From an uncultured Gemmatimonadaceae bacterium (GTDB lineage Bacteria; Gemmatimonadota; Gemmatimonadetes; Gemmatimonadales; GWC2-71-9), in assembly GCA_964642475.1 (NCBI GenBank), contig CAZXRC010000002.1, forward strand, positions 148,028 to 212,027: a stretch of 64,000 nucleotides of DNA, written 5' to 3'. This document shows positions 1 through 64,000 of this stretch, one piece after another. The translations under genes and the position numbers were made by a program. Below the pieces are notes generated by a model. The model was not told the DNA's origin. It made no database searches and worked only from the letters and a program-made list of their open reading frames with translations. How positions within the stretch are numbered: the first letter of the stretch is position 1; every line of letters starts with the position of its first letter.

Positions 1-130
1 CTTCTCCATCTACAGCAAGGCGGAGCTGGTGTTCAACGAGGGATGGCTGGTCTTCGACCGCAAGGATCCCCGGCATCAGCCGGCGACCGATTTCAACCTG
101 GGAATCACCGAGCCGGGGGTGGGCCGATGA
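1..130 (+). CDS. 3' end of a CDS starting upstream of the window (family not assignable from 42 aa)
   Basis: The frame of nt 2 is open from the window edge to TGA 128-130 (..FSIYSKAELVFNEGWLVFDRKDPRHQPATDFNLGITEPGVGR*). The stop overlaps ATG 127 of the next gene (ATGA). Confidence 0.5.
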   Translation, partial: FSIYSKAELVFNEGWLVFDRKDPRHQPATDFNLGITEPGVGR

Positions 131-1437
131 GGCGGACTTGGGGACGGGCGGTCAGCCGGTTGGCGCCGGCGTGGAGAGGGATGCGGACGATCGCGGGGGC
201 CACGGTCGTGCCATTGCTGTTCAGCGCCTGGCCGTCTGACCGACTGACCGCCCAGACGATCGCGATCACCAACGCCACGGTCCATCCCGTCTCCGGGCCC
301 AGGCTCGAGCATGCCACGGTGGTGATCCAGGACGGTCGGATCGCGGCGGTGGGCGCCAGCGTGACCATTCCCGCCGGGGCGACCCGGATCGACGGCACCG
401 GCAAGATCGTGACGCCGGGGCTGGTGCATGCCCGGACCACGTTGGGACTGAGTGACGTCGGCTCGATCGACGCCACCAACGAGTCGGGGCACGAGGGAGA
501 CGTCAACGCCGCATTCACGGTTACGGAAGGGATCGATCCCGCCACGCCGCTGATCGCCATCGCCCGCCTGGAAGGGGTGACCACCGCCCTCACGGTGCCG
601 ACCAGCGGCCTGGTGCAGGGCCAGGCGGCGCTCATCGGGCTCGCCGGTGACCGGATCGAAGCCCTGGTGCGGAAGTCGCCGGCGGCGCTGGTGATCGACC
701 TGAGCGAAGACACCAAGAGCGCGGGGGGCGGGAGCCGCGCGGGGGTGCTGCAGCGGCTCAGACAGCTCTTCCTCGACGCCCAGGAGTACGATCGTCGCAA
801 GGCGGAATATCGGAAGAACGCCATTCAACAGCTCTCCGCTCCGGCGGCCGATCTGGAAGCGCTGGGCCCGGCGCTCAGGGGGGAGGAACCGGTTCTCGCC
901 CGGGCCAACCGGGAAAGCGACATCGCCAGCGCGCTCCGTCTGGCTCGCGAATTCCGCCTGCGGTTGGTGATCCTCGGCGGGATCGACGGCTGGAAGGTGA
1001 CACCCGCCCTGGTGGCCCAGAAGGTGCCGGTGATCATCAATCCGATCAACAACATTCCCACCTTCGACGGGCTGGGGGCGCGCTTCGACGCCCCGGCGCT
1101 GATGGCACAGGCCGGGGTCCCGGTGGTGATCATCGAAGGAGAGAGTGGCGGTCCCCGCAATCTCCGCTGGGCCGCGGGCCACGCAGTGCGCTTCGGGCTA
1201 CCCTGGGAGGCGGCGCTCGCCGCCGTCACCCTCAATCCGGCTCGGGCACTCGGCGTCGAGGACCGCTACGGCTCGCTCGAGCCCGGGAAGGTCGCTGATG
1301 TGGTGGTCTGGTCGGGCGACCCGCTCGACTATGCGAGCCGAGCGGAGCACGTGTTCATCGGAGGAGTGGAGATGCCGCGCACCAGCCGACAGACCGAGCT
1401 GCTGGAGCGATATCGGACGTTGCCGCCGAAGTACTAG
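127..1437 (+). CDS. amidohydrolase-superfamily protein with signal-peptide-like N-terminus
   Basis: Track frame 43..1437. I place the start at ATG 127 (ATGA overlap with the upstream stop; MRRTWGRAVSRLAPAWRGMRTIAGATVVPLLFSAW looks like a signal peptide). ITNATVHPVSG..VVIQDGRIAAVG..GKIVTPGLVHA and GSLEPGKVADVVVWSGDPL are the usual amidohydrolase landmarks. The HxH metal motif is degenerate (VHARTT). Confidence 0.8.
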   Translation: MRRTWGRAVSRLAPAWRGMRTIAGATVVPLLFSAWPSDRLTAQTIAITNATVHPVSGPRLEHATVVIQDGRIAAVGASVTIPAGATRIDGTGKIVTPGLVHARTTLGLSDVGSIDATNESGHEGDVNAAFTVTEGIDPATPLIAIARLEGVTTALTVPTSGLVQGQAALIGLAGDRIEALVRKSPAALVIDLSEDTKSAGGGSRAGVLQRLRQLFLDAQEYDRRKAEYRKNAIQQLSAPAADLEALGPALRGEEPVLARANRESDIASALRLAREFRLRLVILGGIDGWKVTPALVAQKVPVIINPINNIPTFDGLGARFDAPALMAQAGVPVVIIEGESGGPRNLRWAAGHAVRFGLPWEAALAAVTLNPARALGVEDRYGSLEPGKVADVVVWSGDPLDYASRAEHVFIGGVEMPRTSRQTELLERYRTLPPKY

Positions 1438-1501
1438 GGCCGTTGGCCGTTGGCCATTGGTCGTTGGCCGTTGGTAAGTGCCGACGGCCAATGGCCAACT
1501 G
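1438..1501. repeat. inverted tandem-heptamer hairpin, (GGCCGTT)5 versus AACGGCC-type arm
   Basis: Units GGCCGTT GGCCGTT GGCCATT GGTCGTT GGCCGTT at 1438-1472. A short spacer follows, then CCGACGGCCAATGGCCAACTG (1481-1501), complementary to units 2-4. The element fills the gap between convergent stops 1435-1437 and 1503-1505. Confidence 0.85.
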
Positions 1502-1502
1502 C

Positions 1503-1844
1503 CTACTTCACGACCTCCGCCTCCCCCGTCTCCACCCCGGCCGGCGCCGGTGCCTCGCTCACAGTCACGGCCTCGCCCTTGGCGGCGGACATCTCCCGGT
1601 CAACCTTGGCGATGGAGGCATCGAGCGTGTCCATCCGGACCATCCAGGCATCGATCTCAAGCGAATCGACCACCGTGCCGCGGTCGCGACGGTGAACCAG
1701 GTAGCCCAGCTTCCTGGCCGCCTCGTCCCGTTCCCGCGCCAGCCGAAAACGCTCGATTTGGAGCCGGCCCTCGTCCAGGGCCTGTTGCGCCCGCTTGCCG
1801 AAGGTCTCGAGTTCGCTGTTGAGCCGATCCAGGATCCCCGCCAT
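1503..1844 (-). CDS. hypothetical coiled-coil-like protein (113 aa)
   Basis: It is the only long ORF in this gap and has strong G/C third-position bias. The sequence is charged and heptad-like (LDRLNSELETFGKRAQQALDEGRLQIERFRLARERDEAARKL). No family recognised. Confidence 0.55.
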   Translation of the reverse strand: MAGILDRLNSELETFGKRAQQALDEGRLQIERFRLARERDEAARKLGYLVHRRDRGTVVDSLEIDAWMVRMDTLDASIAKVDREMSAAKGEAVTVSEAPAPAGVETGEAEVVK

Positions 1845-1903
1845 GTGCCCCTCGGAGTTGAGTGCTGGGACAATCTAACGGCTTGGCGGCGGGGCGTGTT
1901 TCA

Positions 1904-2035
1904 GGTTGGGCCGTTGGCTGGTTGGCGCGTCAGCCGCAGGGCACTGGCTGCACCCGGGAAAGCAAAACCCTCCGCGATCAGGCGCGGAGGGCAGCTTCAC
2001 ACGGGGTCAGCGAGCGGCTAACGGCCAACGGCCGG
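1904..2035. repeat. GGCCGTT-family inverted arms bracketing the rpmA terminator
   Basis: Left arm GGTTGGGCCGTTGGCTGGTTGGCG (1904-1927). Right arm GCGGCTAACGGCCAACGGCCGG (2014-2035). About 70% complementary by hand. The right arm overlaps the last codons of rpmA. Confidence 0.6.
1959..1991 (-). terminator. intrinsic terminator of rplU-rpmA
   Basis: On the minus strand: CCCTCCGCG-CCTGAT-CGCGGAGGG (9-bp perfect stem, 1968-1991) followed by TTTTGCTTT (1959-1967), 27 nt downstream of the rpmA stop. Confidence 0.75.
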
Positions 2036-2281
2036 ATACACCGAGACCTTCATCCGCTTCTTGTCCTTGTGCTCGAACTTCACCACGCCATCGACCGTCG
2101 CGAAGATGGTGTGGTCGGTGCCCAGCCCGACACCCTTGCCGGGATGGAACTTGGTGCCGCGCTGGCGGACGATGATGTTGCCGGCGATGACCTGCTCCCC
2201 GCCGTAGCGCTTTACCCCCAGAAACTGGGGATTGGAATCGCGGCCGTTGCGGCTGGAGCCGACGCCCTTCTTATGTGCCAT
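2018..2281 (-). CDS. rpmA: 50S ribosomal protein L27
   Basis: [48 protein letters not shown].. is the canonical L27 sequence. Confidence 0.97.
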
Positions 2282-2288
2282 GGTATCC

Positions 2289-2606
2289 TCAGCCGACCGT
2301 AACGTCGGTAATGCGGACTTCGGTGTACTTCTGCCGATGCCCGGTCTTCCGGCGATAGTTCTTCCGCCGCTTGAACTTCCAGACGTAGATCTTGACGCCC
2401 TTGGCCAGGCCGACCACTTCGGCGGTGACCTTGGCGCCCTTTACCAGCGGCGTGCCGGCGGAGACGCTGGTGCCATCCGAGGCGAGCAGCACCTCGTCGA
2501 ACGTGAGGGTGCTGCCGGGCTCCGCGTCATCGATGAGCGGAATCTGGAGCGTGGTGCCCTTCTCGGCGCGGAACTGCTTCCCCGCGGTGCGGAAGATCGC
2601 GTACAT
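2289..2606 (-). CDS. rplU: 50S ribosomal protein L21
   Basis: [17 protein letters not shown]...[23 protein letters not shown] is canonical L21. It lies 7 nt upstream of rpmA. Confidence 0.97.
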
Positions 2607-2739
2607 GGACAGGCTCGTGGTCGAAAATGCCGGACTTCAAGAGCCCGTAAGTCTAGCGGGGGGATGGGTTTCTGGCAAGGGTAGGGAATCGATGGTCAGG
2701 AGTCATCGGTCGTGTCGGTATCCCGCGACCCATGCCCCC

Positions 2740-4362
2740 TCAAGCCACCGCGTAAAGTTCGGTAACGTCCCTGCCCCCCGGCCGACTCATGAGCCGGAAC
2801 TCGTCCAGCCGCATCATCGGGTCATCCCGAAGCTCCAGCTCCAGGCCGGTGGCCTTACCCAGCGTGGGGATAAGCTTCGGCTCCTCCTCCAGAAGGTACA
2901 GCGCCACCTCGGGATGGAGCCGGACCGAGAGCTGCCGCTCCCGCCGTTCCCGCCCGGCCCGCTTGAGTGAACGCTCCAACCGCCGGGCCACGACCTCGGG
3001 GGTAAAGACCCGGCCGGTGCCGCTGCAGGCGGGACATTCGGTGGTCATCGAATGCCATAGCGAGGGGCGGACCCGCTGCCTGGTCATCTCGATCAGCCCG
3101 AGTTCCGACACGGCAAATGCCTTGGTCCGCGCCCGGTCCCGCCCCAGGTGGGTTCGGAGCTCCTGGAGGACCCGGTCGCGGTTGGCCCGGGTTTCCATGT
3201 CGATGAAATCGCACACGATGATTCCACCGATGTCGCGCAGCCGGATCTGCCGCGCGACCTCGCGCGCGGCCTCCAGGTTGGTCTTCAGGATGGTCTTCTC
3301 GGGGTCCTTCTTGCCGGTGTACCGCCCGGTATTCACATCGATCGAGACCAACGCCTCGGTCGGCTGGATGATGATGTAGCCGCCGGTGGGCAGGTCGCAG
3401 CGGGCCTTGAAGAGGTCCCGAATCTCGTTCTCGATGTCGAACTTGTCGAACAGGGGGACGGGCTCGTTGTACAGATTGACCCGGCCCACCAGTTCCGGAT
3501 CGACCTGCTTGAGGTATCCCTCGATCTCGTTGAACAGCTCCTTCGAGTCGACATGCAACGCATCGACTTTGGCGCTGAAGAGATCGCGGATAATCCCGCG
3601 GGTGAGCGAGGTCTCCCGCTGCACCAGCGCCGGGGCCCGGACGAAGTTCTTCTTGCGGTTGATCTTGCGCCAGATGTTGAGGAGCGACTCGACTTCGTGC
3701 TTGAAGTGCTCCTCGGTGACGTCCTCGGCCACGGTGCGGACGATCATCCCACCCTGGTCCTTGGGGAGCATGCCGCCCACCATGTCGCGCAGCTTGGAGC
3801 GAAGCTCCTTGCTCTCGATCTTGCGGCTGACGCCGACCTTCGAGGCGAAGGGCATGTAGACCAGGAACCGCCCCGGCAGGGAAATCTGCGCCGTGACTCG
3901 GCAACCCTTGGTGCTGATCGGCTCCTTGGTGACCTGCACCAGCAGGGTCTGGCCCTTCTTGAGCAGGTCGGAGACATCCGGCAGCGCGCGACGGGACTTC
4001 ACCTCCCGCTGTCGCGGCTCTCCGTTCCCCGGGCGCCCCCGCCCCTTCCCCCGCCCGCTCTCGACGTCGGGTTCGGCCTCCGCCTCCTCGAACGCCTCAT
4101 CCCCCTCCTCGCCGGTCGGTTCCTCGTCCTCCTCGGGCTCGAGGAGGTCGGAGGCGTGGAGGAAGGCGGATTTTTCCAGCCCGATGTCAACGAAGGCTGC
4201 TTGGATCCCGGGAAGGACTGCCTCGACCCGGCCGAGGTAGATGTCGCCGACGATGCGGCGGTGGTCCGGCCGGTCGATGAGGAGTTCGACCAGTCGGTCG
4301 TCCTCCAGAATGGCCACGCGGGTTTCCCGCTGGCTTCCGTTGATGAGAATCTCGCGCTTCAC
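2740..4362 (-). CDS. rng: RNase E/G-family endoribonuclease (RNase G-like, 540 aa)
   Basis: S1-like N-terminus (GDIYLGRVEAVLPGIQAAFVDIGLEKSAFLH). Core motifs GGYIIIQPTEALVSIDVNTG and NLEAAREVARQIRLRDIGGIIVCDFIDM. Zn-link CPACSGTGRV. GTG start 4362. Confidence 0.9.
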   Translation of the reverse strand: MKREILINGSQRETRVAILEDDRLVELLIDRPDHRRIVGDIYLGRVEAVLPGIQAAFVDIGLEKSAFLHASDLLEPEEDEEPTGEEGDEAFEEAEAEPDVESGRGKGRGRPGNGEPRQREVKSRRALPDVSDLLKKGQTLLVQVTKEPISTKGCRVTAQISLPGRFLVYMPFASKVGVSRKIESKELRSKLRDMVGGMLPKDQGGMIVRTVAEDVTEEHFKHEVESLLNIWRKINRKKNFVRAPALVQRETSLTRGIIRDLFSAKVDALHVDSKELFNEIEGYLKQVDPELVGRVNLYNEPVPLFDKFDIENEIRDLFKARCDLPTGGYIIIQPTEALVSIDVNTGRYTGKKDPEKTILKTNLEAAREVARQIRLRDIGGIIVCDFIDMETRANRDRVLQELRTHLGRDRARTKAFAVSELGLIEMTRQRVRPSLWHSMTTECPACSGTGRVFTPEVVARRLERSLKRAGRERRERQLSVRLHPEVALYLLEEEPKLIPTLGKATGLELELRDDPMMRLDEFRLMSRPGGRDVTELYAVA

Positions 4363-4784
4363 GCGGGTGAACCTCGACCGGGCCGAGCCGGGCCCGTCTC
4401 GCCGGAGAGCGAGTCGGAGCCGGCAACCTGGTCATGAGAGTCTGGAGCCCAGGCGGGGAGCCGGGTCGGGCCATGGGCCCTTCCCGCACCCGTCGCCGGG
4501 AACGCCCCGCGGCCGGAGCGGCCGCCAGGGGCAAGGAGGGACATGCGGGTGCTGCCGGGTGCCCCCCGCTCGACGCCGGAGGATCGATCCTCTCGGCTCC
4601 GATCGGATGGCGAAGTTCCTGAACTACACGCGGGGCGACGGCCCTCGGCCGCCACCCCGCCAGACGCAGCCGGGCGTCCCGGAGTCGTCCCCCCAGAAGG
4701 AGAACCACTGCCGCCGGTGAAATCCGGACGCCCAGCCAACTCGATAGCATGGGCTAAAGATAGGAGTTACCACGGGTTAGGCAA
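4363..4784 (-). promoter_or_regulatory. candidate sigma-70 promoter plus ~390-nt 5' leader of rng
   Basis: Minus strand: TTGCCT (4784-4779), 16-nt spacer, TATCTT (4762-4757), in the only A+T-richer patch of a 501-nt non-coding gap. No convincing ORF lies between it and GTG 4362. Confidence 0.3.
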
Positions 4785-4820
4785 TAGGAGCAGCCGCAGG
4801 CGAACCGGAAGCAGGGGGTG

Positions 4821-4853
4821 CCGCCCGGGGGTTGAGCCAAAGCCCCCGGGCGG
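4821..4853 (-). terminator. GC hairpin downstream of the acyl-CoA dehydrogenase gene
   Basis: Perfect 11-bp stem CCGCCCGGGGG / CCCCCGGGCGG with an 11-nt loop, starting 11 nt after stop 4864-4866. There is no U-tract. Confidence 0.45.
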
Positions 4854-4863
4854 TCGTTCGCCC

Positions 4864-6081
4864 TCAGGCCACGACATCCCCCAGGATGTGCCGGGCAATG
4901 ACGATCCGCTGGATCTCGCTGGTTCCCTCGCCGATCTCGCACACCTTGGCATCGCGCATCATCCGCTCGACCGGGTACTCGGTGGTGTAGCCGTACCCGC
5001 CGAAGATCTGCACCGCCTTGGTGGTTACCCGCATGGCCAGCTCCGAGCAGAAGAGCTTGGCCATGGCCGCTTCCTTCTTGAACGGCCTGCCGTTCTGCTT
5101 GAGCCAGGCGGCGTGGTAGAGGAGATGGGTCCCAGCCTCGATCTCGAGCGCCATGTCGGCCAGCTGGAAGTGCACCCCCTGGAAACTGCCGATGGCCTTG
5201 CCGAACTGCTTGCGGACGCCGGCGTAGCGCAGGGCCTCCTCATAGGCACCTTCCGCAATGCCAAGGGACAGGGCGGCGATTCCGATCCGGCCTCCATCGA
5301 GGGTCTTGAGGAAGTTGATGAACCCCTGTCCCGGCGCACCGAGCTGATTCTCCTTCGGGACGATCGCATCCTCGAAGATGAGCTCCCGGGTGTCGCTGGC
5401 GCGCCAGCCCATCTTGTCTTCCTTCTTGCCGGCCTTGAAGCCCTTGATGCGGGGCAGGCTGGCCTCGTGACCCACCCCCGCGGCCAGGCAGGCCTCGAGG
5501 TCGCAGCTCTCCTTGGTCAGGATGAAGCTGGTGATACCCTTGTTGCCGCTGCCGGGCGTGGTCCGGGCCGTCACCACGAAGACTTCGCCTACGCCGGCAT
5601 GGGTGATGAAGACCTTGGAGCCGTTCAGCACGAAGTGATCGCCCTTGTCCACCGCGGTCGTCGCGGTGCCGCCCGCGTCGCTCCCGGCTCCAGGCTCGGT
5701 CAGCCCGAAGCCGCCCAGGACCTTCCCCGAGGCCAGCAGCGGCACGTAGCGCCGTCGCTGTTCCGGGGTGCCGAAATCGACGATGGGGGAGGTGCCGAGG
5801 TTGGTATGAGCGCTGATGGTCAGGGCATGACTGGCGTCGATCTTGGCCAGCTCATGGATGGTGATGTAGTACGACAGCTGATCCATGCCCGCGCCCCCCA
5901 ACTCTTCCGGCCATGGCACGCCGAGGAGCCCGAGTTCACCCATCTTGCGAATGTTCTGCCAGGGGAAGGAGGAGGTGCGATCCAACTCGCGGGCCACGGG
6001 GGCGACTTCCTGCCGGCCGAACTCGCGGACCATCTCGCGCACTTGTTGATGCTGGTCGCTGAAGTAGAGAGAGGAATCCAT
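4864..6081 (-). CDS. acyl-CoA dehydrogenase
   Basis: 405 aa. GFGLTEPGAGSD, the FAD/substrate-region layout and the C-terminal ..CEIGEGTSEIQRIVIARHIL are classic ACAD family features. Confidence 0.92.
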   Translation of the reverse strand: MDSSLYFSDQHQQVREMVREFGRQEVAPVARELDRTSSFPWQNIRKMGELGLLGVPWPEELGGAGMDQLSYYITIHELAKIDASHALTISAHTNLGTSPIVDFGTPEQRRRYVPLLASGKVLGGFGLTEPGAGSDAGGTATTAVDKGDHFVLNGSKVFITHAGVGEVFVVTARTTPGSGNKGITSFILTKESCDLEACLAAGVGHEASLPRIKGFKAGKKEDKMGWRASDTRELIFEDAIVPKENQLGAPGQGFINFLKTLDGGRIGIAALSLGIAEGAYEEALRYAGVRKQFGKAIGSFQGVHFQLADMALEIEAGTHLLYHAAWLKQNGRPFKKEAAMAKLFCSELAMRVTTKAVQIFGGYGYTTEYPVERMMRDAKVCEIGEGTSEIQRIVIARHILGDVVA

Positions 6082-6121
6082 GACCGTGATCGATTAGAGT
6101 GTCGGACCGGGCGTCAGGGGC

Positions 6122-6149
6122 TTGCCTGATCCACCCGGGCACATAAGAT
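6122..6149 (+). promoter_or_regulatory. candidate sigma-70 promoter for the hybrid kinase gene
   Basis: TTGCCT (6122-6127), 16-nt spacer, TAAGAT (6144-6149). It lies 48 nt upstream of GTG 6197 in the divergent gap. Confidence 0.3.
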
Positions 6150-6196
6150 AGCCAGACCCCTGCCCTCCCTGCTGCCAGGGCTACGCGAACTGGAAC

Positions 6197-8431
6197 GTGA
6201 TGCCGGTTACCCTCCGGTCAAAAGTAGGAATCACCCTGGGCGGCTTCCTCCTGCTGGCGGCTGGGCCGATGCTCCTGGCCTACCGCTCGAGCACCGCGTT
6301 TCTGGCGAGCTCCACCGAAATCGTGGCCGACCAGGCAGCGGTGGCCGAGCTCCGGGCCGTCTTCTCCCTCCTCCAGGACCTCGAGAGCGGCCAGCGAGGC
6401 TTCACCCTGACCGGGGACGAGGCGTTCCTCACATTCTACGACGTGGCGCACGACCAGATCCTGCCGCGATTGCGGGCCCTCCGACCGCTCCTTTCGATCA
6501 CCATCCAGGGTCCGGCCCTGGCCGACAGCCTGGAGCTCCTGGCCCAGGCGAAGGTCGATCAGATGGAGCGAGTGATCGAGGCGCGCCGCACCCGAGGGTT
6601 CGCCGCCGCCCGAGACATGGTGGCGGAAGGCAGGGGCCGGCTCCTGATGGACCAGATCCGCGGCCGGGTAGCGCTGGTCGACGCGGTGGCCCGCAGCGAA
6701 CTCTCGGTGGCTCGAGATCAGGCGGCGGCGCAGCGGCGCGGCGCCTTGCTGGGTCTGCTCGTCTCCGGCGTCGCGGCCCTCGGCCTGGCGCTCGGCGCGG
6801 GGCTCCTCATCAGCCGTGACATCGCCGCTGACCGGGCCCAGCGAGAGGCGCTGCGTCATGAGGGCGCCGAGCTGAGCAGCCGCCTCGCCGGCGTCTCGGC
6901 CACGCTGGCGGCCCACGATGCCCAGCTCCGGGCAATCGTGGCCGCCGTGCCAGTGGCCCTGATCAGCGTGGATCGCAGCTGGGCGGTCACATTCTGGAGC
7001 CCGGCGGCCGAGCAGCTGTTCGGCTATCGCCCGGAGGAGGTGCTGGGTCAGCGGTTGCCGATCGTTCCGCCGGAGCGTGAGGAGGAGCACCGCCGTTTCG
7101 GGGCGGAGGTGTTCGCCGGCAAGGCCTTCACCGGTCGTGAAACCCGGCGGCGGCGTAAGGACGGCGCGGAGGTGGATGTGGCGGTCTCGACGGCCGCGCT
7201 CCGGAGCCCCGACGGGGAGATCACCGGCCTGGTCGCCGCGTACGTGGATGTCCGGTCGCAACGGCTCCTGCAGGAAGAACTCCGGCAGTCGCAGAAGATG
7301 GAAGCGCTGGGGCGGCTCGCCGGGAGCGTGGCGCACGATTTCAACAACCTGCTGACCGCCATCCTCGGCTTTGCCGACCGGACCCGCCACGGCCTGCCCG
7401 AGGGCAGCCCGCACCTCAAGGACCTCGACGAGGTCTCCGCGGCGGCCAACCGGGCGGCGGCCCTGACCCGTCAGCTTCTCACCTTCAGCCGTCCCCAGGC
7501 CGTGGCCCCACAGGTCATCGATGTGGCGGTCGTGGTCCGGGCGATGGAGCCGATGCTGCGCCGCCTGCTGGGGGAGCAGATCGACCTCCGTTGCCACCTG
7601 GCGCCCGACAGCGGCCGGGTCCTGGCCGACCAGCACCACATCGAGCAGGTTCTCCTCAACCTCTGCATCAACGCCCGGGATGCGATGCCGGGAGGCGGGC
7701 AGCTGGTGATCGAGACCGCCACCACCGTGCTGGGCGGCGCCTATCTCGCGCAGCACCCGGAACTCGCAGCCGGGGCCTACGCGATGCTGGTGGTGACCGA
7801 CACCGGCAGCGGCATGGACGAAGTCACCCAGGCGCGCCTGTTCGAGCCCTTCTTCACCACCAAGGGAGGGATGGGCACCGGGCTCGGCCTGGCCACGGTC
7901 CACGGCATCGTGAAGCAGGCGGGCGGGGGCATCGTGGTATACAGCGAGCCGGGCCACGGGACCACCTTCAAGGTGTACCTGCCGCTGACCTCGGCCGACC
8001 TCCCGGAGAAGCCGGCCGCGTCCCTGACCCCTGCCACGCCGCTCCCGGAAGGGACGGTCGTGGCCGTGGTCGACGACAACCCCGCGGTCCGCTCATTGAC
8101 GGTGGCGCTCCTGGAGGACGAGGGGTTCGTGGTCCAGGACTTTGCCAGCGCCGAAGAGGCGTTGCGGCACCTCACCGGCACCGACCGACTCGACCTCCTG
8201 ATCACCGACGTGGTGCTGGGTGCAATGGATGGCGCGCTGCTGGCCGCCGGGCTGCGGGGGCGCTATCCCGGGTTACCGGTGATCTTCATGTCGGGCTACA
8301 CGGCGGACACCGAGCTGGTGCGAGGGCTCGCGCGTCAGCCGCTCGTCCGGTATCTGGACAAGCCGTTCCGAAGCGCGACCCTCCTGGGCTCCATTGCCGA
8401 GGTCATGGCCGAGGCGGCGCCCGGAACCTGA
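6197..8431 (+). CDS. hybrid sensor histidine kinase (TM-CHASE3-TM-PAS-HisKA-HATPase-REC)
   Basis: CHASE3-like sensor (LESGQRGFTLTGDEAFLTFYD) between two TM segments. PAS (WAVTFWSPAAEQLFGYRPEEVLG), H-box GSVAHDFNNLLTAILGF, HATPase boxes (DTGSGMD, GTGLGLA) and a C-terminal receiver (VVAVVDDN..DLLITDVVL..VIFMSGY). Confidence 0.9.
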   Translation: MMPVTLRSKVGITLGGFLLLAAGPMLLAYRSSTAFLASSTEIVADQAAVAELRAVFSLLQDLESGQRGFTLTGDEAFLTFYDVAHDQILPRLRALRPLLSITIQGPALADSLELLAQAKVDQMERVIEARRTRGFAAARDMVAEGRGRLLMDQIRGRVALVDAVARSELSVARDQAAAQRRGALLGLLVSGVAALGLALGAGLLISRDIAADRAQREALRHEGAELSSRLAGVSATLAAHDAQLRAIVAAVPVALISVDRSWAVTFWSPAAEQLFGYRPEEVLGQRLPIVPPEREEEHRRFGAEVFAGKAFTGRETRRRRKDGAEVDVAVSTAALRSPDGEITGLVAAYVDVRSQRLLQEELRQSQKMEALGRLAGSVAHDFNNLLTAILGFADRTRHGLPEGSPHLKDLDEVSAAANRAAALTRQLLTFSRPQAVAPQVIDVAVVVRAMEPMLRRLLGEQIDLRCHLAPDSGRVLADQHHIEQVLLNLCINARDAMPGGGQLVIETATTVLGGAYLAQHPELAAGAYAMLVVTDTGSGMDEVTQARLFEPFFTTKGGMGTGLGLATVHGIVKQAGGGIVVYSEPGHGTTFKVYLPLTSADLPEKPAASLTPATPLPEGTVVAVVDDNPAVRSLTVALLEDEGFVVQDFASAEEALRHLTGTDRLDLLITDVVLGAMDGALLAAGLRGRYPGLPVIFMSGYTADTELVRGLARQPLVRYLDKPFRSATLLGSIAEVMAEAAPGT

Positions 8432-8435
8432 GCGG

Positions 8436-8464
8436 CGCCCGGCGGGGCTCTCTTCCGCCGGGCG
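8436..8464 (+). terminator. perfect 10-bp GC hairpin between the hybrid kinase and the ECF sigma gene
   Basis: CGCCCGGCGG (8436-8445), 9-nt loop, CCGCCGGGCG (8455-8464). It starts 5 nt after stop 8429-8431 and has no U-tract. It could be a terminator or an attenuator. Confidence 0.4.
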
Positions 8465-8487
8465 GGGAGTTCCGCCACCTTCCCTGC

Positions 8488-9066
8488 ATGCCCCTGCCCA
8501 ATTCGCCCCCCAATCACGAGGTCACCCAGCTCCTGCAGCGGCTCCGCGCCGGCGATGCCGCCGCCCGGGAGCGCCTGTTCCCACTGGTGTACGAGGAGTT
8601 GAGGCGGGTGGCCCGGCGAGCCCTCCGCCGGGAGCGGGTGGACCACACCCTCCGTCCAACCGAACTGGTACACGAGGCCTTCCTGAAGCTCGGCAGTGCC
8701 GACGGGCCCTGGCAGGATCGGGCCCACTTCCTGGGGGTAGCGGCCAGGGCCATGCGCCAGATCCTGGTCGACCACGCCCGGCGGCGGCTCGCCGGGAAGC
8801 GGGGCGGCGGGGTGGTCGCCACCACCCTCGAAGACGTGCGGGCCGACTCCGGGCTCCCACCGGAGGATCTGCTGGCGCTGGACGCCGCGCTCGACCGGTT
8901 GGAGCGGCAGGACCCGCGCCTCCGCGCCCTGGTGGAGTATCGCTTCTTCGGCGGGCTGACCGACAAGGAAATCTCCGAGCTGCTCGAGATCAGCGAGCGG
9001 ACGGTGAATCGTGACTGGGCCCGTGCCCGCGCCTGGCTGCACAAGGAAGTGTATTCCGCCTCATGA
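8488..9066 (+). CDS. ECF-type RNA polymerase sigma factor (kinase-associated subfamily)
   Basis: ATG 8488 lies inside track ORF 7591..9066. Region 2 (LVYEELRRVARRALRRERVDHTLRPTELVHEAFLKL) and the region 4 HTH (GGLTDKEISELLEISERTVNRDWARARAWL) resemble the subfamily I remember as TIGR02999/ECF43-like. Confidence 0.88.
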   Translation: MPLPNSPPNHEVTQLLQRLRAGDAAARERLFPLVYEELRRVARRALRRERVDHTLRPTELVHEAFLKLGSADGPWQDRAHFLGVAARAMRQILVDHARRRLAGKRGGGVVATTLEDVRADSGLPPEDLLALDAALDRLERQDPRLRALVEYRFFGGLTDKEISELLEISERTVNRDWARARAWLHKEVYSAS

Positions 9067-11834
9067 GCACGGATGACCGGTGGACCCGGTTGATGGAGCT
9101 GTTCGACCAGGCTCGCGAGGTGGCGCCGGGAGAGCGGGACGAGTGGATCGCCCAGAGCTGCGGGGATGACGACGCCCTGCGCCGGGAGCTGGTCCGTATG
9201 CTGGAGGCCGACAGCGGCAACCGGGGGGGGATCCTCGATCTGGAACTCCAGCTCCCCGTTTCCTTCGACGACTACAGTGCTCTCGCCGCCGACCTGTCGG
9301 AGCGGTATGAGTTGACCCGGGAGCTGGGCGAAGGGGGCATGGCCCGGGTCTTCCTGGCCACCGAGCGGAAGCATGGCCGGGCGGTGGTGCTCAAGGTGCT
9401 CAAGCCGGAGATCGCGCGGCACTTCGGGCAGGACCGGTTCAACCGCGAGGCCCGCATCCTCGCCCAGCTGGCCCATCCCCACATCGTCGGGCTGATCGAC
9501 TCCGGTGAGGCGGGGGGCCATCTCTACTACGTCATGCCGTATCTCGAGGGGGAAACCCTGCGGGAGCGGCTCCAGCGTCTCGGTCCCTTGCCGATCCCGA
9601 TGGCGGTGAGCCTGCTGCGCGACATCGCCGACGCGCTCCGGCATGCGCACCAGGCCGGGGTGGTACACCGCGATCTTAAGCCCAGCAACATCTTCATGGT
9701 GGGCGACCACGCCTTTCTTCTCGACTTCGGGATCGCCAAGCTGCTGGAACCCGAGCCGGGCGGTGACCCGCCGACCGAGAGCGGCGCCGCGATCGGCACG
9801 CCGGCCTACATGGCGCCGGAGCAGCGGATCGGCGACCCCCACCTCGATCACCGGGCCGACCTCTACACCTGGGGGGTGGTCGCCTACGAGTGCATCATCG
9901 GACGCCTCCCCGACAATCAGATCCTCCCGGTCTCGGCCGGCGACATCGTGGATCGGCGCTCCGAGACCCCACCCGCCCTGGCCCGGTTGATCGCCGAGTG
10001 CCTCTCGCCCGCGGCGGAAGACCGGCCGGGCGACGCCGACCGGATCGCGCGCGCGCTCGAGGGGCGGATGAGCGCCGCGGTCCCGGTCCGGGACGGCCCA
10101 GTGGCAGGCCGCCGCTGGCGCCTGACTACCGCGCTCATGGGAGTCCTCGGCGTGGTGGCGCTGGGAGGGACGCTGACCTGGAGGTCCCGGGTGCGCGACG
10201 AGGGCACTCTCCATGCGCCCATCGCGGTGAGTGCGTTCAGCAACGAGACCGGCGACCCTTCTCTCGACACCTGGGGACGCCTGGCCGGCGACTGGATTAC
10301 CGAGGGGCTGCACGGCCTTGGCTCGCTTGGGGTGGTACCGTGGAGCACGTCGCTCAAGGCCTCCGAGCTCATCACTGAGGAGCGCGCCGCCTCCCGGCCG
10401 GTGGATCCGGTCGCGGTGCTTCGCGCCGAGACCGGCGCGGCAACCGTAATCACCGGCTCCTACTACCGGGTAGGCGATTCGCTCCGGTTTCACGCGGAAA
10501 TTGCCGACGCCGAGGCCCGGCGGGTTATCGCCACCCTGCCTCCGGTGACCGCTCCGGTCGCCGCGCCGGAGGGAGGCATCTCGGAACTCCGCCAGCGCGT
10601 GATGGGCATGGTGGCGGTGAGCCAGAACCTGGGGGTGTCGCACGTCAGCGGCCTGACGCGCCGCCCCCCGACCTTCGAGGCCTACCAGGCCTTCGACCGG
10701 GGCCTGACCCTGAGCCGGAACCAGGAGTACGAACAGTCGCTCCCCGAGTTCCTCCGGGCCTTTGAGCTGGACACCCAGTTCGTTTCCGCTCTGCTCTCGG
10801 CCGCCACGAGCAGCTGGAACGCGGGGGAGCCTGAGAAGATGGACTCGTTGCTCAAGGAGGCCCGCAAGCGCGAAGGCTCGCTTTCCGAGTACCAGCGCCT
10901 GCGGCTCGAAGGGATGGAGGCGAGAATTGCCGGCGACGGACAGGCGGAACTCGCCGCGCTACGGCGGGCGGCGGCGGCGGCCCCCAACTCGCAGGCGGTC
11001 TACAACCTGGCGGACGTGGCCCTCAACACCGACCGGCCGGATGAGGCTCGCCAGGCGCTGGAAGGTCTCGATCCCGACCGGGGCGAGATGCGAGGGTGGA
11101 CACCGTACTGGTACGATCTGACCCACGCCTACCACCTGCTGGGACGGCACGATTCGGAGCTGCTTGCCGCCCGCGAGCTTCGGCGTCGCTACCCCGATCG
11201 CCGGGCCGGGCTGGTCTTCGAGGTGCGGGCGCTGGCCGCGGCGGGCGACACCGCCGCGGTCGACCGGGTGCTGGCGGAGGGTCGATCGCTTCCCCCCAAT
11301 ACCTACTGGTCTCAGGGCGCAGCCCTCACGGTGGCGGGGGAGGAACTGCAGGCCCACGGCCTGGGTCAGGCGGGCTGGCGCTATCTCACCGAGGCGGTGA
11401 GCTGGCTCGACCGGCAGCTGGCGCTCACCCCGGGCGACCGATCCCACCGGTACTGGCTGGCCAGTGCACTCTACGATCTGGGCGACTGGCGCCGTTCGCT
11501 GGGGGTATCACGCGATCTGTCGAAGCAGTTTCCCAACCGGATGGACTACCGGATTCTCGCCGCGGTGGCGGCGGCCCGGCTGGGGCTCCCCGAGGCGGAT
11601 AGCACCGTGAGATCGGTCCGCCCGCATGAGCGGGGAGCCGCGGCAATGCTGCGGGCCCGGCTCGCCACGATCCGGGGCCAGCCCGACGCCGCGCTCGGCC
11701 TCTACAGCGAAGCCACTCAACTCGGCGTCAATGGGCTGCCCTGGATTCACGCCTCGGCGGCGTACGACCTCTTCCTTCTGGGCGAGGCGCGCCACCGCCT
11801 GCCCCTTTCGCTCCGGGCGGGCCTCAAGCCCTGA
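9063..11834 (+). CDS. membrane Ser/Thr protein kinase with large extracytoplasmic TPR-like C-terminal region
   Basis: Hanks motifs GEGGMARVF, VVLKVLK, HRDLKPSNIF, DFGIAK and GTPAYMAPE. TM segment WRLTTALMGVLGVVALGGTL. ATG 9063 overlaps the sigma-factor stop (ATGA). Confidence 0.9.
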   Translation: MSTDDRWTRLMELFDQAREVAPGERDEWIAQSCGDDDALRRELVRMLEADSGNRGGILDLELQLPVSFDDYSALAADLSERYELTRELGEGGMARVFLATERKHGRAVVLKVLKPEIARHFGQDRFNREARILAQLAHPHIVGLIDSGEAGGHLYYVMPYLEGETLRERLQRLGPLPIPMAVSLLRDIADALRHAHQAGVVHRDLKPSNIFMVGDHAFLLDFGIAKLLEPEPGGDPPTESGAAIGTPAYMAPEQRIGDPHLDHRADLYTWGVVAYECIIGRLPDNQILPVSAGDIVDRRSETPPALARLIAECLSPAAEDRPGDADRIARALEGRMSAAVPVRDGPVAGRRWRLTTALMGVLGVVALGGTLTWRSRVRDEGTLHAPIAVSAFSNETGDPSLDTWGRLAGDWITEGLHGLGSLGVVPWSTSLKASELITEERAASRPVDPVAVLRAETGAATVITGSYYRVGDSLRFHAEIADAEARRVIATLPPVTAPVAAPEGGISELRQRVMGMVAVSQNLGVSHVSGLTRRPPTFEAYQAFDRGLTLSRNQEYEQSLPEFLRAFELDTQFVSALLSAATSSWNAGEPEKMDSLLKEARKREGSLSEYQRLRLEGMEARIAGDGQAELAALRRAAAAAPNSQAVYNLADVALNTDRPDEARQALEGLDPDRGEMRGWTPYWYDLTHAYHLLGRHDSELLAARELRRRYPDRRAGLVFEVRALAAAGDTAAVDRVLAEGRSLPPNTYWSQGAALTVAGEELQAHGLGQAGWRYLTEAVSWLDRQLALTPGDRSHRYWLASALYDLGDWRRSLGVSRDLSKQFPNRMDYRILAAVAAARLGLPEADSTVRSVRPHERGAAAMLRARLATIRGQPDAALGLYSEATQLGVNGLPWIHASAAYDLFLLGEARHRLPLSLRAGLKP

Positions 11835-11882
11835 TGGGCGGGGTGCGCCCCAGGTCGCACCGGTCACCGGCCCCCTTCGGCT

Positions 11883-12110
11883 GGACTCTCCAATCAGCGG
11901 CTCTCGCAGGGGCGATCCGACGCGGCAGCGCGCTACCTGGTGAGCCAGGGCGTCCGGAAGGGGCGGGTGTCGACCAGGGGCATGGGCGAATCGGAGCTGA
12001 GGGCGAGCGACGAGACCGAAGCCGGGCGGCAGCAGAACCGCCGGGTGTAGCTCGCGATCGACGCCAGCGACTCCCACAAGGCCGAACTGGCCCGGCGCAA
12101 CCCGCGCTGA
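11883..12110 (+). pseudogene. OmpA-family peptidoglycan-binding domain remnant (C-terminal half only, internal TAG)
   Basis: ..GLSNQRLSQGRSDAAARYLVSQGVRKGRVSTRGMGESELRASDETEAGRQQNRRV*LAIDASDSHKAELARRNPR* matches the OmpA_C consensus (N..LS..RA.AV..YL...GV...R....G.GE..P......GR..NRRVE). It has no start codon and no N-terminal half. TAG at 12048-12050 sits where Glu is expected. Confidence 0.6.
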
Positions 12111-12116
12111 GCGCCC

Positions 12117-13469
12117 TCAACCCATGACGAGGGCGGCTGCGCCGGCCAGCAGCACCACGCCGACGAGAGCCGGGGCGAGGTAGCGGATCAGCGCCCGCCA
12201 GAGTCGAAAGTCGCCCGACCGGCCCAGTCCCAACTCGCTCCGCGTCGCCCGACGGGACATGGCCCAACCGGCGAAGATCGCCAGCCCCAGTGCCGCGCCA
12301 GGGAGCAGGAGATCGGCAGCCAGGCGGCGAAGGACGTCGGCCAGGCCCCACTCCGGCCCCGCCAGGGTGGCGAACGTCCCGAGCGCCCAGGCGCTCCCCA
12401 CCGCCCAAAGGACCGCCCGTCCCCGCCCCACCCTGTAGCGCCCCACCAGTTGTTCCACCACCGAATGGAGCACCGCCAGTCCCCCGGCGGCTCCACCCAG
12501 CAGCACCAGCCCATACCATGCTGCGATCAGCAGGGGTTGCCCCAGGTCGGTGTGCAAGGCCGCGGGGACCTGTCCCAGCATCAGCGCGCGCCCCTCGATC
12601 GGCGGCATCCGAACCGGGTGAAGCACCCCTGCGACGAGCGCGACGGCGAGAACGCTCGCCACCAGCGCGATCGATCCGAGACTGACGGAAGTGCGGAGGA
12701 TCGAGCGGCTGGAGGGGAGCGACGCACCGTGCGCCATCACGGTTCCGAGCGTAATCCCCAGGGTGAGGAGGGCCAACCGGGTGGCTTCGATCACACCCCA
12801 CAGCCCCAGGGCCCGGGCATCGAACGAGAGCCTGCCGGCCAACCCCGCGGCCGACCGGTCCGACCCCAGTGCAATCCCCACGAGCAGGAGGAGAAGCAGC
12901 ACCGACGCCAGGGCGATGGCGGCATAGATCCGCGAGCGGAGCCGGCTGGGGGCGGCGGCCACCGCGCCGATCCCGAGGAAGAAGATCACCTCCTCCGCCA
13001 GGCCCGCCGGATGGAAGTAGGTGCCACCGGGGGGGGCCAGGTAGCCGGAAGCGGCCAAGGCACCACAGCCCTGACGGAAGAGCAGCAGTCCGGCCTGGGC
13101 CGCCACCGAGCTCCCGGAAGCGAGGAGGAGCACGCCGGCCAAGCCTCCGATGGCGGCCACCCAGCGCCAGCGACAGGGACGGCCTTCCTCCCGTGCCACC
13201 CGGTCGTAGCACCCGGCGGGGGTGGCCCGACCGCGCCGACCGATCATGAGTTCGGCCATGTGCAGGGGCAGCCCGATCAGCAGCAGTGCCACCAGGTAGG
13301 CCAGCAGGAAGGCACAGCCGCCATACTGATCCAGCAGGCCCGGCAACCGCCAGGCACTGCCCAGTCCCAGGGCCACCCCCACGGTGGCCAGCCCCACAAA
13401 GGCAGGGCCGGACCAGTGGTCTGTGCTGGGTGAGCGGCATGAGGGAATACGCCGCTCCCGGGATGGCAT
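12117..13469 (-). CDS. sodium-dependent transporter, NSS/SNF family (divergent)
   Basis: WSGPAFVGLATVGVALGLGSAWRLPGLLDQYGGCAFLLAYLVALLLIGLPLHMAELMIG resembles the NSS signature (GLGN.WRFPY..NGGGAFL..G.P....E). The protein is polytopic and hydrophobic. Start moved to ATG 13469, because the track ORF runs on to 13691 across the recQ 3' end. Confidence 0.8.
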   Translation of the reverse strand: MPSRERRIPSCRSPSTDHWSGPAFVGLATVGVALGLGSAWRLPGLLDQYGGCAFLLAYLVALLLIGLPLHMAELMIGRRGRATPAGCYDRVAREEGRPCRWRWVAAIGGLAGVLLLASGSSVAAQAGLLLFRQGCGALAASGYLAPPGGTYFHPAGLAEEVIFFLGIGAVAAAPSRLRSRIYAAIALASVLLLLLLVGIALGSDRSAAGLAGRLSFDARALGLWGVIEATRLALLTLGITLGTVMAHGASLPSSRSILRTSVSLGSIALVASVLAVALVAGVLHPVRMPPIEGRALMLGQVPAALHTDLGQPLLIAAWYGLVLLGGAAGGLAVLHSVVEQLVGRYRVGRGRAVLWAVGSAWALGTFATLAGPEWGLADVLRRLAADLLLPGAALGLAIFAGWAMSRRATRSELGLGRSGDFRLWRALIRYLAPALVGVVLLAGAAALVMG

Positions 13470-13545
13470 GACAACTGTGGCCAAGGGCGCCTCCGAGGGG
13501 TCACATCGAGATGCGGATTCCCCCTCATGGCACCGCCAAGCCTGG

Positions 13546-14952
13546 TCAGCCGCTCGCAGTCCGAACCCGCGCCAGGGCGCTCCGCAACCGCCGGAAGGGC
13601 CGGCGATCGGCACAGGCATCGCACCCGGCGCACGGACCCGGCTCTTCCCCGAAATACCGGAGCAGCACTTCCCGGCGGCAGCGGTGCCCACCGGCGTAGC
13701 GCTCCATCACCCTCAGGCGGGCGATGGCAGCGTCCTTTCGGCGCTCGACCCGCCTCCAGTCCACCGACCCGGCCGCGGGCGAGAGTTCCCGGGCCAGCCG
13801 GTCGGCGGAGGCGACCACGGCAGCCGGATGCCGCCGGCGCCGGTCAGGGGAGGCCCAGATCTCTTCCAGCACCCTGCGGGGGGGAAAGGTCACCTCGAGC
13901 TGGCGGTAGTGGATTCCGGCATCGGCCCGGTGATTGAGGAGCAGGCAGGTGGAGGGCTGGCCATCGCGTCCGGCCCGCCCCGCTTCCTGGTAGTACGCCT
14001 CCGGCGTCGGTGGCATCCCCCAGTGCACGACCAATCGAACCCGGGGCGCGTCGATGCCCATTCCGAAGGCCGAGGTCGCCGTTACGACATCCAGGTCCTC
14101 GGCGAGGAACCGCTGCAGCACTTCGTTCCGACGTTCACGGGTAAGGCCGGCGTGGTAGGCCATGGCGCGATGACCGGCAAAGTGGAGCCGGTGCGCCAGA
14201 GCATCCGCGGCATTGCGGGTGGAGACGTAGACGATTGTGAGACCGGGCCGCTCCTCCAGGCGGGACAGAAGCAGTCCCAGGCGGTCACGCCGGTGGCGCA
14301 GCCCGGCCACCCCGAAGGAGAGATTGGGCCGGTCAAACGAGCCGAGGTGGAGGTCCGGCCTCTTGAGGCCCAACGAGGTCACGATGTCCTGCCGCACCGC
14401 CGGCGTGGCGCTCCCGGTTAGCGCGATGGTCGGGGGACCGCCCAGTGCCTCGCGGAACCCTCCGATCAGGCGGTAGCTGGGCCGAAAATCGTGACCCCAT
14501 TCGCTGATGCAGTGGGCCTCGTCGACCGCGAGCAGGGCGGCCCGGATCGACAGCGCCGCGAGCTCTCCCACCGTCCGCTCGGCCCGTTCGGGCGACAGGT
14601 ACAGGAGCCGTAGCGAGCGATCGGCCAGCCGGGCCCGCACCCCCTGTTGCGCCTCGCGGGGCATGAGGCTGTTGAGGCAATCGGCCGGAATGCCCCGGGC
14701 CTTGAGGGCCGCCACCTGGTCCTGCATGAGCGCCACCAGCGGGGAGATGACGATGGTGAGGCCCCCCAGCACCAGGGCCGGGACCTGGAAGCAGATGGAC
14801 TTGCCGCCGCCGGTGGGGAGCACCGCGAGCGCGTCCCGCCCCGCCAGGACCGACTGGACGACCCGGCGCTGGAGGGGGCGGAAATCGCGGAAGCCGTAGC
14901 ACCCGTGGAGCTGGCGGCGTGCCTCACCGAGGCGAGCATGGAGTTGCGACAC
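13546..14952 (-). CDS. recQ: RecQ-family ATP-dependent DNA helicase (short form, no HRDC)
   Basis: PTGGGKS, VDEAHCISEWGHDFRPSY, LTGSATP, AFGMGIDAPRVRLVVHW and QEAGRAGRDG, plus a C-terminal Cys cluster (CAGCDAC). GTG start 14952. Confidence 0.9.
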   Translation of the reverse strand: MSQLHARLGEARRQLHGCYGFRDFRPLQRRVVQSVLAGRDALAVLPTGGGKSICFQVPALVLGGLTIVISPLVALMQDQVAALKARGIPADCLNSLMPREAQQGVRARLADRSLRLLYLSPERAERTVGELAALSIRAALLAVDEAHCISEWGHDFRPSYRLIGGFREALGGPPTIALTGSATPAVRQDIVTSLGLKRPDLHLGSFDRPNLSFGVAGLRHRRDRLGLLLSRLEERPGLTIVYVSTRNAADALAHRLHFAGHRAMAYHAGLTRERRNEVLQRFLAEDLDVVTATSAFGMGIDAPRVRLVVHWGMPPTPEAYYQEAGRAGRDGQPSTCLLLNHRADAGIHYRQLEVTFPPRRVLEEIWASPDRRRRHPAAVVASADRLARELSPAAGSVDWRRVERRKDAAIARLRVMERYAGGHRCRREVLLRYFGEEPGPCAGCDACADRRPFRRLRSALARVRTASG

Positions 14953-15028
14953 GGCGCCAGCATAATTCCCGGCGCTGCTGAGCCGGTCTGCGGAAGAACG
15001 CGGGGGACGGCGAGGAAACGCGGGGGGG

Positions 15029-15199
15029 TCAGCCGCGGTCGGTTGGAGGCTTCTCCCTTCGGCGGGTCCAGAGACGGAGGGCCAGGGCGACGGCCAGCGC
15101 CACCATCGAGGCCCAGACGAGGAGCCGGTTCTCGGTGGCCACTCCAGCCAGCGCCAGGATGAAACCCAGCAGGGCCGAAAAGAGGCGGGCCCGGTTCAT
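15029..15199 (-). CDS. small two-TM membrane protein (56 aa), not in the ORF track
   Basis: Hand translation: MNRARLFSALLGFILALAGVATENRLLVWASMVALAVALALRLWTRRREKPPTDRG*. ATG 15199 overlaps the crotonase stop (ATGA). G/C third-position bias is like that of neighbouring genes. Confidence 0.45.
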   Translation of the reverse strand: MNRARLFSALLGFILALAGVATENRLLVWASMVALAVALALRLWTRRREKPPTDRG

Positions 15200-15945
15200 T
15201 TCTTGAGGAAGGCGGCCACAGCGTTTCGGAAATCGGGGTGCGCCCGAGCCAGGGCGTTGACCTGGGCGCCGAGGGCGATCCCCTCCTCGAAAGTGCGGCC
15301 ATCGAGCTCGTAGAAGAGCCGCTTGATGAGACTCAAGGCCGAGGCGGAGCTGCCGGCCAGTTGGGCGAGTAGGGCGTTGGCCGAGGTCTCGAGTCCCGCG
15401 TCCGGCACCACCTGCGAGACCAACCCCAATTCCAGGGCCTCGGCGGCGGTCACCAGTCGACCGGTGACCACCAGGTCGAAGGCCCGCTTCTCCCCGATCA
15501 GCCGGCGGAGGATCGTCATCACCATGGCCGGGACGAAGCCACGTTGGACCTCGGGGTACCCGAACTGGGCGCTGGCGGCCGCCAGCACCAGATCGCAGGC
15601 GGTGGCGAGACCGGCCCCACCGGCCAGCGCCCGCCCGTGGACCACCGCCACGACCGGTCGAGGCGACCGCCGAATGGCGCTGAACACTGCCCCGAGCCGG
15701 GCCGCGGCCTCGGCGTTTTCCTCCGCGGTGCGCCCGGCCGACGCGAGCAGCTCGTCGAGATCGGCGCCGGCGCAGAAGTCCCTCCCCGCGCCGTTGATTG
15801 CGACCACCCGGACTGCGGGATCGAGCTCGGCCTGCTCCAGCGCCCGGGTCAGCCCGGCGATGGTCGCGGCGTCGAGGGCATTGCGCTTCTCGGGGCGGTT
15901 GAGCGTCAGACGCAGGACACCGTCGGTGAGTTGGGTCAGAAGCAC
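15196..15945 (-). CDS. enoyl-CoA hydratase/isomerase (crotonase) family protein
   Basis: LRLTLNRPEKRNALD and INGAGRDFCAGADL are crotonase-fold landmarks. 249 aa. GTG start 15945. Confidence 0.9.
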   Translation of the reverse strand: MLLTQLTDGVLRLTLNRPEKRNALDAATIAGLTRALEQAELDPAVRVVAINGAGRDFCAGADLDELLASAGRTAEENAEAAARLGAVFSAIRRSPRPVVAVVHGRALAGGAGLATACDLVLAAASAQFGYPEVQRGFVPAMVMTILRRLIGEKRAFDLVVTGRLVTAAEALELGLVSQVVPDAGLETSANALLAQLAGSSASALSLIKRLFYELDGRTFEEGIALGAQVNALARAHPDFRNAVAAFLKK

Positions 15946-15949
15946 GGAT

Positions 15950-15977
15950 GTTCCGAGTTCCGAGTTCCGAGTTCCGA
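15950..15977. repeat. solo tandem heptamer array (GTTCCGA)4
   Basis: Four perfect GTTCCGA units fill most of the 40-nt gap between stop 15986-15988 and GTG 15945. No inverted partner lies nearby. Confidence 0.9.
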
Positions 15978-15985
15978 GGGGACGG

Positions 15986-16372
15986 TCATCGGGCCGGCTT
16001 CACCCGGCGGGCGAGGGCCAGCGGCACCGGGATCTCCATCCGCAGCAACGCGGTGGAGTACACCTTGCCTTGAGCGTCGGTCTTGAGCGAGATGGTCCCG
16101 CCCCCGTCCAGCGCGCCATGCAGCAGGAAGTTGAGCGCCTTGAGGTTGGGGAGCTCGAAGCGGTCCACCCCGCTGACCATCCCCTTGAAGTGCTTCGCCA
16201 CGCGGGCCCGGGTGACTTCCTTCACGAGGATGGGGTAATACTCCTCCTCGAGTGCGATCAGCCCGACATTGGCGGTATCGCCCTTGTCGCCCGACCGGGC
16301 ATGGGCCAGGTAGCGCAACTGGATCGCTCGGGTCCCGCTCGCAGGCGGACGGGCCCTGGTCTTGTTGGTCAC
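15986..16372 (-). CDS. small AtuA-associated protein (AtuA C-terminal-module-like, DUF4387-type)
   Basis: 128 aa (..[22 protein letters not shown]..). It overlaps the upstream AtuA-family gene by ATGA (16369-16372). Family assignment is from memory. Confidence 0.75.
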
Positions 16373-17745
16373 GGTTCCAGAATCTCCACGCGAACATGGG
16401 GCTCGATCTCGGTCCGGTCGATCAGCGCCGGCCAGTAGGCGACCACTTCCTGCACCTCGGGGCGCCCGCCGGCGAAGCCGGTGACACTGGGCGGGCCGGT
16501 GAGCACCAGCGGCGCGATCTCCCGAGTGAAACGCTCGACCGCGGCCTTGTCGCGGGCCCGCACCCCGATGCGGAGCTGTACTTCCGGCGCCTCGGGATCG
16601 GGGGGCCCCGCCAGGGCGCCATGGGTCGCGTTGACACCCACATACTCGGTGAGGATCTGCTCGTACCGCAGGCCCAGGTCCGCGAGGCGTTCCCGGAGGA
16701 TCCGGTCGGCGGCCCTGGCCTTGTCATAGGCCTCGGGCCAGGAGTAGACCAGCGTACCCACCGCCTTGTACCCGTAGAAATACGCGATCGACACCTTGAG
16801 CAGGTCGGTCCGCGGTCGCCCGCGGATCCCGCTCACCCGCACCCGGTCCTTGCCGGCCTGGCGCAGCCGGATCGAGGTGAAGTCGGCGATGCCGTCGGGC
16901 GTGATGTAGGTGTGGGGATCGCCCATTTCGTAGACCAGCTGCTCGGTGACCGACGGCACGCTCACCACGCCGCCGGTCCCGGGATGCTTGGTGATCACAA
17001 AGGTCCCGTCGGCGCTGGCCTCGGCAATGGGGAAGCCGGGATTGACCATCCCCTTCACCTTGCGCCAGTCGCGCAGCAGGTTGCCGCCCGACGACTGGGC
17101 GCCGCATTCGATGATATGTCCCGCCACCGTTCCCGCCGCCACCTTGTCCCAGTCGTCCACCGCCCAGCCGAACTCGTAGAACAGGGGACCGAGGGTCAGC
17201 CCGGTGTCGGTGACCCGGCCGGTAATGACGACGTGGGCCCCGCCCTTGAGGGCCTCCACGATGGGGCTCATCCCCAGGTAGGCGTTGGCGGACAGCACCT
17301 GGTCACGAATGGTCGAGAGCGGGCGACCGGTGTCCATGTCGCGCAGCTCGTGCCCCTTCGCGAGCAGCTCGTCGAGCCGGGGCAGGATATCGTCGCCAGT
17401 CACCAGCGCGATGCGGACCTGGCGCGAGAGCCCCAGCTTCCGGGCCGCCTCGCGCACCGCCTCGGCGCAGGCCCGGGGGTTTACCCCGCCGGCATTGCTG
17501 GTCACCCGGACCCCCCGGGTGGCCAGCTCGGGGAGGATCCGCTCCATCAGCGGGACGAAGTCGCGGGCATATCCGAGCTTCGGGTCGCGCGACTTCTGCT
17601 TCTGCATGATGGACATGGTGACTTCGGCCAGGTAATCCATCATCAGGTAATCGATGGCCCCCCCCTGGACCTGGCGGACCGGCGCTTCGAGCCAGTCGCC
17701 CCAGAAGCCCTGCCCCGCCGCCACCCGCACCGTGCGCGCTGTCAT
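16369..17745 (-). CDS. acyclic-terpene-utilisation AtuA-family protein (DUF1446)
   Basis: [42 protein letters not shown].. matches the AtuA/DUF1446 N-terminus as I remember it. 458 aa. Confidence 0.85.
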
Positions 17746-20612
17746 TGTCCGATCGGAGTCACGGGAGAAGGAAATCCTGCTTCACGAGTCCAGGCCCGCT
17801 GGCCCTCAGGCACCACCACGATCCCCAGCGGGAAGAACGCCTCGCCCAGGGGCAGCTCCGGCTCGCGCCACGGCACGGTGGCGGTCACCTTCTGGCCGGC
17901 GCCCACCGTGACCCGCGGACCCGGCAGCTGACTCACGTGGGCGGAGTCGGCGTAGAGCCGGATCGACAGGAGGGCGGTCCACCGCTGGCCCGCGGCGCCG
18001 TCCGCGAACCCCGGAAAGAGCCCCACTTCGGCCTCCCGGCGGCCGGAGGCGCCGCCGGGAAAGTCCACGTGCACCCGGCCGAAGGCATAGTTGAGCGGCG
18101 ACTGTCCCAGCTGGCGGCCGCTGTCATCGAAGACGGTAAGGCCGAAATCGGTGAAGCGGGACCACTGGGTCCGATCCATGCTCACGTCCACCACCGCATG
18201 CACCGCCCAGGGCGGCAGTGCGAAGCGCACGCGCTGAGTCTCGGAGCCTCGCGCCACCACCCGGGACGTCCGTTCGGCGCCCACCAGGACCACGAAGGGC
18301 TCGGTCTCGAGCGTGGATTCCGTCAGGTTCACGAGGTCGACGGCGACCCCGTCGCGACCGCGGGTGGCATCGATCCGGAAGGGACTCCGGTTCACCTCGA
18401 TCGTGGCCGAGGCGCCGTCGAGTGGCGGGGCTACGGCCACCGCCTCGTACAGGCCGGGGACGACATCGCGGGCATCGACCGACATCGTGGCGGCCTGCTC
18501 GCCCGACCCGGCCCCGAACCCGTTGTCCTCGCGGTAGGGCTGCCCGCCCGGCTCATGCAGGTAGGCCAGCACCTGCTCCCCGGGCCGGCCGGCGGCGAAG
18601 GTTACATCGAACGGACGTCCGGCGGTGGCCTCGAAGAAGACCCGCCCCTCCTGCCCCGCCTCGATCGCGCCGAGGTCGGCCGAAAAATCGCTCCCGGTCC
18701 GGGGCACGACCACGGTATTGACCAGCCGGAAGACCGGCCCGAGCAGCGTGTCCGCCGTCCACCCGGTCACCACTGCGGTGTAGACCCCCGGCCGCACCAG
18801 CGCCCGCGCCTGATAACTCAGGGCGATTCGGTTGGCCCCGCTGCGGAGCCGAACCGTGGCGGGGGCCCGGAGCCAGGAGGCGCTGGAGCGAAGCGTGTAA
18901 GCCGAGTCGCCGCTGGTGCCGGGCAGGGTGACCTCGAACTCCTGCAGGGTATCAGCCGCCGAGGCCAGGCCACCAGCCCGGAAGGCCGCGGTGTTCCCAT
19001 GCCCCTCGGCCCGGACGGCGATCTCGGGCACCGGCCGATCGGCCTTGAGCCAGCGCCAGGCGGCGTCGACATCGGCCAGCCCGGTCCCCTCGTCCAGATA
19101 GGTCTCGGTACCGACCGGGCGGGCGGTGACCATCAGGGCCTGGCGGATCTGACGGGCCTCGATCGGCCGCTTCTCCTGGACCAGCGCCGAGACCAGCAGC
19201 GCCGCGAGGCCGGCGGCGTGGGGCGAGGCCATGCTGGTCCCCCCCTTCTGCTCGTTCCCGATGCTCCAGTTCGGCACCGTCGAGTAGGCCATTCCGGGCG
19301 TCACGATATCGGGCTTGGCGACCTCACCGCCGCGGGAACTGAAGTAGGCGATCGGATCGCCGCCCTTACCCGAGGCGCCGAGAAAGACGGTGGGGAAGGT
19401 AGCTCCGACGGTCAACGCCCGGTTGGCCGACCCGGGGAACCCCATGGTGGAGAGCCCCGGCCCGTCGTTCCCGGCGCTGATGGCGAATACCACGTCGGGA
19501 TGCAGCGCCAGCACCGAGTCGATCAACTCATCCATCCGGGCGCTTCCCTCCACTTCATTGCCGACGCCGAAGCTCATGTTGAGCACCAGCGGGAGGCGCC
19601 GTTCGGCGGCAAAGCGGATCGCATACTCCATGGCCGCGAACATGCTGCCGGTCGTGGAGATCCCGCCCTGGGCGTTGTTGGCGATCTTGAGACCGAGGAG
19701 GAATGCGCCCGGCGCCACCCCGTCGAACCCCTTGACTCCATAGATGTCGTTGGCGGCGGCAATTCCGGCGACGTGAGAGCCGTGGGCGCTGGTGTCGAAG
19801 AAGAGATCGAGGCGGGGCTCGCCTTTCTCCTCGCGGAAGTTGGCGGCCAGGCCCAGCGGCGCGGGGCGCCCGGGGCCGTGCCAGCCAAAGACCTCGCGGG
19901 CGACGAGGAAGTCATGGACCGGCTTCTCGTTGGCGAAGCTCCCGTCGCCATCGGTATCGGCGAACAGGACCCAGCCATCACTGGCTCTCGCCACGACCAG
20001 CGCGAGGGTATCGGCGTCATCCTGGTCGCCATTCAAGTCGCCGGCCGGCGGCGATCCCAGCGGGATCTCGGCCATGGTCCCGGCCCACATCTCGCCCTTG
20101 AGGGCCAGTGCCCGGAGCCGCCCCGCCCCGGCGAAGGTCCGACCGCCGATCACCAGCTGGTCGCCGCTGGGAGCGATCCGTGCCAGCGGGACCGCGCCCT
20201 CGCCGGAGAAGTCCCGCAGGTCGAGCACCTTCCGCTGGCCGGCGGAGGTGGTGGTCAGACCCGGCACCGACGGATCGAGCCCGCTGTCGAGGATGCCGAT
20301 GAGGACGCCGCGGCCATCCCACTCGGGATGGGCCTGGAGAAAGCGGTCAACCCCGGTCGATTTGAGTGGCATCCATCCGCGAGCGTAGGCCTCCGCAGGA
20401 GGGAGCACCCGCTGCCCGGGACCATCGCCACCGGCGGGCGCGGGAGTGGCAACGGACGGCGAAGGTGCGGGCGTGACCGGTGCGGCAGTGCCACCCCCGC
20501 ATCCTATGAGCACGAGCGGGAGAACCGCCTTCCACAGATGACACAGACGATGCACAGACCTGCTCCGGCTCACTCGAGCCTTCTGAACCCCATTCGCCCC
20601 ATCTGTGTTCAT
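17742..20612 (-). CDS. S8 (subtilisin-family) serine peptidase, large, lipoprotein-like N-terminus
   Basis: Triad contexts GILDSGLD (Asp), [12 protein letters not shown] (His) and [17 protein letters not shown] (Ser). A ~200-aa insert lies between Asp and His, as in TPP-II-like S8 members. LVLIGCGG is lipobox-like. The start is ATG 20612 or GTG 20555. The stop overlaps the AtuA-family ATG. Confidence 0.9.
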
Positions 20613-20627
20613 CTGTGTCTTCTGTGG
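20532..20627. repeat. inverted short-tandem-repeat hairpin (CACAGA-type units, period 9-11)
   Basis: CCACAGATGACACAGACGATGCACAGACC (20532-20560) versus CCCCATCTGTGTTCATCTGTGTCTTCTGTGG (20597-20627). About 24 of 29 positions are complementary, with one indel. The loop holds a small GGCTC/GAGCC hairpin. The element spans the S8 start region. Confidence 0.7.
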
Positions 20628-20636
20628 ATGCAGCGT

Positions 20637-22262
20637 TCAGACGGATGGCAGAACGAAAGGCCCCAGGTGCGGCCCGGCGAAGTTGCTGGTGGCACCGAGC
20701 AGGAAAGCCAGCAGGTCGCGGGTCTCGTCCGCCGTGACGATGGCGTCGACGAAGCCCCGGGCGGCGGCGTACTTGGCGTCGAGCTGGTGCTCGTAATCGG
20801 CCCGCATCGCGTCGGCGGCGGCCTTGACCTCCTTGGCCGGCTCGCGCCTCTCGGCCCGGGCCTTGGCCAGCTCGACCCCGTGCACCGCCTCGACGGCCGA
20901 CTCGCCCTCCATCACTGCCATACGGCCGGTGGGCCAGCTGAGCACGAAGTCGGGATCGAACCCCTGCCCGGCCATGGCGTAGTAGCCGGCGCCGGAGGCG
21001 TGATTCACCGTGAGGACGATCTTGGGCACGGTCGCGGTGGACATCGCCTCGACGAACCGGGCGCCGGCACGGATGATCCCGCTCTGCTCGGCATCGGGTC
21101 CCACCATGAAGCCGCTCACGTCCTGCACGAACAGAAGCGGCACCCGCTCCCGGCTGGCGTTCTCGATGAAATAGGCGGCCTTCTCGGCGCTCTCGGTGTA
21201 GATGATGCCCCCGATCCGCGGCATCTGGCCGGCCTTCCCTTTGATCACCTGTCGGGCGTTCGCCAGCACCGCGACCGGGTGGCCTTCGATCCGGGCATGA
21301 CCGCAGAGAAGCTCTTTGGCAACCTCGGGCTGGAATTCGTCGAGCCGCCCTCCGTCGAGGAGGCAGGCCAGCAGGGCGTGGACGTCGTACGACATCCGAT
21401 GATCCACCGGCAGCACCTCGTAGAGGTCGGTCACCGGGCGGGCCGGCGGTTCGGCCGGGAGGAGACGGTGCTGTACCCCGGGCAGGTGCGGCAGGCGGGC
21501 GAGGTATCCCCGGACCATGGTAATGCATTCGCGATCGTTACCGGCGCGATAGTGCGCCACCGCGGAGAGCGCGGTATGCATCCGGGCTCCGCCCAGGGTC
21601 TCGGCGTCGACCACCTGGCCGGTGGCACCCTTCACCAGGTTGGGGCCGCCCAGGCCCATGAAACTGGTGCCCTCCACCATGAAGATCACATCGGAGAGGG
21701 CCGGCAGGTACGCCCCCCCCGCGATGCAGCTTCCCATCACCGCGCTCACTTGCGGCACGTTCAGGTAGCGACGCATGAGCGAGTTGTAATAGAAGATCCG
21801 GGCGGCGCCGTACTGGCCGGGGAAGACGCCGCCCTGGTACGGCAGGTTCACGCCCGCCGAATCGACCAGGTAGATGATGGGGATCCGCTGCCGCATCGCG
21901 ACTTCCTGGGCGCGGAGAATCTTCCGGATCGTCTCGGGCCACCAGGAGCCGGCCTTCACCGTGGAATCGTTGGCCACGATGACGCATTCGCGGCCTTCGA
22001 CCACCCCCAGCCCGGTGATGACCCCGGCGCCGGGGGCCTGACCCTCGTACTGGTCGTACGCCACCAGCAGACCGAGCTCGAGCCAGGGCTGCCCAGGATC
22101 GAGGAGGGCCGTCACCCGCTCGCGGGGACTCAGCTGCCCCTTCTCGTGCATCTTGGCCACCCGGCGGGCGCCGCCCCCCTCGCGCAACTTGGCGGCGAGC
22201 CCAAGGTACTCGTCGGTCAGGGTGCGGAGTCGCGAGGGCCGGGAAGGAGGCGCGGTCGCCAC
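20637..22262 (-). CDS. acyl-CoA carboxylase carboxyltransferase (beta) subunit, MccB/AtuC/PccB family
   Basis: GQLSPRERVTALLDPG, ITGLGVVEGRECVIVANDSTVKAGSW, IYLVDSAGVNLPYQ and VMGSCIAGGAYLPALSD. 541 aa. GTG start 22262. Confidence 0.93.
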   Translation of the reverse strand: MATAPPSRPSRLRTLTDEYLGLAAKLREGGGARRVAKMHEKGQLSPRERVTALLDPGQPWLELGLLVAYDQYEGQAPGAGVITGLGVVEGRECVIVANDSTVKAGSWWPETIRKILRAQEVAMRQRIPIIYLVDSAGVNLPYQGGVFPGQYGAARIFYYNSLMRRYLNVPQVSAVMGSCIAGGAYLPALSDVIFMVEGTSFMGLGGPNLVKGATGQVVDAETLGGARMHTALSAVAHYRAGNDRECITMVRGYLARLPHLPGVQHRLLPAEPPARPVTDLYEVLPVDHRMSYDVHALLACLLDGGRLDEFQPEVAKELLCGHARIEGHPVAVLANARQVIKGKAGQMPRIGGIIYTESAEKAAYFIENASRERVPLLFVQDVSGFMVGPDAEQSGIIRAGARFVEAMSTATVPKIVLTVNHASGAGYYAMAGQGFDPDFVLSWPTGRMAVMEGESAVEAVHGVELAKARAERREPAKEVKAAADAMRADYEHQLDAKYAAARGFVDAIVTADETRDLLAFLLGATSNFAGPHLGPFVLPSV

Positions 22263-22263
22263 G

Positions 22264-22695
22264 CTAGCGCCTCCGCTCGGCGGCCCAGGACTGGATGTAG
22301 CTGATCAGGTCGGCGGTGGGCGTGCCGGGTCCGAACAACTTGCCGGTGCCCTGACGCTCCAGGTCCTCCATGTCCTCGCGGGGGATGATCCCGCCCCCGG
22401 TGAGCAGGATGTCGGGCCGGCCGGCGGCATCGAGCAGCTTGCGGACCCGGGGGAAGAGCGTCATATGCGCCCCGGAGAGAATCGAAAGACCCACCACGTC
22501 GACATCCTCCTGGATCGCGGCGGTAGCGATCATCTCCGGCGTCTGGTGAAGCCCGGTGTAGATCACTTCCATCCCGGCATCCCGGAGGGCGGCCGCGACC
22601 ACCTTGGCGCCGCGGTCGTGGCCATCGAGGCCGGGCTTGGCCACCAGCACCCGGATCGGTGTGGGGGGTGACTTCCTGTCGAGAGTGGCTGCCAT
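22264..22695 (-). CDS. B12-binding small subunit of a split acyl-CoA mutase (IcmB/MCM C-terminal-domain-like)
   Basis: [43 protein letters not shown] carries the DxHxxG cobalamin motif. Start moved to ATG 22695 (143 aa). Confidence 0.88.
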
Positions 22696-22720
22696 GGGGT
22701 TCCGTGTCGAGACGGGTGAA

Positions 22721-23422
22721 TCACTCGGTTGGGGTCGGTACCGGCACGACCCGAGCCAGCAGCAGATCGGCGACGGCACTCACGCTCGCGGCGGTACGGA
22801 CGTCCCGCCCACCGTGTTTCCCCAGCGGATCGAGCAGAATCACGTCGAGACCAGCCCGGCGGGCCCCGACCACGTCGATCTCGTAGAGGTCGCCGACGTA
22901 CAGCGCCTCGGCGGGCGCGAGCGCGAGGCGGGTCAACGCGGCCTCGAAGATACGCGGGTCCGGCTTCTCGAACCCGACCCGCTGGGAGTCGATGACGAAC
23001 TCGAAGCGCGAGAGCAGGTCCGCGTCGGCCAGGGCCTCTTCCGCGCGTCCATCGCTGTTGCTGATGACCGCCAGCCGGTAGCCCGCGGCCAGCAGCCGGT
23101 CGAGCGCGGGGGCGGTCCGGGGATCGACCCCGCTCCAGAGGTGCTTCTCGCCGTGGAGGGCGTAGAGCGTGCTGCGCACCACCTCACCCTGTTCCGGGGG
23201 GACGCCGGCCAGCCGAAAGAGGGTCTCGAGATAGCGCGAGGCCCGCTCTCGGTCGGTGCCATCCTGCCGTTCCATGACCAGTGCGGCCTCGCCGGCCTGG
23301 CTCGCCAGCAGCTCCCCGGTGAGGGGGGCGCCCGTCGCCGCGGCCACCCGAGCGGCCAGGCGGGGGTAGTCGAGGGCGACGAGGGTATTACCGGCGTCGA
23401 AGAGAACCGCCTTGAGGCTCAC
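22721..23422 (-). CDS. HAD-superfamily hydrolase
   Basis: Motif [10 protein letters not shown] (DxG variant), motif II VISNSD, and distal [27 protein letters not shown] 23422 overlaps the upstream stop (GTGA 23419-23422). Confidence 0.85.
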
Positions 23423-24570
23423 CGGAAACGCAGCAGCCCGGCCAGCCCGCTGACCGCGGCGCGAGCCTTCTCGTCGTAGAGCACCTCGACTTCGAGCCGC
23501 TGACGGAGGGCTTCCTCGATCGCGTCGTCCACCACGTCGAGGACCGGCACCACCCCGTTCTCCCCGCGGAGGTCGCGCTCGGCGGCCGCCAGCTGCCCGG
23601 AGACGGATCGGAAGCCGGACTGCTGGGCCTCGCCGTCCACCAGGAGGGTGCGGACCTGGCCCCGGCCCAGGGCCTTGAGGGTCGCTTCCACCCCATTCAC
23701 CGCCCAGCCGGAGCCGACCGCGTCGTCCAGCCCGTGGGCAACCGAACGTTCGGCCTCCCGCTCGTACTCGCTGCGGGCCTCGAGCGTCGCCTGGTACACT
23801 ACCGGGGGCCGAGCCTCCTTGGGATTGAGACTCACGACACCCATGAGCCGCTCGGCCAGGTAGGGATGGAGAAAGGCCGCCACCGCTCCGGCCTCGCGGC
23901 CCGGGCCCGCCAGCACGACGCCATGGACCGCGCGCCGCTGGTGCAGGTCGAAGAGCCGCTGGGCCACGGTGGCGAAGTGGCGCTGCTTCTCTTCCCGGAT
24001 CCGGTTGTTCCAGGTGTGCTCGCCCCGGCCAGGGGAATCGGCGCGGTCGCCGTGAAAGCGGCCGCCGCGGGTGGCGTCGGCCCGGATGTCCTCGACTTCG
24101 GTGGCGCCGAACGCGGTGACCTCGAAGATCCGGGCGGCGGTCCGGTCGAGCACCACGGTCAGGAGAGTACCGATCTCGTCCTCGACCGCGGTCAGCTCCC
24201 GCACCAGCGCGGTGCGATCGACCGCGAGGCGCGAGCGGTGCACGCTCGGCAGGCCCACCATTTCGAACAGCTTGAGGGGGCCGCAGGCGAAGACGGCGAC
24301 TCCCTGGCTGGCCGGGAGGCGCTTGGGTTCGCGCAGCTGCTCCTGGATCCGGCGGAGATCGGCGCTCACCGCCTCCCGGGTGCCCCGGGGCAGCGCCAGG
24401 GCGTCGAGGGCGGATTCCACCTCGCGGATCCGGTTCTTGAGCTTGATCAGGTACTTGCCCCGGGTCCGGTCACGCGGCTCCACCTTGAGATAGCAGGTGA
24501 CGATCCGGTGATCCTCGCTCCGGAGTCGGGTGAGGCGGGTGAGCAGTTTCTGAATGTCGGGGTTGGCCAT
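23419..24570 (-). CDS. eRF1/Pelota-fold protein (bacterial aeRF1-like, baeRF1/Vms1-like family)
   Basis: 383 aa. The central loop ATRGGRFHGDRAD.. sits where eRF1 has ..GGQS..RF. A C-terminal-domain motif is AVNGVEATLKALGRGQVRTLLV (eRF1/Pelota G...AL..GAV..LLV). The terminal GLAGLLRFR resembles eRF1 GGIGAILRY. Confidence 0.7.
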   Translation of the reverse strand: MANPDIQKLLTRLTRLRSEDHRIVTCYLKVEPRDRTRGKYLIKLKNRIREVESALDALALPRGTREAVSADLRRIQEQLREPKRLPASQGVAVFACGPLKLFEMVGLPSVHRSRLAVDRTALVRELTAVEDEIGTLLTVVLDRTAARIFEVTAFGATEVEDIRADATRGGRFHGDRADSPGRGEHTWNNRIREEKQRHFATVAQRLFDLHQRRAVHGVVLAGPGREAGAVAAFLHPYLAERLMGVVSLNPKEARPPVVYQATLEARSEYEREAERSVAHGLDDAVGSGWAVNGVEATLKALGRGQVRTLLVDGEAQQSGFRSVSGQLAAAERDLRGENGVVPVLDVVDDAIEEALRQRLEVEVLYDEKARAAVSGLAGLLRFR

Positions 24571-24574
24571 TGGT

Positions 24575-24668
24575 AGTCACGAGTCATGAGTCACGAGTCG
24601 AGCGTCATGGCGCCGGGTCGGGGATCCGCTGAACGGCCCGCGACTCGCGACTCGTGACGCTCGACTGG
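24575..24668. repeat. inverted tandem-heptamer hairpin (AGTCACG-type versus CGCGACT-type)
   Basis: AGTCACG AGTCATG AGTCACG AGTCGAG CGTCATG (24575-24609) versus CGCGACT CGCGACT CGTGACG CTCGACT (24639-24666). About 80% complementary. It fills the gap between stop 24670-24672 and ATG 24570. Confidence 0.85.
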
Positions 24669-24669
24669 T

Positions 24670-26385
24670 CTAGAAGAACACCGGTTCCCGGTAGGTCCCG
24701 TATACCTTCTCGAGGACCTCTCGGATCTCGTACAAGGTGCAATCGCCCCGAGCGCAGTCGAGCATCGGAGGGATCAGGTTGCGATCCTCCTGGGCCGCCT
24801 GCCGGAGCGCGGTCAGGCGAACCTCGACCTGGGTGGCGTCCCGCCGGGACCGGAGCGCCGCCATCCGCTGGCGCTGCACCTGCTCCGCTTGGTCGCTCAC
24901 CTTGAGGATGGTGACCGGCGGTTCCTCCTCCTCTACAAACTGGTTGACGCCCACCACCAGCCGGCGATCATGCTCGACCTCGGTCTGAAACCGGCTGGCC
25001 GACTGGGCGATCTGGCGCTGGAACCAGCCGTTCTCGATCGCCTTCACTACCCCGCCCTGCGCCTCGATCTCGGCGAAGAGCCCCAGGGCCTCCCGCTCCA
25101 TGCCGTCGGTGAGCGCTTCGACGTAGTACGACCCGCCCAGTGGGTCGACCACGTTGGGCACCCCGGTCTCATAGGCGAGAATCTGCTGGGTGCGCAGCGC
25201 GATCCGGACCGACTCCTCGGTGGGAAGGGCCAGGGTCTCGTCCAGTGCGTTGGTGTGCAGCGACTGGGTCCCCCCCAGCACCGCCGCCAGGCCCTGGTAG
25301 GCCACCCGCACGATATTGTTGTGGGGCTGCTGGGCGGTGAGGGTCACGCCGGCGGTCTGGCAATGAAAACGCATCTGCCAGCTCCGCGGGTTCCGGGCCC
25401 CGAACTTCTCCTTCATGGTCCGAGCCCAGATCCGCCGGGCGGCGCGCAGCTTGGCGATTTCCTCGAAGAAGTCGTTGTGGACGTCCCAGAAAAACGACAG
25501 CCGGGGCGCGAAGCTGTCGACGTCGAGCCCCTGTGCGATCCCGTGCTCGACGTAGCAGAAGCCATTGGCCAGGGTAAAGGCGAGTTCCTGTGCCGCGGTG
25601 GCGCCGGCTTCCCGGATATGATAGCCCGAGATGGAAATGGTGTTCCACTTGGGGGTGTTGGCCGAGGCCCATGCGAAAAGGTCGACGATCACCTTGAGGG
25701 CCGGCTCGACCGGGAAGATCCAGGCATGCTGCGCCATGTACTCTTTCAGCATGTCGTTCTGGATGGTCCCCTGCAGCTTCGCGATGTCGACCCCCTGCCG
25801 CTCCGCCGCCGCCACGTAGAAGCAGAAGAGCATTGCGGCCGGGCCGTTGATGGTCATCGAAGTGGAGACCCGGTCGAGCGGAATCCCGTCGAACAGGTCC
25901 GACATGTCCTCGAGACTCGAGATGGCGACGCCGCACTTCCCCACCTCGCCCTCGGAGCGGGGATGGTCGGCGTCGTAACCCATGAGCGTGGGGAAGTCGA
26001 ACGCCACCGAGAGCCCGGTCTGTCCCCGAGCCAGCAGGAACTTGTAGCGCTCGTTGGTGTCTTTGGCGGTCCCGAATCCGGCGAACTGCCGCATGGTCCA
26101 GAGCTTCCCGCGGTAGCCGGTCGGATGGATGCCGCGGGTGAAGGGGTACTCCCCCGGCAGCGCCTCCAGCAGCCCCCGGTTGGCCGGGACATCGAGCGCG
26201 GTGTAGACCGGCTCCGGCGCCCGACCCGAGACGCTGGTGAAGTCGACGTCGGTCCGCAGCCCATGGGCCCCGAATCGCTCCCGCCAGGCCTGCACTTCCG
26301 CGCGCAGCCGCTCCAGCTCACGCTCCTGGTGGCTCACCCGCGTCTGCATGTCGCGCATGCCCGGCTCCGGTTCCCACATCGTCAT
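24670..26385 (-). CDS. B12-dependent acyl-CoA mutase large subunit, ICM-type signature (Phe101/Gln219)
   Basis: [59 protein letters not shown] and [20 protein letters not shown]. Family membership is unambiguous. MCM has RQY..AGF and ..FMVRNTYI at the two positions flagged. Confidence 0.93.
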
Positions 26386-27413
26386 ACCCGTGACCCCTGC
26401 TTGAGGGCATCCAACACCTCGGCGGCCACCTCATACGGACTGATCCGTCCCTGGGCCAGCTCGTCCAGCCGGTCGCGGATCAGCTGGTCCGCGCCCGTCT
26501 CCTGCCAGATCCACTGCCGGGCGGCTCGGTCCACTACTTCACGGGTCCGGTCGAACAACCGTTGCCGCCGCCGCTCCCCGAGCTCGCCGGTGCGCTCCAG
26601 CTCCAGGTAGTGCCCTTCGAGGGCCGTCACCAGCTCCGCGATCCCTTCGCCCTTCGTCGCCACCGTGGCCAGAACCGGGTGGCTCCAGCCGCTCGAGGCG
26701 TGGGGCCCGGGACTCTCCCCGCGCCCCGTCCGCGGACCATGATGCGCCTTGACGTGGCGGAACGCGTTCCCCGCGCGGATCCCGAGGGTAACCTCGATTT
26801 CCTGTCGCAGCCGGTCGGCCCCCGGCCGGTCGGCCTTGTTGACGACGAAGATGTCGCCGATTTCCATGATCCCCGACTTGAGGGTCTGGATCCCATCCCC
26901 CGATTCGGGCACCAGGACCAGCACGGTGCTGTCGGCGCTCCGCGCCACATCCAGCTCCGACTGACCGACCCCCACCGTCTCGATCACGATCCGGTCGAAA
27001 CCGCCGGCATCGAGGACATCGCACACCTCACGCGTGGTAGTCGCGAGCCCGCCGAGGGAGCCGCGGGTCGCCATCGAGCGGATGAAGACCCCGGCATCGA
27101 GGGCCACCGACTCCATCCGGATCCGGTCACCGAGGAGGGCGCCGCCAGTGAAGGGGCTGGTGGGATCCACCGCCACGACTGCCACGGTGAGTCCTATCTT
27201 CCGGTAGGCTTGGACCAGCTGTTCCGTGAGCGTGGACTTGCCCGCTCCAGGAGGACCGGTAATGCCGATGCGCCGGGCGTGACCCAGGTGGGGATGGAGA
27301 GCGGAAAGCAGCTCCTCGAATCCGGAGCGGCCATTTTCAACGATCGAGATGGCCCGGGCGATCGCGGGGGCCCGCTGGGCCCTGAGATCGACCAGGAGTG
27401 CGGCTCCATTCAT
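26382..27413 (-). CDS. meaB: MeaB/ArgK-family G-protein chaperone of acyl-CoA mutases
   Basis: P-loop [41 protein letters not shown] and VVNKADR. The stop overlaps the mutase ATG (ATGA 26382-26385). Confidence 0.92.
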
Positions 27414-27466
27414 GATGGTAACTTCGCATGGGAGAACGAGCTACGCAACGTCGGAGGGCCGGATGG

Positions 27467-28072
27467 TCAGGCGGCGGGGTGGTCCGGGGGCCTGAGATCG
27501 GGTGCCGGCTTCCGGTCAAGCTTGCGGCGCACCAGGCGGGTGATCAGCCAGACGATGAACGCTCCAGCCACCAGGGCAACCAGCAGGTAGCGTTCGAGGG
27601 CCTTCACCTCACCTGCCAACGCCGTGGTGCCGTGGCCAAGAAGGTAGCCCAGCAGGGCGAAGCCGGTCGAGCCCAGCAGACAGCCGGCGGCATCATAGGA
27701 GAGGAAGCGAGGCAGCGGGAGGCCGTGCTGGCCCCAGAACAACATGCTGGCATTGCGTGTGCCATACACCACCCGGGCGGCGAGCAGTTGCCAGGGTCCC
27801 AGGCGCACCGCGAGCCGCTCGATGCCGGGTCCCACCGACCGGTAGAGTCGGTTCTCCCGGATCCGCCGGCGGAGCCTGCGGCCCACGGTATACCAGGCCA
27901 GATCGCCGACCAGGTTGCCGGCGGCGCCCGCGAGCACCACGCCCGCCAGCGGCAGGACCCCGAGATGGGCCAGCACTCCGGCCAGGAGGATGCTGAGATC
28001 GCCCTCCACCATGGCCAGCAGGAGCAGGGCGATCAGACCATGCTCCGAGAGAAACCGTTCCAGCGGAGTCAT
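27467..28072 (-). CDS. DedA-family membrane protein
   Basis: 201 aa. ..LLLAMVEGDLSILLAGVLAHLG..GNLVGDLAWYTVGRR.. is typical of DedA/SNARE-associated proteins. Confidence 0.85.
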   Translation of the reverse strand: MTPLERFLSEHGLIALLLLAMVEGDLSILLAGVLAHLGVLPLAGVVLAGAAGNLVGDLAWYTVGRRLRRRIRENRLYRSVGPGIERLAVRLGPWQLLAARVVYGTRNASMLFWGQHGLPLPRFLSYDAAGCLLGSTGFALLGYLLGHGTTALAGEVKALERYLLVALVAGAFIVWLITRLVRRKLDRKPAPDLRPPDHPAA

Positions 28073-28101
28073 CCGATCCCAAGTATACCCGGTCCTCGTC
28101 G

Positions 28102-29559
28102 ATGAAACTCACCCTGTCCCGCCGGATCGCGCTCCTGACCGCGGTGCTGGCGCTGCTCCTGGTCACTGGCTCGACCGAGATCGGGCTGCGGCTGTCGGAG
28201 CGTGCCCGCCTCGACGATCTCGAGGTGGAGTCGGTGGACCTGGCGACTACCCTGGCGGACTACCTCACCCGGATCTCCCCCACCGGAGAGGCGTCAGCGC
28301 TGCTGGTGGGGCTGGACGGCTGGTCCCGGCGCCACATCACCGAGACCACCGCCATTGTCTTCGTGGTGGATGAGGGGGAACTGACCCCGATTGCCGCGAG
28401 CGACACCACCTTTGACCTCGACCCCTCGGAGTTCGATCGCCGGGCGCTGATTGAAGGCCGGCCGATCGCCTGGTTCCGAAGCGGCGCCAACCCACCCAGC
28501 CAGGAGGTGGCGGTGCCTCTGGGGGGGCGGACCCGCTACGGGGTTCTCCACATTCGGGTCTCGACGGGACGGCTCGCCGACTGGGCCCGGACCGAGCGTC
28601 GGCGGGCCCTGTTACTCGCGCTGGCGACGGGGGCTCTTCTAGCTATCGGGGTCGGAGTGCTGAGCGCCCGCTGGGTGGGACGGCCCCTGGCCGCCCTCAG
28701 CGGCGCCATGGCCGGCGCCCATGGTGGCGCGGAGGGGTCCCCGGAGGCCCGGGAGGTTGGACCGCCGGAATTCCGCCTGGTGGCCCGGAAGTACAACCAG
28801 CTCCGGGACGCGCTGGTGGGGCGGGAGCGGGAGAGTGAGGCCCGGGCGGCGCTGCTGGCGTTGGAGGACCGGGCCCGCAACTACGACCGGCTGGCCCAGG
28901 CGGAGGAGATAGCGGCCGCCTTCGCGCACGAGATCGGCACCCCGCTGAACACGATCAATGGTCACCTGCAGCTGATGCGGGAAGACCTTCGGGTGCACGG
29001 AGATCGGGAAGGCCAGGAGCGGGTCGAGCTGCTGCTGACCCAGCTCGATCGGGTGGCCAAGATCGTCCGCGGGCGGCTCGAGCGCGGCAGGTGGCCGGCC
29101 CCGGCCGGGGCCGCGGTGGACCTCGAGGGACTGGCCCAGCGGATGCTCAGGTTTCTCCAGCCATCCTTGGAGGCCGCCGGGGTCAGGCCGGTGCTGGTCC
29201 AGCGGAGCAACGGCACCCGGGCTCTGGCGCGGGGAGATGGCGATCTGGTCGAGCAGATTCTGCTCAATCTTCTCAAGAACGCGATCGAAGCGCTTCCCCC
29301 AGGCGGTCAGATTACCCTCTCGACCGGGGCCGGCCCCGAGGGTGCCTATCTGCGCGTGGCCGACAACGGGCCGGGGCTGCCGGAAGAGGCGCGGAGTCAG
29401 CTGTTTCAGCCGTTCGTGACGTCGAAGGCGCAGGGCACCGGTCTCGGGCTGGCCGTGAGCCGGAGGCTGGCGCGTACCCTCGGTGGCGAGTTGGCCCTCA
29501 TTCCCGCGGAACGTGGTACTTGCTGGCAGCTGACGCTGCCGCTCCATGAGGATACATGA
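28102..29559 (+). CDS. sensor histidine kinase (NtrB/AtoS-like partner of the following NtrC-type regulator)
   Basis: Two TM segments with a periplasmic loop. H-box AAFAHEIGTPLNTINGHLQLM. HATPase boxes (LLNLLKNAIEA, DNGPGLP, GTGLGLAV). Confidence 0.88.
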   Translation: MKLTLSRRIALLTAVLALLLVTGSTEIGLRLSERARLDDLEVESVDLATTLADYLTRISPTGEASALLVGLDGWSRRHITETTAIVFVVDEGELTPIAASDTTFDLDPSEFDRRALIEGRPIAWFRSGANPPSQEVAVPLGGRTRYGVLHIRVSTGRLADWARTERRRALLLALATGALLAIGVGVLSARWVGRPLAALSGAMAGAHGGAEGSPEAREVGPPEFRLVARKYNQLRDALVGRERESEARAALLALEDRARNYDRLAQAEEIAAAFAHEIGTPLNTINGHLQLMREDLRVHGDREGQERVELLLTQLDRVAKIVRGRLERGRWPAPAGAAVDLEGLAQRMLRFLQPSLEAAGVRPVLVQRSNGTRALARGDGDLVEQILLNLLKNAIEALPPGGQITLSTGAGPEGAYLRVADNGPGLPEEARSQLFQPFVTSKAQGTGLGLAVSRRLARTLGGELALIPAERGTCWQLTLPLHEDT

Positions 29560-30995
29560 CACCCAAATCGGCTCTGGTCGCCGCACCGCGGCTTCTGCTG
29601 GTGGACGACGACGAAGAGGCCTGCCGGCTCCTGGCCGAGGTGCTCTCGCGCGAGTCGTATCGGGTCTCGCGGGCCCTCTCGGCGCGGGAGGCGCTTCGAC
29701 TGGTCGAGGAGGAAGGCCCCTTCGACGCGGTCCTCACCGACCTCCGGATGCCGGAGGCGAGCGGGCTCGACCTGCTGGCCGACCTCCGCAAGCGGGACCC
29801 CGAGGCGCTGGTGCTGGTGCTCACCGCCTTCGGCGACGGAGCCGGTGCCGCCGAAGCGATCCGTTCCGGCGCATACGATTTCATCAGCAAGCCCTACGAC
29901 CTGGCGGAGCTCCGGGAAACGCTGGCCCGGGCGCTGGAGCGGCGCCAGCTGGTGGCGGACCGCCAATCGGCCGCGATGACCCTGCCGACGACCGCCGGGA
30001 GCCCCACTCCCAGCGGCGGGCTGGTGGGACACAGTCCGGCCATTATCAAGGTGATGAAGCAGGTGGCCCGGGTCGCTCCAACCCAGGCCACCGTGCTCAT
30101 CACCGGCGAAACCGGCACCGGCAAGGAACTGGTGGCGCGGACCATCCACCGCTTCTCCGAGCGGGCCAACCAGCGGATGGTGGCCCTCAACTGCTCGGCG
30201 CTGGCGGAGGGACTGCTCGAGAGCGAGCTCTTCGGCCATGTCCGGGGTGCCTTCACCGGGGCGGTCAACAACCGGGCTGGCCTCTTCCGCGAGGCCGACC
30301 GCGGCACCGTCTTCCTCGATGAGATCGGGGACATCTCCCCGGGGCTGCAGGCCCGCCTGCTCCGGGTGCTCCAGGAGCAGGAAATCGTTCCGGTGGGGGC
30401 GGAACACCCCGTCAAGGTCGACGTACGCGTGATTGCGGCAACCCACCGCGACCTGCCGACCCTGGTGCAGGAGCGAAAGTTCCGGGAGGCTCTCTACTAC
30501 CGGCTCAACGTGGTCACCGTCCACCTGCCGCCGCTCAGAGAACGGCGGCAGGATATCCCCCTGCTCATCGACCACTTCCTTACCACCCTGGCGGGCCGGC
30601 ATGGCCGGGGACCGGTGGCAATGGACCCCGGGGCGCAGGCGCTGCTGCTGGCGCACGACTGGCCCGGCAACGTTCGCGAGCTGGAGAATGTGCTGGAGCG
30701 GGCCCTGGTACTAGCGGAAATCGACGTGATCGGACCGGAGCATCTGCCCGAGGCACTCAGAGCCCCCCGGGCGGCGGTCCCGGTGGCCGGTGGCGCCGAA
30801 CCGACGACGGCGGAAGCGACCCCGGGGGCCGAGACCGAGCTCGTCACCCTCGACGAGCTGGACCGCCGGCATGTCTTCCGAGTCCTGGCAGCGATGAATG
30901 GCAGCCGGGAAACGTCGGCGCGGATCCTGGGGATCTCACGCCGCACCCTCACCCGGATGATCCAGCGCTGGGGGTGGAAGCCAGGGGCGAAGTAG
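29556..30995 (+). CDS. sigma-54-dependent response regulator (NtrC family: REC-AAA+-Fis HTH)
   Basis: Receiver (LLLVDDDEEA..VLTDLRMPE), Walker A GETGTGKE, GAFTGA loop, ESELFGH, and C-terminal HTH (RETSARILGISRRTLTRMIQRWG). ATG 29556 overlaps the kinase stop (ATGA). Confidence 0.93.
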   Translation: MTPKSALVAAPRLLLVDDDEEACRLLAEVLSRESYRVSRALSAREALRLVEEEGPFDAVLTDLRMPEASGLDLLADLRKRDPEALVLVLTAFGDGAGAAEAIRSGAYDFISKPYDLAELRETLARALERRQLVADRQSAAMTLPTTAGSPTPSGGLVGHSPAIIKVMKQVARVAPTQATVLITGETGTGKELVARTIHRFSERANQRMVALNCSALAEGLLESELFGHVRGAFTGAVNNRAGLFREADRGTVFLDEIGDISPGLQARLLRVLQEQEIVPVGAEHPVKVDVRVIAATHRDLPTLVQERKFREALYYRLNVVTVHLPPLRERRQDIPLLIDHFLTTLAGRHGRGPVAMDPGAQALLLAHDWPGNVRELENVLERALVLAEIDVIGPEHLPEALRAPRAAVPVAGGAEPTTAEATPGAETELVTLDELDRRHVFRVLAAMNGSRETSARILGISRRTLTRMIQRWGWKPGAK

Positions 30996-31000
30996 GAGGT

Positions 31001-31077
31001 GGAGAGTCGGGAGACCAAGTCGGGAGTCGAGAGTCGGCGCACCGTCTACACCGGGTGACTCTCGACTCTCGACTCTT
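31001..31077. repeat. inverted tandem-heptamer hairpin (GAGAGTC-type versus GACTCTC-type)
   Basis: GGAGAGTCGGGAGACCAAGTCGGGAGTCGAGAGTCGG (31001-31037), a 17-nt loop, then GTGACTCTCGACTCTCGACTCTT (31055-31077). It starts 6 nt after the ntrC-type stop, in terminator position. Confidence 0.8.
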
Positions 31078-31080
31078 TCA

Positions 31081-31160
31081 CGCCCCACGCTCGCCTACCT
31101 TCCCCCACGCCAATCCGCCCCGCCACTCTGTCCGCCGCGGCGCCACTCTGTCCCGTCCCA
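31081..31160 (+). promoter_or_regulatory. candidate enhancer (UAS) repeats upstream of the sigma-54 promoter
   Basis: Two pairs of direct repeats have 20-nt periodicity. CCCCACGC occurs at 31083 and 31103. CGCCACTCTGTCC occurs at 31121 and 31141. They lie 45-115 nt upstream of the -24 element. Confidence 0.3.
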
Positions 31161-31194
31161 GCCAGTCCACCTGCCAAATACCCGGCGAGAGTCG

Positions 31195-31210
31195 CGGCAC
31201 ACCGATTGCC
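31195..31210 (+). promoter_or_regulatory. sigma-54 (-24/-12) promoter candidate
   Basis: cGGCACaccgaTTGCc matches TGGCAC-N5-TTGC with exact GG-to-GC spacing (GG 31196-31197, GC 31208-31209). It is about 60 nt upstream of ATG 31272 and directly downstream of an NtrC-type activator gene. Confidence 0.55.
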
Positions 31211-31271
31211 CATTCCTACCGCGAAGTCGTGTTGACGGGTGATCGCACGACGTACCCCAACGGAGGAAACC

Positions 31272-31637
31272 ATGATCCGCAGGACTGCCTTTACCGCGCT
31301 CGCCCTGGGCCTGCTCGCCGCGTCGGTCGCATCGGCCCAAAGTGCCGCGACGGCGGCGCCGGCTACACCGGCGGCCAAGCAGCAGCCGGCCGCCAAGCCG
31401 GCGGCCCCGGCCCCGGTCAAGCCGGCGGCCGCGTCGATGAAGAAAGCCGAGGTGCTGGACCTGAACACCGCGACCCGGGACCAGTTGGTGGCCCTGCCGG
31501 GTATCGGCGAGACCTACGCCGACGCGATCATCAAGAACCGTCCCTACAAGTCGAAGGCCGAGCTGGTCTCGAAGAAGGTCATCCCCTCGGCGGCGTACAA
31601 GAAGGTTCGCGCTCACGTGATCGCCCACCAGGGCTGA
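31272..31637 (+). CDS. periplasmic helix-hairpin-helix protein, ComEA-like
   Basis: Start ATG 31272, preceded by GGAGGA (31262-31267). Signal peptide MIRRTAFTALALGLLAASVASAQ, an Ala/Pro/Lys-rich linker, then the HhH motif LDLNTATRDQLVALPGIGETYADAIIKNRPY. Confidence 0.8.
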   Translation: MIRRTAFTALALGLLAASVASAQSAATAAPATPAAKQQPAAKPAAPAPVKPAAASMKKAEVLDLNTATRDQLVALPGIGETYADAIIKNRPYKSKAELVSKKVIPSAAYKKVRAHVIAHQG

Positions 31638-31696
31638 TCCGCCGCCGGGTCTCCCCGCGGAGCACCACGGCAACCCTCCCTCCGCTCCGCGTTCTG

Positions 31697-31728
31697 GCCG
31701 TCCGTCGGACAATTGTCCGGCGGGCGGC
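31697..31728 (+). terminator. GC hairpin around a perfect palindrome CGGACAATTGTCCG
   Basis: GCCGTCCGTCGGACA / TGTCCGGCGGGCGGC (13 Watson-Crick + 2 G-U pairs). It lies 60 nt after the ComEA-like stop and has no U-tract. It could alternatively be an operator. Confidence 0.4.
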
Positions 31729-31750
31729 CCTCTCGGTTCCTCCCCCCGGC

Positions 31751-31779
31751 TTGACGCCGCTCCCGGCGCATCGTAACCT
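31751..31779 (+). promoter_or_regulatory. candidate sigma-70 promoter of the TonB-dependent receptor gene
   Basis: TTGACG (31751-31756), 17-nt spacer, TAACCT (31774-31779). GGAGGG lies just before ATG 31839. Confidence 0.4.
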
Positions 31780-31838
31780 CGGCTGAGGTTCGTGCCCGCC
31801 AAAATTCCCGCATCATCCCCATATCCGGAGGGATCGGC

Positions 31839-34649
31839 ATGTTTCGATCCGTCGTCCGCACGCTTGCCCCCGGCGCCCTCCTGGCGCTCCTCGCGGTGGT
31901 GGCCCGCCCGGTCCAGGCTCAATCCGGCAGCGTGTCGGGGCAGGTCTCCGACAGCACCGGGGGGGCGGTGGCCGGGGCCATCGTCACGGTAGACAAGACC
32001 AGCCTCCGCGCCACCACCAGCGCGAGCGGCCGGTATGTGCTCCGCGGCGTGCCCGCCGGGAGCCAGGTCATCCGGATCCGGGCCATCGGCTTCCTGCCGG
32101 CCAGCGCGACGGTCGAGGTGGCCGGAGACCGGACCCAGGACTTCGCGCTCGTGCGCTCGCCGGTGGAGCTGGCCCCGATCGACATCGTGGTCGGTTCCCG
32201 CGGCCGGCACACCGCGGCCGAGGAGTTGGCGGTTCCGGTGGACGTGTACACCGCGGAGCAGATTCAGCAGCAGGGGACCACCGAAACCAGTCAGATCCTC
32301 CAGAGCCTGTCCCCCTCGGTGAACTTCCCCCGTCAGAGCGTGACGGACGCGAACGACATCATGCGGCCGTTCACGCTGCGGGGGCTCTCGCCCGACCATA
32401 CCCTGGTGCTGGTGAACGGCTGGCGGCGTCACCAGATGGCGGTGCTCAATACCTTCGCCTACGGGATGGGCGCCGGTTCGACCGGGGTCGACATGAACGC
32501 TATCCCCGGCGGCGCGGTGGAACGGATCGAAGTACTGCGCGACGGGGCCGCGGCCCAATACGGCTCCGACGCGATCGCCGGGGTGGTGAACGTCGTGCTC
32601 AAGGAGGGGAAGTTCGCGCCCTTCCTGAGCACCAACGCCGGACAGTACGTGACCGGCAAGGGCTACAAGAACGACGGAACCACGGTCGACATGAACGGCG
32701 GGCTGGGGATCGGGCTGGGGCGCGGCTCGCTCGCGATCTTCGGCGAGTTCCAGCAGCGCGACCGGACCAACCGGGCCTGGGCCGATCCATTCCTGGTCGA
32801 CCGGGCCGGCAACGCCGATTCGATCAACCCCAAGACCGGCGAAGTGATCGTGAAGCGGAACAGTCTCCGCCAGCCGAACCTGCATTGGGGCGACGGGCTC
32901 GAGAAGGACGCGATGACGTTCGCCAACTTCCGGATGCCGCTCAACCCATCCGGGTCGAGCGAGGTGTATGCCTTCAGCGGCTACAGCCACCGGACCGGCA
33001 CCGGGAACGGCTACTGGCGCTACTTCGATGGGAACCGGAACTGGCCGGAGATCTACGCCGACGGCTTCCTTCCCGAGTTCCATCCCACGGACGAGGACTT
33101 CTCGGCCACCGGCGGCGTCCGCACCTCGGCCGGGGGCTGGGGCATCGATTTCGGCGGCTCCTACGGGGTGAACCGCTTCGACTACGATCTCGAGAACACG
33201 CTCAACGCCTCGCTCGGTCCCTGCCTGGTGACGGCCTGCGCCCCCGGCGCCGATGGGGTCCTGGGCACCGGGGATGACCCGGGGATTCCCAATCAGACCA
33301 GCTTCTTCGCCGGCCGGCTGCTCAAGCGGGAGACACTCGGCGCGCTGAACCTGGCGCGCTCGGTGAACGTGGGGCTGCCCGGGCCGCTCAACGTGGCGGT
33401 GGGCGCGGCGGTGCGGCGGGAACAGTTCAAGATCGAGGCGGGCGAGCGGGCCTCGTGGATCAACGGCAACCACCAGGCCCAGGACTCAAGCGGTCCGGCG
33501 CCGGGCGGCTCCTCGGTCTTCGGGGGATTCTCGCCGGGCGACGCGTCCGACCACAGCCGCACCAACTACGGCTTCTACGCCGATCTCGAGAGCAACCTCT
33601 CGAAGGACGTGCTGGCCAATGTGGCGGGTCGGTTCGAGAACTACAGCGACTTCGGGTCCCGGGTCTCCGGGAAGGCGGCACTCCGCTTCCAGCCCAACCG
33701 CCGGCTGGTCCTGCGGGGGGCGGCCAGCACCGGCTTCCGGGCTCCGGGGCTGGCCCAGAACTACTTCAGCCACGTCACCACGAGCTTCATCGCCGGCCAG
33801 CTGGTGGAGGTGGGCAACTTCCCGACCGACCACCCCGCCTCGAAGCTCTTCGGGGCCAAGCCGCTCCGGGAAGAGACGTCGCTCAACCTCAGCGCCGGCC
33901 TGGCGGTGACCCCGCGGGACAATTTCACGCTCACGCTCGACGTCTTCCACATCAAGATCAACGATCGGATCCTGCTGGGCGCCACCTTCGACGACGACAC
34001 CACGCTCGCGATTCTCGCGGCCAACGGTTTCACCGGCATCGGCGGCCTGCAGTACTTCACCAACGGCCTCGACACCAAGACCCAGGGCATCGACCTCGGC
34101 GCCAATCTCCGGGTGCCGGCCGGCGCGAGCGGGACCCTGACGTTCGATCTCGGCGTGAACTACACCAAGAACGAGATCACTCACATCGATCCCCTGCCGG
34201 CGATCCTGGCCAACTCGGACGAACCGGGGCTGATCGACTCGGTGACCTACATCGGCATTACCGAGGAGCGGCCCGACTGGCGCGGCACCCTCACCACCAA
34301 CTACGAGACCGGCCGGTTCCATGCCCTGGGCCGGGCCAGCTACTTCGGCAAGTTCTCTTCGGCCCAGCCGGGATTCTGCGACCTCTGCCGCGAGAACTAC
34401 GGCGCCAAGACGCTGTTCGATCTCGAAGTCGGGTACAATTTCAACCAGATCAAGGTCTCGGTCGGCGCCCGCAACCTCTTCGACACCTATCCCGATTCGC
34501 CGAAGTCGCTGCGAGACGTGGATGGCGCCGGCAGCACTTCGAAGGACTTCAACAACAACTTCGGGACCTTCCCCTGGGCGGCGGCATCGCCGTTCGGGTA
34601 TAACGGGCGGTTCCTGTACAGCCGGGTGGATTTGACGCTGGGATGGTAG
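31839..34649 (+). CDS. TonB-dependent outer-membrane receptor with N-terminal carboxypeptidase-regulatory-like domain
   Basis: Signal peptide, then GSVSGQVSDSTGGAVAGAIVTV..GRYVLRGVPAG (CarbopepD_reg-like), then a plug (IDIVVGSRGRHTAAE.., LRGLSPDHTLVLVNG, NAIPGGAVERIEVLRDGAAAQYGSDAIAGVVN). The barrel ends ..RVDLTLGW. Confidence 0.92.
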   Translation: MFRSVVRTLAPGALLALLAVVARPVQAQSGSVSGQVSDSTGGAVAGAIVTVDKTSLRATTSASGRYVLRGVPAGSQVIRIRAIGFLPASATVEVAGDRTQDFALVRSPVELAPIDIVVGSRGRHTAAEELAVPVDVYTAEQIQQQGTTETSQILQSLSPSVNFPRQSVTDANDIMRPFTLRGLSPDHTLVLVNGWRRHQMAVLNTFAYGMGAGSTGVDMNAIPGGAVERIEVLRDGAAAQYGSDAIAGVVNVVLKEGKFAPFLSTNAGQYVTGKGYKNDGTTVDMNGGLGIGLGRGSLAIFGEFQQRDRTNRAWADPFLVDRAGNADSINPKTGEVIVKRNSLRQPNLHWGDGLEKDAMTFANFRMPLNPSGSSEVYAFSGYSHRTGTGNGYWRYFDGNRNWPEIYADGFLPEFHPTDEDFSATGGVRTSAGGWGIDFGGSYGVNRFDYDLENTLNASLGPCLVTACAPGADGVLGTGDDPGIPNQTSFFAGRLLKRETLGALNLARSVNVGLPGPLNVAVGAAVRREQFKIEAGERASWINGNHQAQDSSGPAPGGSSVFGGFSPGDASDHSRTNYGFYADLESNLSKDVLANVAGRFENYSDFGSRVSGKAALRFQPNRRLVLRGAASTGFRAPGLAQNYFSHVTTSFIAGQLVEVGNFPTDHPASKLFGAKPLREETSLNLSAGLAVTPRDNFTLTLDVFHIKINDRILLGATFDDDTTLAILAANGFTGIGGLQYFTNGLDTKTQGIDLGANLRVPAGASGTLTFDLGVNYTKNEITHIDPLPAILANSDEPGLIDSVTYIGITEERPDWRGTLTTNYETGRFHALGRASYFGKFSSAQPGFCDLCRENYGAKTLFDLEVGYNFNQIKVSVGARNLFDTYPDSPKSLRDVDGAGSTSKDFNNNFGTFPWAAASPFGYNGRFLYSRVDLTLGW

Positions 34650-34713
34650 GCGGTCAGGCGGTCAGGCGGTCAGGCGGTCAGGTGGTCAGGTGGTCAGGTG
34701 GTCAGGTGGTCAG
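34650..34713. repeat. tandem octamer array (GCGGTCAG)4(GTGGTCAG)4, left arm of the four-helix-bundle cassette
   Basis: Eight contiguous 8-nt units start 1 nt after the receptor stop (34647-34649). The last unit contains the stop codon (34710-34712, minus strand) of the cassette gene. Confidence 0.95.
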
Positions 34714-35079
34714 GTCCGGAGGGTGCTTCGCCGCACCGAGGCGTACAAGCCCCAGACGGATCTGCCCGCCTGATCGCGTGTTCCTTCCAGCTGCTCCCAT
34801 AAGGTGGACGAGAGGTAACCAAGGTCTTTGGCGAGCCTCAAGAAGTACCCCACCTCAGCCAGAGAACCGTTGGCCATGTCCAGATAGCGACAGAACTCCC
34901 TTGAGCCCCTCTTTCGCGGAACCCTCGGTGATGTTGGCCGCGGCCGATACCGCCGCTCGCCGCGACTGCGATACCAAGCCAAACAGTTCTTCCCAAGGCC
35001 ACTTGGCCGATGCCTGGTAAATGGCAAGAACAAGCTGGTGACAGAGTTGCCAGGCGACGAAGCGCTCGTGAGGTGGCAT
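34710..35079 (-). pseudogene. four-helix-bundle protein gene (23S rRNA IVS protein / Avd-like family), frameshifted
   Basis: The N-terminal half sits in one frame (MPPHERFVAWQLCHQLVLAIYQASAKWPWEELFGLVSQSRRAAVSAAANITEGSAK). The C-terminal half sits in the +1 frame (RGSREFCRYLDMANGSLAEVGYFLRLAKDLGYLSSTLWEQLEG..). Together they give the family pattern FGL.SQ.RRAAVS...NI.EG...R.S..EF..FL..A.GS..E. The span is 370 nt, one nt more than a multiple of three. Confidence 0.8.
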
Positions 35080-35115
35080 ATCGCATCGTAACCCGAACCA
35101 TCGACACACGCACAA

Positions 35116-35163
35116 CTGACCGCCCGACCGCCTGACCGCCTTGCCGCCTGCCCGCCTCCCTAC
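35116..35163. repeat. degenerate inverted octamer array (CTGACCGC-type), right arm of the cassette
   Basis: CTGACCGC CCGACCGC CTGACCGC CTTGCCGC CTGCCCGC CTCCCTAC. The first five units are complementary to the left array at about 35 of 40 positions. The last unit contains the mgtE stop (35160-35162). Confidence 0.8.
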
Positions 35164-36509
35164 ACCCCCAGCAACACCCCCGCCAACCCGAACAGCAGCG
35201 TGTACCCGCACACGTCCGTGAACGTCGTCACGAAGATCGAGGACGCGATCGCGGGATCGATACCGAACCGATTGAGCAGCAGCGGAATGAACGCCCCGGC
35301 AAACCCGGCCACGAGGAGATTCCCCGTCATCGCGAGGAAGACCACCAGCCCCAGGTTGTGGCCGTGGCCCAGGGCGGTGGCGACCGCCGCCGCGGCGAGC
35401 CCGTTCACCGCCCCGTTGGCCAGACCCGCCGCCATCTCCTTGCCGATGATCGGCAGCGCCTTCCCGACCGGCACCAGCCCCAGCGCCACCCGGCGTACCG
35501 TGACTGCCAGGGCCTGGGTGCCGCCGTTGCCACCCATGCCGGCGATGACCGGCATCCAGAAGATCAGCGCCTGCACCGCCGCCACCTTGCCGCTGAAGTA
35601 GCTCGCCACGGCCCCGGCGGCAAAGGCGGTCACCAGGTTGATCAGCAGCCACGGGAGCCGGCTCCGCACCGCGCCATGCCACGGGGCCGCCAGCTCTTCG
35701 TCGGCCGAGGTTCCGCCGAACTTGAGCAGGTCCTCGGTCTGTTCCGCCTCGACCACGTCGATGACATCGTCGAAGGTGACCTGGCCCAGGAGCTTGCCGG
35801 CTCCATCGACCACCGGCACCGCCGGGACGTTGTAGCGGCCCATCACCCGGGCCACCTCTTCCTGGTCGGTCTCCGGCGCCACCCGGACCTCGGTGTCGTC
35901 CATGATCTCGAGCACGGTCCGGGTGGCCGGCGTGGTTACCAGGCGTTTGATCGGAAGGACCCCCAGGAGATGGGCCTGCTCGTCCACCACGTAGACCTGA
36001 CTGAAGTCCTCGATCTCCTCCGCCTGGCGCCGGAGCGACTCGATGGCCTCGCCCGCCGTGTCGGTGGCCCGGACGGTCACCACCTGCGCCGTCATCAGGC
36101 CGCCGGCCGTCTCCGGGTCGTAGCGGAGCAGCTCCTCGATGTCGGCCCGGTCTTCGACCTCGGCGAGCACCCGTTCCTGATTCTCGGGATCGAGATTCCC
36201 CAGCAGGTCGGCGGCCTCGTCGTCCGGCAGCTCGTCGACGATCTCGCCCGCGGTCTCGGGCGATTCCTCGGCCAGCGTCTCCAGGGTCTCTTCCGCCTGG
36301 GTCTCGTCCGGCATCTCCACCAGCGCGGCACTCGAGAGCCGGGGCGGCAGCGCCTTCACCACCTCGATCCGCTCGTCGTCGTTGAGCGACGACAGCACGT
36401 CGCCCAGGTCCGCCGGCTCGGCCTTCTCCGCGAGGGCCAGAAAGCCCCGCAGGTTGCCCCGCCGCACCAGGTCGAGCATCGACCGGACGATTGCGACGGT
36501 GCGGTTCAT
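35160..36509 (-). CDS. mgtE: magnesium transporter MgtE
   Basis: An N-domain with acidic helices, tandem CBS (VVDEQAHLLGVLPIKRLV, VPVVDGAGKLLGQVTFDDVIDVV), and a C-terminal 5-TM MgtE channel domain (..GMGGNGGTQ..). Confidence 0.93.
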   Translation of the reverse strand: MNRTVAIVRSMLDLVRRGNLRGFLALAEKAEPADLGDVLSSLNDDERIEVVKALPPRLSSAALVEMPDETQAEETLETLAEESPETAGEIVDELPDDEAADLLGNLDPENQERVLAEVEDRADIEELLRYDPETAGGLMTAQVVTVRATDTAGEAIESLRRQAEEIEDFSQVYVVDEQAHLLGVLPIKRLVTTPATRTVLEIMDDTEVRVAPETDQEEVARVMGRYNVPAVPVVDGAGKLLGQVTFDDVIDVVEAEQTEDLLKFGGTSADEELAAPWHGAVRSRLPWLLINLVTAFAAGAVASYFSGKVAAVQALIFWMPVIAGMGGNGGTQALAVTVRRVALGLVPVGKALPIIGKEMAAGLANGAVNGLAAAAVATALGHGHNLGLVVFLAMTGNLLVAGFAGAFIPLLLNRFGIDPAIASSIFVTTFTDVCGYTLLFGLAGVLLGV

Positions 36510-37714
36510 CGGCCGGGGCCCCGTTCGGTCGTGGGGGCCAGGACGATCGGGGCGGGAGGACCGCGCCGGATGACCACCCGCTCCACCCGGGTGGGGCCGG
36601 CCTGGATCACGTCGAACTCGAGACCCCGGACCAGGAACCGCTCCCCCGGCTGGGGAATCCGGCCGGCCAGCTCGGTGAGGAGGCCGCTGGCGGTGCTGGT
36701 CCGGGCGCTGGGCAGCGCCACCTCGAAGCGCTCCTCGATGGCCGAGATCGGGGTCGATCCGTCGGCCTCGAAGACCAGGGGGCCAGTTCCGGCCTCGCCC
36801 TGCGCCTGGGTGTCGTACTCGTCGAAGATCTCGCCCACCAGCTCTTCCAGCAGGTCCTCCAGCGTGACGATGCCGAGCGTGCCGCCGAATTCGTCGAGCA
36901 CCACGGCCAGGTGGCGGCGCTCCCGCTGCAGGTCGAGCAGCAGGTCGCCGCAGGTCCGGCTGGCCGGCGCCTGGGCCACCGGCCGCACCGGGAGCCGGTC
37001 GCCGGGCTTGAGCTTGAAGAGATCGAAGGCGTGCAGCATCCCGACGATCTCGTCGAGCGTGCCCCGGTACACCGGCAGGCGGCTGTACCCACTCTGGGCA
37101 AAGACCTGGGTGATATCGTCGAGGGAGTCGTCCTCGGAGACCGCCACCAGGTTGGTGCGGGGCGTCATGACCTCGCGCACCGGCCGCTCGGTGAAGGTCA
37201 TCACCCCGCCCACCATGATCAGCTCGTCATCCACGGCCAGACCGGCGGCGGCTCCCTCCCGCCACACCGCCCGAAGCTCGCCGGCGCCCGGCACCGGGCG
37301 GGCCGGCAGCAGCAGTCCCACGAACCGCGAGACCGGCCGGAGCAGCGGGACCACGAAGTTGCGGAGCGCCTCCGCGCGGGGCCGTGCCAGCCAGCGGGGA
37401 ATCAGGTAGCCCGCGAGAATCACCGAGGGGACCGCGCCGAGGACCAGCAGCAGCGCCATGGCGGACAAGGTGAAGCCGGTGAGAAGCGCTGGGATGGCGG
37501 CGCCGACCACGATCACGCCCAGCGCGGTCAGGATGGCGGTGACGCTCAGGTACTGCTCCATCTCGGCCAGCCAGCTGATGGAGCCGGTCGCGCCCTTGAG
37601 CTGGGCCGCCACCGCGCGGGTGAGCTCGAGCCGGCTCAACGAGACCAGCGCCGTCCCCGCCACGGCGCCGAAGATGGCAAGCAGCAGCCCGATCGAGAAG
37701 ATGGTCCAGATCAT
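36506..37714 (-). CDS. CNNM/CorB-type protein (DUF21-CBS pair-CorC_HlyC), hemolysin-family
   Basis: N-terminal 4-TM DUF21, a CBS pair (REVMTPRTNLVAV.., VLDEFGGTLGIVTLEDLLEELVGEI) and a CorC_HlyC C-terminus. There are ATGA overlaps at both ends. Confidence 0.88.
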   Translation of the reverse strand: MIWTIFSIGLLLAIFGAVAGTALVSLSRLELTRAVAAQLKGATGSISWLAEMEQYLSVTAILTALGVIVVGAAIPALLTGFTLSAMALLLVLGAVPSVILAGYLIPRWLARPRAEALRNFVVPLLRPVSRFVGLLLPARPVPGAGELRAVWREGAAAGLAVDDELIMVGGVMTFTERPVREVMTPRTNLVAVSEDDSLDDITQVFAQSGYSRLPVYRGTLDEIVGMLHAFDLFKLKPGDRLPVRPVAQAPASRTCGDLLLDLQRERRHLAVVLDEFGGTLGIVTLEDLLEELVGEIFDEYDTQAQGEAGTGPLVFEADGSTPISAIEERFEVALPSARTSTASGLLTELAGRIPQPGERFLVRGLEFDVIQAGPTRVERVVIRRGPPAPIVLAPTTERGPGR

Positions 37715-38901
37715 TCCCCCTCCTCCACCTGCGCCGCGGCCCGGACCGGGCGAACCACCTTCACCCGCCGGACCCGGCGGCGCGCCACCTGTTCCACCGT
37801 CAGGGCGATCCCATCGACCTCGATCCGCTCGCCGGTCTTGGGCACCCGGCCGAACACGTCCAGTACCAGCCCACCCACGGTGGCGACATCTTCCCGCCGG
37901 AAGCTGTGCCCCAGCAGCGACTCCAGCTCGGAGAGCGGCACGCCCCCCTCCACCGAGAGCACCCCCTCGGCATCCTCGATGATCGACTTGGCTTCCTCGA
38001 CGTCATGCTCGTCCTGGATCTCGCCCACCACCTCCTCGAGGATGTCCTCCAGGGTGATGAGTCCCGCCGTACCCCCGAACTCATCGACCACCACGGCGAG
38101 GTGCCCCGGCCCGCGCTGAAAGTCCCGCAGCTGCCGGTCGAGGGTCTTGCCCTCGGGAACGAAGGCCGCCGGGCGGATCAGGGTGTGCCACTCCTCGGGC
38201 GCGTGGCCCGGGGGGAAGCTCCCCATGATGTCCTTGGCGTAGAGAATGCCGACCACCGCGTCGGGATGACCGTCGAAGACCGGGACTCGGGCGTGCTCCG
38301 AGGCGTTCAGGGTCGCGACCACTTCCTCCGGGGTGGCGGCATTGTCGATCGCGACGATGTCGATACGGGGCGTCATCACTTCCGCCACGGTCATGTCGGC
38401 CAGGGAAAAGAGACCCAGCAGCATGTCGCGCCGGACCGCGCCACTCTCGCGGTTGATCGGTGCCGCCGGCGGGCGCACCCGGCTGTCGGCCCAGGCGATG
38501 AGCCGCAGGAGGAAGCCGATGGCGCGCAGGGAGCGGATGGCGCCGGGGCGCACCAGCGGCGGGAGATCGGGGGCCAGCGCCGCCACGAGGCGCGGCAGGA
38601 TACTGGCCACCACCCAGACCAGTGTCACACCCAGGATCAGCCGGCCCAGGGCGCCGAGCGGGCCGAAGGCCCACCACCCCTCCGCCAGGCCGGCGGAGGC
38701 CCCCGCGAGCACCAGCAGGGCGAGGTGCCCGACATAGAGCGCCCGGGCCGGCGGCAGCGAATCGCTGTCGACGTGGCGCTGGTCCGCCAGGATCCGCGGG
38801 ACCTCCGCGTCGGCCTCGCCCGCGAGCGAGAGCCAGGCGGCCCAGATGGAGAAGAAGAGGGTCGCCAGCGGCGTGATGAGGTGGTGGAGCGTCTGGATCA
38901 C
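37711..38901 (-). CDS. second CNNM/CorB-type protein (paralog)
   Basis: Same architecture (AEVMTPRIDIVAI.., VVDEFGGTAGLITLEDILEEVVGEI). I prefer GTG 38901, which forms a GTGA overlap with the ybeY stop. The track ORF extends to ATG 38937. Confidence 0.85.
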   Translation of the reverse strand: MIQTLHHLITPLATLFFSIWAAWLSLAGEADAEVPRILADQRHVDSDSLPPARALYVGHLALLVLAGASAGLAEGWWAFGPLGALGRLILGVTLVWVVASILPRLVAALAPDLPPLVRPGAIRSLRAIGFLLRLIAWADSRVRPPAAPINRESGAVRRDMLLGLFSLADMTVAEVMTPRIDIVAIDNAATPEEVVATLNASEHARVPVFDGHPDAVVGILYAKDIMGSFPPGHAPEEWHTLIRPAAFVPEGKTLDRQLRDFQRGPGHLAVVVDEFGGTAGLITLEDILEEVVGEIQDEHDVEEAKSIIEDAEGVLSVEGGVPLSELESLLGHSFRREDVATVGGLVLDVFGRVPKTGERIEVDGIALTVEQVARRRVRRVKVVRPVRAAAQVEEGE

Positions 38902-39401
38902 GCGAGTGCCTTCACGTAGCGCTCCTGCCGCCGCCACATCGCGGATCGGGTGCGGTGGGGACCTTCGGGGTGGTCATAGCCCAGAACGTGCAGTGTGCCA
39001 TGGACAACCAGCCGGATCAGCTCTTCCCGGGGAGAAATCCCCAGCGCCTGGGCGCCGCTCCGGGCCACGGCGGGGCAGACATACACGTCGCCCAGCAATT
39101 CGCCGTCCGGACCCGGCAGGGCGAAGGAAAGCACGTCGGTGGGAAGGTCATGGCCCTTCCACTCCTGGTTGAGCCTCCGCATCCGCGCGGGACCGAGGAA
39201 GGTGACCGAGATGGTCGCGCTCCGTTTCTCCCCCCGGAGCACTGCCCGCACCAGGCGTTGGACACTCGCGGGGGATAACGCGGTCCCCTTCCGACCGCCT
39301 GGCCTTGAAGGAACCCCTCGCGCCGAGTCGCGCTGCGCGCTCCTCCCGGCGCTCGGTCGCCGCCTGACCGCCCGACCTTCAGCCGTTCTGGTCCTCCGCA
39401 T
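38898..39401 (-). CDS. ybeY: rRNA maturation endoribonuclease YbeY
   Basis: LNQEWKGHDLPTDVLSFALPG and the zinc motif HGTLHVLGYDH. The Arg-rich N-terminal ~45 aa is partly encoded by octamer-repeat-like DNA, so the start is uncertain. Confidence 0.85.
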   Translation of the reverse strand: MRRTRTAEGRAVRRRPSAGRSAQRDSARGVPSRPGGRKGTALSPASVQRLVRAVLRGEKRSATISVTFLGPARMRRLNQEWKGHDLPTDVLSFALPGPDGELLGDVYVCPAVARSGAQALGISPREELIRLVVHGTLHVLGYDHPEGPHRTRSAMWRRQERYVKALA

Positions 39402-40329
39402 AGGCCTTGATGATCTCCCGCACCAGCCGGTGGCGCACCACGTCGGTCTCGTCCAGATAGCAGAAGGCGACCCCGTCGATACCGGGGAGAATCCGCTCGA
39501 CCTGCACCAGTCCGGAGTCCTCCCGCTTGGGCAGATCGATCTGGGTCTTATCGCCGGTCACCACCACCCTGCTGTTCACGCCCAGGCGGGTGAGGAACAT
39601 CTTCATCTGGGCCCCGGTCGCGTTCTGAGCCTCGTCCAGGATGATGAACGCATCGGCCAGGGTCCGGCCCCGCATGTACGCCAGCGGGGCAATCTCGATG
39701 ACCCGGGTCTCGAGCGCCTTCTGCACCCGATCGTGGGGCATCATGTCCTCCAGCGCGTCGTACAGCGGCCGGAGATAGGGATCGACCTTGGCCTGCAGGT
39801 CGCCGGGGAGAAAGCCGAGCGATTCCCCCGCCTCGACCGCCGGCCGGGCGAGCACGATCCGCTTCACCCGCTTGCGGGCCAGCGCCTCGACCGCCTTGGC
39901 GACGGCGAGATAGGTCTTGCCGGTGCCGGCGGGGCCGATCCCCACGACGATGTCATGGGTACTCACCGCCTCGAGGTACTCCCGCTGACCCTGGGTCTTG
40001 GGCGCGATCACCCGCCGCAGCCCCGGCAGGATGATCTTCTGATCCAGCGCTCCCATCGGCTCGACCGAGGGTCCCGCCGCCACCAGGCGGGCCACGTCTT
40101 CGGGCGTCACCGACTCCCCCATGCGGGCCAGTTCCAGCATGCCCTGCACGACCGGGTTGGCCCGTTCCACCGCCTCCAGGCTGCCGCCCAGAAGCAGGGT
40201 GTCGCCCCGAAGGGTGGCCCGCACACCGGTGGCGCGCTGCAGCTCGATCAGGTTGGCGTCGTTCACCCCGGTCAGCAGCAGCGGGTCGGCGCCTTCGGTC
40301 GAGAGACGATGCTGGATGTCGTCAGGCAT
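39379..40329 (-). CDS. phoH: PhoH-like ATPase
   Basis: GPAGTGKTYLAVA (Walker A), ILDEAQN, VVTGDKTQIDLP. Start moved to ATG 40329, because the track ORF's extra 32 codons are hairpin-repeat sequence. Confidence 0.9.
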   Translation of the reverse strand: MPDDIQHRLSTEGADPLLLTGVNDANLIELQRATGVRATLRGDTLLLGGSLEAVERANPVVQGMLELARMGESVTPEDVARLVAAGPSVEPMGALDQKIILPGLRRVIAPKTQGQREYLEAVSTHDIVVGIGPAGTGKTYLAVAKAVEALARKRVKRIVLARPAVEAGESLGFLPGDLQAKVDPYLRPLYDALEDMMPHDRVQKALETRVIEIAPLAYMRGRTLADAFIILDEAQNATGAQMKMFLTRLGVNSRVVVTGDKTQIDLPKREDSGLVQVERILPGIDGVAFCYLDETDVVRHRLVREIIKAYAEDQNG

Positions 40330-40337
40330 GTTCCTCA

Positions 40338-40414
40338 GTTCCGAGTTCCGAGTTCCGGGTTCCGGGTTCCGATTGCAGGGCATGAGTCCAGAGGAGGCAA
40401 CTCGGAACTCCGAA

Positions 40415-40415
<1 letters not shown>
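40338..40415. repeat. inverted tandem-heptamer hairpin, (GTTCCGR)5 versus TCGGAAC-type
   Basis: GTTCCGA GTTCCGA GTTCCGG GTTCCGG GTTCCGA TTGC (40338-40376) versus GCAACTCGGAACTCCGAAC (40397-40415). The right arm touches the aspS stop. The left arm ends 9 nt from the phoH ATG. Confidence 0.85.
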
Positions 40416-42180
<1,765 letters not shown>

Positions 42181-42184
<4 letters not shown>

Positions 42185-42651
42185 CGTTCTTCAGCCTCGA
42201 TGAGCAACTGGTTGAATGCCTCGGCCGACCCCGCCCGCATCAGCGCCTCGCGCACCGACTCCCGACGGACCAGCCGGGCGATTCGCGAGAGGGCTTTGAC
42301 GTGCTGGCCGGCCGCGCTTTCCGGACCGATCAGCAGGAAGAGGAGCCGGACCGGCGCGCCATCGAGCGCGTCGAAGTCGATGCCCTCTGGATGGCTGCCG
42401 CAGACCAGCCAGAGATCCTGAACGGTGGAGACCTTGGCATGGGGGATGGCAATGCCGTGACCGATCCCGGTCGACAGCACCGCTTCGCGCTCCAGCACCG
42501 CACTCAGCAGCGGGGCCGTGTCGACCCCAGCCCGCTCGGCCAGGAGTTGGGTCAACTCGCGCAGCGCGCCCGGCTTGTCGCCGGCCGTGAGGGGCACCCG
42601 GATGCGATCGGGGGTGAGCAGCTCGGTTAGAAGGAGTCCGGAATCTGGCAC
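42181..42651 (-). CDS. ptsN: PTS EIIA(Ntr)-type regulatory protein (PtsN-like)
   Basis: LLTPDRIRVPL....REAVLSTGIGHGIAIPHAKV (phosphorylatable His context) and VRLLFLLIGPE. I prefer GTG 42651; the track ORF runs to 42747 and would collide with rlmN. The stop overlaps the aspS ATG. Confidence 0.75.
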
Positions 42652-42745
42652 AGTTCGGGGAATGCTAACCGGCCGGGGAAAGACGGGCAACCTTTTGGGG
42701 GAATGGCAGTTACAGCGAAGGACCCGGGCCGGGGACGGTGCCAGC

Positions 42746-43834
42746 ATGGTTATTCTTCATCCCATGTCGACCACCCTCCTCGACCAGACCCCCAGCGAAG
42801 CCCGCCAGCTCCTCCTCGACTGGGCCTCGAGTCGGGGCCTCCCGGCCTACCGAGCCCGCCAGCTCCTGCCGCGGCTGTGGGAGCGACCGGTCGCAAGCTG
42901 GCAGGATGCCACCGAGCTGCCGGCCGCGCTCCGGACCGAGCTCCAGCGGGAGCATCCCTTGCCCCGTCTCACGCTCGAAACGGTGCAGCACTCGGCCGAC
43001 GGGACCCGGAAGTATCTCTGGCGTCTTCACGACGGAGAGCTGATCGAGTCGGTCCTGATCCCCTCCGGGACTCGGAAGACTCTCTGCATCTCCTCCCAGG
43101 CCGGGTGCGCCCTCGGCTGTGTCTTCTGCGCCACCGGCCGGATGGGATTCCGGCGGAACCTCACGGCCTTCGAGATCGCCGGCCAGGTTCGGGAACTGGT
43201 CCTCGCCAACCGGGCCGACAAGCCCAGCAACATCGTCTTCATGGGGATGGGGGAACCGCTCCTCAACTGGCCGGCGGTTGACGTGGCGCTCACGATCCTC
43301 AACGACCCAGCGGGCCTCGGGATCGGCGCCCGGCACATCACCATCTCGACCGTCGGGATCATTCCGGGGCTGCAGGCGCTGGCGGCGCGGCCGGAGCAGT
43401 TCCGGCTCGCCATTTCTCTCCACGCCCCCACCAGCGCCCGCCGACTCACGCTCATGCCGATCGAAAAGAAGTACCACCTCGACGAGGTGCTCCGGGCGGC
43501 GGGGGCGTTCAAGAAGCGGATCACCTTCGAATACGTCCTCATCGCCGGAAAGAACGACACCGATGAGGACGCCGATGAGCTGGTGGGGTTGGCCCGACGC
43601 ATGGGCGCGATGGTGAACATCCTGCCGCTCCACCCCGGAGGGGCGCCGGGCCTCACGCCCACCGCGCCGCTCGCCATCCGGGATTTTGCCGACCGATTGC
43701 GAGCCCGCGGGGTCGAAGCGGTGGTGCGCCGGAGCCGCGGCCTCGACATCGCGGCGGCCTGCGGCCAGCTCAGGGTGGAGACCGAACGAAAGCGGAAAAC
43801 GGTCGCGGGCCGCGGGTCAGGGGTCGAGGGATGA
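42746..43834 (+). CDS. rlmN: 23S rRNA/tRNA A2503 methyltransferase RlmN (radical SAM)
   Basis: CISSQAGCALGCVFCATG (CxxxCxxC), GMGEPLLN, ISTVG. Start is ATG 42746 or ATG 42764. Confidence 0.92.
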   Translation: MVILHPMSTTLLDQTPSEARQLLLDWASSRGLPAYRARQLLPRLWERPVASWQDATELPAALRTELQREHPLPRLTLETVQHSADGTRKYLWRLHDGELIESVLIPSGTRKTLCISSQAGCALGCVFCATGRMGFRRNLTAFEIAGQVRELVLANRADKPSNIVFMGMGEPLLNWPAVDVALTILNDPAGLGIGARHITISTVGIIPGLQALAARPEQFRLAISLHAPTSARRLTLMPIEKKYHLDEVLRAAGAFKKRITFEYVLIAGKNDTDEDADELVGLARRMGAMVNILPLHPGGAPGLTPTAPLAIRDFADRLRARGVEAVVRRSRGLDIAAACGQLRVETERKRKTVAGRGSGVEG

Positions 43835-43877
43835 CCGTCGCGGTCACCCCGAGCCCTCCCCCCGGACCCGCGACCTC

Positions 43878-44690
43878 CTATCCCACCCTCTCCCCGCTGC
43901 CAAACCGGTACTTCGGCCCGTAATCGCCCAGGAACATCTGATGGCTGCGTAGCCCACTCCCATCCCACTCGTGGAGCAGGCATCCGGGTGGCTCGTGGAT
44001 GAACACTTCCGGTCCCTCCGGAGCGAGCTCCAGCGGAATCTGGTGGGCCGTGCTCGGCGCGATCAGGCCGATCGCGTGCCCCAGGCGACGAACGACCGTT
44101 CGATGCACATGCCCCGCCAGTACGGCCAGCACCTGGGAATGACGCCCCAGGATGTCGAGGAAGGCCTCCCGATCCACCAGCCCCAACCGATCCATGAATC
44201 CGATGCCGACGTCGAACGGCGGATGATGCAGCGCGATCAGCGTCGGCCGGGCGGTGCCTCCCGCCAGCATCCGCTGGAGCCAACCGAGCTGGTCCGGGCC
44301 GAGCCGCCCCTCCCCCGACCCGGGGATGACCGAATCGAGCGCCACAATCCGCACCGGAAAACGTTCGTCGACATAGGCCAGGCAGTCGTCTCCCACCACC
44401 TGCCCCAGATAGGGTCCCAACGCCGAGCGGCAGGGGCCCCGCGCGTCGTGGTTGCCGGGAAGCACCAGGATGGGCACGCTGAGGCGAGCCAGAGCGGTGG
44501 CGGCCAGCCGGTACTCCTCCGGGAGGCCAAGATCGACGAGGTCGCCGGTGATCAGGACCAGGTCAGGGCGTGGGATCAGGCGTTCGACGTGGGTGACCGC
44601 CGCTTCGAGGAACGGCAGAGTCTCGACCCGCCCCGCGAGCGGGTCGCCGGGGCGCCGCACGTGGGGGTCGGAGAGTTGGAGGATGCGCAC
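43878..44690 (-). CDS. metallophosphoesterase (CpdA/GpdQ-like phosphodiesterase)
   Basis: LSDPH, ITGDLVD, PGNHD, LHHPP and GHVH are the calcineurin-like phosphoesterase motifs in order. GTG start 44690. Confidence 0.85.
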   Translation of the reverse strand: MRILQLSDPHVRRPGDPLAGRVETLPFLEAAVTHVERLIPRPDLVLITGDLVDLGLPEEYRLAATALARLSVPILVLPGNHDARGPCRSALGPYLGQVVGDDCLAYVDERFPVRIVALDSVIPGSGEGRLGPDQLGWLQRMLAGGTARPTLIALHHPPFDVGIGFMDRLGLVDREAFLDILGRHSQVLAVLAGHVHRTVVRRLGHAIGLIAPSTAHQIPLELAPEGPEVFIHEPPGCLLHEWDGSGLRSHQMFLGDYGPKYRFGSGERVG

Positions 44691-44786
44691 AGGTGTAGGC
44701 TAGCAGGCGAGGGGCGGGCTGTGCCAGGGCGAGGGTGGTACCGGCGTCGTCGGTGAGGTCGCTACCGGATGAGCGCCGGCGTCTCT

Positions 44787-45188
44787 TCACCCTTCCTTGT
44801 TCTTGTCGCTCCAGATCCGGGGTTCCCACAGCTCCACCTTGTTGCCGTCCGGATCCATGATCCAGGCGAACTTCCCGTTCTCGTGGGACTCGGGACCGCT
44901 CAGCGGCGTGATGCCGGCCTGGCGGAGTTGCTCAAGGAGACCAGCGAGATCGTCGACGCGATAGTTGATCATGAACGACGCGGGGCTCGGCGCGAACCAC
45001 TCGCTCCCCCGGTCGGCGAGGTGCCAGACCGTCAGGCCGCGATCTTCGGCGTGATCATCGGGCCACCGGAGGATGGCACCGCCAAAGCTCTCGAGAGGCA
45101 GGCCGAGATGACGGTGGTACCAGGCCGCCAGTGCGTCCTTGTCGTCACTCTTGAAAAACACGCCGCCGATCCCGGTGATGCGTGCCAT
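44787..45188 (-). CDS. VOC (glyoxalase/bleomycin-resistance fold) family protein
   Basis: MARITGIGGVFFKSDDKDALAAWYHRHLGL...AWIMDPDGNKVELWEP. Start moved to ATG 45188. Confidence 0.8.
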   Translation of the reverse strand: MARITGIGGVFFKSDDKDALAAWYHRHLGLPLESFGGAILRWPDDHAEDRGLTVWHLADRGSEWFAPSPASFMINYRVDDLAGLLEQLRQAGITPLSGPESHENGKFAWIMDPDGNKVELWEPRIWSDKNKEG

Positions 45189-45208
45189 GGAAGACCCCAC
45201 CCGATGCG

Positions 45209-45238
45209 TTGACGGAGCGATGATGGTCCCCATATTAT
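45209..45238 (+). promoter_or_regulatory. strong sigma-70-like promoter candidate
   Basis: TTGACG (45209-45214), 18-nt spacer, TATTAT (45233-45238). This is the best -10 hexamer I saw in the window. Confidence 0.4.
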
Positions 45239-45442
45239 GGTGAGAATAGTATCCGGTCAATGCCGGCGGTCCCCCGGTTGCGGGGCCACCTGGTGCCGGT
45301 CGATTGCGCGGCGGAGTTGGTCGCCGTGATGGAGCCCTTTCCCGCGCGTGTGACGGAGCCATCGCTCCCGTCACGGCGCCAGGGGCAGATCGAACCGGGC
45401 CCGAGCCGAAGCACCGGGCGTCGAGGGCGCCGTCGGCCGGAG

Positions 45443-46744
45443 ATGGTCAAGCGTAGAGACTTCGGTCGCGGATCCCACAGAAGAAAGGGCGGTACCCACG
45501 TGCGAAAGGTCCTGGCCCTGATCGGGACGCTGGTCGTCGGCTGGGGAAGCGACGGGCACGCACAGGTGGATTCGACTCTGGCGAGCCGGTATCACTCCGA
45601 GATCATGACGCTCTGCCAACGTGACGGCGGCCGGCTGTGGGGCGTGTCCCTCTGCGGACCGATCGCCTTCGGGGACGCTCGGACGAAGACGGTGTGGACC
45701 AGCGAACCGGCTCCGGCCGGCCCGCCACCCACGGCTATGGGATTCGCGAACACGGCGGTCGCCTGGGGTGGCCGGAAGTGGGTCCTGCTGGTGTGGAGCA
45801 TCGTACTGGCGCGTGAGGGCGACCGGGCGCGACTGCTGGCCCACGAGCTGTTTCACCGGGTCCAGGATTCGCTCGGGCTCATGACGCCCGATGGCCAGAA
45901 CGACCATCTCGATGAGCTGGAAGGACGCTACTATCTCCTGCTCGAGTGGCGTGCCCTGGCCGAGGCGGTTCAGGGGGCCGGTCCCGCTCGGCAGCGAGCG
46001 ATTGCCGACGCGCTCAGGTTCCGCCGGGCCCGACGCACCCGGTTCCCGGGGTCGGCGGAGCAGGAACGGCGCGAGGAGATTCGGGAGGGCCTGGCGCAGT
46101 ATACCGGGACGGTCATCGCCGCCGGGAGCGCCGAGGCGGTGCGGGAGGATGTCGGGCGACAACTGGCCTCGGCCGCCAAGGGCGAGTCGCTGGTGCGAAC
46201 CTTCGGGTATCCCTTGGGCGCCGCGTACGGCGTGCTGCTGGACGATCTGATGGATGGGTGGCGTCGCCGAATTACCGCGGACTCGGATCTCGGCGATCTC
46301 CTCCAGGCTGCGGTGGGCGGCGCGGAGAGTGACCTGGCGGCGGCGGAGCTGCGCTACGACGGCCCGTCGCTCCGCACCGCCGAGGAGGAGCGGGCGCGGG
46401 TTCGAGCGGCCCGGATCGCCGAACTTCGGCGGGAGCTGGTCGAGGGCCCGACCCTGCGCCTGCCGGCGGCGCCCGGGTCGTTCGCCACTGCCGGGGTGAC
46501 CCCCCTCCCGGGCATCGGGACCGTGTTCCCGTCGGTCCGGGTCACGGCGGGTTGGGGACAGTTGGTGGCCGAACGCGCGTTGCGAATCGGCAGCGAGTGG
46601 ATCGTGGTCGCGGCCCCGGTGCAGGTAGACTCCACCCGTTGGGATGGGCCGGGCTGGAGCCTGACGGTTTCCCCCGGGTGGAAGGTCCGACAACTGGGGG
46701 CGGGCGGCTTCGAGCTGGTGCGGACGGCGCAGGAAGAGCGATGA
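45443..46744 (+). CDS. hypothetical secreted protein with HExxH motif (putative zinc metallopeptidase)
   Basis: Signal-like RKVLALIGTLVVGWGSDGHAQ. HELFH at 45842-45856 (LLAHELFHRVQD). The start is uncertain (ATG 45443, GTG 45500, or in-frame ATG 45260). No family recognised. Confidence 0.6.
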   Translation: MVKRRDFGRGSHRRKGGTHVRKVLALIGTLVVGWGSDGHAQVDSTLASRYHSEIMTLCQRDGGRLWGVSLCGPIAFGDARTKTVWTSEPAPAGPPPTAMGFANTAVAWGGRKWVLLVWSIVLAREGDRARLLAHELFHRVQDSLGLMTPDGQNDHLDELEGRYYLLLEWRALAEAVQGAGPARQRAIADALRFRRARRTRFPGSAEQERREEIREGLAQYTGTVIAAGSAEAVREDVGRQLASAAKGESLVRTFGYPLGAAYGVLLDDLMDGWRRRITADSDLGDLLQAAVGGAESDLAAAELRYDGPSLRTAEEERARVRAARIAELRRELVEGPTLRLPAAPGSFATAGVTPLPGIGTVFPSVRVTAGWGQLVAERALRIGSEWIVVAAPVQVDSTRWDGPGWSLTVSPGWKVRQLGAGGFELVRTAQEER

Positions 46745-46754
46745 CAGCGGCGAG

Positions 46755-47099
46755 ATGATGAAACGACTGGACCCGATCGAGAAGAACCTGATTCGCGGCG
46801 CGGCGACGACGCTGATCCTGCTGGTGCTCAAGGACCGACCGACCCACGGGTACCAGATCGCCCAACGGATCAAGGCGCGGAGCGCTGACGCGTTCGATTT
46901 TCCGGAAGGGACGATCTACCCGCTCCTGTACGGGCTGGTGGACGGGGGACACATCGAAGGCGAGTGGCAGGAGGGGAACACCGGGCGTCAACGCAAGGTA
47001 TATCGGATCACGCCGGCCGGTCGCAAGGAGCTTGAGCGGCGACTGGGGGCGTGGGAGAAATACGCCAACGGTATGCGGGTGGCGCTTCGAGCGGTGTGA
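46755..47099 (+). CDS. PadR-family transcriptional regulator
   Basis: LILLVLKDRPTHGYQIAQRIK....FPEGTIYPLLYGLVDGGHIEGEW....RKVYRITPAGRKEL is the canonical PadR winged helix. Confidence 0.9.
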   Translation: MMKRLDPIEKNLIRGAATTLILLVLKDRPTHGYQIAQRIKARSADAFDFPEGTIYPLLYGLVDGGHIEGEWQEGNTGRQRKVYRITPAGRKELERRLGAWEKYANGMRVALRAV

Positions 47100-47183
47100 G
47101 ACGCTTGCGCGGGGGATGCCCGGCGAGGCGGCGGGTGGGTCGACATCCGGCGCGGGGTTCGTGGGTCCGACGGACGGATGGGG

Positions 47184-49952
47184 CTACCCCGTCGCGCCGA
47201 AGCCGGACGAAATGCAGTTGATCGAGAGCAGCAGCGAAGAGAGGTACTGCTGGCGTTCCTGCTCCCCGACCGAGGCCCGGAACCGGCGCAGCAGCTCCAC
47301 CTGCTGTCGGCTCACCTGGTTGATGGTCGGCAGGCGCCGGTACAACCGGCGGCGGAACCGGGGGAACCGCTCGGCGGGCACCGTGCTGCCGGTCACCCGG
47401 AGGACCGCCTCCACCGTGCGGGCGTATTCCTCTTTCACCTGCGCGAAGATCTCCTCGCGGAGCCGGACATCGGGCACCAGATCGGCGTACAGCCGGGCGA
47501 TGTCGAGGTCGACGTAGCAGAGCGTCTTGTCGACCTCGTCGATGACCAGCCGGAAGAGGCGCGAGTCGGTGTACATCCGCTGAATCAGCCGCTCCCCCCG
47601 TTCGCCCCGGACCTGGAGGAAGGTGAGCAGACCGCTGCCCACGCCGTACCAGCCGGTGATGAAGTGCCGGTTCTGGGACCAGGCAAAGACCCAGGGAATG
47701 GCGCGCAGGTCGGCCAGGGTGCGGGCCCCGGTCCGCCGGGCGGGCCGGGAGCCGATGTTGAGCAGCGTCAGCTCCTCCAACGGGCTCGCGGCGGCGAAAT
47801 AGCCGATCAGGTCGGGCTGCTCGACAAAGCGCCGGTAGGTCGCCTGGGCCGCCCCCGAGAGCGCCTCCATGGCCTCGTCGAACTCGCTGGTCGGCACCAG
47901 GGCGGCTTCCCGCTCCGAACGCAGGGTATGCTCGATCACGCCGGCCGTGAGGAGCTCGAGCTGGTACTGGGCGGTGCCGCGGTTGGCGTACTTGAAGGAC
48001 ACCACCTCGCCTTGCTCCGTCAGCCGCATCCGCCCGTGCACCGATCCGGCCGGCTGAGCGGCGATCGCGCGCCCGAGCGGCGCCCCGCCCCGGCTGACCG
48101 ACCCCCCGCGGCCGTGGAAGAAGGAGATCGGCACGCCCAGTTCCGCGCCCAGCCGGGTGAGCCGGGCCTGGGCCTTCGATAGCTCCCAGTTGCTGGAGAG
48201 GAAGCCCCCATCCTTGTTGCTGTCGGAGTACCCGATCATCACCTCCTGGGTACCGCCGAGGGCCCGCACCGAGCGGCGCACCACCGGAGTACTCAGGAGC
48301 TCCCGCATGATCGCCGGCGCGCGGTGCAGGTCGTCGATGGTCTCGAACAGCGGCACGATCGGTAGGGTACAGCACTCCAGCGCGGCCTCGTCGGCGAACA
48401 GGCCCGCCTCCTTGGCCAGCAGGTACGCGCCCAGAACGTCCGCCACCTCGCGGGTCATGCTCAGGACAAAGCTGCCGAACGCCTCGCGGTCGAGCTCGGC
48501 CCGCATCGCCCGCACCAGCCGGAACATCCCCATCGTCTCCTGCGCGTCCGGGGGGAGGCCCTCGAGCGGACGATCGCCTTGGCGGGGCCGGGCGAGCTCG
48601 GCCAGGAGCCAGCTCTTCCACTCCTCGGAATCGAGCGCCGGCGGCTCCCCCGGGTTCCCGGTGGAGACCCGCCAGAGCGCGACCAGCGCCTGGGCCAGGC
48701 GGGTGGAGTTTTCCCGCAGATCCAGCCGCACGGTACTGAAGCGGAACGCTTCGGCCTCACGCCGCACCGGTCTGACCAGCGTCGCCGCGAGCCGGGGGCT
48801 CCCACCCTGGGCCAGTCCCAGCTCCACGGTCCGCAGGTCGGCGAGCAGCTCCTCGGCGGTGGCGTACCCCTCGCCCGGCGGCGCGGCGCGGCCCCGCTCG
48901 GCATGCGCGATCGCACCGTGCAGCCGGGCCATCATGCAGGCGAGATAGTGCCGGAAGATCTCCCCCGGATTCCGCGCCACGATCGCGGCGCTGTCGGGCA
49001 CCTGCGCCAGGGCCCGTTCCAGTCCCTGGCGGAATGCCGATCCGGGATCGATCGCCCGTTCGGTGATACTCAGGGTGCGGAGCAGCTCCGTTAGGCGCTG
49101 GCGATAGCGATACAGGCTCGCCAGTCGGTTCTCGTGCAGCGTCCGGCGGGTGACGTCGTTGGTCACGAAGGGATTGCCGTCGCGGTCACCGCCGATCCAC
49201 GACCCGAACTGCAGGAAAGGCGGCAGCAGGAACCGCTCCCCGGGCCAGGTCTGGCTCAAGACCCGATCGAGCTTCTCCAGCGTCTCGGAGGTGGCCTCGA
49301 ACAGGCTTTCGCTGAAGAAGTGAAGCCCCCAGTATACCTCCTGCGGTACGGTGGGTTTCTCCAGCCGGAGCTCCCCCGTCATCCAGAGGAGCTCGATGTC
49401 GTTCTTGAGTCCGTCGATGATCTGGGTCCGTTCCCGAGGGGTCCAGCGGGGCGACTCCAGGTCCACCAGCCGGCGATAGATCCGGCGGTGCTTTTCGAGT
49501 ACCGTCACCCGCTTGGCTTCGGTGGGGTGGGCGGTGATGGTGGGCCGGATGCGGAGCTCGCCCAGGAGCTGGCGGACCTGCTCGGGGGTGACCTGGTCGC
49601 CCGCCGCGTCGTGCAGCACCTGCGCCAGGGTGCCCCGGACCTGCTCGGGGCCCCGCTCGGTCTCGGTCTGCCGCCGGCGCCGCATCCCGGCGTTCTGCTC
49701 CGCGATGGAGAGGAGCTGGAACCAGATTCCCTGGGCCCGGAGCCCGGCCTCGAGCCGATCGGGGGAGGCCAGGTCCGGCTCCCCGCCCCGCAGCACCGCT
49801 TCCAGCCCCGGCTGCCGGGTTCGCACCACATCGACCAGCAGCCCGAACAGGAGCTCGGCCACCTCACTGGCGTAATGGGCCGCTTCCGCCGCCAGCGGGT
49901 CGGCCGAGGCCGGCAGCGTCTCGGGGAACGGACGGGCGCTCTCCTGGGTCAC
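47184..49952 (-). CDS. ppc: phosphoenolpyruvate carboxylase
   Basis: TAHPTEAKR, GYSDSNKDGG and FHGRGGSVSRGGAP, with a C-terminus ..FGATG. The start is placed at GTG 49952 (GTGA overlap with the hprA stop). The track ORF's upstream 188 codons overlap hprA. Confidence 0.93.
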   Translation of the reverse strand: MTQESARPFPETLPASADPLAAEAAHYASEVAELLFGLLVDVVRTRQPGLEAVLRGGEPDLASPDRLEAGLRAQGIWFQLLSIAEQNAGMRRRRQTETERGPEQVRGTLAQVLHDAAGDQVTPEQVRQLLGELRIRPTITAHPTEAKRVTVLEKHRRIYRRLVDLESPRWTPRERTQIIDGLKNDIELLWMTGELRLEKPTVPQEVYWGLHFFSESLFEATSETLEKLDRVLSQTWPGERFLLPPFLQFGSWIGGDRDGNPFVTNDVTRRTLHENRLASLYRYRQRLTELLRTLSITERAIDPGSAFRQGLERALAQVPDSAAIVARNPGEIFRHYLACMMARLHGAIAHAERGRAAPPGEGYATAEELLADLRTVELGLAQGGSPRLAATLVRPVRREAEAFRFSTVRLDLRENSTRLAQALVALWRVSTGNPGEPPALDSEEWKSWLLAELARPRQGDRPLEGLPPDAQETMGMFRLVRAMRAELDREAFGSFVLSMTREVADVLGAYLLAKEAGLFADEAALECCTLPIVPLFETIDDLHRAPAIMRELLSTPVVRRSVRALGGTQEVMIGYSDSNKDGGFLSSNWELSKAQARLTRLGAELGVPISFFHGRGGSVSRGGAPLGRAIAAQPAGSVHGRMRLTEQGEVVSFKYANRGTAQYQLELLTAGVIEHTLRSEREAALVPTSEFDEAMEALSGAAQATYRRFVEQPDLIGYFAAASPLEELTLLNIGSRPARRTGARTLADLRAIPWVFAWSQNRHFITGWYGVGSGLLTFLQVRGERGERLIQRMYTDSRLFRLVIDEVDKTLCYVDLDIARLYADLVPDVRLREEIFAQVKEEYARTVEAVLRVTGSTVPAERFPRFRRRLYRRLPTINQVSRQQVELLRRFRASVGEQERQQYLSSLLLSINCISSGFGATG

Positions 49953-50923
49953 GCGACGCGATCGCGAACCGGTTTGCCGGCGAAGAACAGGGTGAGGTTC
50001 TCGATCGCGCGCATCCCCATCGCCACCCGGGTCTCGAGCGTGGCGCTGCCGAGGTGGGGGAGAAGGGTGACATTGTCCATGGTCAGCAGCTCGGGCGTCA
50101 CCTGCGGCTCCTTCTCGAACACGTCGAGCCCCGCCCCGGCGATGGTGCCGGCCTTGAGCTCGGCGACCAGCGCCGCCTCGTCCACCACATCGCCCCGGGC
50201 GGTGTTGATCAGGAAGGCGTGCTTCTGCATCTGCCGCAGTCTGGTCGCGTCGATCAGGTGACGGGTTTCGGGCGTGGCCGGGCAATGGAGGGACACGAAG
50301 TCCGACTCCGCCAGCACCTGGTCGATCGAGTCGCGGGGCTCCGCGCCCAGCGCCCTCGCCTCCTCCGGCCGAGGCGGGTAGGGGTCGTGGAAGATCACCT
50401 TCATTCCGAAGCCGTGATGCGCCCGGCGCGCCACCGCCCGGGCGATCCGGCCAAACCCCACCAGCCCGAGGGTCTTGCCGGTCACCTTGGCGCCCAGCAT
50501 GTGGGTGGGCCGCCACCCGGTCCAGGCCTTCTGGCGGACGTGGCGGTCACCCTCGGCCGCCCGACGAGCGACCATGAGCAGCAGCGTCATCCCGATGTCG
50601 GCGGTGTCGTCGGTCAGGACGTCGGGGGTGTTGGTGACGGTCAGGCCGCGGGTCCTGGCGGCATCGATGTCGATGTTGTTGAAGCCTACCCCGAAGTTGG
50701 CGATGATCTTCGCCCGAAGCGGCTCGGCCGCCAGCACCGCGGCCGTCACCTTGTCGGTGACGGTGGGCAGCAACCCATCCGCGCCGCGGAGCGCGTCCTG
50801 AAGCCGGTCGGCGGTGAGCGGCGCGTCGTCGTGGTTGAGTACCGCGTCGAAGCGCCGGCTCGCCTCGGCTTCGCAGGCCGCGGGGATCTTCCGGGTGATG
50901 ACCACCCGGGGTTTCGCGCTCAT
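49949..50923 (-). CDS. hprA: D-2-hydroxyacid dehydrogenase (hydroxypyruvate/glyoxylate reductase)
   Basis: GKTLGLVGFGRIARAVARRA (NAD fold), LINTARGDVVDE and PHLGSAT. 324 aa from ATG 50923 (ATGA overlap with the upstream stop). Confidence 0.88.
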   Translation of the reverse strand: MSAKPRVVITRKIPAACEAEASRRFDAVLNHDDAPLTADRLQDALRGADGLLPTVTDKVTAAVLAAEPLRAKIIANFGVGFNNIDIDAARTRGLTVTNTPDVLTDDTADIGMTLLLMVARRAAEGDRHVRQKAWTGWRPTHMLGAKVTGKTLGLVGFGRIARAVARRAHHGFGMKVIFHDPYPPRPEEARALGAEPRDSIDQVLAESDFVSLHCPATPETRHLIDATRLRQMQKHAFLINTARGDVVDEAALVAELKAGTIAGAGLDVFEKEPQVTPELLTMDNVTLLPHLGSATLETRVAMGMRAIENLTLFFAGKPVRDRVA

Positions 50924-51834
50924 CGGGTCACCAGTCGCTTCTTGGGCGGCCGCTTGGCCAGCGCCTCCTGCACCGCCTTCCCCAGCTCCGCCGGGCTCGG
51001 CGCCACCGTCAGACCCAGCGACCGCATGATCTCGGCCTTCTCCGCCGCGGTGTCGCCGAAGGCGGAGATAATGGCGCCGGCATGCCCCATCCGTCGCCCC
51101 TTGGGAGCGGTGAGACCGGCCACGTAGCCGATGACCGGCTTGCTCATGTGCTCCTTGACCCACATCGCGGCCTCGGCCTCCTGGGGCCCGCCGATTTCGC
51201 CGATCATCATGACCGCCTCGGTCTCGGGGTCCTGCTCGAAGAGGCTCAGGATATCGAGGAAGCTCGAGCCGTTCACCGGGTCGCCCCCGATGCCGATGCT
51301 GCTGGAGACCCCGATCCCCAGCTCCTTCATCTGGGAGGCGGCCTCGTACCCCAGGGTGCCGGAGCGGGTCACCAAGCCCACCGAGCCCGGCTTGTAGATA
51401 TGGCCCGGCATGATACCGAGCATGCACTTGCCCGGGCTGATCAGGCCGGCGCAATTGGGGCCGATGAGGGTGGTGCGCCGCTCCTTGGGATAGCGCCGGA
51501 GGTAGCGCTTCACCACCATCATGTCCTGCGCCGGGATGCCGTCGGTGATGCAACAGACCAGCTTGATACCGGCATCGGCCGCTTCCATGATGGCGTCGGC
51601 GCAGAACGCCGCCGGCACGAAGATGATACTGGCGTCGGGGTAGACCCCCTCGACCGCGTCTTTCACCGTGTTGAAGACCGGCAGCCCCATGTGGGTCTGG
51701 CCGCCTTTGCCCGGGGTGACGCCGCCCACGACCTTGGAGCCGTACTCCACCATCTTCTGGGCGTGGAAGGTGGCCTTGTCGCCGGTGAAGCCCTGGACCA
51801 GGACCCGGGTCAGTTCGTTGATGAGGATTGCCAT
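50920..51834 (-). CDS. mtkB: succinyl-CoA-synthetase-alpha-type CoA ligase subunit; by context malate thiokinase small subunit
   Basis: VLVQGFTGDKATFHAQKMVEYGSKVVGGVTPGKGG and MGHAGAII (phospho-His loop). Start moved to ATG 51834. Confidence 0.85.
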   Translation of the reverse strand: MAILINELTRVLVQGFTGDKATFHAQKMVEYGSKVVGGVTPGKGGQTHMGLPVFNTVKDAVEGVYPDASIIFVPAAFCADAIMEAADAGIKLVCCITDGIPAQDMMVVKRYLRRYPKERRTTLIGPNCAGLISPGKCMLGIMPGHIYKPGSVGLVTRSGTLGYEAASQMKELGIGVSSSIGIGGDPVNGSSFLDILSLFEQDPETEAVMMIGEIGGPQEAEAAMWVKEHMSKPVIGYVAGLTAPKGRRMGHAGAIISAFGDTAAEKAEIMRSLGLTVAPSPAELGKAVQEALAKRPPKKRLVTR

Positions 51835-51836
51835 GG

Positions 51837-53012
51837 TCAGTTCCCTTTCGCCTTCTTCCACGCGGCCACGACCTTGTCGGCGGCGTCGGCCAGACTGTCG
51901 GCCTGGATCAGGTTGAGCCCCGATTGGTCCAGGATCCTGCGGCCTTCCTCCACGTTGGTGCCGGCGAGGCGCACCACCAGGGGGACGTTGACCCCAACCT
52001 CCTTCACCGCCTGCACCACCCCCTTGGCCACCCAGTCGCAGCGATTGATGCCCGCGAAGATGTTGACCAGCATGGCCCCGACCTTCCGGTCCTGCAGCAC
52101 CAGCTTGAAGGCCATGGCCACCCGTTCGGGCGAGGCGCCACCCCCCACGTCCAGGAAGTTGGCCGGCGAGCCGCCGGCATGTTTGATCATGTCCATCGTC
52201 GCCATGGCGAGACCGGCGCCATTGATGATGCAGCCGATCTCGCCGTCCAGCGCCACGTAGTTGAGTCCGTGCTCGCCGGCCTGCGCTTCGCGCGGGTCCT
52301 CCTCCGCGTGATCGCGGAGCTCGGCCACCGTGGGCCGGCGGAAGAGGGCGTTGTCGTCGAACCCCATCTTGGCATCGAGCGCCAGCAGCTGGCCGTCCCG
52401 GGTGACCACCAGCGGGTTGATCTCGACCATGGTGGCGTCGAGGTCGCGGAAGGCGCGGTGGCAGCCCAGGAGGATGGTGACCATGCGGTTGATCAGCGGG
52501 CCCGGGAGGCCCAGGCCAAAGGCGATTTCGCGGGCCTGGAACGACTGCATGCCCACGGCCGGCTCCATGACCTGCCGGAGAATGGTCTCGGGCTCGCGCT
52601 GGGCGATCTCCTCGATCTCCACGCCCCCGTGGGGGTGAGCCACCAGCATGATCCGCTCGGTCTTCCGGTCCAGCACGAAGCCGATGTAGAGCTCGCGCTC
52701 GATCGGCACCGCGGCCTCGACATAGAGCCGGTGGACCACCTTCCCCTCGGGACCGGTCTGGTGGGTCACCAGCCGCTTGCCGAGCAGCTCGGTGGCGGCC
52801 TTGCGCACCTCGTCTTCGGTGGTGCAGAGCTTGATGCCGCCGGCCTTGCCGCGGGCGCCGGAGTGGATCTGGGCCTTCACCGCCCAGCGGGCCCCGCCGA
52901 TCTCGGCGGCCCGGTACACCGCCTGCTCGGCGCTGTACGCGACCCCGCCCCGGGGAACCGCGACACCGAAGTTGGCGAGGAGTTCCTTCGCCTGGTATTC
53001 GTGGATGTCCAT
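51837..53012 (-). CDS. mtkA: succinyl-CoA-synthetase-beta-type (ATP-grasp) subunit; by context malate thiokinase large subunit
   Basis: [22 protein letters not shown].., [16 protein letters not shown] and [10 protein letters not shown]. The stop is 2 nt from the mtkB start. Confidence 0.85.
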
Positions 53013-53054
53013 ATTCGCTCCGTGAAGTCCGTCGTCTCGAGCGCAGGGCCTATC

Positions 53055-53126
53055 TCATCCCGAGCGCAGCGAGGGATCTACTCAGGGCCGGCTAGATCCC
53101 TCGGGCGCTCCGTGCCCTCGGGATGA
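53055..53126. repeat. two-tier palindromic (REP-like) element between mcl and mtkA
   Basis: Outer stem TCATCCCGAG (53055-53064) / CTCGGGATGA (53117-53126). Inner stem CGAGGGATCTA (53070-53080) / TAGATCCCTCG (53093-53103). Both are perfect, with an asymmetric internal loop. Confidence 0.75.
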
Positions 53127-53138
53127 CATCGTTTCGAT

Positions 53139-54080
53139 TCACCTCTTCTTCCCGATCGCCGCCGCCATCTCCATCACCACATTCGCCATCCGGGCGCTGG
53201 CCGCGTCGATCATCCTGCCATCGAGCTGGGCCGCGCCCTTCCCTTCCCGCGCCGCCTGGTCCAGGGCCTCGAGGATCCGCCGGGCCCGGTTGACCTCGGC
53301 CTCGGGCGGCGAGAAGACCTGGTTGGCGAGCTCGATCTGGGACGGATGGATGGCCCACTTCCCCTCGATGCCGAGCGCGGCGCCACGGCGGGCCGCGGCG
53401 AGGAAGGCCTCGGGATCCTTGAAGTCGCCGAAGGGACCGTCGATGGGCCGCAGACCGTAGGCCCGGCAGGCCACGATCATCCGGGTGAGCGAGGCATGCC
53501 ACTGGTCGCCCGGGTAATCGGGGTTGAGCCCGCCGATCGAGACCGTGCGGGCCCGCATGCTGGCGGCGTAGTCGGCCACGCCGAAGTGCATCGCCTCGAG
53601 CCGCTTCGAGCTGGTGGCGATGGCCTCGACGTTGGCCATGCCGAGCGCGGTCTCGATCAGCACGTCGATGCCGATCCGGTGGCCCAGCCCCTTCGCGGCC
53701 TCGATCTGGGTCAGCAGCGCGTCGGTGAGATAGACGTCGGCCGGGACCCCGACCTTGGGGACCAGGACCACGTCCAGCCGGTCGCCGGCCTGCTCCACCA
53801 CGTCCACCATGTCGCGGTAGTAGTAGTGGGTGTCGATGCCGTTCACCCGGACACAGACCGTCTTCCCGTGGCCCCGCCAGTCGTACTGCTTCAGAGCCTG
53901 AATCACGTTGATCCGGGCCTGCTCCTTGTCGGCCGGGGCCACGGCGTCTTCGAGATCGAGAAAGACATAGTCGGCGGCGCTGGTGAGCGCCTTCTCGAAC
54001 ATGGCCGGGTTGGAGCCGGGCACGGCCAGCTCGCTCCGCTGCAGCCGCGGGCGCGCCGGTTCGTAACGGGTGTGACTCAC
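53139..54080 (-). CDS. mcl: L-malyl-CoA lyase (HpcH/CitE-like aldolase family)
   Basis: RSELAVPGSNP, FLDLEDAVAPADKEQAR, LIETALGMANVEAIATSSKRLEAMHFGVADYAASMRAR, ACRAYGLRPIDGPFGDFKDP and GKWAIHPSQIELANQVFSP match methylotroph MclA almost motif for motif (from memory). GTG start 54080. Confidence 0.9.
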   Translation of the reverse strand: MSHTRYEPARPRLQRSELAVPGSNPAMFEKALTSAADYVFLDLEDAVAPADKEQARINVIQALKQYDWRGHGKTVCVRVNGIDTHYYYRDMVDVVEQAGDRLDVVLVPKVGVPADVYLTDALLTQIEAAKGLGHRIGIDVLIETALGMANVEAIATSSKRLEAMHFGVADYAASMRARTVSIGGLNPDYPGDQWHASLTRMIVACRAYGLRPIDGPFGDFKDPEAFLAAARRGAALGIEGKWAIHPSQIELANQVFSPPEAEVNRARRILEALDQAAREGKGAAQLDGRMIDAASARMANVVMEMAAAIGKKR

Positions 54081-55315
54081 GCGACCCCCGCCGGCTGCTT
54101 GGCCACGGCGGCCTCCGCGGGCCCGCCGGTGCGTCTGGCGGGGAGCGGCTGCTGGGTCTCAAGCCAGTAGTGCTGGGCCGCGGCCACGCCGGCGCCGAGC
54201 TCGATCTTGATGCCCACATCGCGCATCGCCATCTCGCTCCCGGCAAGGCCGGCGAGAAGGGTGATCTCGTTGAGATCGCCCAGATGGCCGATCCGGAAGA
54301 GCTTGCCCGCTACCTTGTTGAGCCCCGCGCCGAGGGCGAAGTTGTAGCGGCGGTAGGCCACGTCGATCACGTCGGCGCCGTTGAAACCGGCCGGCACCAT
54401 GATGGCGCTGACGGTGTCGGAGTACCACTTGGGCGCCCGCGCGCACAGGGTGAGTCCCCACGCCGCCACCGCCCGCCGGCAGCCCTCGGCCAGGCGGTGA
54501 TGCCGGGCAAAGACGTTTTCCAGCCCCTCTTCCAGCAACATGGTCAACGCCTCCCGCAACCCGTAGAGCATCGGGATCGAGGGGGTGTACGGGAAGTACC
54601 CGGTCCCGTTGGCCTTGATCATGTCCTCGTAGCTCCAGTAGCAGCGCGGGAGCCTGGCGGTCTTGCCCGCCTCGAGGGCGCGCCGGCTGACGCAGACGAT
54701 GCCGGCCCCCGCCGGAAGCATGAAGCCCTTCTGCGACCCAGTCACCACCACGTCGACCTTCCACTCATCCATCCGGAAGTCGATGCTGGCGAGACCCGAC
54801 ACACTGTCGACGAAGAGGAGGGCCGGGTGCTTCGCGGCGTCGATGGCCTTGCGCACCGCGCCGATGTCGCTGGTGACCCCGGTGGCGGTCTCGTTGTGGA
54901 CCACGCAGACCGCCTTGTAGGCGTGCGCGGTGTCCTGACTCAGGATCTCGTGGATCCGCTCCGGGGGAGCGCCCTCGCCCCATTCGACGTCGATGGCGGT
55001 GACATCGAGGCCGAGCCGCTGCATCATGTCGATCCAGAGATGGCTGAACTGGCCGTAGCGGAAGGAGAGCACCTTGTCGCCGGGCGACAGGGTGTTCACC
55101 AGGGCCGATTCCCAGCCACCGGTGCCGGTGCCGGGGAAGACGAAGGGGGTTCCCCCCTCGGTCTTGAAGACCTTGCGGAGATCCCGGAAGATCGGGTTCG
55201 TCAACTCGGGAAAGGACGAAGACCGGTGGTCCTCCATCGGCACGTGCATCGCGCGGAGGATGCGGTCAGGCGAGTTGGTGGGTCCGGGGACGAAAAGAAA
55301 GTTGCGGCCTGGCAT
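54077..55315 (-). CDS. sga: serine--glyoxylate aminotransferase (class V aminotransferase)
   Basis: GRNFLFVPGPTN, FGQFSHLWIDM-type region (YGQFSHLWIDMMQRLGL), VVHNETATGVTSDIGAVRKAIDAAKHPALLFVD, GSQKGFMLPAG and FRIGHLGDLNE closely resemble SgaA as I remember it. Start moved to ATG 55315. Confidence 0.9.
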   Translation of the reverse strand: MPGRNFLFVPGPTNSPDRILRAMHVPMEDHRSSSFPELTNPIFRDLRKVFKTEGGTPFVFPGTGTGGWESALVNTLSPGDKVLSFRYGQFSHLWIDMMQRLGLDVTAIDVEWGEGAPPERIHEILSQDTAHAYKAVCVVHNETATGVTSDIGAVRKAIDAAKHPALLFVDSVSGLASIDFRMDEWKVDVVVTGSQKGFMLPAGAGIVCVSRRALEAGKTARLPRCYWSYEDMIKANGTGYFPYTPSIPMLYGLREALTMLLEEGLENVFARHHRLAEGCRRAVAAWGLTLCARAPKWYSDTVSAIMVPAGFNGADVIDVAYRRYNFALGAGLNKVAGKLFRIGHLGDLNEITLLAGLAGSEMAMRDVGIKIELGAGVAAAQHYWLETQQPLPARRTGGPAEAAVAKQPAGVA

Positions 55316-55430
55316 GACGCGATCCTCGTGCTGGAGAGTCAGTCTGCGGAAGCTCCGGGCTCCCGCGCGAATGCGTGCGGCGGGCTGTATGTTCATACCG
55401 CGCCAGCCGCGAACCTCTACCGGTACTGCG

Positions 55431-56783
55431 ATGACTTCCGCCACCGGGGCCAGCTCCCCCCGGGCCCTGCTCACGGACCTCTACTGGACCGCCGTCACCG
55501 CGGCGGCTCCCGGTCCGGCCCTCACCCGCTCGCTCGAGTCCCACACAGCCCCCACGGCCCGGCCGGTCCACCTCCTTGCTCTAGGCAAGGCGGCCCTGCC
55601 GATGGCGACCGCGGCGGTCCACCTGCTTGGCTCCCGCAACCAGTCGCCCGCCGGCGGCCTGCTCGTGGTTCCCGAGCCGGGGGTTGCGCCTCACCCGGCC
55701 CTGGCCGTGGCGGTGGGCGATCATCCTCAACCGGGCGCGGCTTCGTTCGCCGCGGCGGAGCGGCTGGCCGAGGCCGTGGCCCGGGTGCGACCGGGCGAGG
55801 AGGTCTGGGTGCTCCTGTCGGGAGGCACGACCAGCCTGATCGGAGCGCCGATTCCGGGCATCGCCCCGACCGACCTGAGTGAGCTCTACCGCCTGTTGCT
55901 GGGATCCGGGCTCGATATTACGGCCATGAATCGGATCCGCAAACGCTTCGCACGCTGGGCCGGGGGTCGGCTGGCCGCCGCGCTGGCCCCGGCGCACGTG
56001 AAAAATTTCACAATCTCGGACGTCATCGGCGACGATCTGGGTGCCATCGGTTCAGGTCCCTGCGTGCCGGATGTGTCCAGCGCGGCGGATGTGCGAGCCC
56101 TGCTCGTGACCGCCGGCCTATGGATGAAGATCCCGCCCCCGTTGCGGGATCACCTCGAAGCCGTGGAACGGGGAACTGCGGCCGAGACGCCCAAGCCCGG
56201 CGATCCTGCCTTCGGTACCACCGAAGTCCACCTGGTTGCGAGCAATCGGTTGGCGCTGGAGGCCGTCTGTACCCGGGCGCGGGCCTTGGGGATGACCGCT
56301 CGGTTGCTCAACGCCGAGCTTTCTGGCGAAGCGGCCCACGTGGGACGGGCCCTGGCGTCAACCCTGCTCGATTATGATGGCACACAAGTGTCGGCCACGC
56401 AAGTCATAGAGCCGAATAATCATGCAATAGCTGTTTGGGGGGGTGAGACGACGGTCACCCTCGGCCCCAACCCCGGCCTGGGAGGCCGCTCCCAGGAACT
56501 CGCGCTCGCCGCCAATCAGGTTTTCGCCGGCTCCACCCGGGCAGACGGCAGGGCGGTGCACCTTCTCGCGGCCGGTACCGATGGTCGGGACGGACCGACC
56601 GATGCGGCTGGCGGGTTCGCGGATGCGGCTACCTGGGAGGCCATCAAGCAGGCCGGACGCGATCCCCTGCTGGACCTGGAGCGGCACGAAAGCAATGCCG
56701 CGCTGCGAGCCGGCAATTCTCTCTTCGTCACCGGCATGACCGGCACCAACGTGATGGACCTGGTGATCGGGTTGCTGCGGTAG
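55431..56783 (+). CDS. glycerate kinase, MOFRL/TtuD-type (glycerate 2-kinase family)
   Basis: LLALGKAALPMA.., LLSGGTTSLI, ISDVIGDDLGAIGSGP and WGGETTV..GGRSQELAL fit the DUF4147+MOFRL layout. Start ATG 55431, inside track ORF 55074..56783. Confidence 0.85.
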   Translation: MTSATGASSPRALLTDLYWTAVTAAAPGPALTRSLESHTAPTARPVHLLALGKAALPMATAAVHLLGSRNQSPAGGLLVVPEPGVAPHPALAVAVGDHPQPGAASFAAAERLAEAVARVRPGEEVWVLLSGGTTSLIGAPIPGIAPTDLSELYRLLLGSGLDITAMNRIRKRFARWAGGRLAAALAPAHVKNFTISDVIGDDLGAIGSGPCVPDVSSAADVRALLVTAGLWMKIPPPLRDHLEAVERGTAAETPKPGDPAFGTTEVHLVASNRLALEAVCTRARALGMTARLLNAELSGEAAHVGRALASTLLDYDGTQVSATQVIEPNNHAIAVWGGETTVTLGPNPGLGGRSQELALAANQVFAGSTRADGRAVHLLAAGTDGRDGPTDAAGGFADAATWEAIKQAGRDPLLDLERHESNAALRAGNSLFVTGMTGTNVMDLVIGLLR

Positions 56784-56787
56784 GTCT

Positions 56788-56806
56788 GCCGGCCCTCAGG
56801 GCCGGC
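56788..56806. terminator. palindrome between convergent genes
   Basis: GCCGGCCCT-C-AGGGCCGGC lies between stop 56781-56783 (+) and stop 56796-56798 (-), and overlaps the latter. Confidence 0.4.
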
Positions 56807-57224
56807 CATCCTCGTCGGCCTGAAAGTCCTTCCCCAGGATCACGCTGACATCCACCCGCCGCAACGAGTCCTGCTGCATCGCGACCTGGCCCACCCCCAA
56901 GGCCGCCCGCACCTCTTCGGCCCGCCTCCGATTCCCCCGCCGCGCAATCACCAGGGTGCTCTCGGCCGGCTCCACCGAGGTACCGAAGTAGACCACATCG
57001 ATCCCCATCCGCCGGAGCCGCCGGGTACCCAGCCGGCCCAGGCCGGTGCGGCCGCTGCCGTTGAGCACCTCGACCATGATGCGCCCTTCGGCGGAGGGAA
57101 TGTCGAACGCATGGCCCTCGACCCGGTCCCGCCGGAAAAGGCGGCCCAGCAGCAGGAGGACCAGCAGGCCCAGCAGGAGCCCGCCGGCGATCAGCCAGCG
57201 GCGGGCGGGAGCAGTGAGTTCCAA
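56796..57224 (-). CDS. LytR_C-domain membrane protein
   Basis: A TM segment (RRWLIAGGLLLGLLVLLLLGRLF), then VEVLNGSGRTGLGRLGTRRLRRMGIDVV...VIARRGNRRRAEEVRAALG, typical of the LytR C-terminal domain. There is no in-frame ATG upstream of the TM. TTG 57224 is proposed with low confidence in the start. Confidence 0.65.
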   Translation of the reverse strand: MELTAPARRWLIAGGLLLGLLVLLLLGRLFRRDRVEGHAFDIPSAEGRIMVEVLNGSGRTGLGRLGTRRLRRMGIDVVYFGTSVEPAESTLVIARRGNRRRAEEVRAALGVGQVAMQQDSLRRVDVSVILGKDFQADEDGRP

Positions 57225-57781
57225 AAGCGGACCGTCGGATCGGGGAGAGCCCAGCCGGCCAGCACCGCACGGCTGATGCGATAGCGGGCCACGTCCCGCA
57301 GCACCGCCTGGGAATCGCGGGGAAAGCGCTGGGCCAGCTCCGCCAGCTCGGGGCGGTGATACGGGCGGCCCGGCTCGAGATAGTCGGCGCAGTAGAGCAC
57401 CCGCCCCACCAGGTCCCACTCGGCCAGCCCCATGCTATGGTAGCGCACCGCGTCGAGCACCCCGCGGTCGGTCTCGCCATCGGCCTTGGCGCGGGCCGCG
57501 CTGGCGGGTCCGTGGCGGAACTCGGCGGGTCCCGGCGCCGAGGGGGCCCATTGTTCCAGCTCGGGGGCCGGCGCGTCCCGCAGCGCATCGTGCAACCAGA
57601 CGGCCCGCAGCCAGCGGTTGCGCTCGTTATCCGGTACGCCCATCTCTTCGGCCCAATGCGCCACCAGGCCGGCCACGCGGATGATGTGCTCCATCCGCTC
57701 GGGGCTGACCACCGCCCAGGTGGGGAGTGTGGGGCGGAGGCCCGAGGGTGGCGTGGTACGCGGTTCGCCGGCGGTGGTCAT
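57191..57781 (-). CDS. HD-domain phosphohydrolase (YqeK-like)
   Basis: RMEHIIRVAGLVAHWAEEMG..RAVWLHDALRD carries the H...HD signature. ATG 57781 overlaps the panC stop (ATGA). Confidence 0.75.
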   Translation of the reverse strand: MTTAGEPRTTPPSGLRPTLPTWAVVSPERMEHIIRVAGLVAHWAEEMGVPDNERNRWLRAVWLHDALRDAPAPELEQWAPSAPGPAEFRHGPASAARAKADGETDRGVLDAVRYHSMGLAEWDLVGRVLYCADYLEPGRPYHRPELAELAQRFPRDSQAVLRDVARYRISRAVLAGWALPDPTVRFWNSLLPPAAG

Positions 57782-58632
57782 GCGAACACTCGGCCGAGGA
57801 TGTGATTGTCGATGAGTCGGGTCTGGCCCACCCGCCCGGCCAGCGTCAGGATGGTGCCGGGCTCGGCCCGGGTCACCGGCAACAGCCGGTCCGGATCCAC
57901 TGCGGCGATGTAGTCCGGTGCCAGGCCGGGAAACCGCCGGCACTCGTCCTCCATCAGCGCCACCAGCCGGCCGGCGTCCTGATCCCCGCCCCGCCAGGCC
58001 CGGTCGGCGGCCCTGAGGGCGGCGGAGAGCCCAAGCCCCTGGGCCCGCTCCGCCGCAGTGAGATACGCATTTCGGCTGCTCAGGGCCAGTCCGTCCGCCT
58101 CCCGCACAGTCGGCGCCACCGCCACGTCGACCGGGAAGTCCAGGTCCCGCACCAGCTGCCGGATCAGCGTCGCCTGCTGGATGTCCTTCTGTCCGAACAC
58201 CGCGACATCGGGCTCGACCAGGTGGAAGAGCTTGGTGACCACCGTGAGGACGCCGGCGAAGTGCCCCGGGCGAACCGCCCCTTCGAGCCGATCGGCGGAG
58301 GAGCCGGGGACCACCCGGATCTCCGCCTCGGGGGCATACATCGCCTCCACCGTCGGGGCAAAGAGCACATCGACGGACCGGCGGGCGGCGAGGGCGGCAT
58401 CATGGGCCAGGTCCCGGGGGTAGCGGCCGAAATCCTCCCCGGGCCCGAACTGGAGCGGATTGACGAAAACACTCAGCACCACCGCGTCGGTCCGGCGCCG
58501 TGCTTCGTCCACCAGGGAAAGGTGCCCCTCATGCAGGGCCCCCATTGTGGGTACCAGGCCGACGCGATGCCCCACCAGCCGGGCCTCGGCGAGCCAGGCG
58601 CGCAGCTCGGGGATGGTGGTGAACTCATGCAT
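57778..58632 (-). CDS. panC: pantoate--beta-alanine ligase
   Basis: VGLVPTMGALHEGHLSLV, SVFVNPLQF and VAVFGQKDIQQ. Start moved to ATG 58632, because the track ORF's extra 33 codons are hairpin-repeat sequence. Confidence 0.93.
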   Translation of the reverse strand: MHEFTTIPELRAWLAEARLVGHRVGLVPTMGALHEGHLSLVDEARRRTDAVVLSVFVNPLQFGPGEDFGRYPRDLAHDAALAARRSVDVLFAPTVEAMYAPEAEIRVVPGSSADRLEGAVRPGHFAGVLTVVTKLFHLVEPDVAVFGQKDIQQATLIRQLVRDLDFPVDVAVAPTVREADGLALSSRNAYLTAAERAQGLGLSAALRAADRAWRGGDQDAGRLVALMEDECRRFPGLAPDYIAAVDPDRLLPVTRAEPGTILTLAGRVGQTRLIDNHILGRVFA

Positions 58633-58633
58633 G

Positions 58634-58743
58634 TTGGCGGGCCGTTGGCCATTGGCCGCTGGCCGATAGCCGCTGCTCCTTGGGAGGAAGGATTCGGGGA
58701 AGCGGACCATTCGTCTGAGGCCTACGGCCAACAGCCAATGGCC
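58634..58743. repeat. inverted tandem-heptamer hairpin, GGCCGTT family
   Basis: GCCGTTG GCCATTG GCCGCTG GCCGATA GCC (58641-58671) versus GGCCTACGGCCAACAGCCAATGGCC (58719-58743). About 80% complementary. It runs from 2 nt past the panC ATG to the panB stop codon. Confidence 0.85.
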
Positions 58744-59552
58744 TATTCAAAACTGTGCTCCCTGGTCGGATACCGCCCCGCCCGCACGTCGGTCGCGAAG
58801 GCGCCCGCGGCGGCCCGCACCGTGGCCGCGAGATCGGCGTAGGTCTTGAGAAACCTGGGGTTGAACCCCTCGTTGAGCCCCAGCATATCGTGAAGCACCA
58901 GGACCTGCCCATCGCAGCCGGGGCCAGCGCCGATACCGATCGTCGGTGCGCCGATCGATTTGCTCACCGCCTCCGCCAGCGGCGCGGGGACCAGCTCCAG
59001 CACGATGGCACAGGCGCCGGCGTCCTCCAGGAATTTCGCGTCCGAGCGCACCCGGTCGGCGGCGGCCCGATCCCGACCCTGCACCCTGGGCCCGCCCAGC
59101 TGGTGGATCGCCTGGGGCGTGAGGCCCAGGTGGCCCATCACCGGGATGCCGACGCGCACCAGGGCCCGCACCGTCTCGGCCATCGGCTCCCCCCCCTCGA
59201 GCTTTACCCCGTGGGCTCCGGTCTCCTGCAGGACCCGGCCGGCGTTGCGAATGGCCTCCGCCACCGAGACCTGGTAGGTGAGAAAAGGCAGGTCGACGAA
59301 CACCAGCGAGCGGCCGGCGCCCCGGACCACCGAGGCGGCGTGGTAGATCATCTGGTCGAGCGTGGCGCTCAGGGTGTTCGCTTTCCCGGCGAGGACCTGG
59401 TTCACGGAGTCGCCCACCAGCAGCACGTCGACCACCCCGTCGAGCAACCGCGCGAACAGCGCGTCGTAGCAGGTGAGCACGGCGATCTTCTCGCCGCCGC
59501 GCTTCTTCTCGCGCAGGTCGGGGATGGTCAGCGGCTTTGGGTCGTCAGCCAT
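58743..59552 (-). CDS. panB: 3-methyl-2-oxobutanoate hydroxymethyltransferase
   Basis: IAVLTCYDALFARLLD, LLVGDSVNQVLAG, GAHGVKLEGG and VMGHLGLTPQ. Confidence 0.95.
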   Translation of the reverse strand: MADDPKPLTIPDLREKKRGGEKIAVLTCYDALFARLLDGVVDVLLVGDSVNQVLAGKANTLSATLDQMIYHAASVVRGAGRSLVFVDLPFLTYQVSVAEAIRNAGRVLQETGAHGVKLEGGEPMAETVRALVRVGIPVMGHLGLTPQAIHQLGGPRVQGRDRAAADRVRSDAKFLEDAGACAIVLELVPAPLAEAVSKSIGAPTIGIGAGPGCDGQVLVLHDMLGLNEGFNPRFLKTYADLAATVRAAAGAFATDVRAGRYPTREHSFE

Positions 59553-59715
59553 AGAGTTCCGGGTTCCGAGTTGCAGCTGGACTAGTCGCGGCGAGTTCCG
59601 TCACCGGCACCGAATAGCCTGAGATGGGAACCGAGTTCCGAGTTGCGGTCCCTCCAGTCGCGGCGAAACGCGGCGCCGCCGGCACCGACTCCTCGGAACT
59701 CGGAACTCGGAACTC
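59553..59715. repeat. composite element: GTTCCGA-family inverted arms enclosing a ~72-nt direct duplication
   Basis: The left arm GAGTTCCGGGTTCCGAGTTGC (59554-59574) pairs with (TCGGAAC)3TC (59693-59715) at 19 of 21 positions. Inside, 59563-59613 and 59635-59688 are diverged direct copies sharing GTTCCGAGTTGC, AGTCGCGGCGA and CCGGCACCGA. Confidence 0.8.
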
Positions 59716-60157
59716 ATTCATCGTCCGTGTCCACTTTCACCGGACAGGCCGCATCCAGCTCTTCGATCTCCCGGCCCCACCACGGTCGGTTGGGCAACTC
59801 GGGATGGGGCACCCGCAGGTCGAGGTCGCGGAGCCGTCGGGTCCCGAAGCGGACGATGTCGAGGTCCAGGGTGCGCGGGCCCCACTTCTCACCCCGGGTG
59901 CGGCCGTTCTCGTCCTCGATCTTCTGCAGCAGCTTGAGGAAGCGTCCCGGGTCGAGGGAGGTCTCCAGCAGGACCATCTGGTTGAGGTACTTCCCCTGCC
60001 CGGGCGGCCCCACCGGGTCGGTTTCCTCCACGGTCGACGCACCGAGGAGGGATGTCAGCGGCAACTTGGCGAGCGCCGCCCGGGCCCGCGCCAGATACCC
60101 TTCGCGGTCGCCCAGGTTGGTGCCGAGCGCGACGTAGACCCGCTCACGCGGATTCAT
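59714..60157 (-). CDS. folK: 2-amino-4-hydroxy-6-hydroxymethyldihydropteridine diphosphokinase
   Basis: [12 protein letters not shown], ..ETDPVG.., [10 protein letters not shown] and RTLDLDIV. Confidence 0.92.
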
Positions 60158-62235
60158 AGGTCGTGGGAGAAGTGCTTCGCGATGGTCTCGAGCCGCTCGG
60201 CGATGCCGGCCAGCTCCCGGAGGGCCCGCTCCAGCTCGGCGTGACTCCGGGCGGCCTCGGAAGCGCGGCGGGCGGTGGTGTTGGCGTCCTCTACCGTGCG
60301 GGTGGAGACCGCGGCCACCTGCGACATCTGTTCGCTCAGGCGGAGGGCCGACTGCTCCTGCCGGGCGGCGGTCTCGGCGATGCGGCGGGCGTGGGCGCCG
60401 GCATCGAGCGTCCCGGACACGATCCCCTCCAACGCCTGGGCGGCGTCGGCCGAGAGCTGCTCCACTCCGCGGACGGTCTCGGTCCCGCGCTCCATTTCCT
60501 CGGAAATCTGGGCCACCTGGCCCAGGATGGCAGCCACCAGTCCTCCCGCCTCCCGTGAGGCGGCGCCGCTCTGGGCCGCCAGCTGCCGGACCTCCTCGGC
60601 GACCACCGCGAAGCCCCGACCCTGGTGCCCCGCCCGGGCCGCCTCGATGGCGGCGTTGAGCGAGATCAGGTTGGTCAGGTCGGCGATCTCGCGGATGGAG
60701 CTGATGAACCCGATCAGCCGGTTGGAGACCTGGTAGAGCTCGCCCACCTGCTCGGAGCTGGTGGCGACGAAGCGCTGCAGCTGGACCAGCCGCTCGATGG
60801 CGTCGCGGATCGACTCCCGGTTCCGGGAGGCGACTTCACTGGCGGTGGCGGAGGCGGTGGCGGCGGCGGCTCCGTCGGCGGCGACCTCCCGGGCCTGGCC
60901 CGCGAGGCTGGCGGTGCTCTCCCGCCCCGCCGCCACCAACTGCTCCTGTTCGGCGGCGCCGGCCCGGATGGCATTGGCGGTCTGGGCGACCGAACCGGCG
61001 GCGGAGCGGAGCTGTTCGGAGGTCTGGGCCAGGAGCCGCACCTGGGCCGTCACCTGCTCCACCGTGTCTACCAGCGGGCGGCGCAGATCGGCGATGTGGA
61101 TCGCGGTCGCCAGCTGCCCGGCGAAGGTCGACGCGACGGTGACTTCCTTCTTGGTGTAGACGTGGGGCTTGTGGTGGTCCAGCTCCAGGGTGCCGATGAT
61201 GTCGCTCCCGAAGCGGAGGGGGAGGACCAGCATGCTGATGGCATCGGGGGTCGGGGCCAGCACCCGGTCGTCGTTGCGCGCGTCGCCCACGACCACGGTC
61301 TCGCCCGAGCTGACCGCGAGGGACCGGAGGGTGCCGCTGTCGAACGGCGGATCGCCCCGGTTGGGCCAGCCCAGCGCCCCGCGGTAGACCAGGCTGGCGG
61401 CCCCCTCACGCATCCGGTAGATCCGGAAGTCGCTCCAGTCGAGCACCCGGTTGGCCATCTCCTCGAGTTGGACGAAGGCGTCCTTGAGCGAGACGTTGCT
61501 GGTGATGATCCGCTCGCGGGCGTGGATCTTGTTGAGCTCCTCCGCCCCGATCGCCTCTTCCAGGATCCGCTTGGTCAGGGCCCCGAGCACCCCCACCACC
61601 GCCAGCACCGCCAGCCAGGCCTCGGGCGGCAGCGCGCCGATCGCGCTGGCGGAAATCGCCGCCCCGATGAGCGTGATCATGTAGGAAAGCACTTCGTAGC
61701 GGAGGATCATCAACCGCTCGTGGCTCTCCAGTTTCCCCCGGACCAGCAGGGTGAAGTAGAACAGGGCCCGGGTGAAGAAGAAGTACATCCCGGCCAGGGT
61801 GAGCGCCGGCCCCAGGAACTCGAGGGTGATCCCGCTGGGCTCGGTCCGGAGAAAGACGACGGTGTAGGCCCCGTAGGCGCCCAGGAAGCCGATCACCTCG
61901 CGGCTGGCGTTGATCCACCCGGCGGTGAGCAGCTTCCGGAGCCAGAACACATCGGTGATGAACACCCCGAACCACATCGCGAAGCCCACCATCCCCGGGC
62001 CGACCACCAGGCTGCCCACCAGGGGCACGATGCCGATCTGGGAGAGGTACGAAAACTTGGACAGGGGGATCTGGCCTTTGCGGAGCACCGCCACCAGGGC
62101 GACCATCCCGAGGGTGACCCAGGGGTGTTCCAGCCAGCGGCGGTCGATGGCCAGCGCGCCGAGCCCCAGCAGAATGCCGCCCCAGGCCAGCACCTGGGCA
62201 TAGACCGCGAGCAGCCGGCGAGCGCCGAAGATCAT
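60154..62235 (-). CDS. methyl-accepting chemotaxis-type transducer with polytopic N-terminus and GAF domain
   Basis: About 8 TM segments, a GAF-like region (..[31 protein letters not shown]..), then the MCP signalling hairpin ([37 protein letters not shown]). There are ATGA overlaps with trpA and folK. Confidence 0.85.
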
Positions 62236-63053
62236 GCCGCCTCCCCGCTGGCCGCGTCGAGGGCGGCGCGGAGTTCGGCCAGGAAGCGGCCCGCGGCCAC
62301 CGGTCCTTCCTTCCCCAACCGTTCGACCAGGGCGCTTCCCACCACCACCCCGTCGGCCAGGCCGGCCACCGTCCGGGCCTGGGCCGGCGTGCTGATCCCG
62401 AAGCCCACCGCCAGCGGCAACCGGCTCGCACCGCGGACCCGGGCGATATAGTCGGAGAGCCCGGTGGCGAGCGCGGTACTGGCCCCGGTCACGCCCAGCC
62501 GGGCCACGAGATAGAGGAAGCCCTGGGCATCACGAACCACCTCGCGGAGGCGGGGCCCGGTGGTGGTGGGCGCCACCAACCGGATCAGGTCGAGGGGACT
62601 TTCCCGCACCCGGTCCTCGACCGCGGGATCGCTTCCGGCGGGGAGGTCGGTGAGCAGGAGCCCGGAAGCGCCCACCTCGGTCGCCTCGCGAAGGAAGCGC
62701 TCGACCCCGTAGTGGAGAATCGGGTTGAGATAGCTGAAGACCACGACCGGCTTCTCGAGGCGCGCCTCGGCGATGAGCTCCAGGGTCCGTGGCAGGGTCA
62801 TCCCCTGTCGCAGCGCCTCGAAGCTGGAGCGCTGGATGGTGGGGCCGTCGGCCAGGGGATCGCTGAAGGAAACGCCCACCTCGACCAGGTCGGCGTGCTC
62901 CGCCACCCGCCGCAGCGCCTCGAGGCTCTGGGCGCGGTCGGGGTGGCCGGCGGTGAGATAGGGGATGAGGGCCGTGCGGCCCCGTCCCCTGAGCTCGGTC
63001 CAGGCCCGGCTCAGCCGGGACTCAGACGAAGTAGTCGCCGACAACGAGGCCAT
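62232..63053 (-). CDS. trpA: tryptophan synthase alpha chain
   Basis: [44 protein letters not shown] and AVGFGIS. Confidence 0.92.
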
Positions 63054-64000
63054 ACCGGTCGGGGTTGGTCACCTTGACGATCGACCGCAGGAATCCGCCG
63101 CCGGCGTCGGTCTCCGCCAGGTTCTCCGCCCGTCCGGGCGGGGCCACGAGCGCGCCGTTGACGTCCAGGCAGATCCGCACCAGCGGGCGGTTGAGGAAAT
63201 TCTGGTCCGGATTGGCTGCCGACACGATGGCCACCTCGAACGTATCCAGGATGACGCAGGTGCCCACCGGATAGATGCCGATGAGGTTGATGAGCGCTTT
63301 GACCAGGATCTTGTCGTACCCCCGCCGGGGATTCTCCCACATCTCCCGCAGCACCTGGTCGGGCTGAATCGGCACCGTCTGGTAGCTGCGGCGGGTGGTG
63401 GCCGCGTCGTACCCGTCGGCCACCGACACGATGCGGGAGAAGATCCCCATCTGGCGGGCCCGGATCGCCTTGGGATAGCCGGTGAGATCCACCTTCATAT
63501 GGTGTTCCTGCGAGACCACGATCTGGCGGTAGGGAATCTCGCCATATCCCCGCATGGTGAACAGGGTCAGCACCCCCTGCCACGGGTGGGTCTGCATCAG
63601 CCGCCACTCGTCCTCCGAGAGGCCGGTGGTCTTGTTGAGCACCTCGACCGGAATGCGGGCCTTGCCCACGTCATGGAGCAGCGCGGCCAGGCCCAGGTCG
63701 TACAGCTGGAGGCGCGTCAGGCCGAGCTTCTTTCCGATGGCTACTGCCAGAATACACACATTCACCGAGTGGGTGAAGGTGTACTCGTCGTAATCCCGGA
63801 TGGTGGTCAGGCCGATGAGCGAGGTCTCGTTGTTGAGCACCTGGTCGACGATCGCCTGCACCGCCCGCTTCACCTTGGCCACCGAGGTGGTCCGCCCCAG
63901 GCGGACGCTGTTGATCAGGTCCTTGGTGACCGCCACGCCGTGGGAGTAGGTCCGCTTGGCCTGTTCCCGGGCCCGCTCCGCCTCCGCCACCTTGTCCTCG
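63022..64000 (-). CDS. HD-GYP domain phosphodiesterase (5' end probably beyond the window)
   Basis: LLHDVGKARIP and QEHHMKVDLTGYPK (HD..HHExxDGxGYP pattern). The frame stays open to nt 64000, and the track start at 63990 is only a GTG. Confidence 0.85.
   Translation of the reverse strand, partial: EDKVAEAERAREQAKRTYSHGVAVTKDLINSVRLGRTTSVAKVKRAVQAIVDQVLNNETSLIGLTTIRDYDEYTFTHSVNVCILAVAIGKKLGLTRLQLYDLGLAALLHDVGKARIPVEVLNKTTGLSEDEWRLMQTHPWQGVLTLFTMRGYGEIPYRQIVVSQEHHMKVDLTGYPKAIRARQMGIFSRIVSVADGYDAATTRRSYQTVPIQPDQVLREMWENPRRGYDKILVKALINLIGIYPVGTCVILDTFEVAIVSAANPDQNFLNRPLVRICLDVNGALVAPPGRAENLAETDAGGGFLRSIVKVTNPDRYGLVVGDYFV

Follow-up and report, generated by a model that had tools for sequence, protein, structure and literature searches.

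The hairpins at gene junctions in the window (the whole 64-kb stretch of DNA that was analysed) belong to a widespread class of elements comprising two inverted arrays of 7-10-nt units around a variable centre, which may be only a few bases long, hold a host terminator hairpin or contain an entire four-helix-bundle (4HB) gene. We place at roughly 55% the probability that they represent an IVS-like palindromic short-tandem-repeat class that colonises gene boundaries.

The preliminary description listed 11 loci as short-tandem-repeat arrays. Tandem Repeats Finder, run on the 64-kb window, gave matches at nearly all of them and 10 of the 11 are genuine, the exception being 39291-39379 (E8), which is not a clean solo copy. 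The gene-less loci are given below with Tandem Repeats Finder arrays in brackets and fold z scores against shuffled controls.

E1, 1438..1501, no strand assigned: GGCCGTT x5 array with inverted partner (1438-1474, GGCCGTT x5.3); dG -46.6, z -6.3
E2, 1904..2035, minus strand: GGCCGTT-type arms 1904-1927 and 2014-2035 downstream of rpmA (L27) (2015-2033); z -5.9
Terminator-like G+C hairpin in the E2 loop, 1959..1991, minus strand: hairpin 1968-1991, U-run 1959-1967 (minus strand)
E3, 15950..15977, minus strand: solo array, UCGGAAC x4 on the mRNA strand (15950-15978, GTTCCGA x4.1, 100% matches); z +1.75
E4, 20532..20628, minus strand: CACAGA-type 9-11-mer arms (20537-59 and 20600-26, weak, 2.0-2.8 copies); z -5.2
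E5, 24575..24669, minus strand: GAGTC-type heptamer arms (24575-24607 and 24639-66); z -3.8
E6, 30996..31090, plus strand: GAGAGTC / GACTCTC arms (31002-36 and 31057-76); z -3.6
E8, 39291..39379, minus strand: degenerate GGCGGTCAG-type units in direct orientation, 3' of the PhoH stop; z -1.1
E9, 40337..40417, minus strand: GTTCCGA arms between the AspRS TAG and the PhoH ATG (40329) (40337-72, x5.1); z -3.3
E10, 58634..58743, minus strand: GGCCNNN-type arms between the panB TAG and the panC ATG (58632) (58640-75); z -3.9
E11, 59553..59717, minus strand: GTTCCGA arrays between the folK TGA and the panB ATG (59552) (59554-72 and 59692-715); z -3.0
E12, 43801..43875, no strand assigned: GGGTCNN x4 hairpin, absent from the preliminary description; dG -60, z -7.0

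Inverted pairs are present at 9 of the 10 genuine loci, and these nine listed elements all fold more stably than shuffled sequence (z -3.0 to -6.3; 200 shuffles per element, 100 for the cassette E7, with at most one shuffle matching the native fold). Arm complementarity, estimated by hand at 70-90%, was computed by repeat search as 79-95% for the arms of six loci, which is close to that estimate. The tenth genuine locus, E3, forms no hairpin, in keeping with its designation as a solo array, and E8 was rejected as a hairpin, its units being degenerate and directly oriented only. By one strict criterion the 64-kb window contains five close inverted array pairs, whereas comparison loci totalling 1.2 Mb have 1.2 per 100 kb; a manual count gave 10-11 inverted pairs in the window. 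E11 additionally has an internal direct duplication, as read from the sequence.

Placement relative to genes is precise. The claim that every element fills a gap between two genes holds insofar as arrays start 0-10 nt past the upstream stop and reach to within 1-10 nt of the following start, but some arms overlap coding ends: the right arm of E2 codes for the L27 C-terminus PAVGR* including the TAG stop, and the 3' arm of E4 covers what is probably the GTG start (20555) of a subtilisin-like lipoprotein, together with the N-terminus of its signal peptide. E1 occupies the 65-nt gap between the convergent stops of an amidohydrolase (TAG 1435-37) and ORF 1503..1844 on the minus strand, and E12 lies at another convergent junction, between a radical-SAM and a metallophosphoesterase gene. 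E3 fills the 40 nt from the AtuA-C stop to the enoyl-CoA hydratase GTG start, E5 separates the TAG stop of a methylmalonyl-CoA mutase gene from a baeRF1-like gene, whose ATG is 5 nt away, and E6 is immediately 3' of a sigma-54 activator TAG. In E9 a Shine-Dalgarno-like GAGGA stays outside the stem. E8 is at the PhoH/YbeY boundary and may lie partly within the ybeY ORF. Among stops adjoining arrays TAG accounts for 10/14, compared with 2/30 elsewhere (p 2e-5), a bias replicated in other loci (13/27 vs 5/47, p 5e-4). We agree with the earlier view that the elements are not simple terminators, in the sense of canonical intrinsic ones: the tandem-arm stems are followed by no U-run, and the sole terminator-like hairpin, identified from fold structure and from the sequence read by eye, is within the E2 loop. 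The RNA roles suggested earlier, RNase III/E processing and start-site occlusion, draw no specific support from the sequence: sense and antisense strands fold equally well, and G.U pairs are without strand bias.

One element of the window, E7, encloses a gene:

E7 left arm, 34644..34715, no strand assigned: nine (G)GYGGTCA octamers (9.1 by Tandem Repeats Finder)
4HB gene, 34710..35078, minus strand: PF05635 / TIGR02436, 23S rRNA IVS protein family
E7 right arm, 35116..35163, no strand assigned: five to six CTGACCGC octamers (35116-57, x5.2 by Tandem Repeats Finder)

The left arm begins at the TAG of a TonB-dependent receptor gene and includes the 4HB stop codon, and the right arm ends at the mgtE TAG on the reverse strand. 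The arms pair in a stem of ~50 bp that encloses the gene, which has its own promoter-like sequence, and the whole cassette has a z of -5.0. A 1-nt frameshift near 34900-34915 interrupts the gene, either as a pseudogene lesion or through an error of sequencing. The frameshift-corrected protein has 1375 homologues (the best 66% identical over its full length). The gene product matches TIGR02436 at 93.6 bits and PDB 2GSC with an E of 4.5e-18. The latter, the nearest solved structure, is XCC0516, described as a homopentamer of four-helix bundles (PMC4990558). Polar residues E31, Q38, S45, N49, E52, S72 and E75 are invariant.

The association of gene and arrays extends well beyond the window. Inverted tandem 7-10-mers bracket 40 of 43 homologous 4HB loci, in Gemmatimonadota, cyanobacterial plasmids and Xanthomonadales, compared with 0.5-0.9% of random intervals; because many of the loci are orthologues, the 43 correspond to roughly 19 independent cassette loci. 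Further bracketed cases were found in L128, Xanthomonas, Stenotrophomonas and Dyella; XCC0516 itself is inside a GGGAATC inverted pair, and the gene is retained between accB and accC across Xanthomonadales. The unit family tracks 4HB protein similarity. In about 18 of the 19 informative loci tallied by hand, the G-rich form of the unit precedes the gene when read on the coding strand. Gene-less hairpins adjoining cassettes use the cassette's unit family in L109, L112 and L128, whereas in this window the unit family of E7 differs from those of the other hairpins. The bracketing here and in homologous loci strongly reinforces the earlier idea of an IVS-like cassette with solo derivatives. We found no literature description of inverted tandem-array elements linked to a 4HB gene, and the association appears to be new.

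Comparison with relatives, in which the corresponding gene boundaries are tight, shows the elements to be insertions or expansions. In about 35 related Gemmatimonadales loci the counterparts of the folK-panB and panB-panC junctions measure 0-30 nt and are hairpin-free, except in L013, and the ECH and AtuA genes separated by the 40-nt E3 in the window overlap in L112. Both arms change in concert at orthologous sites: the cassette arms are GCGGTCAG/CTGACCGC in the window and GGCGGCAA/CCGCCTTG in L107, and the sigma-54 activator junction bears E6 (GAGAGTC / GACTCTC) in the former and a CGTTCCT / AGGAACG hairpin in the latter. The PhoH/YbeY junction of each of these two genomes bears that genome's own cassette unit variant, in L107 as a hairpin of GGCGGCAAG units. 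Neighbouring loci within a genome share unit families, which turn up again in other genomes, and identical unit variants form adjacent blocks within arms. Unit number is polymorphic between near-identical strains, the pattern that slippage would produce: L109, L110 and L111 encode an identical protein but surround it with 3.7, 5.9 and 5.7 copies. A deletion within an array distinguishes L082 from L083.

We propose that the 4HB gene and its arms propagate as one unit and that the gene-less hairpins may be its non-autonomous relatives, much as MITEs relate to IS elements or REPIN repeats to a RAYT transposase gene. The elements might persist because a site exactly between stop and start would do little harm. 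If transcribed, stems of 25-50 bp could be RNase III substrates like those of rRNA intervening sequences, and cutting would either excise the cassette or cleave a polycistronic mRNA at the junction. Stems starting within about 10 nt of a stop could also impede the terminating ribosome, as stop-proximal REP elements reportedly do in E. coli. Against this reading stand the E7 unit family, unlike those of the other hairpins in the window, and the equal folding of the two strands. The 64-kb window also holds no transposase, integrase, reverse transcriptase or RAYT, and we know of no mobility mechanism for these elements. The loops of same-family hairpins show no resemblance by eye, and a search of gene-less hairpin loops for 4HB remnants found none; the descent of hairpins from cassettes is therefore something that we can only infer.

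It is possible, if rather unlikely, that the arrays are instead putative binding sites, in RNA or DNA, of the pentameric 4HB protein, with cognate units typically numbering 3-6 per arm. The gene would then sit between its own sites, and gene-less arrays would form a regulon or be maintained or mobilised by the protein, by analogy with RAYT/REPIN, TRAP and heptad-binding repressors. Universal bracketing of the gene, the polarity of its G-rich units, same-family hairpins around cassettes, the sharing of one unit variant per genome between cassette and distant junction, the invariant polar residues, the homopentameric state of XCC0516 and the retention of the gene between accB and accC would all fit such a role, as would the co-variation of unit family with protein similarity, although joint descent of gene and arms explains this last equally well. 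Moreover, the arrays in the window are intact despite the frameshifted 4HB copy, its other unit families have no cognate gene within 64 kb, and arrays span 2.5 to 20 units rather than a fixed five.

We consider it improbable that the hairpins are local functional RNA elements, born by slippage in place and selected junction by junction (they might be mRNA stabilisers, processing sites, factor-dependent terminators or translational-coupling devices), with the 4HB gene an unrelated passenger. Exact placement between stop and start codons, the terminators within E2 and the L112 hairpin, the GAGGA spared by E9 and the activator junction where structure is kept while sequence is replaced would suit this explanation, but independent local origin does not predict unit families recurring at unrelated junctions and genomes, a sense-strand bias is absent, most relatives keep these junctions at 0-30 nt, and cassette polarity and protein/unit co-variation oppose random landing of the gene. 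Highly improbable, in our view, is a mutational by-product without mobility or function, in which slippage and template switching extend small pre-existing hairpins. Polymerase slippage has been put forward as the cause of heptamer over-representation (Mrazek 2007, as cited in PMC4679880), and unit-number polymorphism, side-by-side blocks of identical variants, arms flanking pre-existing terminator hairpins and the missing strand bias agree with it; left unexplained are the almost constant enclosure of one gene family, the recurrence of units across loci and genomes, the unrelated units at an orthologous junction of two close relatives and the TAG bias. An assembly or sequencing artefact, raised in the preliminary description, has a practically negligible probability: short-read assemblies can be broken or mis-joined at repeats, many of the homologues lie on short contigs and the L082/L083 difference is within an array, but since the same architecture recurs in independent MAGs, isolates and finished plasmids of several phyla, at orthologous positions and with flanking reading frames intact, the arrays are not assembly artefacts.

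The colonising class that we favour has several known counterparts, and the earlier assertion that inverted short-tandem-repeat arrays were undescribed has to be withdrawn. Xanthomonas genomes each contain 70-75 convergent pairs of GGGAATC heptamer arrays able to form stem-loops, 89-93% of the arrays being intergenic and close to the upstream ORF, and the Nostoc heptamer repeat is GGGGAYT (Rehm et al. 2015, PMC4692102). The suggested resemblance to cyanobacterial STRR is borne out by the tandem units of about 7 nt, shared, with about 90% intergenic location, by the Xanthomonas and Nostoc heptamers, STRR and long SSRs (Mrazek 2007); array length of heptamer SSRs likewise varies between relatives (PMC4692102). 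In contrast to the Xanthomonas heptamers, the elements described here come in several unit families within one genome, inverted pairs are the norm instead of a minority, and the 7-10-nt units are mostly not G-quadruplex-forming. The main text of PMC4692102 mentions no 4HB link, TAG association or inter-locus concerted change. TAACTGA repeats of Beggiatoaceae, Cyanobacteria and Bacteroidetes, proposed as binding sites for translational regulators, are intergenic heptamers in 2-6 copies a few nt before starts (MacGregor 2015, PMC4679880), a placement matching E3 and the 3' arms in the window, but they have a single unit sequence and are nearly always direct and solo (one inverted case in 170 sets).

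A long inverted-repeat stem around a 4HB ORF, as in E7, also characterises 23S rRNA IVS with a PF05635 ORF (Leptospira, Coxiella, Xanthomonas-type S23p). In the Coxiella IVS, GACAGAT heptamers are repeated in tandem within the stem region, in numbers that differ between strains, and RNase III cuts at the first repeat (PMC4990558). The window elements lie between protein-coding genes and not in rRNA (Rfam detected none in the window), and most copies are ORF-less. With REP, BIME and REPIN/RAYT systems the elements share many-copy extragenic palindromes at gene junctions, stop-proximal hairpins and a single gene flanked by repeats dispersed genome-wide, but their arms are short-unit tandem arrays rather than a conserved 20-40-nt palindrome, and instead of a Y1 transposase the enclosed gene encodes a four-helix bundle of 120 aa. 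The 4HB protein has a fold homologous to that of the DGR accessory protein Avd (PF22296/PF05635 relatives), although the window is without DGR template/variable repeats; several 4HB homologues also match the bAvd model, weakly.

The open reading frame (ORF) between the octamer arrays at 34644-35163 is a gene of the PF05635/TIGR02436 four-helix-bundle (4HB) family, the "23S rRNA IVS protein" family, split by a 1-nt frameshift. The frameshift lies at 34900-34915 (minus strand, within 34710-35078), in the stretch CGCGAAAGAGGGGCTC. On either side of it, homologues align in neighbouring reading frames; the gene is a pseudogene, or else the sequence contains an error. The frameshifted ORF scores 34.2 with Pfam PF05635 (cut-off 33.8), and the corrected protein of 122 aa scores 93.6 bits with TIGR02436 (cut-off 24), has 1375 homologues, the best with 64-66% identity at 100% coverage, and matches PDB 2GSC (XCC0516) with an E-value of 4.5e-18. 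An alignment of Gemmatimonadales-type 4HB proteins found no relatives in viral contigs. Within the 60 nt upstream of the ATG, Gemmatimonadales-type genes (window 35079-35115, minus strand, and L084, L087, L091, L101, L107, L109, L112, L114, L128 and L132 from metagenomes and Gemmatimonadales genomes) carry a TGGTT-like motif ~40 nt before the ATG and a TANNNT motif, often TATGCT, ending 6-8 nt before it, which together look like a putative promoter of their own giving a leaderless mRNA.

The link between such hairpins and the 4HB gene is the new and interesting part of these results. We examined homologous loci in metagenomes (L081-L105), Gemmatimonadales genomes (L106-L115, L128-L132), cyanobacterial and Gemmatirosa plasmids (L116-L123) and Xanthomonadales (L124-L127), scoring a gene as bracketed where an array of period 7-11 and at least 2.5 copies had a reverse-complement dimer on the other side of the gene. 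A tandem array and a reverse-complement array bracket the gene in 40 of 43 loci (L081-L123 plus the window, L105 not being scored), the other three being near-misses or cut by a contig end; random 370-nt intervals pass at 0.5-0.9%. Allowing for orthology, ~19 loci are independent. The unit sequences vary widely among these cassettes (a 4HB gene between two inverted arms), as the following list shows.

Repeat units of 4HB cassettes
Window, 34644-35163, gene on the minus strand at 34710-35078: GCGGTCAG
L107, syntenic Gemmatimonadales relative: GGCGGCAA
L081-101, metagenomes: RGCGGTT
L109, Gemmatimonadales: GCGACGGTA
L112, Gemmatimonadales: GACGGTCAAA
L128, Gemmatimonadales: GACGGGCA
Nostoc: TCAGGAG
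Anabaena 90: CAGGTGA, 20 copies
N. edaphicum: GGGAGTA
Xanthomonas: GGGAATC

The Xanthomonas unit GGGAATC is the repeat studied by Rehm et al., and the 3' array of that cassette terminates at the accC start codon, the 4HB gene lying within the accB-accC operon in Xanthomonas, Stenotrophomonas and Dyella. Intergenic inverted heptamer pairs were already described in that study (Rehm 2015, PMC4692102), and the statement of the preliminary description that it knew of no account of inverted short-tandem arrays as a systematic gene-junction element thus needs correcting; the main text of the same paper makes no mention of XCC0516 or accB/accC. The parallel statement, that no link to a four-helix-bundle gene was known, stands: neither full-text literature searches nor term look-ups in key papers found the gene/array link already described.

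Several cassettes (L116, L120, L122, L123, L124-L127, L102 and L128) sit inside conserved operons.

Operon hosts of 4HB cassettes
CRISPR-associated genes: cas10-cmr3; cas6-cas4 (twice, with unrelated units)
Ribonucleotide reductase (RNR): between the beta and alpha subunit genes
Xanthomonadales: accB-accC throughout
L128: gspG-gspE
L102, a metagenome locus: apparently mraZ-rsmH, read from translation

PF05635 genes in cas loci have been published as functional partners of cas genes; the contexts compared here suggest that they are instead insertions at gene junctions. Such a reading would explain 4HB genes wedged in conserved operons (cas, acc, dcw, RNR), and in annotation they would not be taken as functional partners of their neighbours.

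The tandem arrays of the preliminary description were recovered by TRF, which finds 14 arrays of period 7-8 with 2.7-9.1 copies in the window; those at 20532-20628 are weaker (period 9-11, 2.0-2.8 copies). Arm complementarity, put at 70-90% by hand, is 79-95% in the six hairpins listed by an inverted-repeat search, and eight gene-less hairpins fold as RNA well beyond dinucleotide shuffles (z = -3.0 to -6.3). The cassette (531 nt) gives z = -5.0, both arrays pairing into a ~50-bp terminal stem. The array at 15950-77, taken to be solo, indeed shows no fold. The supposed solo octamer copies at 39291-39379, at the PhoH/YbeY boundary, prove to be degenerate direct-orientation units only (z -1.1, no fold). 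An element missing from the earlier account lies at 43801-43875 (GGGTCNN in four copies, z -7.0). The occurrence of arrays in independent assemblies excludes an assembly artefact.

Placement at gene boundaries also holds up: 13 of the 14 period-7/8 arrays are at boundaries, overlapping the upstream stop or beginning 0-10 nt past it, and at co-directional junctions arrays finish 1-10 nt ahead of the next start codon. The exception, at 228-250, consists of CTGACCGA/CTGACCGC units of the cassette's family within the N-terminal signal-peptide region of an amidohydrolase ORF (43..1437). Stop-to-stop ORF coverage was discarded as a gauge of intergenic space because the arrays lack stop codons and ORFs read through them. 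Two arms are coding, GGCCGTT units encoding the C-terminus PAVGR* of L27 and the 3' arm at 20532-20628 encoding MHRLCHLW..., with which a lipoprotein signal peptide begins. The baeRF1-like gene (bacterial archaeo-eukaryotic release factor family 10/2/3; 23419-24570, minus strand) starts 5 nt from the hairpin at 24575-24669. The tandem-arm stems have no U-run after them and are therefore not canonical intrinsic terminators, in line with the earlier view that they are not simply terminators; a G+C-rich hairpin with a U-run is found only as an inner hairpin at 1959-1991, in the loop of the element at 1904-2035 downstream of rpmA.

Of the 14 array-adjacent stops in the window, 10 are TAG, versus 2 of 30 elsewhere (p 2e-5). 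The same holds for the Gemmatimonadales loci L107, L109, L112, L114 and L128, with TAG at 13/27 array-adjacent stops versus 5/47 elsewhere (p 5e-4) and TAA at 6/27 versus 5/47. Genes away from arrays in these loci and the window generally stop at TGA. The element may supply the TAG, target it or select for it.

The window has a G+C content of ~69%, its identifiable genes are all housekeeping, and the panB product shares no more than 72% identity with Gemmatimonadales MAG counterparts; an exact look-up found no record of this protein. In a syntenic relative (L106/L107; GCA_964608625.1 / GCA_046327735.1), most flanking genes are common with the window at 79-93% amino-acid identity, two small genes being only 69-75% identical. 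The elements are insertions or expansions at gene boundaries. The folK-panB and panB-panC junctions of ~35 Gemmatimonadales loci measure 0-30 nt and lack a hairpin, except for the panB-panC junction of L013, which holds a GGCTATC x4 / CCGATAG x4 hairpin. The ECH and AtuA-C genes overlap in L112 and lie 40 nt apart in the window, the gap being a GTTCCGA array, and the window lacks the cassette that separates the RNase G and acyl-CoA dehydrogenase genes in L112. An HMM scan of 80 panB loci found no 4HB gene, so the hairpins of these loci are gene-less; tblastn with 240 4HB proteins as queries, run on the window and on Gemmatimonadales loci, found no gene remnants in hairpin loops. An Acyl_transf_3 gene stands between mgtE and the cassette in L107 (8671-9904) and is missing from the window, where the mgtE stop directly adjoins the array (35160), suggesting a rearrangement whose breakpoint was the array.

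L109 has four to five gene-less GCGACGGTA hairpins of the cassette's family within 8 kb, and L128 and L112 likewise have gene-less hairpins of the cassette's unit family near it; in the window the cassette's unit family differs from that of the other hairpins. Across loci, unit family tracks 4HB protein similarity. The plasmid-borne proteins of L117 and L118 are 76% identical and both have TCAGRAK units; those of L119 and L120 are 72% identical with TTAGCT units, from differing host orders and gene contexts; and those of Stenotrophomonas and Dyella are 68% identical with GGGAAT units. CGGTT units characterize the group L084/L101/L114 and GACGG units the group L109/L112/L128. In the main rival reading, which is also the most novel, the 4HB protein would recognise the arrays of its own unit family, much as in RAYT/REPIN; we consider it unlikely.

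Both arms change in concert at orthologous sites. The orthologous cassette has GCGGTCAG/CTGACCGC arms in the window versus GGCGGCAA/CCGCCTTG in L107, the window 5' arm keeping one L107-type unit, and the orthologous activator junction has GAGAGTC/GACTCTC in the window versus CGTTCCT/AGGAACG in L107, both hairpins beginning right after a TAG and followed by a conserved downstream flank. At the PhoH/YbeY junction, too, the units in each genome are of the variant found in that genome's cassette, a concerted change across loci. By eye, arm pairing in 21 orthologous cassettes is imperfect at each unit's variable positions, and these cassettes cannot be aligned reliably because they differ in unit number. 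A hand tally places the G-rich form of the unit 5' of the 4HB gene, on the coding strand, in ~18/19 informative loci. Unit-number polymorphism, which the preliminary description had proposed to look for, is evident in the related loci L109, L110 and L111, which encode an identical protein but have 3.7, 5.9 and 5.7 units, respectively. Pure slippage would speak to such changes in number and explains less of the evidence as a whole; we regard it as most improbable. Locally selected RNA hairpins also account for less of the evidence; sense and antisense folding are equal and G.U pairs show no strand bias, giving no specific sign of RNA-level selection, and we regard this explanation as improbable.

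We favor, with a probability of roughly 0.55, a class of IVS-like palindromic elements colonising gene boundaries, of which the 4HB cassette is the gene-carrying form. The arms of these elements would evolve by slippage, be kept complementary and be homogenised within a genome. By analogy with the Coxiella IVS, their stems may be cut by RNase III on transcripts, and the hairpin might interfere with ribosomes terminating next to it. No mobility enzyme is evident in the window: domain searches of its ~45 proteins found no transposase, integrase, reverse transcriptase or RAYT.

One likeness is to 23S rRNA intervening sequences. IVS stems with a PF05635 ORF have been described, and the Coxiella IVS stem contains variable tandem heptamers and is cut by RNase III (PMC4990558). 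The window cassette shares with them terminal inverted repeats in a long stem around a PF05635 ORF and differs by site, the window elements being flanked by protein-coding genes rather than lying in a 23S rRNA helix; an Rfam scan of the window at the gathering threshold found no rRNA and no other family. Unlike REP/REPIN sequences, the window copies share a 7-10-nt unit only, not a conserved 20-40-nt imperfect palindrome, and their loops and arm lengths differ by eye; no cognate Y1 (RAYT) transposase is found in the window, the flanked gene being a four-helix bundle. Of the features of MITEs (terminal inverted repeats, a target-site duplication and a conserved internal sequence), inverted arms are present, the internal sequence lacks conservation by eye, and the TA/TAG at both ends in convergent cases is indistinguishable from the neighbours' stop codons. 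Readings as integron attC sites, CRISPR, retrons or diversity-generating retroelements were rejected because there is no integrase, spacer structure or reverse transcriptase in the window.

Published STRR consensus units are CCCCAGT, TTGGTCA and CAACAGTCA. The window units (GGCCGTT, GTTCCGA, GAGTC-type, GCGGTCAG and CACAGA-type) match none of these; the likeness to STRRs and long SSRs is in short, mostly intergenic tandem units with unit-number polymorphism in related cassettes. Tandem heptamers were reportedly treated by Mrazek in 2007. From the 1990 STRR reports and the 2007 repeat survey onwards, such repeats have been regarded as an oddity, and we know of no explanation so far beyond slippage.

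PF05635/TIGR02436 genes are very numerous (7,757 matches at E <= 1e-10 among 8,000 candidates scored in one search), and their proteins are reported to be without known function (PMC4990558). A broader form of the rival reading, likewise rather unlikely, is that the 4HB protein and tandem-heptamer arrays may form one widespread, unrecognised genetic system comparable to RAYT/REPIN, in which paralogues would recognise, and maintain, mobilise or regulate, their own unit family, with the gene between its own sites and same-family gene-less hairpins at gene boundaries and in rRNA helices. If true, this would give PF05635 a function and account at once for cyanobacterial STRRs, the bacterial heptamer excess, the Xanthomonas GGGAATC repeat and rRNA intervening sequences. 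Gene and arrays co-occur with very few exceptions across three phyla, the repeat family follows the protein, the arms co-evolve and whole families are homogenised within a genome; two open questions would thus become one testable system, in tractable organisms such as Xanthomonas, with the gene in its accB-accC operon, and Nostoc/Anabaena.

Several minor observations concern individual elements. A GGCTATC/CCGATAG hairpin lies at the junction ~700 nt upstream of an orthologous cassette in the metagenome loci L086, L088, L096 and L085 (~3165-3230), and L098 has a GGACGGTAAG/TACCGTCCCT hairpin there (3147-3238); GGCTATC is also the unit of the Gemmatimonadales locus L013. The near-identical contigs L082 and L083 differ by a deletion that starts within the 3' array and extends into the terminal part of the convergent neighbour gene; it is either a true array-associated deletion or an assembly difference. 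The element at 59553-59715 contains an apparent internal direct duplication of ~80 nt, with GAGTTCC units, then AGTCGCGGCGA, then CCGGCACCGA, and, as read from the sequence, would combine two neighbouring copies instead of being one simple hairpin. Other gene junctions hold a second kind of palindromic repeat, which is not tandem, GTCATYCCGAGG...CCTCGGGATGA (window 53052-53129, with recurrences in relatives at L107 3416-3540 and at ~1290-1340 in the Gemmatimonadales locus L132; z -2.3); these repeats make up a REP-like family separate from the hairpins with tandem arms.

Follow-up and report, generated by a model that had tools for sequence, protein, structure and literature searches.

Organization of the mutase locus

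The window, which is the whole stretch of 64,000 nucleotides that was analysed, contains a block of minus-strand genes whose first member encodes a MeaB-type G-protein chaperone of the mutase (26382..27413; Pfam MeaB 298.9 bits, TIGR00750 322.8 bits) and lies 5' of the large-subunit gene in all full-length orthologous loci. Next comes mutL (minus strand, 24670..26385; MM_CoA_mutase 753 bits), whose product is the large subunit of a split B12-dependent acyl-CoA mutase and binds the substrate. The closest solved structure to this subunit is HcmA (4r3u, 8e-168), and it contains RQF and YMAQH where the MCM counterparts are RQY and FMVRN, a Phe/Gln signature of the isobutyryl-CoA-mutase type. The gene for the small, B12-binding subunit (mutS, minus strand, 22264..22695; TIGR00640 172 bits) is positioned after the baeRF1 or HAD gene described below in 49 of the 51 orthologous loci. 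Right 3' of mutS is the gene for an acyl-CoA carboxylase carboxyltransferase (beta) subunit (minus strand, 20637..22262; Carboxyl_trans 438 bits), in an order that is conserved among the orthologous loci, and the final conserved gene of the block encodes an S8 peptidase (minus strand, 17742..20612), found by tblastn 3' of the carboxyltransferase gene in every locus of sufficient length.

Two further open reading frames separate the mutase subunit genes. The first encodes a three-domain protein of 383 amino acids (minus strand, 23419..24570), assigned to baeRF1 family 10 and resembling Balon by PF18854, AF2 and Foldseek, and the second encodes a HAD-IA hydrolase of REG-2/HDHD3-like type with 233 amino acids and the motif I FDAGNTL (minus strand, 22721..23422; Pfam Hydrolase 76 bits, TIGR02252 94.7 bits). 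The list of open reading frames and the domain scores agree with the original prediction, which had placed this pair between the large- and small-subunit genes. The spacer between mutL and baeRF1 is filled by an imperfect, GAGTC-rich heptamer-repeat hairpin (24575..24669), with 28-nt arms at 24579-24606 and 24642-24669 that are 79% complementary and a folding energy of -48.4 kcal/mol compared with -38.4 +/- 3.8 for shuffled sequences (z = -2.6). Elsewhere in the genome the arms are matched only in short, scattered stretches. The hairpin that had been described upstream of the pair does exist, but it is not a conserved boundary, and it was rejected as an insertion boundary because the spacers of orthologous loci are 0 to 158 nt long (often 0-30 nt) and carry unrelated hairpins or none.

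Fold and family of the 383-residue protein

The 383-residue protein matches Pfam PF18854 (baeRF_family10) with 38.0 bits against a gathering threshold of 27.1, and one close relative is already labelled "baeRF10 domain-containing protein" at NCBI. The AF2 model (pLDDT 86.1, pTM 0.77), together with Foldseek, shows an N-terminal domain, an RNase-H-like middle domain and a Pelota-type C-terminal domain. All 45 Foldseek matches with E <= 1e-3 are Balon, aRF1, eRF1 or Pelota/Dom34, so that the predicted three-domain eRF1/Pelota fold is borne out. The best matches are the Balon structures 8v9l and 8v9j of Msmeg1130 (E 5e-25, TM 0.66), placed ahead of aRF1, eRF1 and Pelota, the last with E 1e-10 and TM 0.39.

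A profile built from 53 relatives matched Balon Msmeg1130 (8v9j) at 6e-37, aRF1 at 3e-28, Rv2629 at 3e-20 and Balon of P. urativorans (8rd8) at 2e-14 among solved structures, whereas phmmer with the single protein against the PDB gave a marginal eRF1 match alone (E 0.07), so that Balon was reached via the family profile. The profile-based homologue search yielded Gemmatimonadales sequences alone, and the alignment used against structures was diversified via a search from a distant relative. NCBIfam families of Balon type were matched weakly over the full length (AOC03_06830 5e-14, MSMEG_1130 5e-12, Rv2629 3e-8), and the cut-offs of the curated Balon equivalog models NF052287, NF052288 and NF052289 were missed by far (52.4 versus 330, 45.5 versus 480 and 33.3 versus 320 bits).

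The Balon hibernation factors comprise Msmeg1130 and Rv2629 of mycobacteria and Balon of Psychrobacter urativorans (Helena-Bueno et al. 2024, PMC10901736; PDB 8v9j, 8v9l, 8v9k, 8rd8, 8rdv and 8rdw). With these the 383-residue protein shares the three-domain aeRF1 architecture, the absence of both NIKS and GGQ, a flexible loop at the catalytic-loop site, an LLRF-type C-terminal end and a degenerate, cysteine-free insert where aRF1 carries a zinc ribbon, and they are its closest match both by sequence profile and by fold. In Balon a beta-hairpin insert of the C-terminal domain takes the place of the aRF1 zinc ribbon; the AF2 model, read on its own, places short strands at 319-321 and 341-343 within the insert of the 383-residue protein. 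The protein differs from Balon in its low identity to the Balon structures (17-19%), in its scores below the equivalog cut-offs and in a conserved loop pattern particular to its clade, TRxx[RK][FY]H...GxGE. The N-terminal domain is basic (pI 10.1). In a pattern search of the sequence alone, the HP dipeptide of the Balon decoding-centre motif was absent from residues 1-135, that is, from the N-terminal domain, the sole HP being at 235 in the middle domain.

The fold and domain order are also those of aRF1/eRF1 and Pelota/Dom34, and middle and C-terminal segments can be aligned with theirs. The C-terminal motifs VNGVEATLKALGRGQVRTLLV and LLRF align to the corresponding segments of aRF1 and Balon in the profile search, and the protein ends in GLAGLLRFR, as had been noted in likening this terminus to eRF1. 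In contrast to aRF1/eRF1, a pattern search of the 383 residues found no NIKS, GGQ or YxCxxxF motif, and since termination in bacteria depends on RF1/RF2, a part for the protein as main release factor is ruled out. The earlier description of the class as mostly uncharacterised is outdated, the nearest solved relatives being Balon hibernation factors (PMC10901736), and of the suggested "Pelota-like, non-hydrolytic" role the second term is in keeping with the missing Gln while "Balon-like" is more exact than the first.

The loop at the GGQ position

The middle-domain loop, at the place of the GGQ loop, spans residues 161-190 (minus strand, 24001..24090; ATRGGRFHGDRADSPGRGEHTWNN) and is modelled as flexible, with a pLDDT of 52-68. 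Codons 169-171 read GGC GGC CGC at 24066..24058 on the minus strand, confirming the GGR reported at 24058-24066. Among 60 relatives from the phylum the loop columns follow the pattern TRxx[RK][FY]H...GxGE, and the glycines of GGR are replaced by GG, GS, GK, AG, TG, SP and other pairs, so that what is kept at the GGR site is just a basic residue and, after it, an aromatic one. GGR was rejected as a functional replacement of GGQ because its glycines are not conserved; judged by this alignment it is a trait of one sequence and not of the family. No Gln occurs in residues 161-190, nor at the column of the GGQ glutamine in the 60 relatives, and the absence of Gln makes a non-hydrolytic role a fitting one. 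The loop differs in length by up to ~17 residues among genera, and the arginine-rich helix that follows it, a helix that Burroughs and Aravind tied to large-subunit rRNA binding (PMC6514570), is conserved among the relatives.

Family 10 has been described as keeping a well-conserved, catalytic-type Gln and as a possible hydrolase (Burroughs and Aravind 2019, PMC6514570). The Gemmatimonadales protein scores above the PF18854 threshold, yet its clade lacks the loop Gln, which appears as GGWSQ in a few distant relatives only; some distant family-10 members have GGWSQ or GGW-GY-EE loops together with an intact CxxC zinc ribbon. Because the loop holds neither Gln nor a conserved GGR, a non-catalytic A-site factor of the Balon type is the best reading of the protein. 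The flanks of the loop are far more conserved than would be expected of a passive plug, and some more specific activity is therefore conceivable.

The HAD hydrolase

The end of baeRF1 (...TTC CGG TGA) overlaps the start of the HAD gene (GTG AGC...) in the tetranucleotide GTGA at 23419-23422 (minus strand), so that direct reading of the sequence confirms the stop/start coupling that had been pointed out. The same 4-nt overlap is present at 20 of the 28 HAD-bearing loci, and the HAD gene, when present, always lies directly 3' of baeRF1. The pair is also found in sister family f3. A census of neighbourhoods thus upholds the linkage to the HAD partner where that partner is present, but not its general conservation: the HAD gene occurs in 6 of the 25 genera sampled and is missing from the slot in the other 19, which keep baeRF1. 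A quick tree, whose backbone is unresolved, calls for four or more gains or losses of the HAD gene. The HAD gene was not seen beside the paralogue or the distant relatives in the contexts examined.

Motifs I-IV of the hydrolase (FDAGNTL, SNSDG, EKPDP and VGDxYxxDV) are conserved in all 28 orthologues. Motif I is of the DxG type, as originally stated, and invariant; the canonical Asp at D+2, the general acid/base, is absent and Gly occupies this position in every copy. The closest solved structure is HDHD3 (3k1z), ST2620 (2zg6) is also matched, and the best model is TIGR02252. The hydrolase shares the four motifs with HAD-IA proteins of the REG-2/HDHD3 type and has a cap about as long as theirs; its score is under all subfamily cut-offs. 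The solved glucose-1-phosphate phosphatase YihX is a weak match over the full length. YihX is an active phosphatase that carries a DxG-type motif I, and because of this similarity the DxG motif alone is no argument for unusual chemistry. We know of no HAD protein of the REG-2/HDHD3-like type that works with a translation factor.

Gene order and relatives in the Gemmatimonadales

The order mutL-baeRF1-(HAD)-mutS recurs at 49 of the 51 orthologous loci, which represent ~25 genera and a sister family. The baeRF1 gene is present in 156 of the 165 genomes of the family and has no internal stops among the matches listed, a distribution that suggests purifying selection. Five genera have an empty slot, with MeaB-mutL-mutS and nothing between the subunit genes. 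Genus g38 keeps baeRF1-HAD-carboxyltransferase and has no orthologous mutase, and in sister family f2 a methyltransferase gene occupies the slot. On these comparisons baeRF1 occupies an old, inherited place between the subunit genes and its link to the mutase is not obligatory, and the position by itself gives no indication of a role in the mutase. Its persistence in one slot across ~25 genera could nevertheless stem from a functional connection with the mutase block. The original prediction of an inserted two-gene module survives as ancient history, as the content of the slot varies across the order. As an account of a recent arrival it conflicts with an order common to ~25 genera and a sister family, with GC and GC3 values of the pair equal to those of the flanking genes, with the absence of mobility genes from the mutase locus and with a bounding hairpin that orthologous spacers do not conserve.

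The genome encodes a paralogue (PF18854 51.7 bits) that is located near RtcB and also adjoins two recombinase genes, and homologues from families f11 and f12 of the same phylum likewise lie near RtcB. Outside the phylum, where three encoding contigs were looked up, distant family-10 members are found in HSP20-HSP70-DnaJ-GrpE-HPF, FtsH and HSP20-Lon clusters. Published gene contexts of Balon include RaiA/HPF, Hsp20, DnaK/J and RtcB, among others (PMC10901736). The paralogue, the f11 and f12 homologues and the distant relatives therefore share neighbours of the Balon type, whereas the mutase-block copy differs from Balon in lying in an acyl-CoA mutase operon rather than a stress operon: it has no stress-operon neighbours, and the single HPF/RaiA gene of the genome is on another contig.

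Proposed role and alternatives

The 383-residue gene encodes a divergent member of the bacterial aeRF1 (baeRF1 family 10)/Balon superfamily, and the fold, the family assignment and the analogy with Balon make the protein a probable Balon-type A-site factor, presumably made along with the block. By analogy with Balon we infer ribosome binding and hibernation as follows. In non-growing cells the protein would enter the ribosomal A site, with the basic N-terminal domain placed at the decoding centre and the C-terminal domain oriented to the GTPase-factor site, leaving the ribosome parked and protected. The gene would be transcribed with, and translationally coupled within, the block MeaB-mutase large-baeRF1-HAD-mutase small-carboxyltransferase-S8 peptidase. 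Such co-transcription would supply the factor along with a pathway that scavenges branched-chain acyl-CoA and protein, expected to be in use when nutrients are low, and this may be the reason for co-expression.

An active release or rescue factor could hydrolyse peptidyl-tRNA on stalled ribosomes by means of the basic, aromatic and His residues instead of GGQ; in favour of this are the strong conservation of the flanks TRxx[RK][FY]H and GxGE, the singling out of family 10 as a keeper of the catalytic-type Gln and possible hydrolase (PMC6514570), the distant relatives with GGWSQ and the proximity of the paralogue and outgroup homologues to the RNA-repair ligase RtcB. We regard it as very unlikely, as Gln is absent from the loop and from its column in 60 relatives, the loop varies in length by up to ~17 residues in a pattern typical of inactive families (PMC6514570), and the structures matched best are those of Balon proteins, which are non-catalytic. 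An eRF1-fold protein acting off the ribosome, as a scaffold of the mutase or as a partner of MeaB in cofactor loading, is suggested by the location between the subunit genes in 49 of 51 loci, often 0-30 nt from the large-subunit gene; the existence of orthologous mutase operons without baeRF1 in five genera, of baeRF1 without the mutase in g38 and of an unrelated methyltransferase in the slot of f2 makes a mutase accessory very improbable, and the protein retains the basic N-terminal domain, the arginine-rich helix and the LLRF C-terminus. MeaB, a SIMIBI-class GTPase, is moreover not among the translational GTPases bound by the C-terminal domains of eRF1-fold proteins.

The two remaining alternatives concern the pair. 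If baeRF1 and the HAD protein formed a two-protein unit, the substrate of the phosphatase could be, for example, a nucleotide, an alarmone or an RNA end associated with the ribosome-bound factor. The overlap in 20 of 28 loci, the invariable adjacency, the persistence of the pair in g38, where the mutase genes were lost, and its presence in f3 all accord with this, as do the fully conserved catalytic motifs of the HAD protein, but such a unit is hard to reconcile with 19 of 25 baeRF1-keeping genera lacking the HAD gene, with at least four gains or losses on the tree, with its absence beside the paralogue and distant relatives and with a REG-2/HDHD3-like subfamily that has no known translation link, and we consider the unit unlikely. 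Burroughs and Aravind proposed conflict-driven origins for baeRF1 proteins (PMC6514570), and the variable slot content and the two recombinase genes beside the paralogue would suit a ribosome-targeting conflict or defence module that is mobile and entered the operon by insertion. The absence of a PADLOC match and the genome census led to the rejection of a defence system, and with GC and GC3 equal to those of the neighbouring genes, no mobility genes at the locus, a vertical-looking distribution that takes in 156 of the family's 165 genomes and no conserved hairpin boundary, a mobile module is extremely improbable.

The Balon-type A-site factor remains our preferred reading, and it reveals no new mechanism, as proteins of this type, their lack of Gln and their probable function have already been described. 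The sole unusual trait is the placement between the genes for the subunits of a B12 enzyme in a family of Gemmatimonadales, which are soil bacteria. Recognition of Balon-type factors dates only from 2024, through work on Psychrobacter and mycobacteria (PMC10901736), and here one bacterial family has long kept a Balon-like factor in a catabolic operon, away from chaperone and RaiA genes. Should co-transcription be real, this would be a simple case of ribosome parking wired to a nutrient-scavenging programme. A closer functional tie of the Balon-like protein to the mutase/carboxylase block, through reporting of ribosome idleness to branched-chain acyl-CoA catabolism, control of the protein by that catabolism or moonlighting in assembly of the split mutase, has a very low probability in our estimation; if it held, retention of the slot would mean that translation shutdown is coupled directly to one particular catabolic pathway, beyond a shared promoter. 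The genomes with an empty slot, those with the factor and no mutase, and the RtcB-adjoining paralogue provide natural controls.

Results

The AlphaFold2 model of the 383-aa protein encoded by the baeRF1 gene (pLDDT 86.1, pTM 0.77) is ill-defined only at residues 161-190, which form a loop. Foldseek with this model placed the ribosome hibernation factor Balon Msmeg1130 at the top (E 5e-25, TM 0.66/0.67), followed by aRF1, P. urativorans Balon, eRF1, and Pelota/Dom34. A search of solved structures with a profile built from 53 diverse relatives ranked Msmeg1130 (8v9j, 6e-37, full length) ahead of aRF1 (4af1, 3e-28), Balon Rv2629 (3e-20), eRF1, P. urativorans Balon (8rd8, 2e-14), and Pelota. These rankings confirm the eRF1 fold of the original prediction and identify the Balon factors (Helena-Bueno et al. 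2024, PMC10901736) as the nearest characterised relatives. The protein scores 38 bits against Pfam baeRF_family10 (cut-off 27.1) and matches three Balon-type NCBIfam families over its full length (AOC03_06830, 5e-14; MSMEG_1130, 5e-12; Rv2629, 3e-8), values that are significant yet far sub-threshold. Its N-terminal domain is strongly basic (pI 10.1).

Reading the minus strand directly bore out the GGR at codons 169-171 (24066..24058), the middle loop ATRGGRFHGDRADSPGRGEHTWNN, the C-terminal GLAGLLRFR, and the GTGA stop/start overlap with the downstream HAD gene (23419-23422). There is no Gln in residues 161-190, and none of the motifs NIKS, GGQ, and YxCxxxF was found in the protein. Among 60 relatives (orthologues, paralogues, and out-group homologues, all from the phylum) the two glycines of GGR are not constant, being replaced by GS, GK, AG, TG, SG, SP, or PR as well as occurring as GG. 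What is conserved is T-R-x-x-[R/K]-[F/Y]-[H/R], a spacer differing in length by up to ~17 residues, G-x-G-E, and an arginine-rich helix, NRIREEKQRH.

The gene lies in a tight co-directional block on the minus strand (window 17.7-27.4 kb), comprising genes for MeaB (26382-27413), the large subunit of a split B12 acyl-CoA mutase (24670-26385), the 383-aa protein (23419-24570), a 233-aa HAD-IA hydrolase (22721-23422), the B12-binding small subunit (22264-22695), the carboxyltransferase (acyl-CoA carboxylase beta, 20637-22262), and an S8 peptidase (17742-20612). The mutase reads RQF and YMAQH, compared with RQY (Tyr89) and FMVRN (Arg207) in P. shermanii methylmalonyl-CoA mutase, and among solved structures it best matches 2-hydroxyisobutyryl-CoA mutase HcmA (4r3u, 8e-168), which has RQI. 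The Phe/Gln pair is the isobutyryl-CoA-mutase signature, so this operon probably encodes something other than a methylmalonyl-CoA mutase. All orthologous loci of sufficient length have MeaB upstream and the large S8 peptidase gene 3' of the carboxyltransferase gene, in both the window's family (f1) and the sister family f3; this constancy marks the peptidase, a probable secreted protease, as a stable member of the acyl-CoA block.

The 383-aa protein is present in 156 of 165 f1 genomes and in all five of f3, and was not found in 95 genomes of the sister family f2 at E <= 1e-10. When 51 orthologous loci were compared by tblastn with the window's proteins, 49 showed the order large subunit, baeRF1, (HAD), small subunit, carboxyltransferase; one of the remaining two is ended by a contig edge and the other is without the mutase. 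Five f1 genera (g2, g13, g18, g30, and g44) have an empty slot, with the block otherwise running from MeaB to the S8 peptidase and the subunit genes just 25-130 nt apart. In genus g38, baeRF1, HAD, carboxyltransferase, and S8 genes are present (L046, G214:C7:853000-867000), the locus lacks the MeaB gene and those of the two mutase subunits, and no orthologous large subunit occurs anywhere in two genomes (best match 48% identical, compared with 68-88% for orthologues). In f2 the slot is filled by an ORF called SAM-dependent methyltransferase-like by eye from its LDVPCGQGRHAHLLAEAG motif (L068:7503-8372, L069:3364-4563), with two more ORFs alongside it in one genome. The slot is thus a settling place for passenger genes, and genomes can have the mutase without the baeRF1 gene, or the reverse. 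An inserted two-gene module had been proposed; slot content indeed differs between lineages, but the arrangement is old, vertically inherited, and not obligatory, the gene's GC (0.71) and GC3 (0.90) equal those of its flanks, and no mobility genes lie nearby.

The 99-nt spacer upstream of the ORF holds an imperfect GAGTC-rich inverted repeat (24575-24669; 28-nt arms, 79% complementary; -48.4 kcal/mol, z = -2.6 against shuffles), whose arm has just short scattered matches in the rest of the genome. Its proposed role as a module boundary was rejected, because orthologous spacers vary in length between 0 and 158 nt, many loci have none, and some (L021, L007, L012, L048) carry hairpins or arrays of other heptamers (GGAGTCT in L021, CCGTCAG in L007, (GCAGAGT)n in L048). 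Repeat hairpins are a general, fast-changing intergenic feature of these genomes, and different heptamers at the same position suggest a fast-evolving element class typical of f1. As the hairpin ends 5 nt upstream of the ATG, it might conceivably occlude the start region.

Discussion

The 383-aa protein is probably a Balon-type, non-catalytic ribosome hibernation factor of the A site. Family 10 is described as among the few baeRF1 families retaining a catalytic-type Gln, and basic residues conserved in the helix that follows the loop are tied to large-subunit rRNA binding (Burroughs and Aravind, PMC6514570). The former holds for a few distant relatives, which have GGWSQ and an intact CxxC zinc ribbon, whereas the clade of the window protein has not retained the Gln; the basic helix is retained. 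The missing Gln and motifs, together with this helix and the basic N-terminal domain, favour an A-site occupant that is non-hydrolytic, one of the two options originally proposed for the loss of Gln, and an active rescue hydrolase, for which the distant GGWSQ proteins would be the precedent, is very improbable. A role as mutase accessory would fit the position between the subunit genes, and is given a similarly slight chance in view of g38 and the empty slots.

A functional pair with HAD is unlikely. HAD, if present, is always directly downstream of baeRF1, and in 20 of the 28 loci that have it there is a 4-nt overlap with the baeRF1 stop, so the predicted coupling is real; it is also lineage-limited, since HAD occurs in six of 25 genera sampled (g1, g4, g26, g43, g38, and g59 of f3) and not in the other 19. 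A quick tree, with a backbone that is unresolved and silent on the ancestral HAD state, requires at least four gains or losses. The enzyme retains all four motifs, with an invariant D-x-G in motif I (FDAGNTL; FDAGGTL in f3). Among models and structures, REG-2/HDHD3-like HAD-IA enzymes come nearest to it, YihX glucose-1-phosphatase gives a weak full-length alignment, and nothing about this type connects to translation. That the overlapping genes form a conflict module is the least credible reading, and PADLOC returned nothing on the locus.

The factor would be transcribed together with a block for scavenging branched-chain acyl-CoA and protein, and so be produced when cells live on scavenged substrates. 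The analysis establishes the fold, the family, the lack of Gln, and the gene order with its spread across genomes, whereas binding to ribosomes, hibernation, co-transcription, and the reason why the genes would be co-expressed are inferred. The protein class, its lack of Gln, and its likely role have been published before; our literature search found no paper that brings together Balon, hibernation factors, and a mutase, so the place of a Balon-like gene in a mutase operon appears unreported. Also new are the natural controls, namely genera whose slot is empty, a genus with the factor but no mutase, and a family with a methyltransferase there, as well as the HAD census and the finding of RtcB near the paralogue and near out-group homologues.

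The paralogue, 43% identical, lies on contig C17 of the same genome (G000:C17:91421-92545; L063:7266-8549), adjoining a serine recombinase and a tyrosine integrase, then an ABC-3-type metal transporter pair, with the RNA ligase RtcB 2.9 kb downstream; paralogues form a single long-branched clade in the quick tree. RtcB is close to the paralogue in one further genome and 0.1-1.7 kb from 25-28%-identical homologues of two other families in the phylum. Distant family-10 members in other phyla occur in a cluster of three HSP20 genes, HSP70, and baeRF10 with GrpE, DnaJ, and an HPF-domain gene, beside FtsH, and in an HSP20-Lon-baeRF10 cluster. These RtcB and chaperone neighbourhoods are those published for Balon, namely Hsp20, DnaK/DnaJ, RaiA, and RtcB (PMC10901736). 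The sole HPF/RaiA-type gene of the window's genome is on another contig.

Follow-up and report, generated by a model that had tools for sequence, protein, structure and literature searches.

A four-helix-bundle gene between inverted tandem-repeat arms at the MgtE/TonB junction of a Gemmatimonadaceae bacterium: a probable hairpin-borne cassette of the rRNA intervening-sequence kind outside rRNA

The question raised by this locus is why a small four-helix-bundle gene should lie between two inverted arrays of octamer repeats in the gap between two convergent protein genes, a layout that recalls the intervening sequences (IVSs) of 23S rRNA. In this study, we analysed the locus within a window of 64,000 nucleotides from an uncultured Gemmatimonadaceae bacterium (contig CAZXRC010000002.1), together with comparable loci in relatives and in other lineages. 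We propose, with a probability of about 0.7, that the window copy is a widespread hairpin-borne cassette of the ORF-bearing IVS kind which stands outside rRNA, is inherited vertically at this site and forms no part of a DGR.

As described in the initial annotation, the stops of the TonB-dependent receptor gene (TAG, 34647-34649, plus strand) and of mgtE (35162-35160, minus strand) are convergent, and its account of octamer arrays on either side of the cassette gene, of a gene stop within the last left-arm unit and of an ATG 36 nt from the right array held when the coordinates were checked (Table 1). The first repeat unit adjoins the receptor stop directly. On the plus strand the left array (period 8, 9.1 copies, 95% matches by TRF) reads GCGGTCAG four times (34650-34681) and then GTGGTCAG four times (34682-34713), and the stop of the cassette gene, TGA at 34712-34710 (TCA on the plus strand), falls in its last unit. 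The right array (period 8, 5.2 copies, 82% matches by TRF over 35116-35157) consists on the plus strand of about five imperfect CTGACCGC-type units and reaches the MgtE stop. Read on the strand of the cassette gene, the left array is C-rich and the right array G-rich. Repeats in 34600-35220 comprised the octamer arrays and short matches only, no rRNA or other Rfam family was found in 34300-35500, and a paralogue search of the 64-kb window found no second member of the gene family.

Table 1. Coordinates of the cassette, its neighbouring genes and the other short-tandem-repeat sites of the window
Feature	Position	Strand	Basis or remark
Tentative empty hairpin, GCGGTCAG-type unit	140..251 (arms 140-163, 228-251)		18 matches vs 3.1 expected
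Two GGCCGTT-unit hairpins	1437..2033 (1437-1503, 1898-2033)		TRF and unit search
Solo array, GTTCCGA x4	15948..15978		No inverted partner found
Empty hairpin, AGTCACG-type heptamer arms, loop ~31 nt	24575..24666
Empty hairpin, GAGAGTC heptamer arms, 20-nt loop	31002..31076		763 nt upstream of TonB gene
TonB-dependent receptor gene	31839..34649	+	ORF list; Pfam Plug, TonB_dep_Rec_b-barrel, CarboxypepD_reg
Left array (3' arm relative to cassette gene)	34644..34715		TRF and repeat search
Four-helix-bundle gene, C-terminal half, RGSREFCRYLDMANGSLAEV...STLRT*	34710..34913	-	Translations, alignment with relatives
Extra base splitting cassette ORF	~34911	-	Deletion restores 122-aa protein
Four-helix-bundle gene, N-terminal half, MPPHERFVAWQLCHQLV...NITEGSAK	34906..35079	-	Translation, tblastn; ATG 35079-35077
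Spacer, 36 nt, 5' arm to ATG	35080..35115	-
Right array (5' arm relative to cassette gene)	35113..35160		TRF and inverted-repeat pair
MgtE magnesium transporter gene	35160..36509	-	ORF list; Pfam MgtE_N, CBS, MgtE
Empty hairpin, GTTCCGA heptamer arms, 26-nt loop	40337..40420		Adjoins minus-strand start codon
Empty hairpin, GGCCGTT-type arms	58640..58745
Hairpin, GTTCCGA-type arms, extra internal units, 119-nt loop	59554..59715

Over a length of 48 nt the two inverted arms (34645-34692 and 35113-35160) show 85% complementarity, and a 40-nt version reaches 88%, in line with the earlier estimate of about 35 of 40 positions. Their flank-complementarity score of 61 compares with a median of 18, a 95th percentile of 24 and a maximum of 36 in controls of the same geometry. 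Base pairing of the long-range stem had been named as a point on which the IVS-like interpretation could fail; the stem is predicted to close the cassette in both minimum-free-energy and centroid folds and on both strands (z = -4.8 and -8.0). As folded, the feature would have the layout that characterizes an IVS, a long inverted-repeat stem with an ORF in its loop. A wobble test for the strand of RNA pairing was null, G:U-type mismatches numbering 84 and 89 on the two strands, and this equality means that RNA pairing is not favoured over complementarity at the DNA level. Moreover, many Gemmatimonadota loci carry an intrinsic terminator between the 5' arm and the gene, so that host read-through, and hence the RNA stem, may be rare. 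In the window cassette, a terminator scan found no G+C-rich stem followed by a T run.

The cassette gene had been presented as a 370-nt four-helix-bundle gene. Its family and span stand, but the ORF is not intact, a frameshift near 34911 having been missed, and the two halves of the gene lie in different frames (Table 1). The four-helix-bundle ORFs of relatives are intact and encode 122 aa, whereas the window copy yields no uninterrupted ORF of about 115-130 codons. On the minus strand the extra base stands in the context CCGCGAAA[G]AGGGGCTC, and one G too many in the adjacent GGGG run would account for the shift too. The protein obtained by removing one base matches the invariant EGxAK(R/K)GxxEF motif of its relatives, and in the alignment with them all invariant residues are retained on both sides of the frameshift, which reflects either an error of the assembly or a pseudogene lesion in a copy that is decaying. 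The repaired protein scores 98 bits against PF05635 (E 4.7e-28; cut-off 33.8) and 93.6 bits against TIGR02436 (E 8e-27; cut-off 24), and the N-terminal fragment as encoded still reaches 52.9 bits on PF05635. These two and related subfamily models were its only family matches, with no Y1 (HUH) transposase among them. The best structural match is the non-DGR PDB homologue 2gsc (profile match E 1.9e-32, residues 3-118). PF05635 is a family of about 31,000 clusters at 50% identity, and the four-helix-bundle protein is under purifying selection (dN/dS ~0.06-0.2).

The flanks of other four-helix-bundle genes offered a further occasion for the proposal to fail, had they been bare. Inverted tandem-repeat arms flank the gene in 90% of 69 Gemmatimonadales relatives, taken as a score above the control 95th percentile (median over the 69 loci 46, control median 18), and 22 of 23 loci from other lineages (cyanobacterial plasmids, Gemmatirosa, Azospirillum and contigs from viral collections) exceed their own control (p = 4e-13). 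Arms of one locus score far above arms taken from different loci (p = 1e-30), making the complementarity locus-specific, and among loci picked via MgtE and not via the cassette gene, five of five gene copies were arm-flanked. Tandem units of 6-15 nt make up the arms, and the unit changes from one locus to the next; the arms of the 13 cyanobacterial plasmid loci are heptamer arrays, for example of CAGGAGT, GGGAGTA or GGGAAAA. In a survey of about 1 Mb, loops fell into two size classes, 0-150 nt and 400-500 nt; each of the 51 pairs in the larger class holds a four-helix-bundle gene, about 32 hairpin pairs are empty, and no cargo gene other than a PF05635 member was found in a hairpin loop. In each lineage that we sampled, family members lie between inverted arrays of this kind, and they do so in 3' regions, in operons (CRISPR-cas operons included) and in rRNA. 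The Azospirillum locus is bacterial LSU rRNA (Rfam, 2479 bits), and this 23S rRNA IVS has tandem-unit arms too, which bears out the suggestion that the stem-plus-ORF logic of IVSs appears here outside rRNA. Because the layout recurs across several phyla as well as inside 23S rRNA, it looks like one widespread selfish cassette. In the literature searched, which covered few papers from subscription journals, there was no prior account of PF05635 genes with inverted tandem-repeat flanks outside rRNA.

The orthologous junction, at which variation of gene and repeats had been looked for, differs among relatives in both. Thus none of the three points on which the earlier interpretation could have failed went against it. 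The MgtE/TonB junction is empty in about 25 relatives, about 13 of which have arrays of different units there, and is occupied in L002, L022, L081, L171, L172 and L174 and, with the gene inverted, in L173; the occupied junctions belong to the window's closest relatives. Empty relatives, L003 and L014 for example, have a T run behind a stem that lies inside the two arrays, and the residual homology of the L003 junction to the window cassette amounts to TTGTG beside the arm. In cyanobacteria, arms and gene are missing from plasmids of about 90% identity: Picosynechococcus PCC 7002 and PCC 7003 differ by exactly the arms plus the gene, as do Nostoc C052, C057 and flagelliforme from N. punctiforme. 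Since these cyanobacterial empty sites are without arrays, arms and gene are gained and lost together. Within the Gemmatimonadota, the L128 and L144 cassettes have arms, inner terminator and gene all in common and are 87% identical over 525 nt, arms included, in unrelated flanks. The cyanobacterial polymorphism and this pair are the signs of mobility that favour the earlier idea of a mobile or selfish cassette. Gene similarity also tracks arm-unit similarity. Pairs of four-helix-bundle proteins with at least 90% amino-acid identity all have common flanks, and the nearest relatives of the window cassette are all at the MgtE/TonB junction, which argues that movement is rare; judging from these sequences, the window cassette is inherited vertically at this junction. 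Because arrays persist at the empty junctions of Gemmatimonadales, it is possible that the gene inserted into a host hairpin that was already there. The search for a transposase and for a clear target duplication found neither. The Nostoc insert has ATTCTA at both ends, a possible 6-bp duplication, but this coincides with an arm unit and the target duplication is therefore ambiguous; in Picosynechococcus none was seen.

Where ten other repeat elements had been counted in the window, we find nine short-tandem-repeat sites, eight of them paired (Table 1). The 3' arm of the first lies inside the beginning of the ORF 43..1437. The two GGCCGTT hairpins flank a 113-aa ORF (1503..1844, minus strand) between an amidohydrolase stop and the rpmA stop, and the second of them contains an intrinsic-terminator-like stem; this ORF was considered as a second type of cargo and rejected, having no family match and two hairpins in place of one enclosing stem. 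L022 has a hairpin at the position matching window 31002..31076, but with a different 9-nt unit. Both in L100 and in the window, a unit is common to the cassette and a nearby empty hairpin. It is plausible that the ORF-less hairpins are the cargo-free form of the element class to which the cassette belongs, like the short ORF-less rRNA IVSs.

The base composition of the gene had been taken to suggest foreign origin. The sampled stretch 34981-35040, put at about 52% G+C, measures 51.7%, the whole cassette ORF 60.8% and the window 69.4%. The gene is indeed lower in G+C than its surroundings, but the same holds family-wide, the cassette ORF lying below its own flanks in 70 of 71 loci, and together with vertical inheritance at the junction this indicates that the window cassette is no recent import. 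G exceeds C in the 5' arm of all 61 aligned arms, and by TRF consensus units the 5' arm is G-rich in occupied pairs by 50 to 1 and in empty pairs by 25 to 2. We rejected the G-rich arm upstream of the gene (61/61) as a rule of orientation, because a G-rich 5' arm is a property of the hairpin that reads identically on both strands and is thus uninformative on gene orientation. Beyond Gemmatimonadales, purine-rich arms are not universal.

The spacer of the window contains a TAnnnT box (TACGAT, 35090-35085) 5 nt before the ATG and a TTG at 35115-35113, and no Shine-Dalgarno sequence was seen in its 36 nt. When the regions upstream of the gene are compared across 81 relatives, TAnnnT is most frequent at -12/-11 (25 loci) and TTGA at -37/-36/-26, with no GGAG-type motif; position -1 is C in 37 of 61. 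A TTGA-N8-TTGA pair upstream of the gene is unusual and mismatched to the 17-nt promoter spacing. A consensus sigma-70 scan found no promoter in the window cassette, and given this null result and the modest -10-like peak we suggest only tentatively that the spacer could act as an internal promoter, from which a leaderless mRNA would start.

The unit is built, in order, of a G-rich tandem array, a short spacer, a PF05635/TIGR02436 gene of about 120 codons and a complementary C-rich array that starts from the stop codon. In read-through transcripts the arms would pair into a duplex of at least 40 bp that draws the host flanks close to each other, and RNase III may cut this duplex, as has been shown for rRNA IVSs. 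Cutting would insulate the host RNAs from the insert, which might allow the cassette to survive in 3' regions, within operons and in rRNA. Transcription of the gene would probably start at the spacer promoter and give a leaderless mRNA. Slippage with hairpin-templated correction would yield tandem-repeat arms, and the pairing of such arms would work in any register. On this reading the window copy traces back to the ancestor of a small clade, into which the cassette inserted, and now has the one-base frameshift, be it decay or an assembly error. The role of the protein and the mechanism of mobility we can only infer.

Could the hairpin instead belong to the host and serve the flanking genes, as a bidirectional terminator or as a stabiliser of 3' ends in the manner of REP elements or cyanobacterial STRR arrays, with the four-helix-bundle gene as an unrelated passenger that survives only in the loops because they are a neutral safe harbour? 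The preponderance of empty hairpins (nine against a single occupied one in the window, with about 32 empty pairs in the survey) fits this, and so do the arrays at the MgtE/TonB junction, which extend far beyond the gene-bearing clade and often surround an inner terminator-like stem, the positions kept between relatives while the unit changes, and a wobble signal that is not strand-specific. However, we consider it unlikely, since the cyanobacterial empty sites are without any arrays, L128 and L144 have arms, inner terminator and gene in common in unrelated contexts, similarity of the gene goes with similarity of the arm unit, the same kind of arms is present inside 23S rRNA, where a terminator is unwanted, and no other gene family rides as cargo in the survey. 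More doubtful is the possibility that the protein recognises or generates tandem-repeat hairpins in trans, in the manner of RAYT with REPIN or of Avd with a reverse transcriptase, the empty hairpins being non-autonomous offspring. Unit families do recur within one genome and differ at the orthologous sites of relatives, cassette and nearby empty hairpin have a unit in common in L100 and the window, occupied and empty hairpins are alike in G-rich 5' arm polarity, and the protein is under purifying selection and shares homology with Avd, a factor that DGR retrohoming cannot do without (PMC10053308). Against this, each cassette has its own unit, so that a single protein would need to serve many sequences, and no reverse transcriptase is present among the five neighbours scanned. 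Moreover, we know of no catalytic motif in the four-helix-bundle fold. As tentative as this is its extension, in which the protein would be the trans-acting factor of an unrecognised mobile hairpin class, arms plus gene being autonomous and the far more numerous cargo-free hairpins non-autonomous; given the homology to Avd, such elements could spread through RNA that is cut out at the stem and then reverse-transcribed by an enzyme of the host. The non-autonomous set would then take in the window hairpins, the short ORF-less rRNA IVSs and possibly the cyanobacterial STRR, tandem units could arise from repeated short-template copying or slippage, and the classical rRNA IVSs would be members that landed in rRNA.

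That the gene is an orphaned Avd left by a decayed DGR we regard as very improbable. There is a weak similarity to NF033474 DivGenRetAVD (E 0.0021), and some relatives are weakly flagged as PF22296 bAvd, but the Avd model gives 18.3 bits against a cut-off of 80, the best match is the non-DGR structure 2gsc, and seven relatives show only the cassette at the MgtE/TonB junction. The scan of the five neighbouring genes (TonB receptor, HHH protein, MgtE and two CNNM/CorC genes) found no reverse transcriptase, in agreement with the earlier remark that no DGR parts lie nearby, and with the score under the cut-off this led us to reject a DGR. Scarcely credible is chance or an assembly artefact, in which simple repeats were collapsed or misjoined at a weak point of the contig; an error of the assembly could underlie the one-base frameshift and contig L001 ends soon after MgtE, but the architecture recurs in over 90 independent assemblies, in finished plasmids and in an rRNA operon, with scores far over controls.

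These findings show the rRNA cases to be a small visible fraction of a much larger population, for which inverted tandem arrays offer a simple sequence signature. The natural pairs of empty and occupied sites allow the ends of the element to be defined, and culturable carriers (Nostoc punctiforme, Picosynechococcus and Gemmatirosa) are suited to tests of excision, mobility and the role of the protein. A possible origin is also suggested for the abundant unexplained tandem-repeat hairpins of Gemmatimonadota, and perhaps for the cyanobacterial STRR. For annotation, a PF05635 gene and its flanking hairpin are best treated as a single feature.

Among known systems, the ORF-bearing IVSs of 23S rRNA, found in Leptospira, Coxiella burnetii, Xanthomonas and Brucella as insertions in helix 9, 25 or 45 that encode S23p, resemble the cassette in several respects. 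These are a long stem whose loop contains a PF05635 gene of about 120 codons, arms with short repeats in tandem (octamers in the window, CAGAGGACGGATGA units in Azospirillum, heptamers in Coxiella), a G+C content below that of the host, an ORF that tends to decay and short ORF-less forms beside the long ones. In Coxiella, three tandem GACAGAT heptamers are reported just before the S23p ATG, cleavage by RNase III falls at the first of them, the G+C content is below that of the genome and the ORF is decaying (PMC4990558). Where rRNA IVSs and their S23p/four-helix-bundle ORF come from, and what they are for, has been an open question since the early 1990s, and the hypotheses have been reviewed (PMC4990558). 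Unlike these, the window copy lies between the stops of convergent protein genes and not in rRNA, so that its excision is unneeded for ribosome function; moreover, many of its relatives have a promoter-like spacer and an inner terminator, and RNase III processing of the cassette is inferred.

The likeness to Avd (PDB 4DWL; NF033474) lies in a homologous four-helix-bundle fold and small size, whereas the repaired protein falls short of the equivalog cut-off given above. Solved members of this Avd-type fold form pentamers. With XCC0516 of Xanthomonas campestris (2GSC), the structural representative of the PF05635 family, the likeness is at the protein level only. REPIN/RAYT systems, in which REP doublets accompany a single flanked tyrosine-transposase gene, likewise have a repeat in inverted orientation on either side of a gene and further, cargo-free copies of it dispersed through intergenic regions of the same genome, in repeat families that are genome-specific; however, the window cargo is a small helical protein and not a Y1 transposase, and the cassette arms are locus-specific tandem arrays where REPINs use one conserved palindrome. 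MITEs and TIR transposons share inverted ends, insertion polymorphism in close relatives and cargo-free short forms, and the possible 6-bp ATTCTA duplication of Nostoc, ambiguous because of the arm unit, would be a further likeness; the cassette, however, is without a transposase, and its ends consist of tandem arrays in which the unit varies. The cyanobacterial STRR are tandem heptamers in the intergenic DNA of Nostocales, and the arms of the cyanobacterial cassettes are such arrays. To our knowledge STRR have been described without a linked gene or a paired inverted arrangement, whereas a link to PF05635 genes is seen here on 13 plasmid loci.

In this analysis, we find that the four-helix-bundle (4HB) gene located between the TonB-dependent receptor and MgtE genes is probably (at a probability of about 0.7) part of a hairpin cassette of the type known from the intervening sequences (IVSs) of 23S rRNA. 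The proposal of the initial annotation that it is an IVS-like cassette outside rRNA is supported by the generality of the architecture, the co-variation of the arms, the polymorphism of the site and a comparison with Azospirillum rRNA. The layout it described, with convergent stops, two arrays and a gene on the minus strand, is as found here (see table). The length (370 nt) and position of the gene also stand, and family models confirm it as a member of PF05635/TIGR02436; its reading frame needs correction because the N- and C-terminal halves lie in different frames. Deletion of one base near 34911 restores a 122-aa protein with the motif EGxAK(R/K)GxxEF, which is invariant in twelve relatives, and since the invariant residues are all kept on either side, the lesion either arose very recently or stems from misassembly. 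The ORF has a G+C content of 60.8% vs 69.4% for the whole window. No second family member was found in the window, and no Rfam family matched at the cassette.

Coordinates of the cassette, of other hairpin sites and of the cassettes found in CRISPR-cas operons
Feature	Position	Strand	Remarks
TonB-dependent receptor ORF	window 31839..34649	+	stop TAG
Left array	window 34650-34713	+ (as read)	GCGGTCAG x4 then GTGGTCAG x4 (the latter 34682-34713), directly after receptor stop
Right array	window 35116-35157	+ (as read)	~5 imperfect CTGACCGC-type units, before MgtE stop
Aligned arms	window 34645-34692 and 35113-35160		48 nt each, complementarity 85%
4HB gene	window, ATG at 35079	-	right array 36 nt away; stop within last left-array unit
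MgtE gene	window 35160..36509	-	stop at 35160-35162
Amidohydrolase ORF	window 43..1437	+	
Hairpin-like pair	window 140-251		GCGGTCAG-type units, as in the cassette
Two GGCCGTT hairpins	window 1437-2033		with the coiled-coil ORF
Coiled-coil ORF	window 1503..1844	-	113 aa, uncharacterised
rpmA	window 2018..2281	-	
Cassette in CRISPR-cas operon	L166 1447-1876		cyanobacterial plasmid locus
Cassette in CRISPR-cas operon	L176 385-1066		cyanobacterial plasmid locus
Cassette in CRISPR-cas operon	L177 222-999		cyanobacterial plasmid locus

Base-pairing support for the long-range stem, on which the initial annotation had made its reading depend, was obtained by folding 34640-35165 as RNA of each strand: the stem is predicted in the minimum-free-energy and centroid structures of both. 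The + strand fold is stronger (z = -8.0 vs -4.8) because GTGGTCAG, which is GCGGTCAG with a C-to-T change, keeps G:U pairs with CTGACCGC only in + strand (TonB-sense) RNA and leaves A:C mismatches in minus-strand RNA. We also scored arms as the best local complementarity between the 220 nt that precede the ATG and the 195 nt that follow the stop. The window reached 61; in related DNA, randomly placed sites of identical geometry gave a median of 18, a 95th percentile of 24 and a maximum of 36.

The initial annotation had also proposed two comparisons, of the flanks of other 4HB genes and of the orthologous junction in relatives, and both came out in its favor. A metagenome scan gave 80 relatives (49-65% identity), and the arm score exceeded the control 95th percentile in 90% of the 69 loci with enough flank. 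Arms matched their own partner far better than the arms of other loci (median 46 vs 18, p = 1e-30), indicating that the complementarity is locus-specific rather than compositional. Across 61 loci, the arms align over a median of 38 nt and hold about 4 copies each of a 6-15-nt unit, mostly of 8 or 10 nt; medians are 72 nt from the 5' arm end to the ATG, 8 nt from the stop codon to the 3' arm and 453 nt for the loop. A TRF repeat survey blind to the 4HB gene, covering the window and 160 loci, found that inverted-array pairs fall into two loop classes, 0-150 nt and 400-500 nt; all loops of the larger class held a 4HB gene, and no other cargo was seen. Moreover, among loci selected by MgtE, a choice unbiased for the 4HB gene, all five family members (the window, L002, L022, L052 and L058) lie between inverted arrays.

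The convergent MgtE/TonB junction is kept in about 28 of the 80 Gemmatimonadales loci retrieved by an MgtE genome scan, and it varies among them in both gene and repeats. Most junctions are empty, measuring 70-230 nt without a 4HB gene. In one of these (L003), an inner G+C-rich stem is enclosed by the unit that the window itself has (GCGGTCAG...CTGACCGC), in about 12 others the inverted arrays are built of different units of 8-9 nt (e.g., GGCGGTAAG, GGCGATTG, GGCGAGAA, GCGGTTCG, GACGGTAAC), and eight are plain hairpins without arrays. Occupied junctions occur in the closest relatives (L022, L002, L081) and in the four contigs that carry the best database matches (L171, L172, L173, L174), each with arm units of its own (GCGGTTAG, GCGGCAAG, GCGGC(T/G)AG or GCGGGCAG). 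When the window protein was compared with a database of 5.8 billion proteins, its nearest relatives all proved to lie at this junction, and therefore the window cassette was inherited vertically. Two relatives, L173 (2821-3340) and L171 (2869-3345), share the unit GCGGGCAG and 72% amino-acid identity with the gene in opposite orientation, a flip that would come from recombination between inverted arms or from re-insertion. Two close relatives (L001 7350-7723, L002 7350-8580) have an extra gene, membrane-protein-like by eye, between MgtE and the cassette, and L024 and L027 have a different gene at the junction, which seems readily to take insertions.

The same arrangement is found in other phyla and in rRNA, within a family of 31,262 clusters at 50% identity (E <= 0.001). 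A tblastn search against plasmids returned 21 records, mostly cyanobacterial, and inverted arrays of mostly 7-8-nt units (e.g., CAGGAGT, GGGAGTA, GGGAAAA, AGGTGAC, GGAGATAA) adjoin the gene in 12 of the 13 cyanobacterial loci fetched; the exception has an ISL3 transposase at the expected 5' arm position. On a Gemmatirosa kalamazoonensis plasmid, the gene is accompanied by arrays of GGGCAGGA, and an Azospirillum lipoferum match that Rfam places within a bacterial LSU rRNA gene (2479 bits), a true IVS, likewise has arms of tandem units. All 10 distinct loci scored from a viral-contig collection (11 returned; G+C 39-70%) share the layout. Of these 23 loci taken together, 22 score higher than their own control (p = 4e-13). 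In the Coxiella IVS, three tandem GACAGAT repeats of strain-variable copy number stand directly 5' of the ATG of the IVS protein S23p, RNase III cuts at the first repeat, G+C is below that of the genome and the ORF is decaying (PMC4990558). Three of the 13 cyanobacterial plasmid loci have the cassette within CRISPR-cas operons, one of them between cas10 and cmr3 and the other two between cas6 and cas4. The Pseudanabaena copy (L176 470-1065) has a more complex layout than the usual inverted pair, with long direct arrays flanking the gene (AAAAGCT upstream, AAAAGCC downstream) and an inverted AGCTTTT array further upstream.

It seems that arms and gene can come and go together. Picosynechococcus PCC 7003 has arrays and gene between cas10 and cmr3, where PCC 7002, with flanks 90% identical, reads cas10-TAA-12 nt-ATG-cmr3; Nostoc C052, C057 and flagelliforme read '...TTCTAG (A/G)TT ATG...' at the site of the N. 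punctiforme arrays and gene. Arrays are absent from the empty sites of both genera. The N. punctiforme insert (L163 1410-1480, 1835-1870) has ATTCTA at either end, against a single copy in the empty L168-L170; this may be a target duplication of 6 bp, although the last arm unit falls at the same place. In N. punctiforme, the upstream gene's stop has changed from TAG to TAA at the insertion. Among Gemmatimonadota, the cassettes of L128 and L144/L121 are 87% identical over 525 nt comprising arms, inner terminator, spacer, ORF and 3' arm, in unrelated flanks (L144 after rpmA, L128 after a gene resembling a tyrosine kinase by eye). Movement is nonetheless rare, as 4HB pairs with at least 90% amino-acid identity all have common flanks. 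The window's own rpmA/amidohydrolase junction appears, on inspection by eye of the L27 sequence and of a C-terminal motif (...RQTEL(L/F)ERY..LPP.Y), to be orthologous to the one occupied by the cassette in another lineage (L121, L144 and related loci); in the window, the two GGCCGTT hairpins and the coiled-coil ORF stand there in its place.

In the lineage of the window, the 4HB gene may instead have entered pre-existing hairpins. Nine other short-tandem-repeat sites lie in the window, their unit families (GGCCGTT and GTTCCGA at three sites each, GCGGTCAG at one besides the cassette) each being far more frequent than chance. At orthologous positions in relatives, the hairpin is kept with a different unit (e.g., GAGAGTC at window 31002-31076 vs CGAGACGGT at L022 11424-11539). 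L100 has an empty hairpin 1.7 kb from its cassette with an identical unit, and the 5' arm has more G than C in empties (25 to 2) as in occupied pairs (50 to 1). That the empties are a cargo-free form of the cassette, as are short ORF-less IVSs in rRNA, fits these data without being proven by them. The 3' arm of the GCGGTCAG-type pair lies within the first codons (a signal-peptide-like region) of the amidohydrolase ORF, and the 113-aa ORF has no Pfam or NCBIfam match. Empty hairpins at 24571, 40330, 58631 and 59550 start within a few bases of a CAT that is the start codon of a minus-strand gene, so that 5' regions are occupied too and not only convergent junctions.

RNase III cutting of the stem has been demonstrated for rRNA IVSs only. 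For the cassette, we infer that in read-through transcripts the arms would pair into a duplex of at least 40 bp and be cut by RNase III, which would insulate host RNAs and let the cassette survive within rRNA and operons as well as in 3' regions. Tandem-repeat arms might arise by slippage and hairpin-templated correction, pairing being independent of register. The 4HB gene would be transcribed from a promoter of its own as a leaderless mRNA; of 81 loci, 25 show TAnnnT at -12/-11, a C is seen at -1, and no Shine-Dalgarno sequence was found upstream of the ATG in the 81. Many Gemmatimonadales cassettes (L081-L160) have a TTGA-N8-TTGA direct pair some 26 and 37 nt upstream of the ATG, which, its spacing being unlike a standard -35/-10 promoter, might be a protein-binding site. 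We speculate that an unpaired C-rich arm would attract Rho if transcribed first, hence the G-first polarity, and that the C-rich 3' arm of the cassette mRNA could act as its own Rho-dependent terminator. The lack of bias towards G:U-compatible mismatches on one strand across 61 loci (84 vs 89) and the terminator between 5' arm and gene at many loci argue against an RNA-only view.

The 4HB gene changes much faster than its neighbors (amino-acid identity 57-80%, dN 0.14-0.35, dS 0.9 to saturated, vs 88-93%, 0.04-0.08 and 0.58-0.91 for MgtE). It is still under purifying selection (dN/dS ~0.06-0.2). Avd, the accessory protein of diversity-generating retroelements, was rejected as its identity: the score of 18.3 bits falls short of the cut-off (80), and none of the five neighboring genes scanned (the receptor, an HHH protein, MgtE and two CNNM/CorC genes) encodes a reverse transcriptase. 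In the literature, of which our coverage was incomplete, we came across no report of this family flanked by inverted tandem repeats outside rRNA. The REPIN/RAYT system has a similar logic, but the window cassette is without a transposase. With ORF-bearing rRNA IVSs the cassette has both protein family and stem design in common and appears to work alike; however, the defining feature of those IVSs is their position in rRNA, whereas the window cassette lies outside it.
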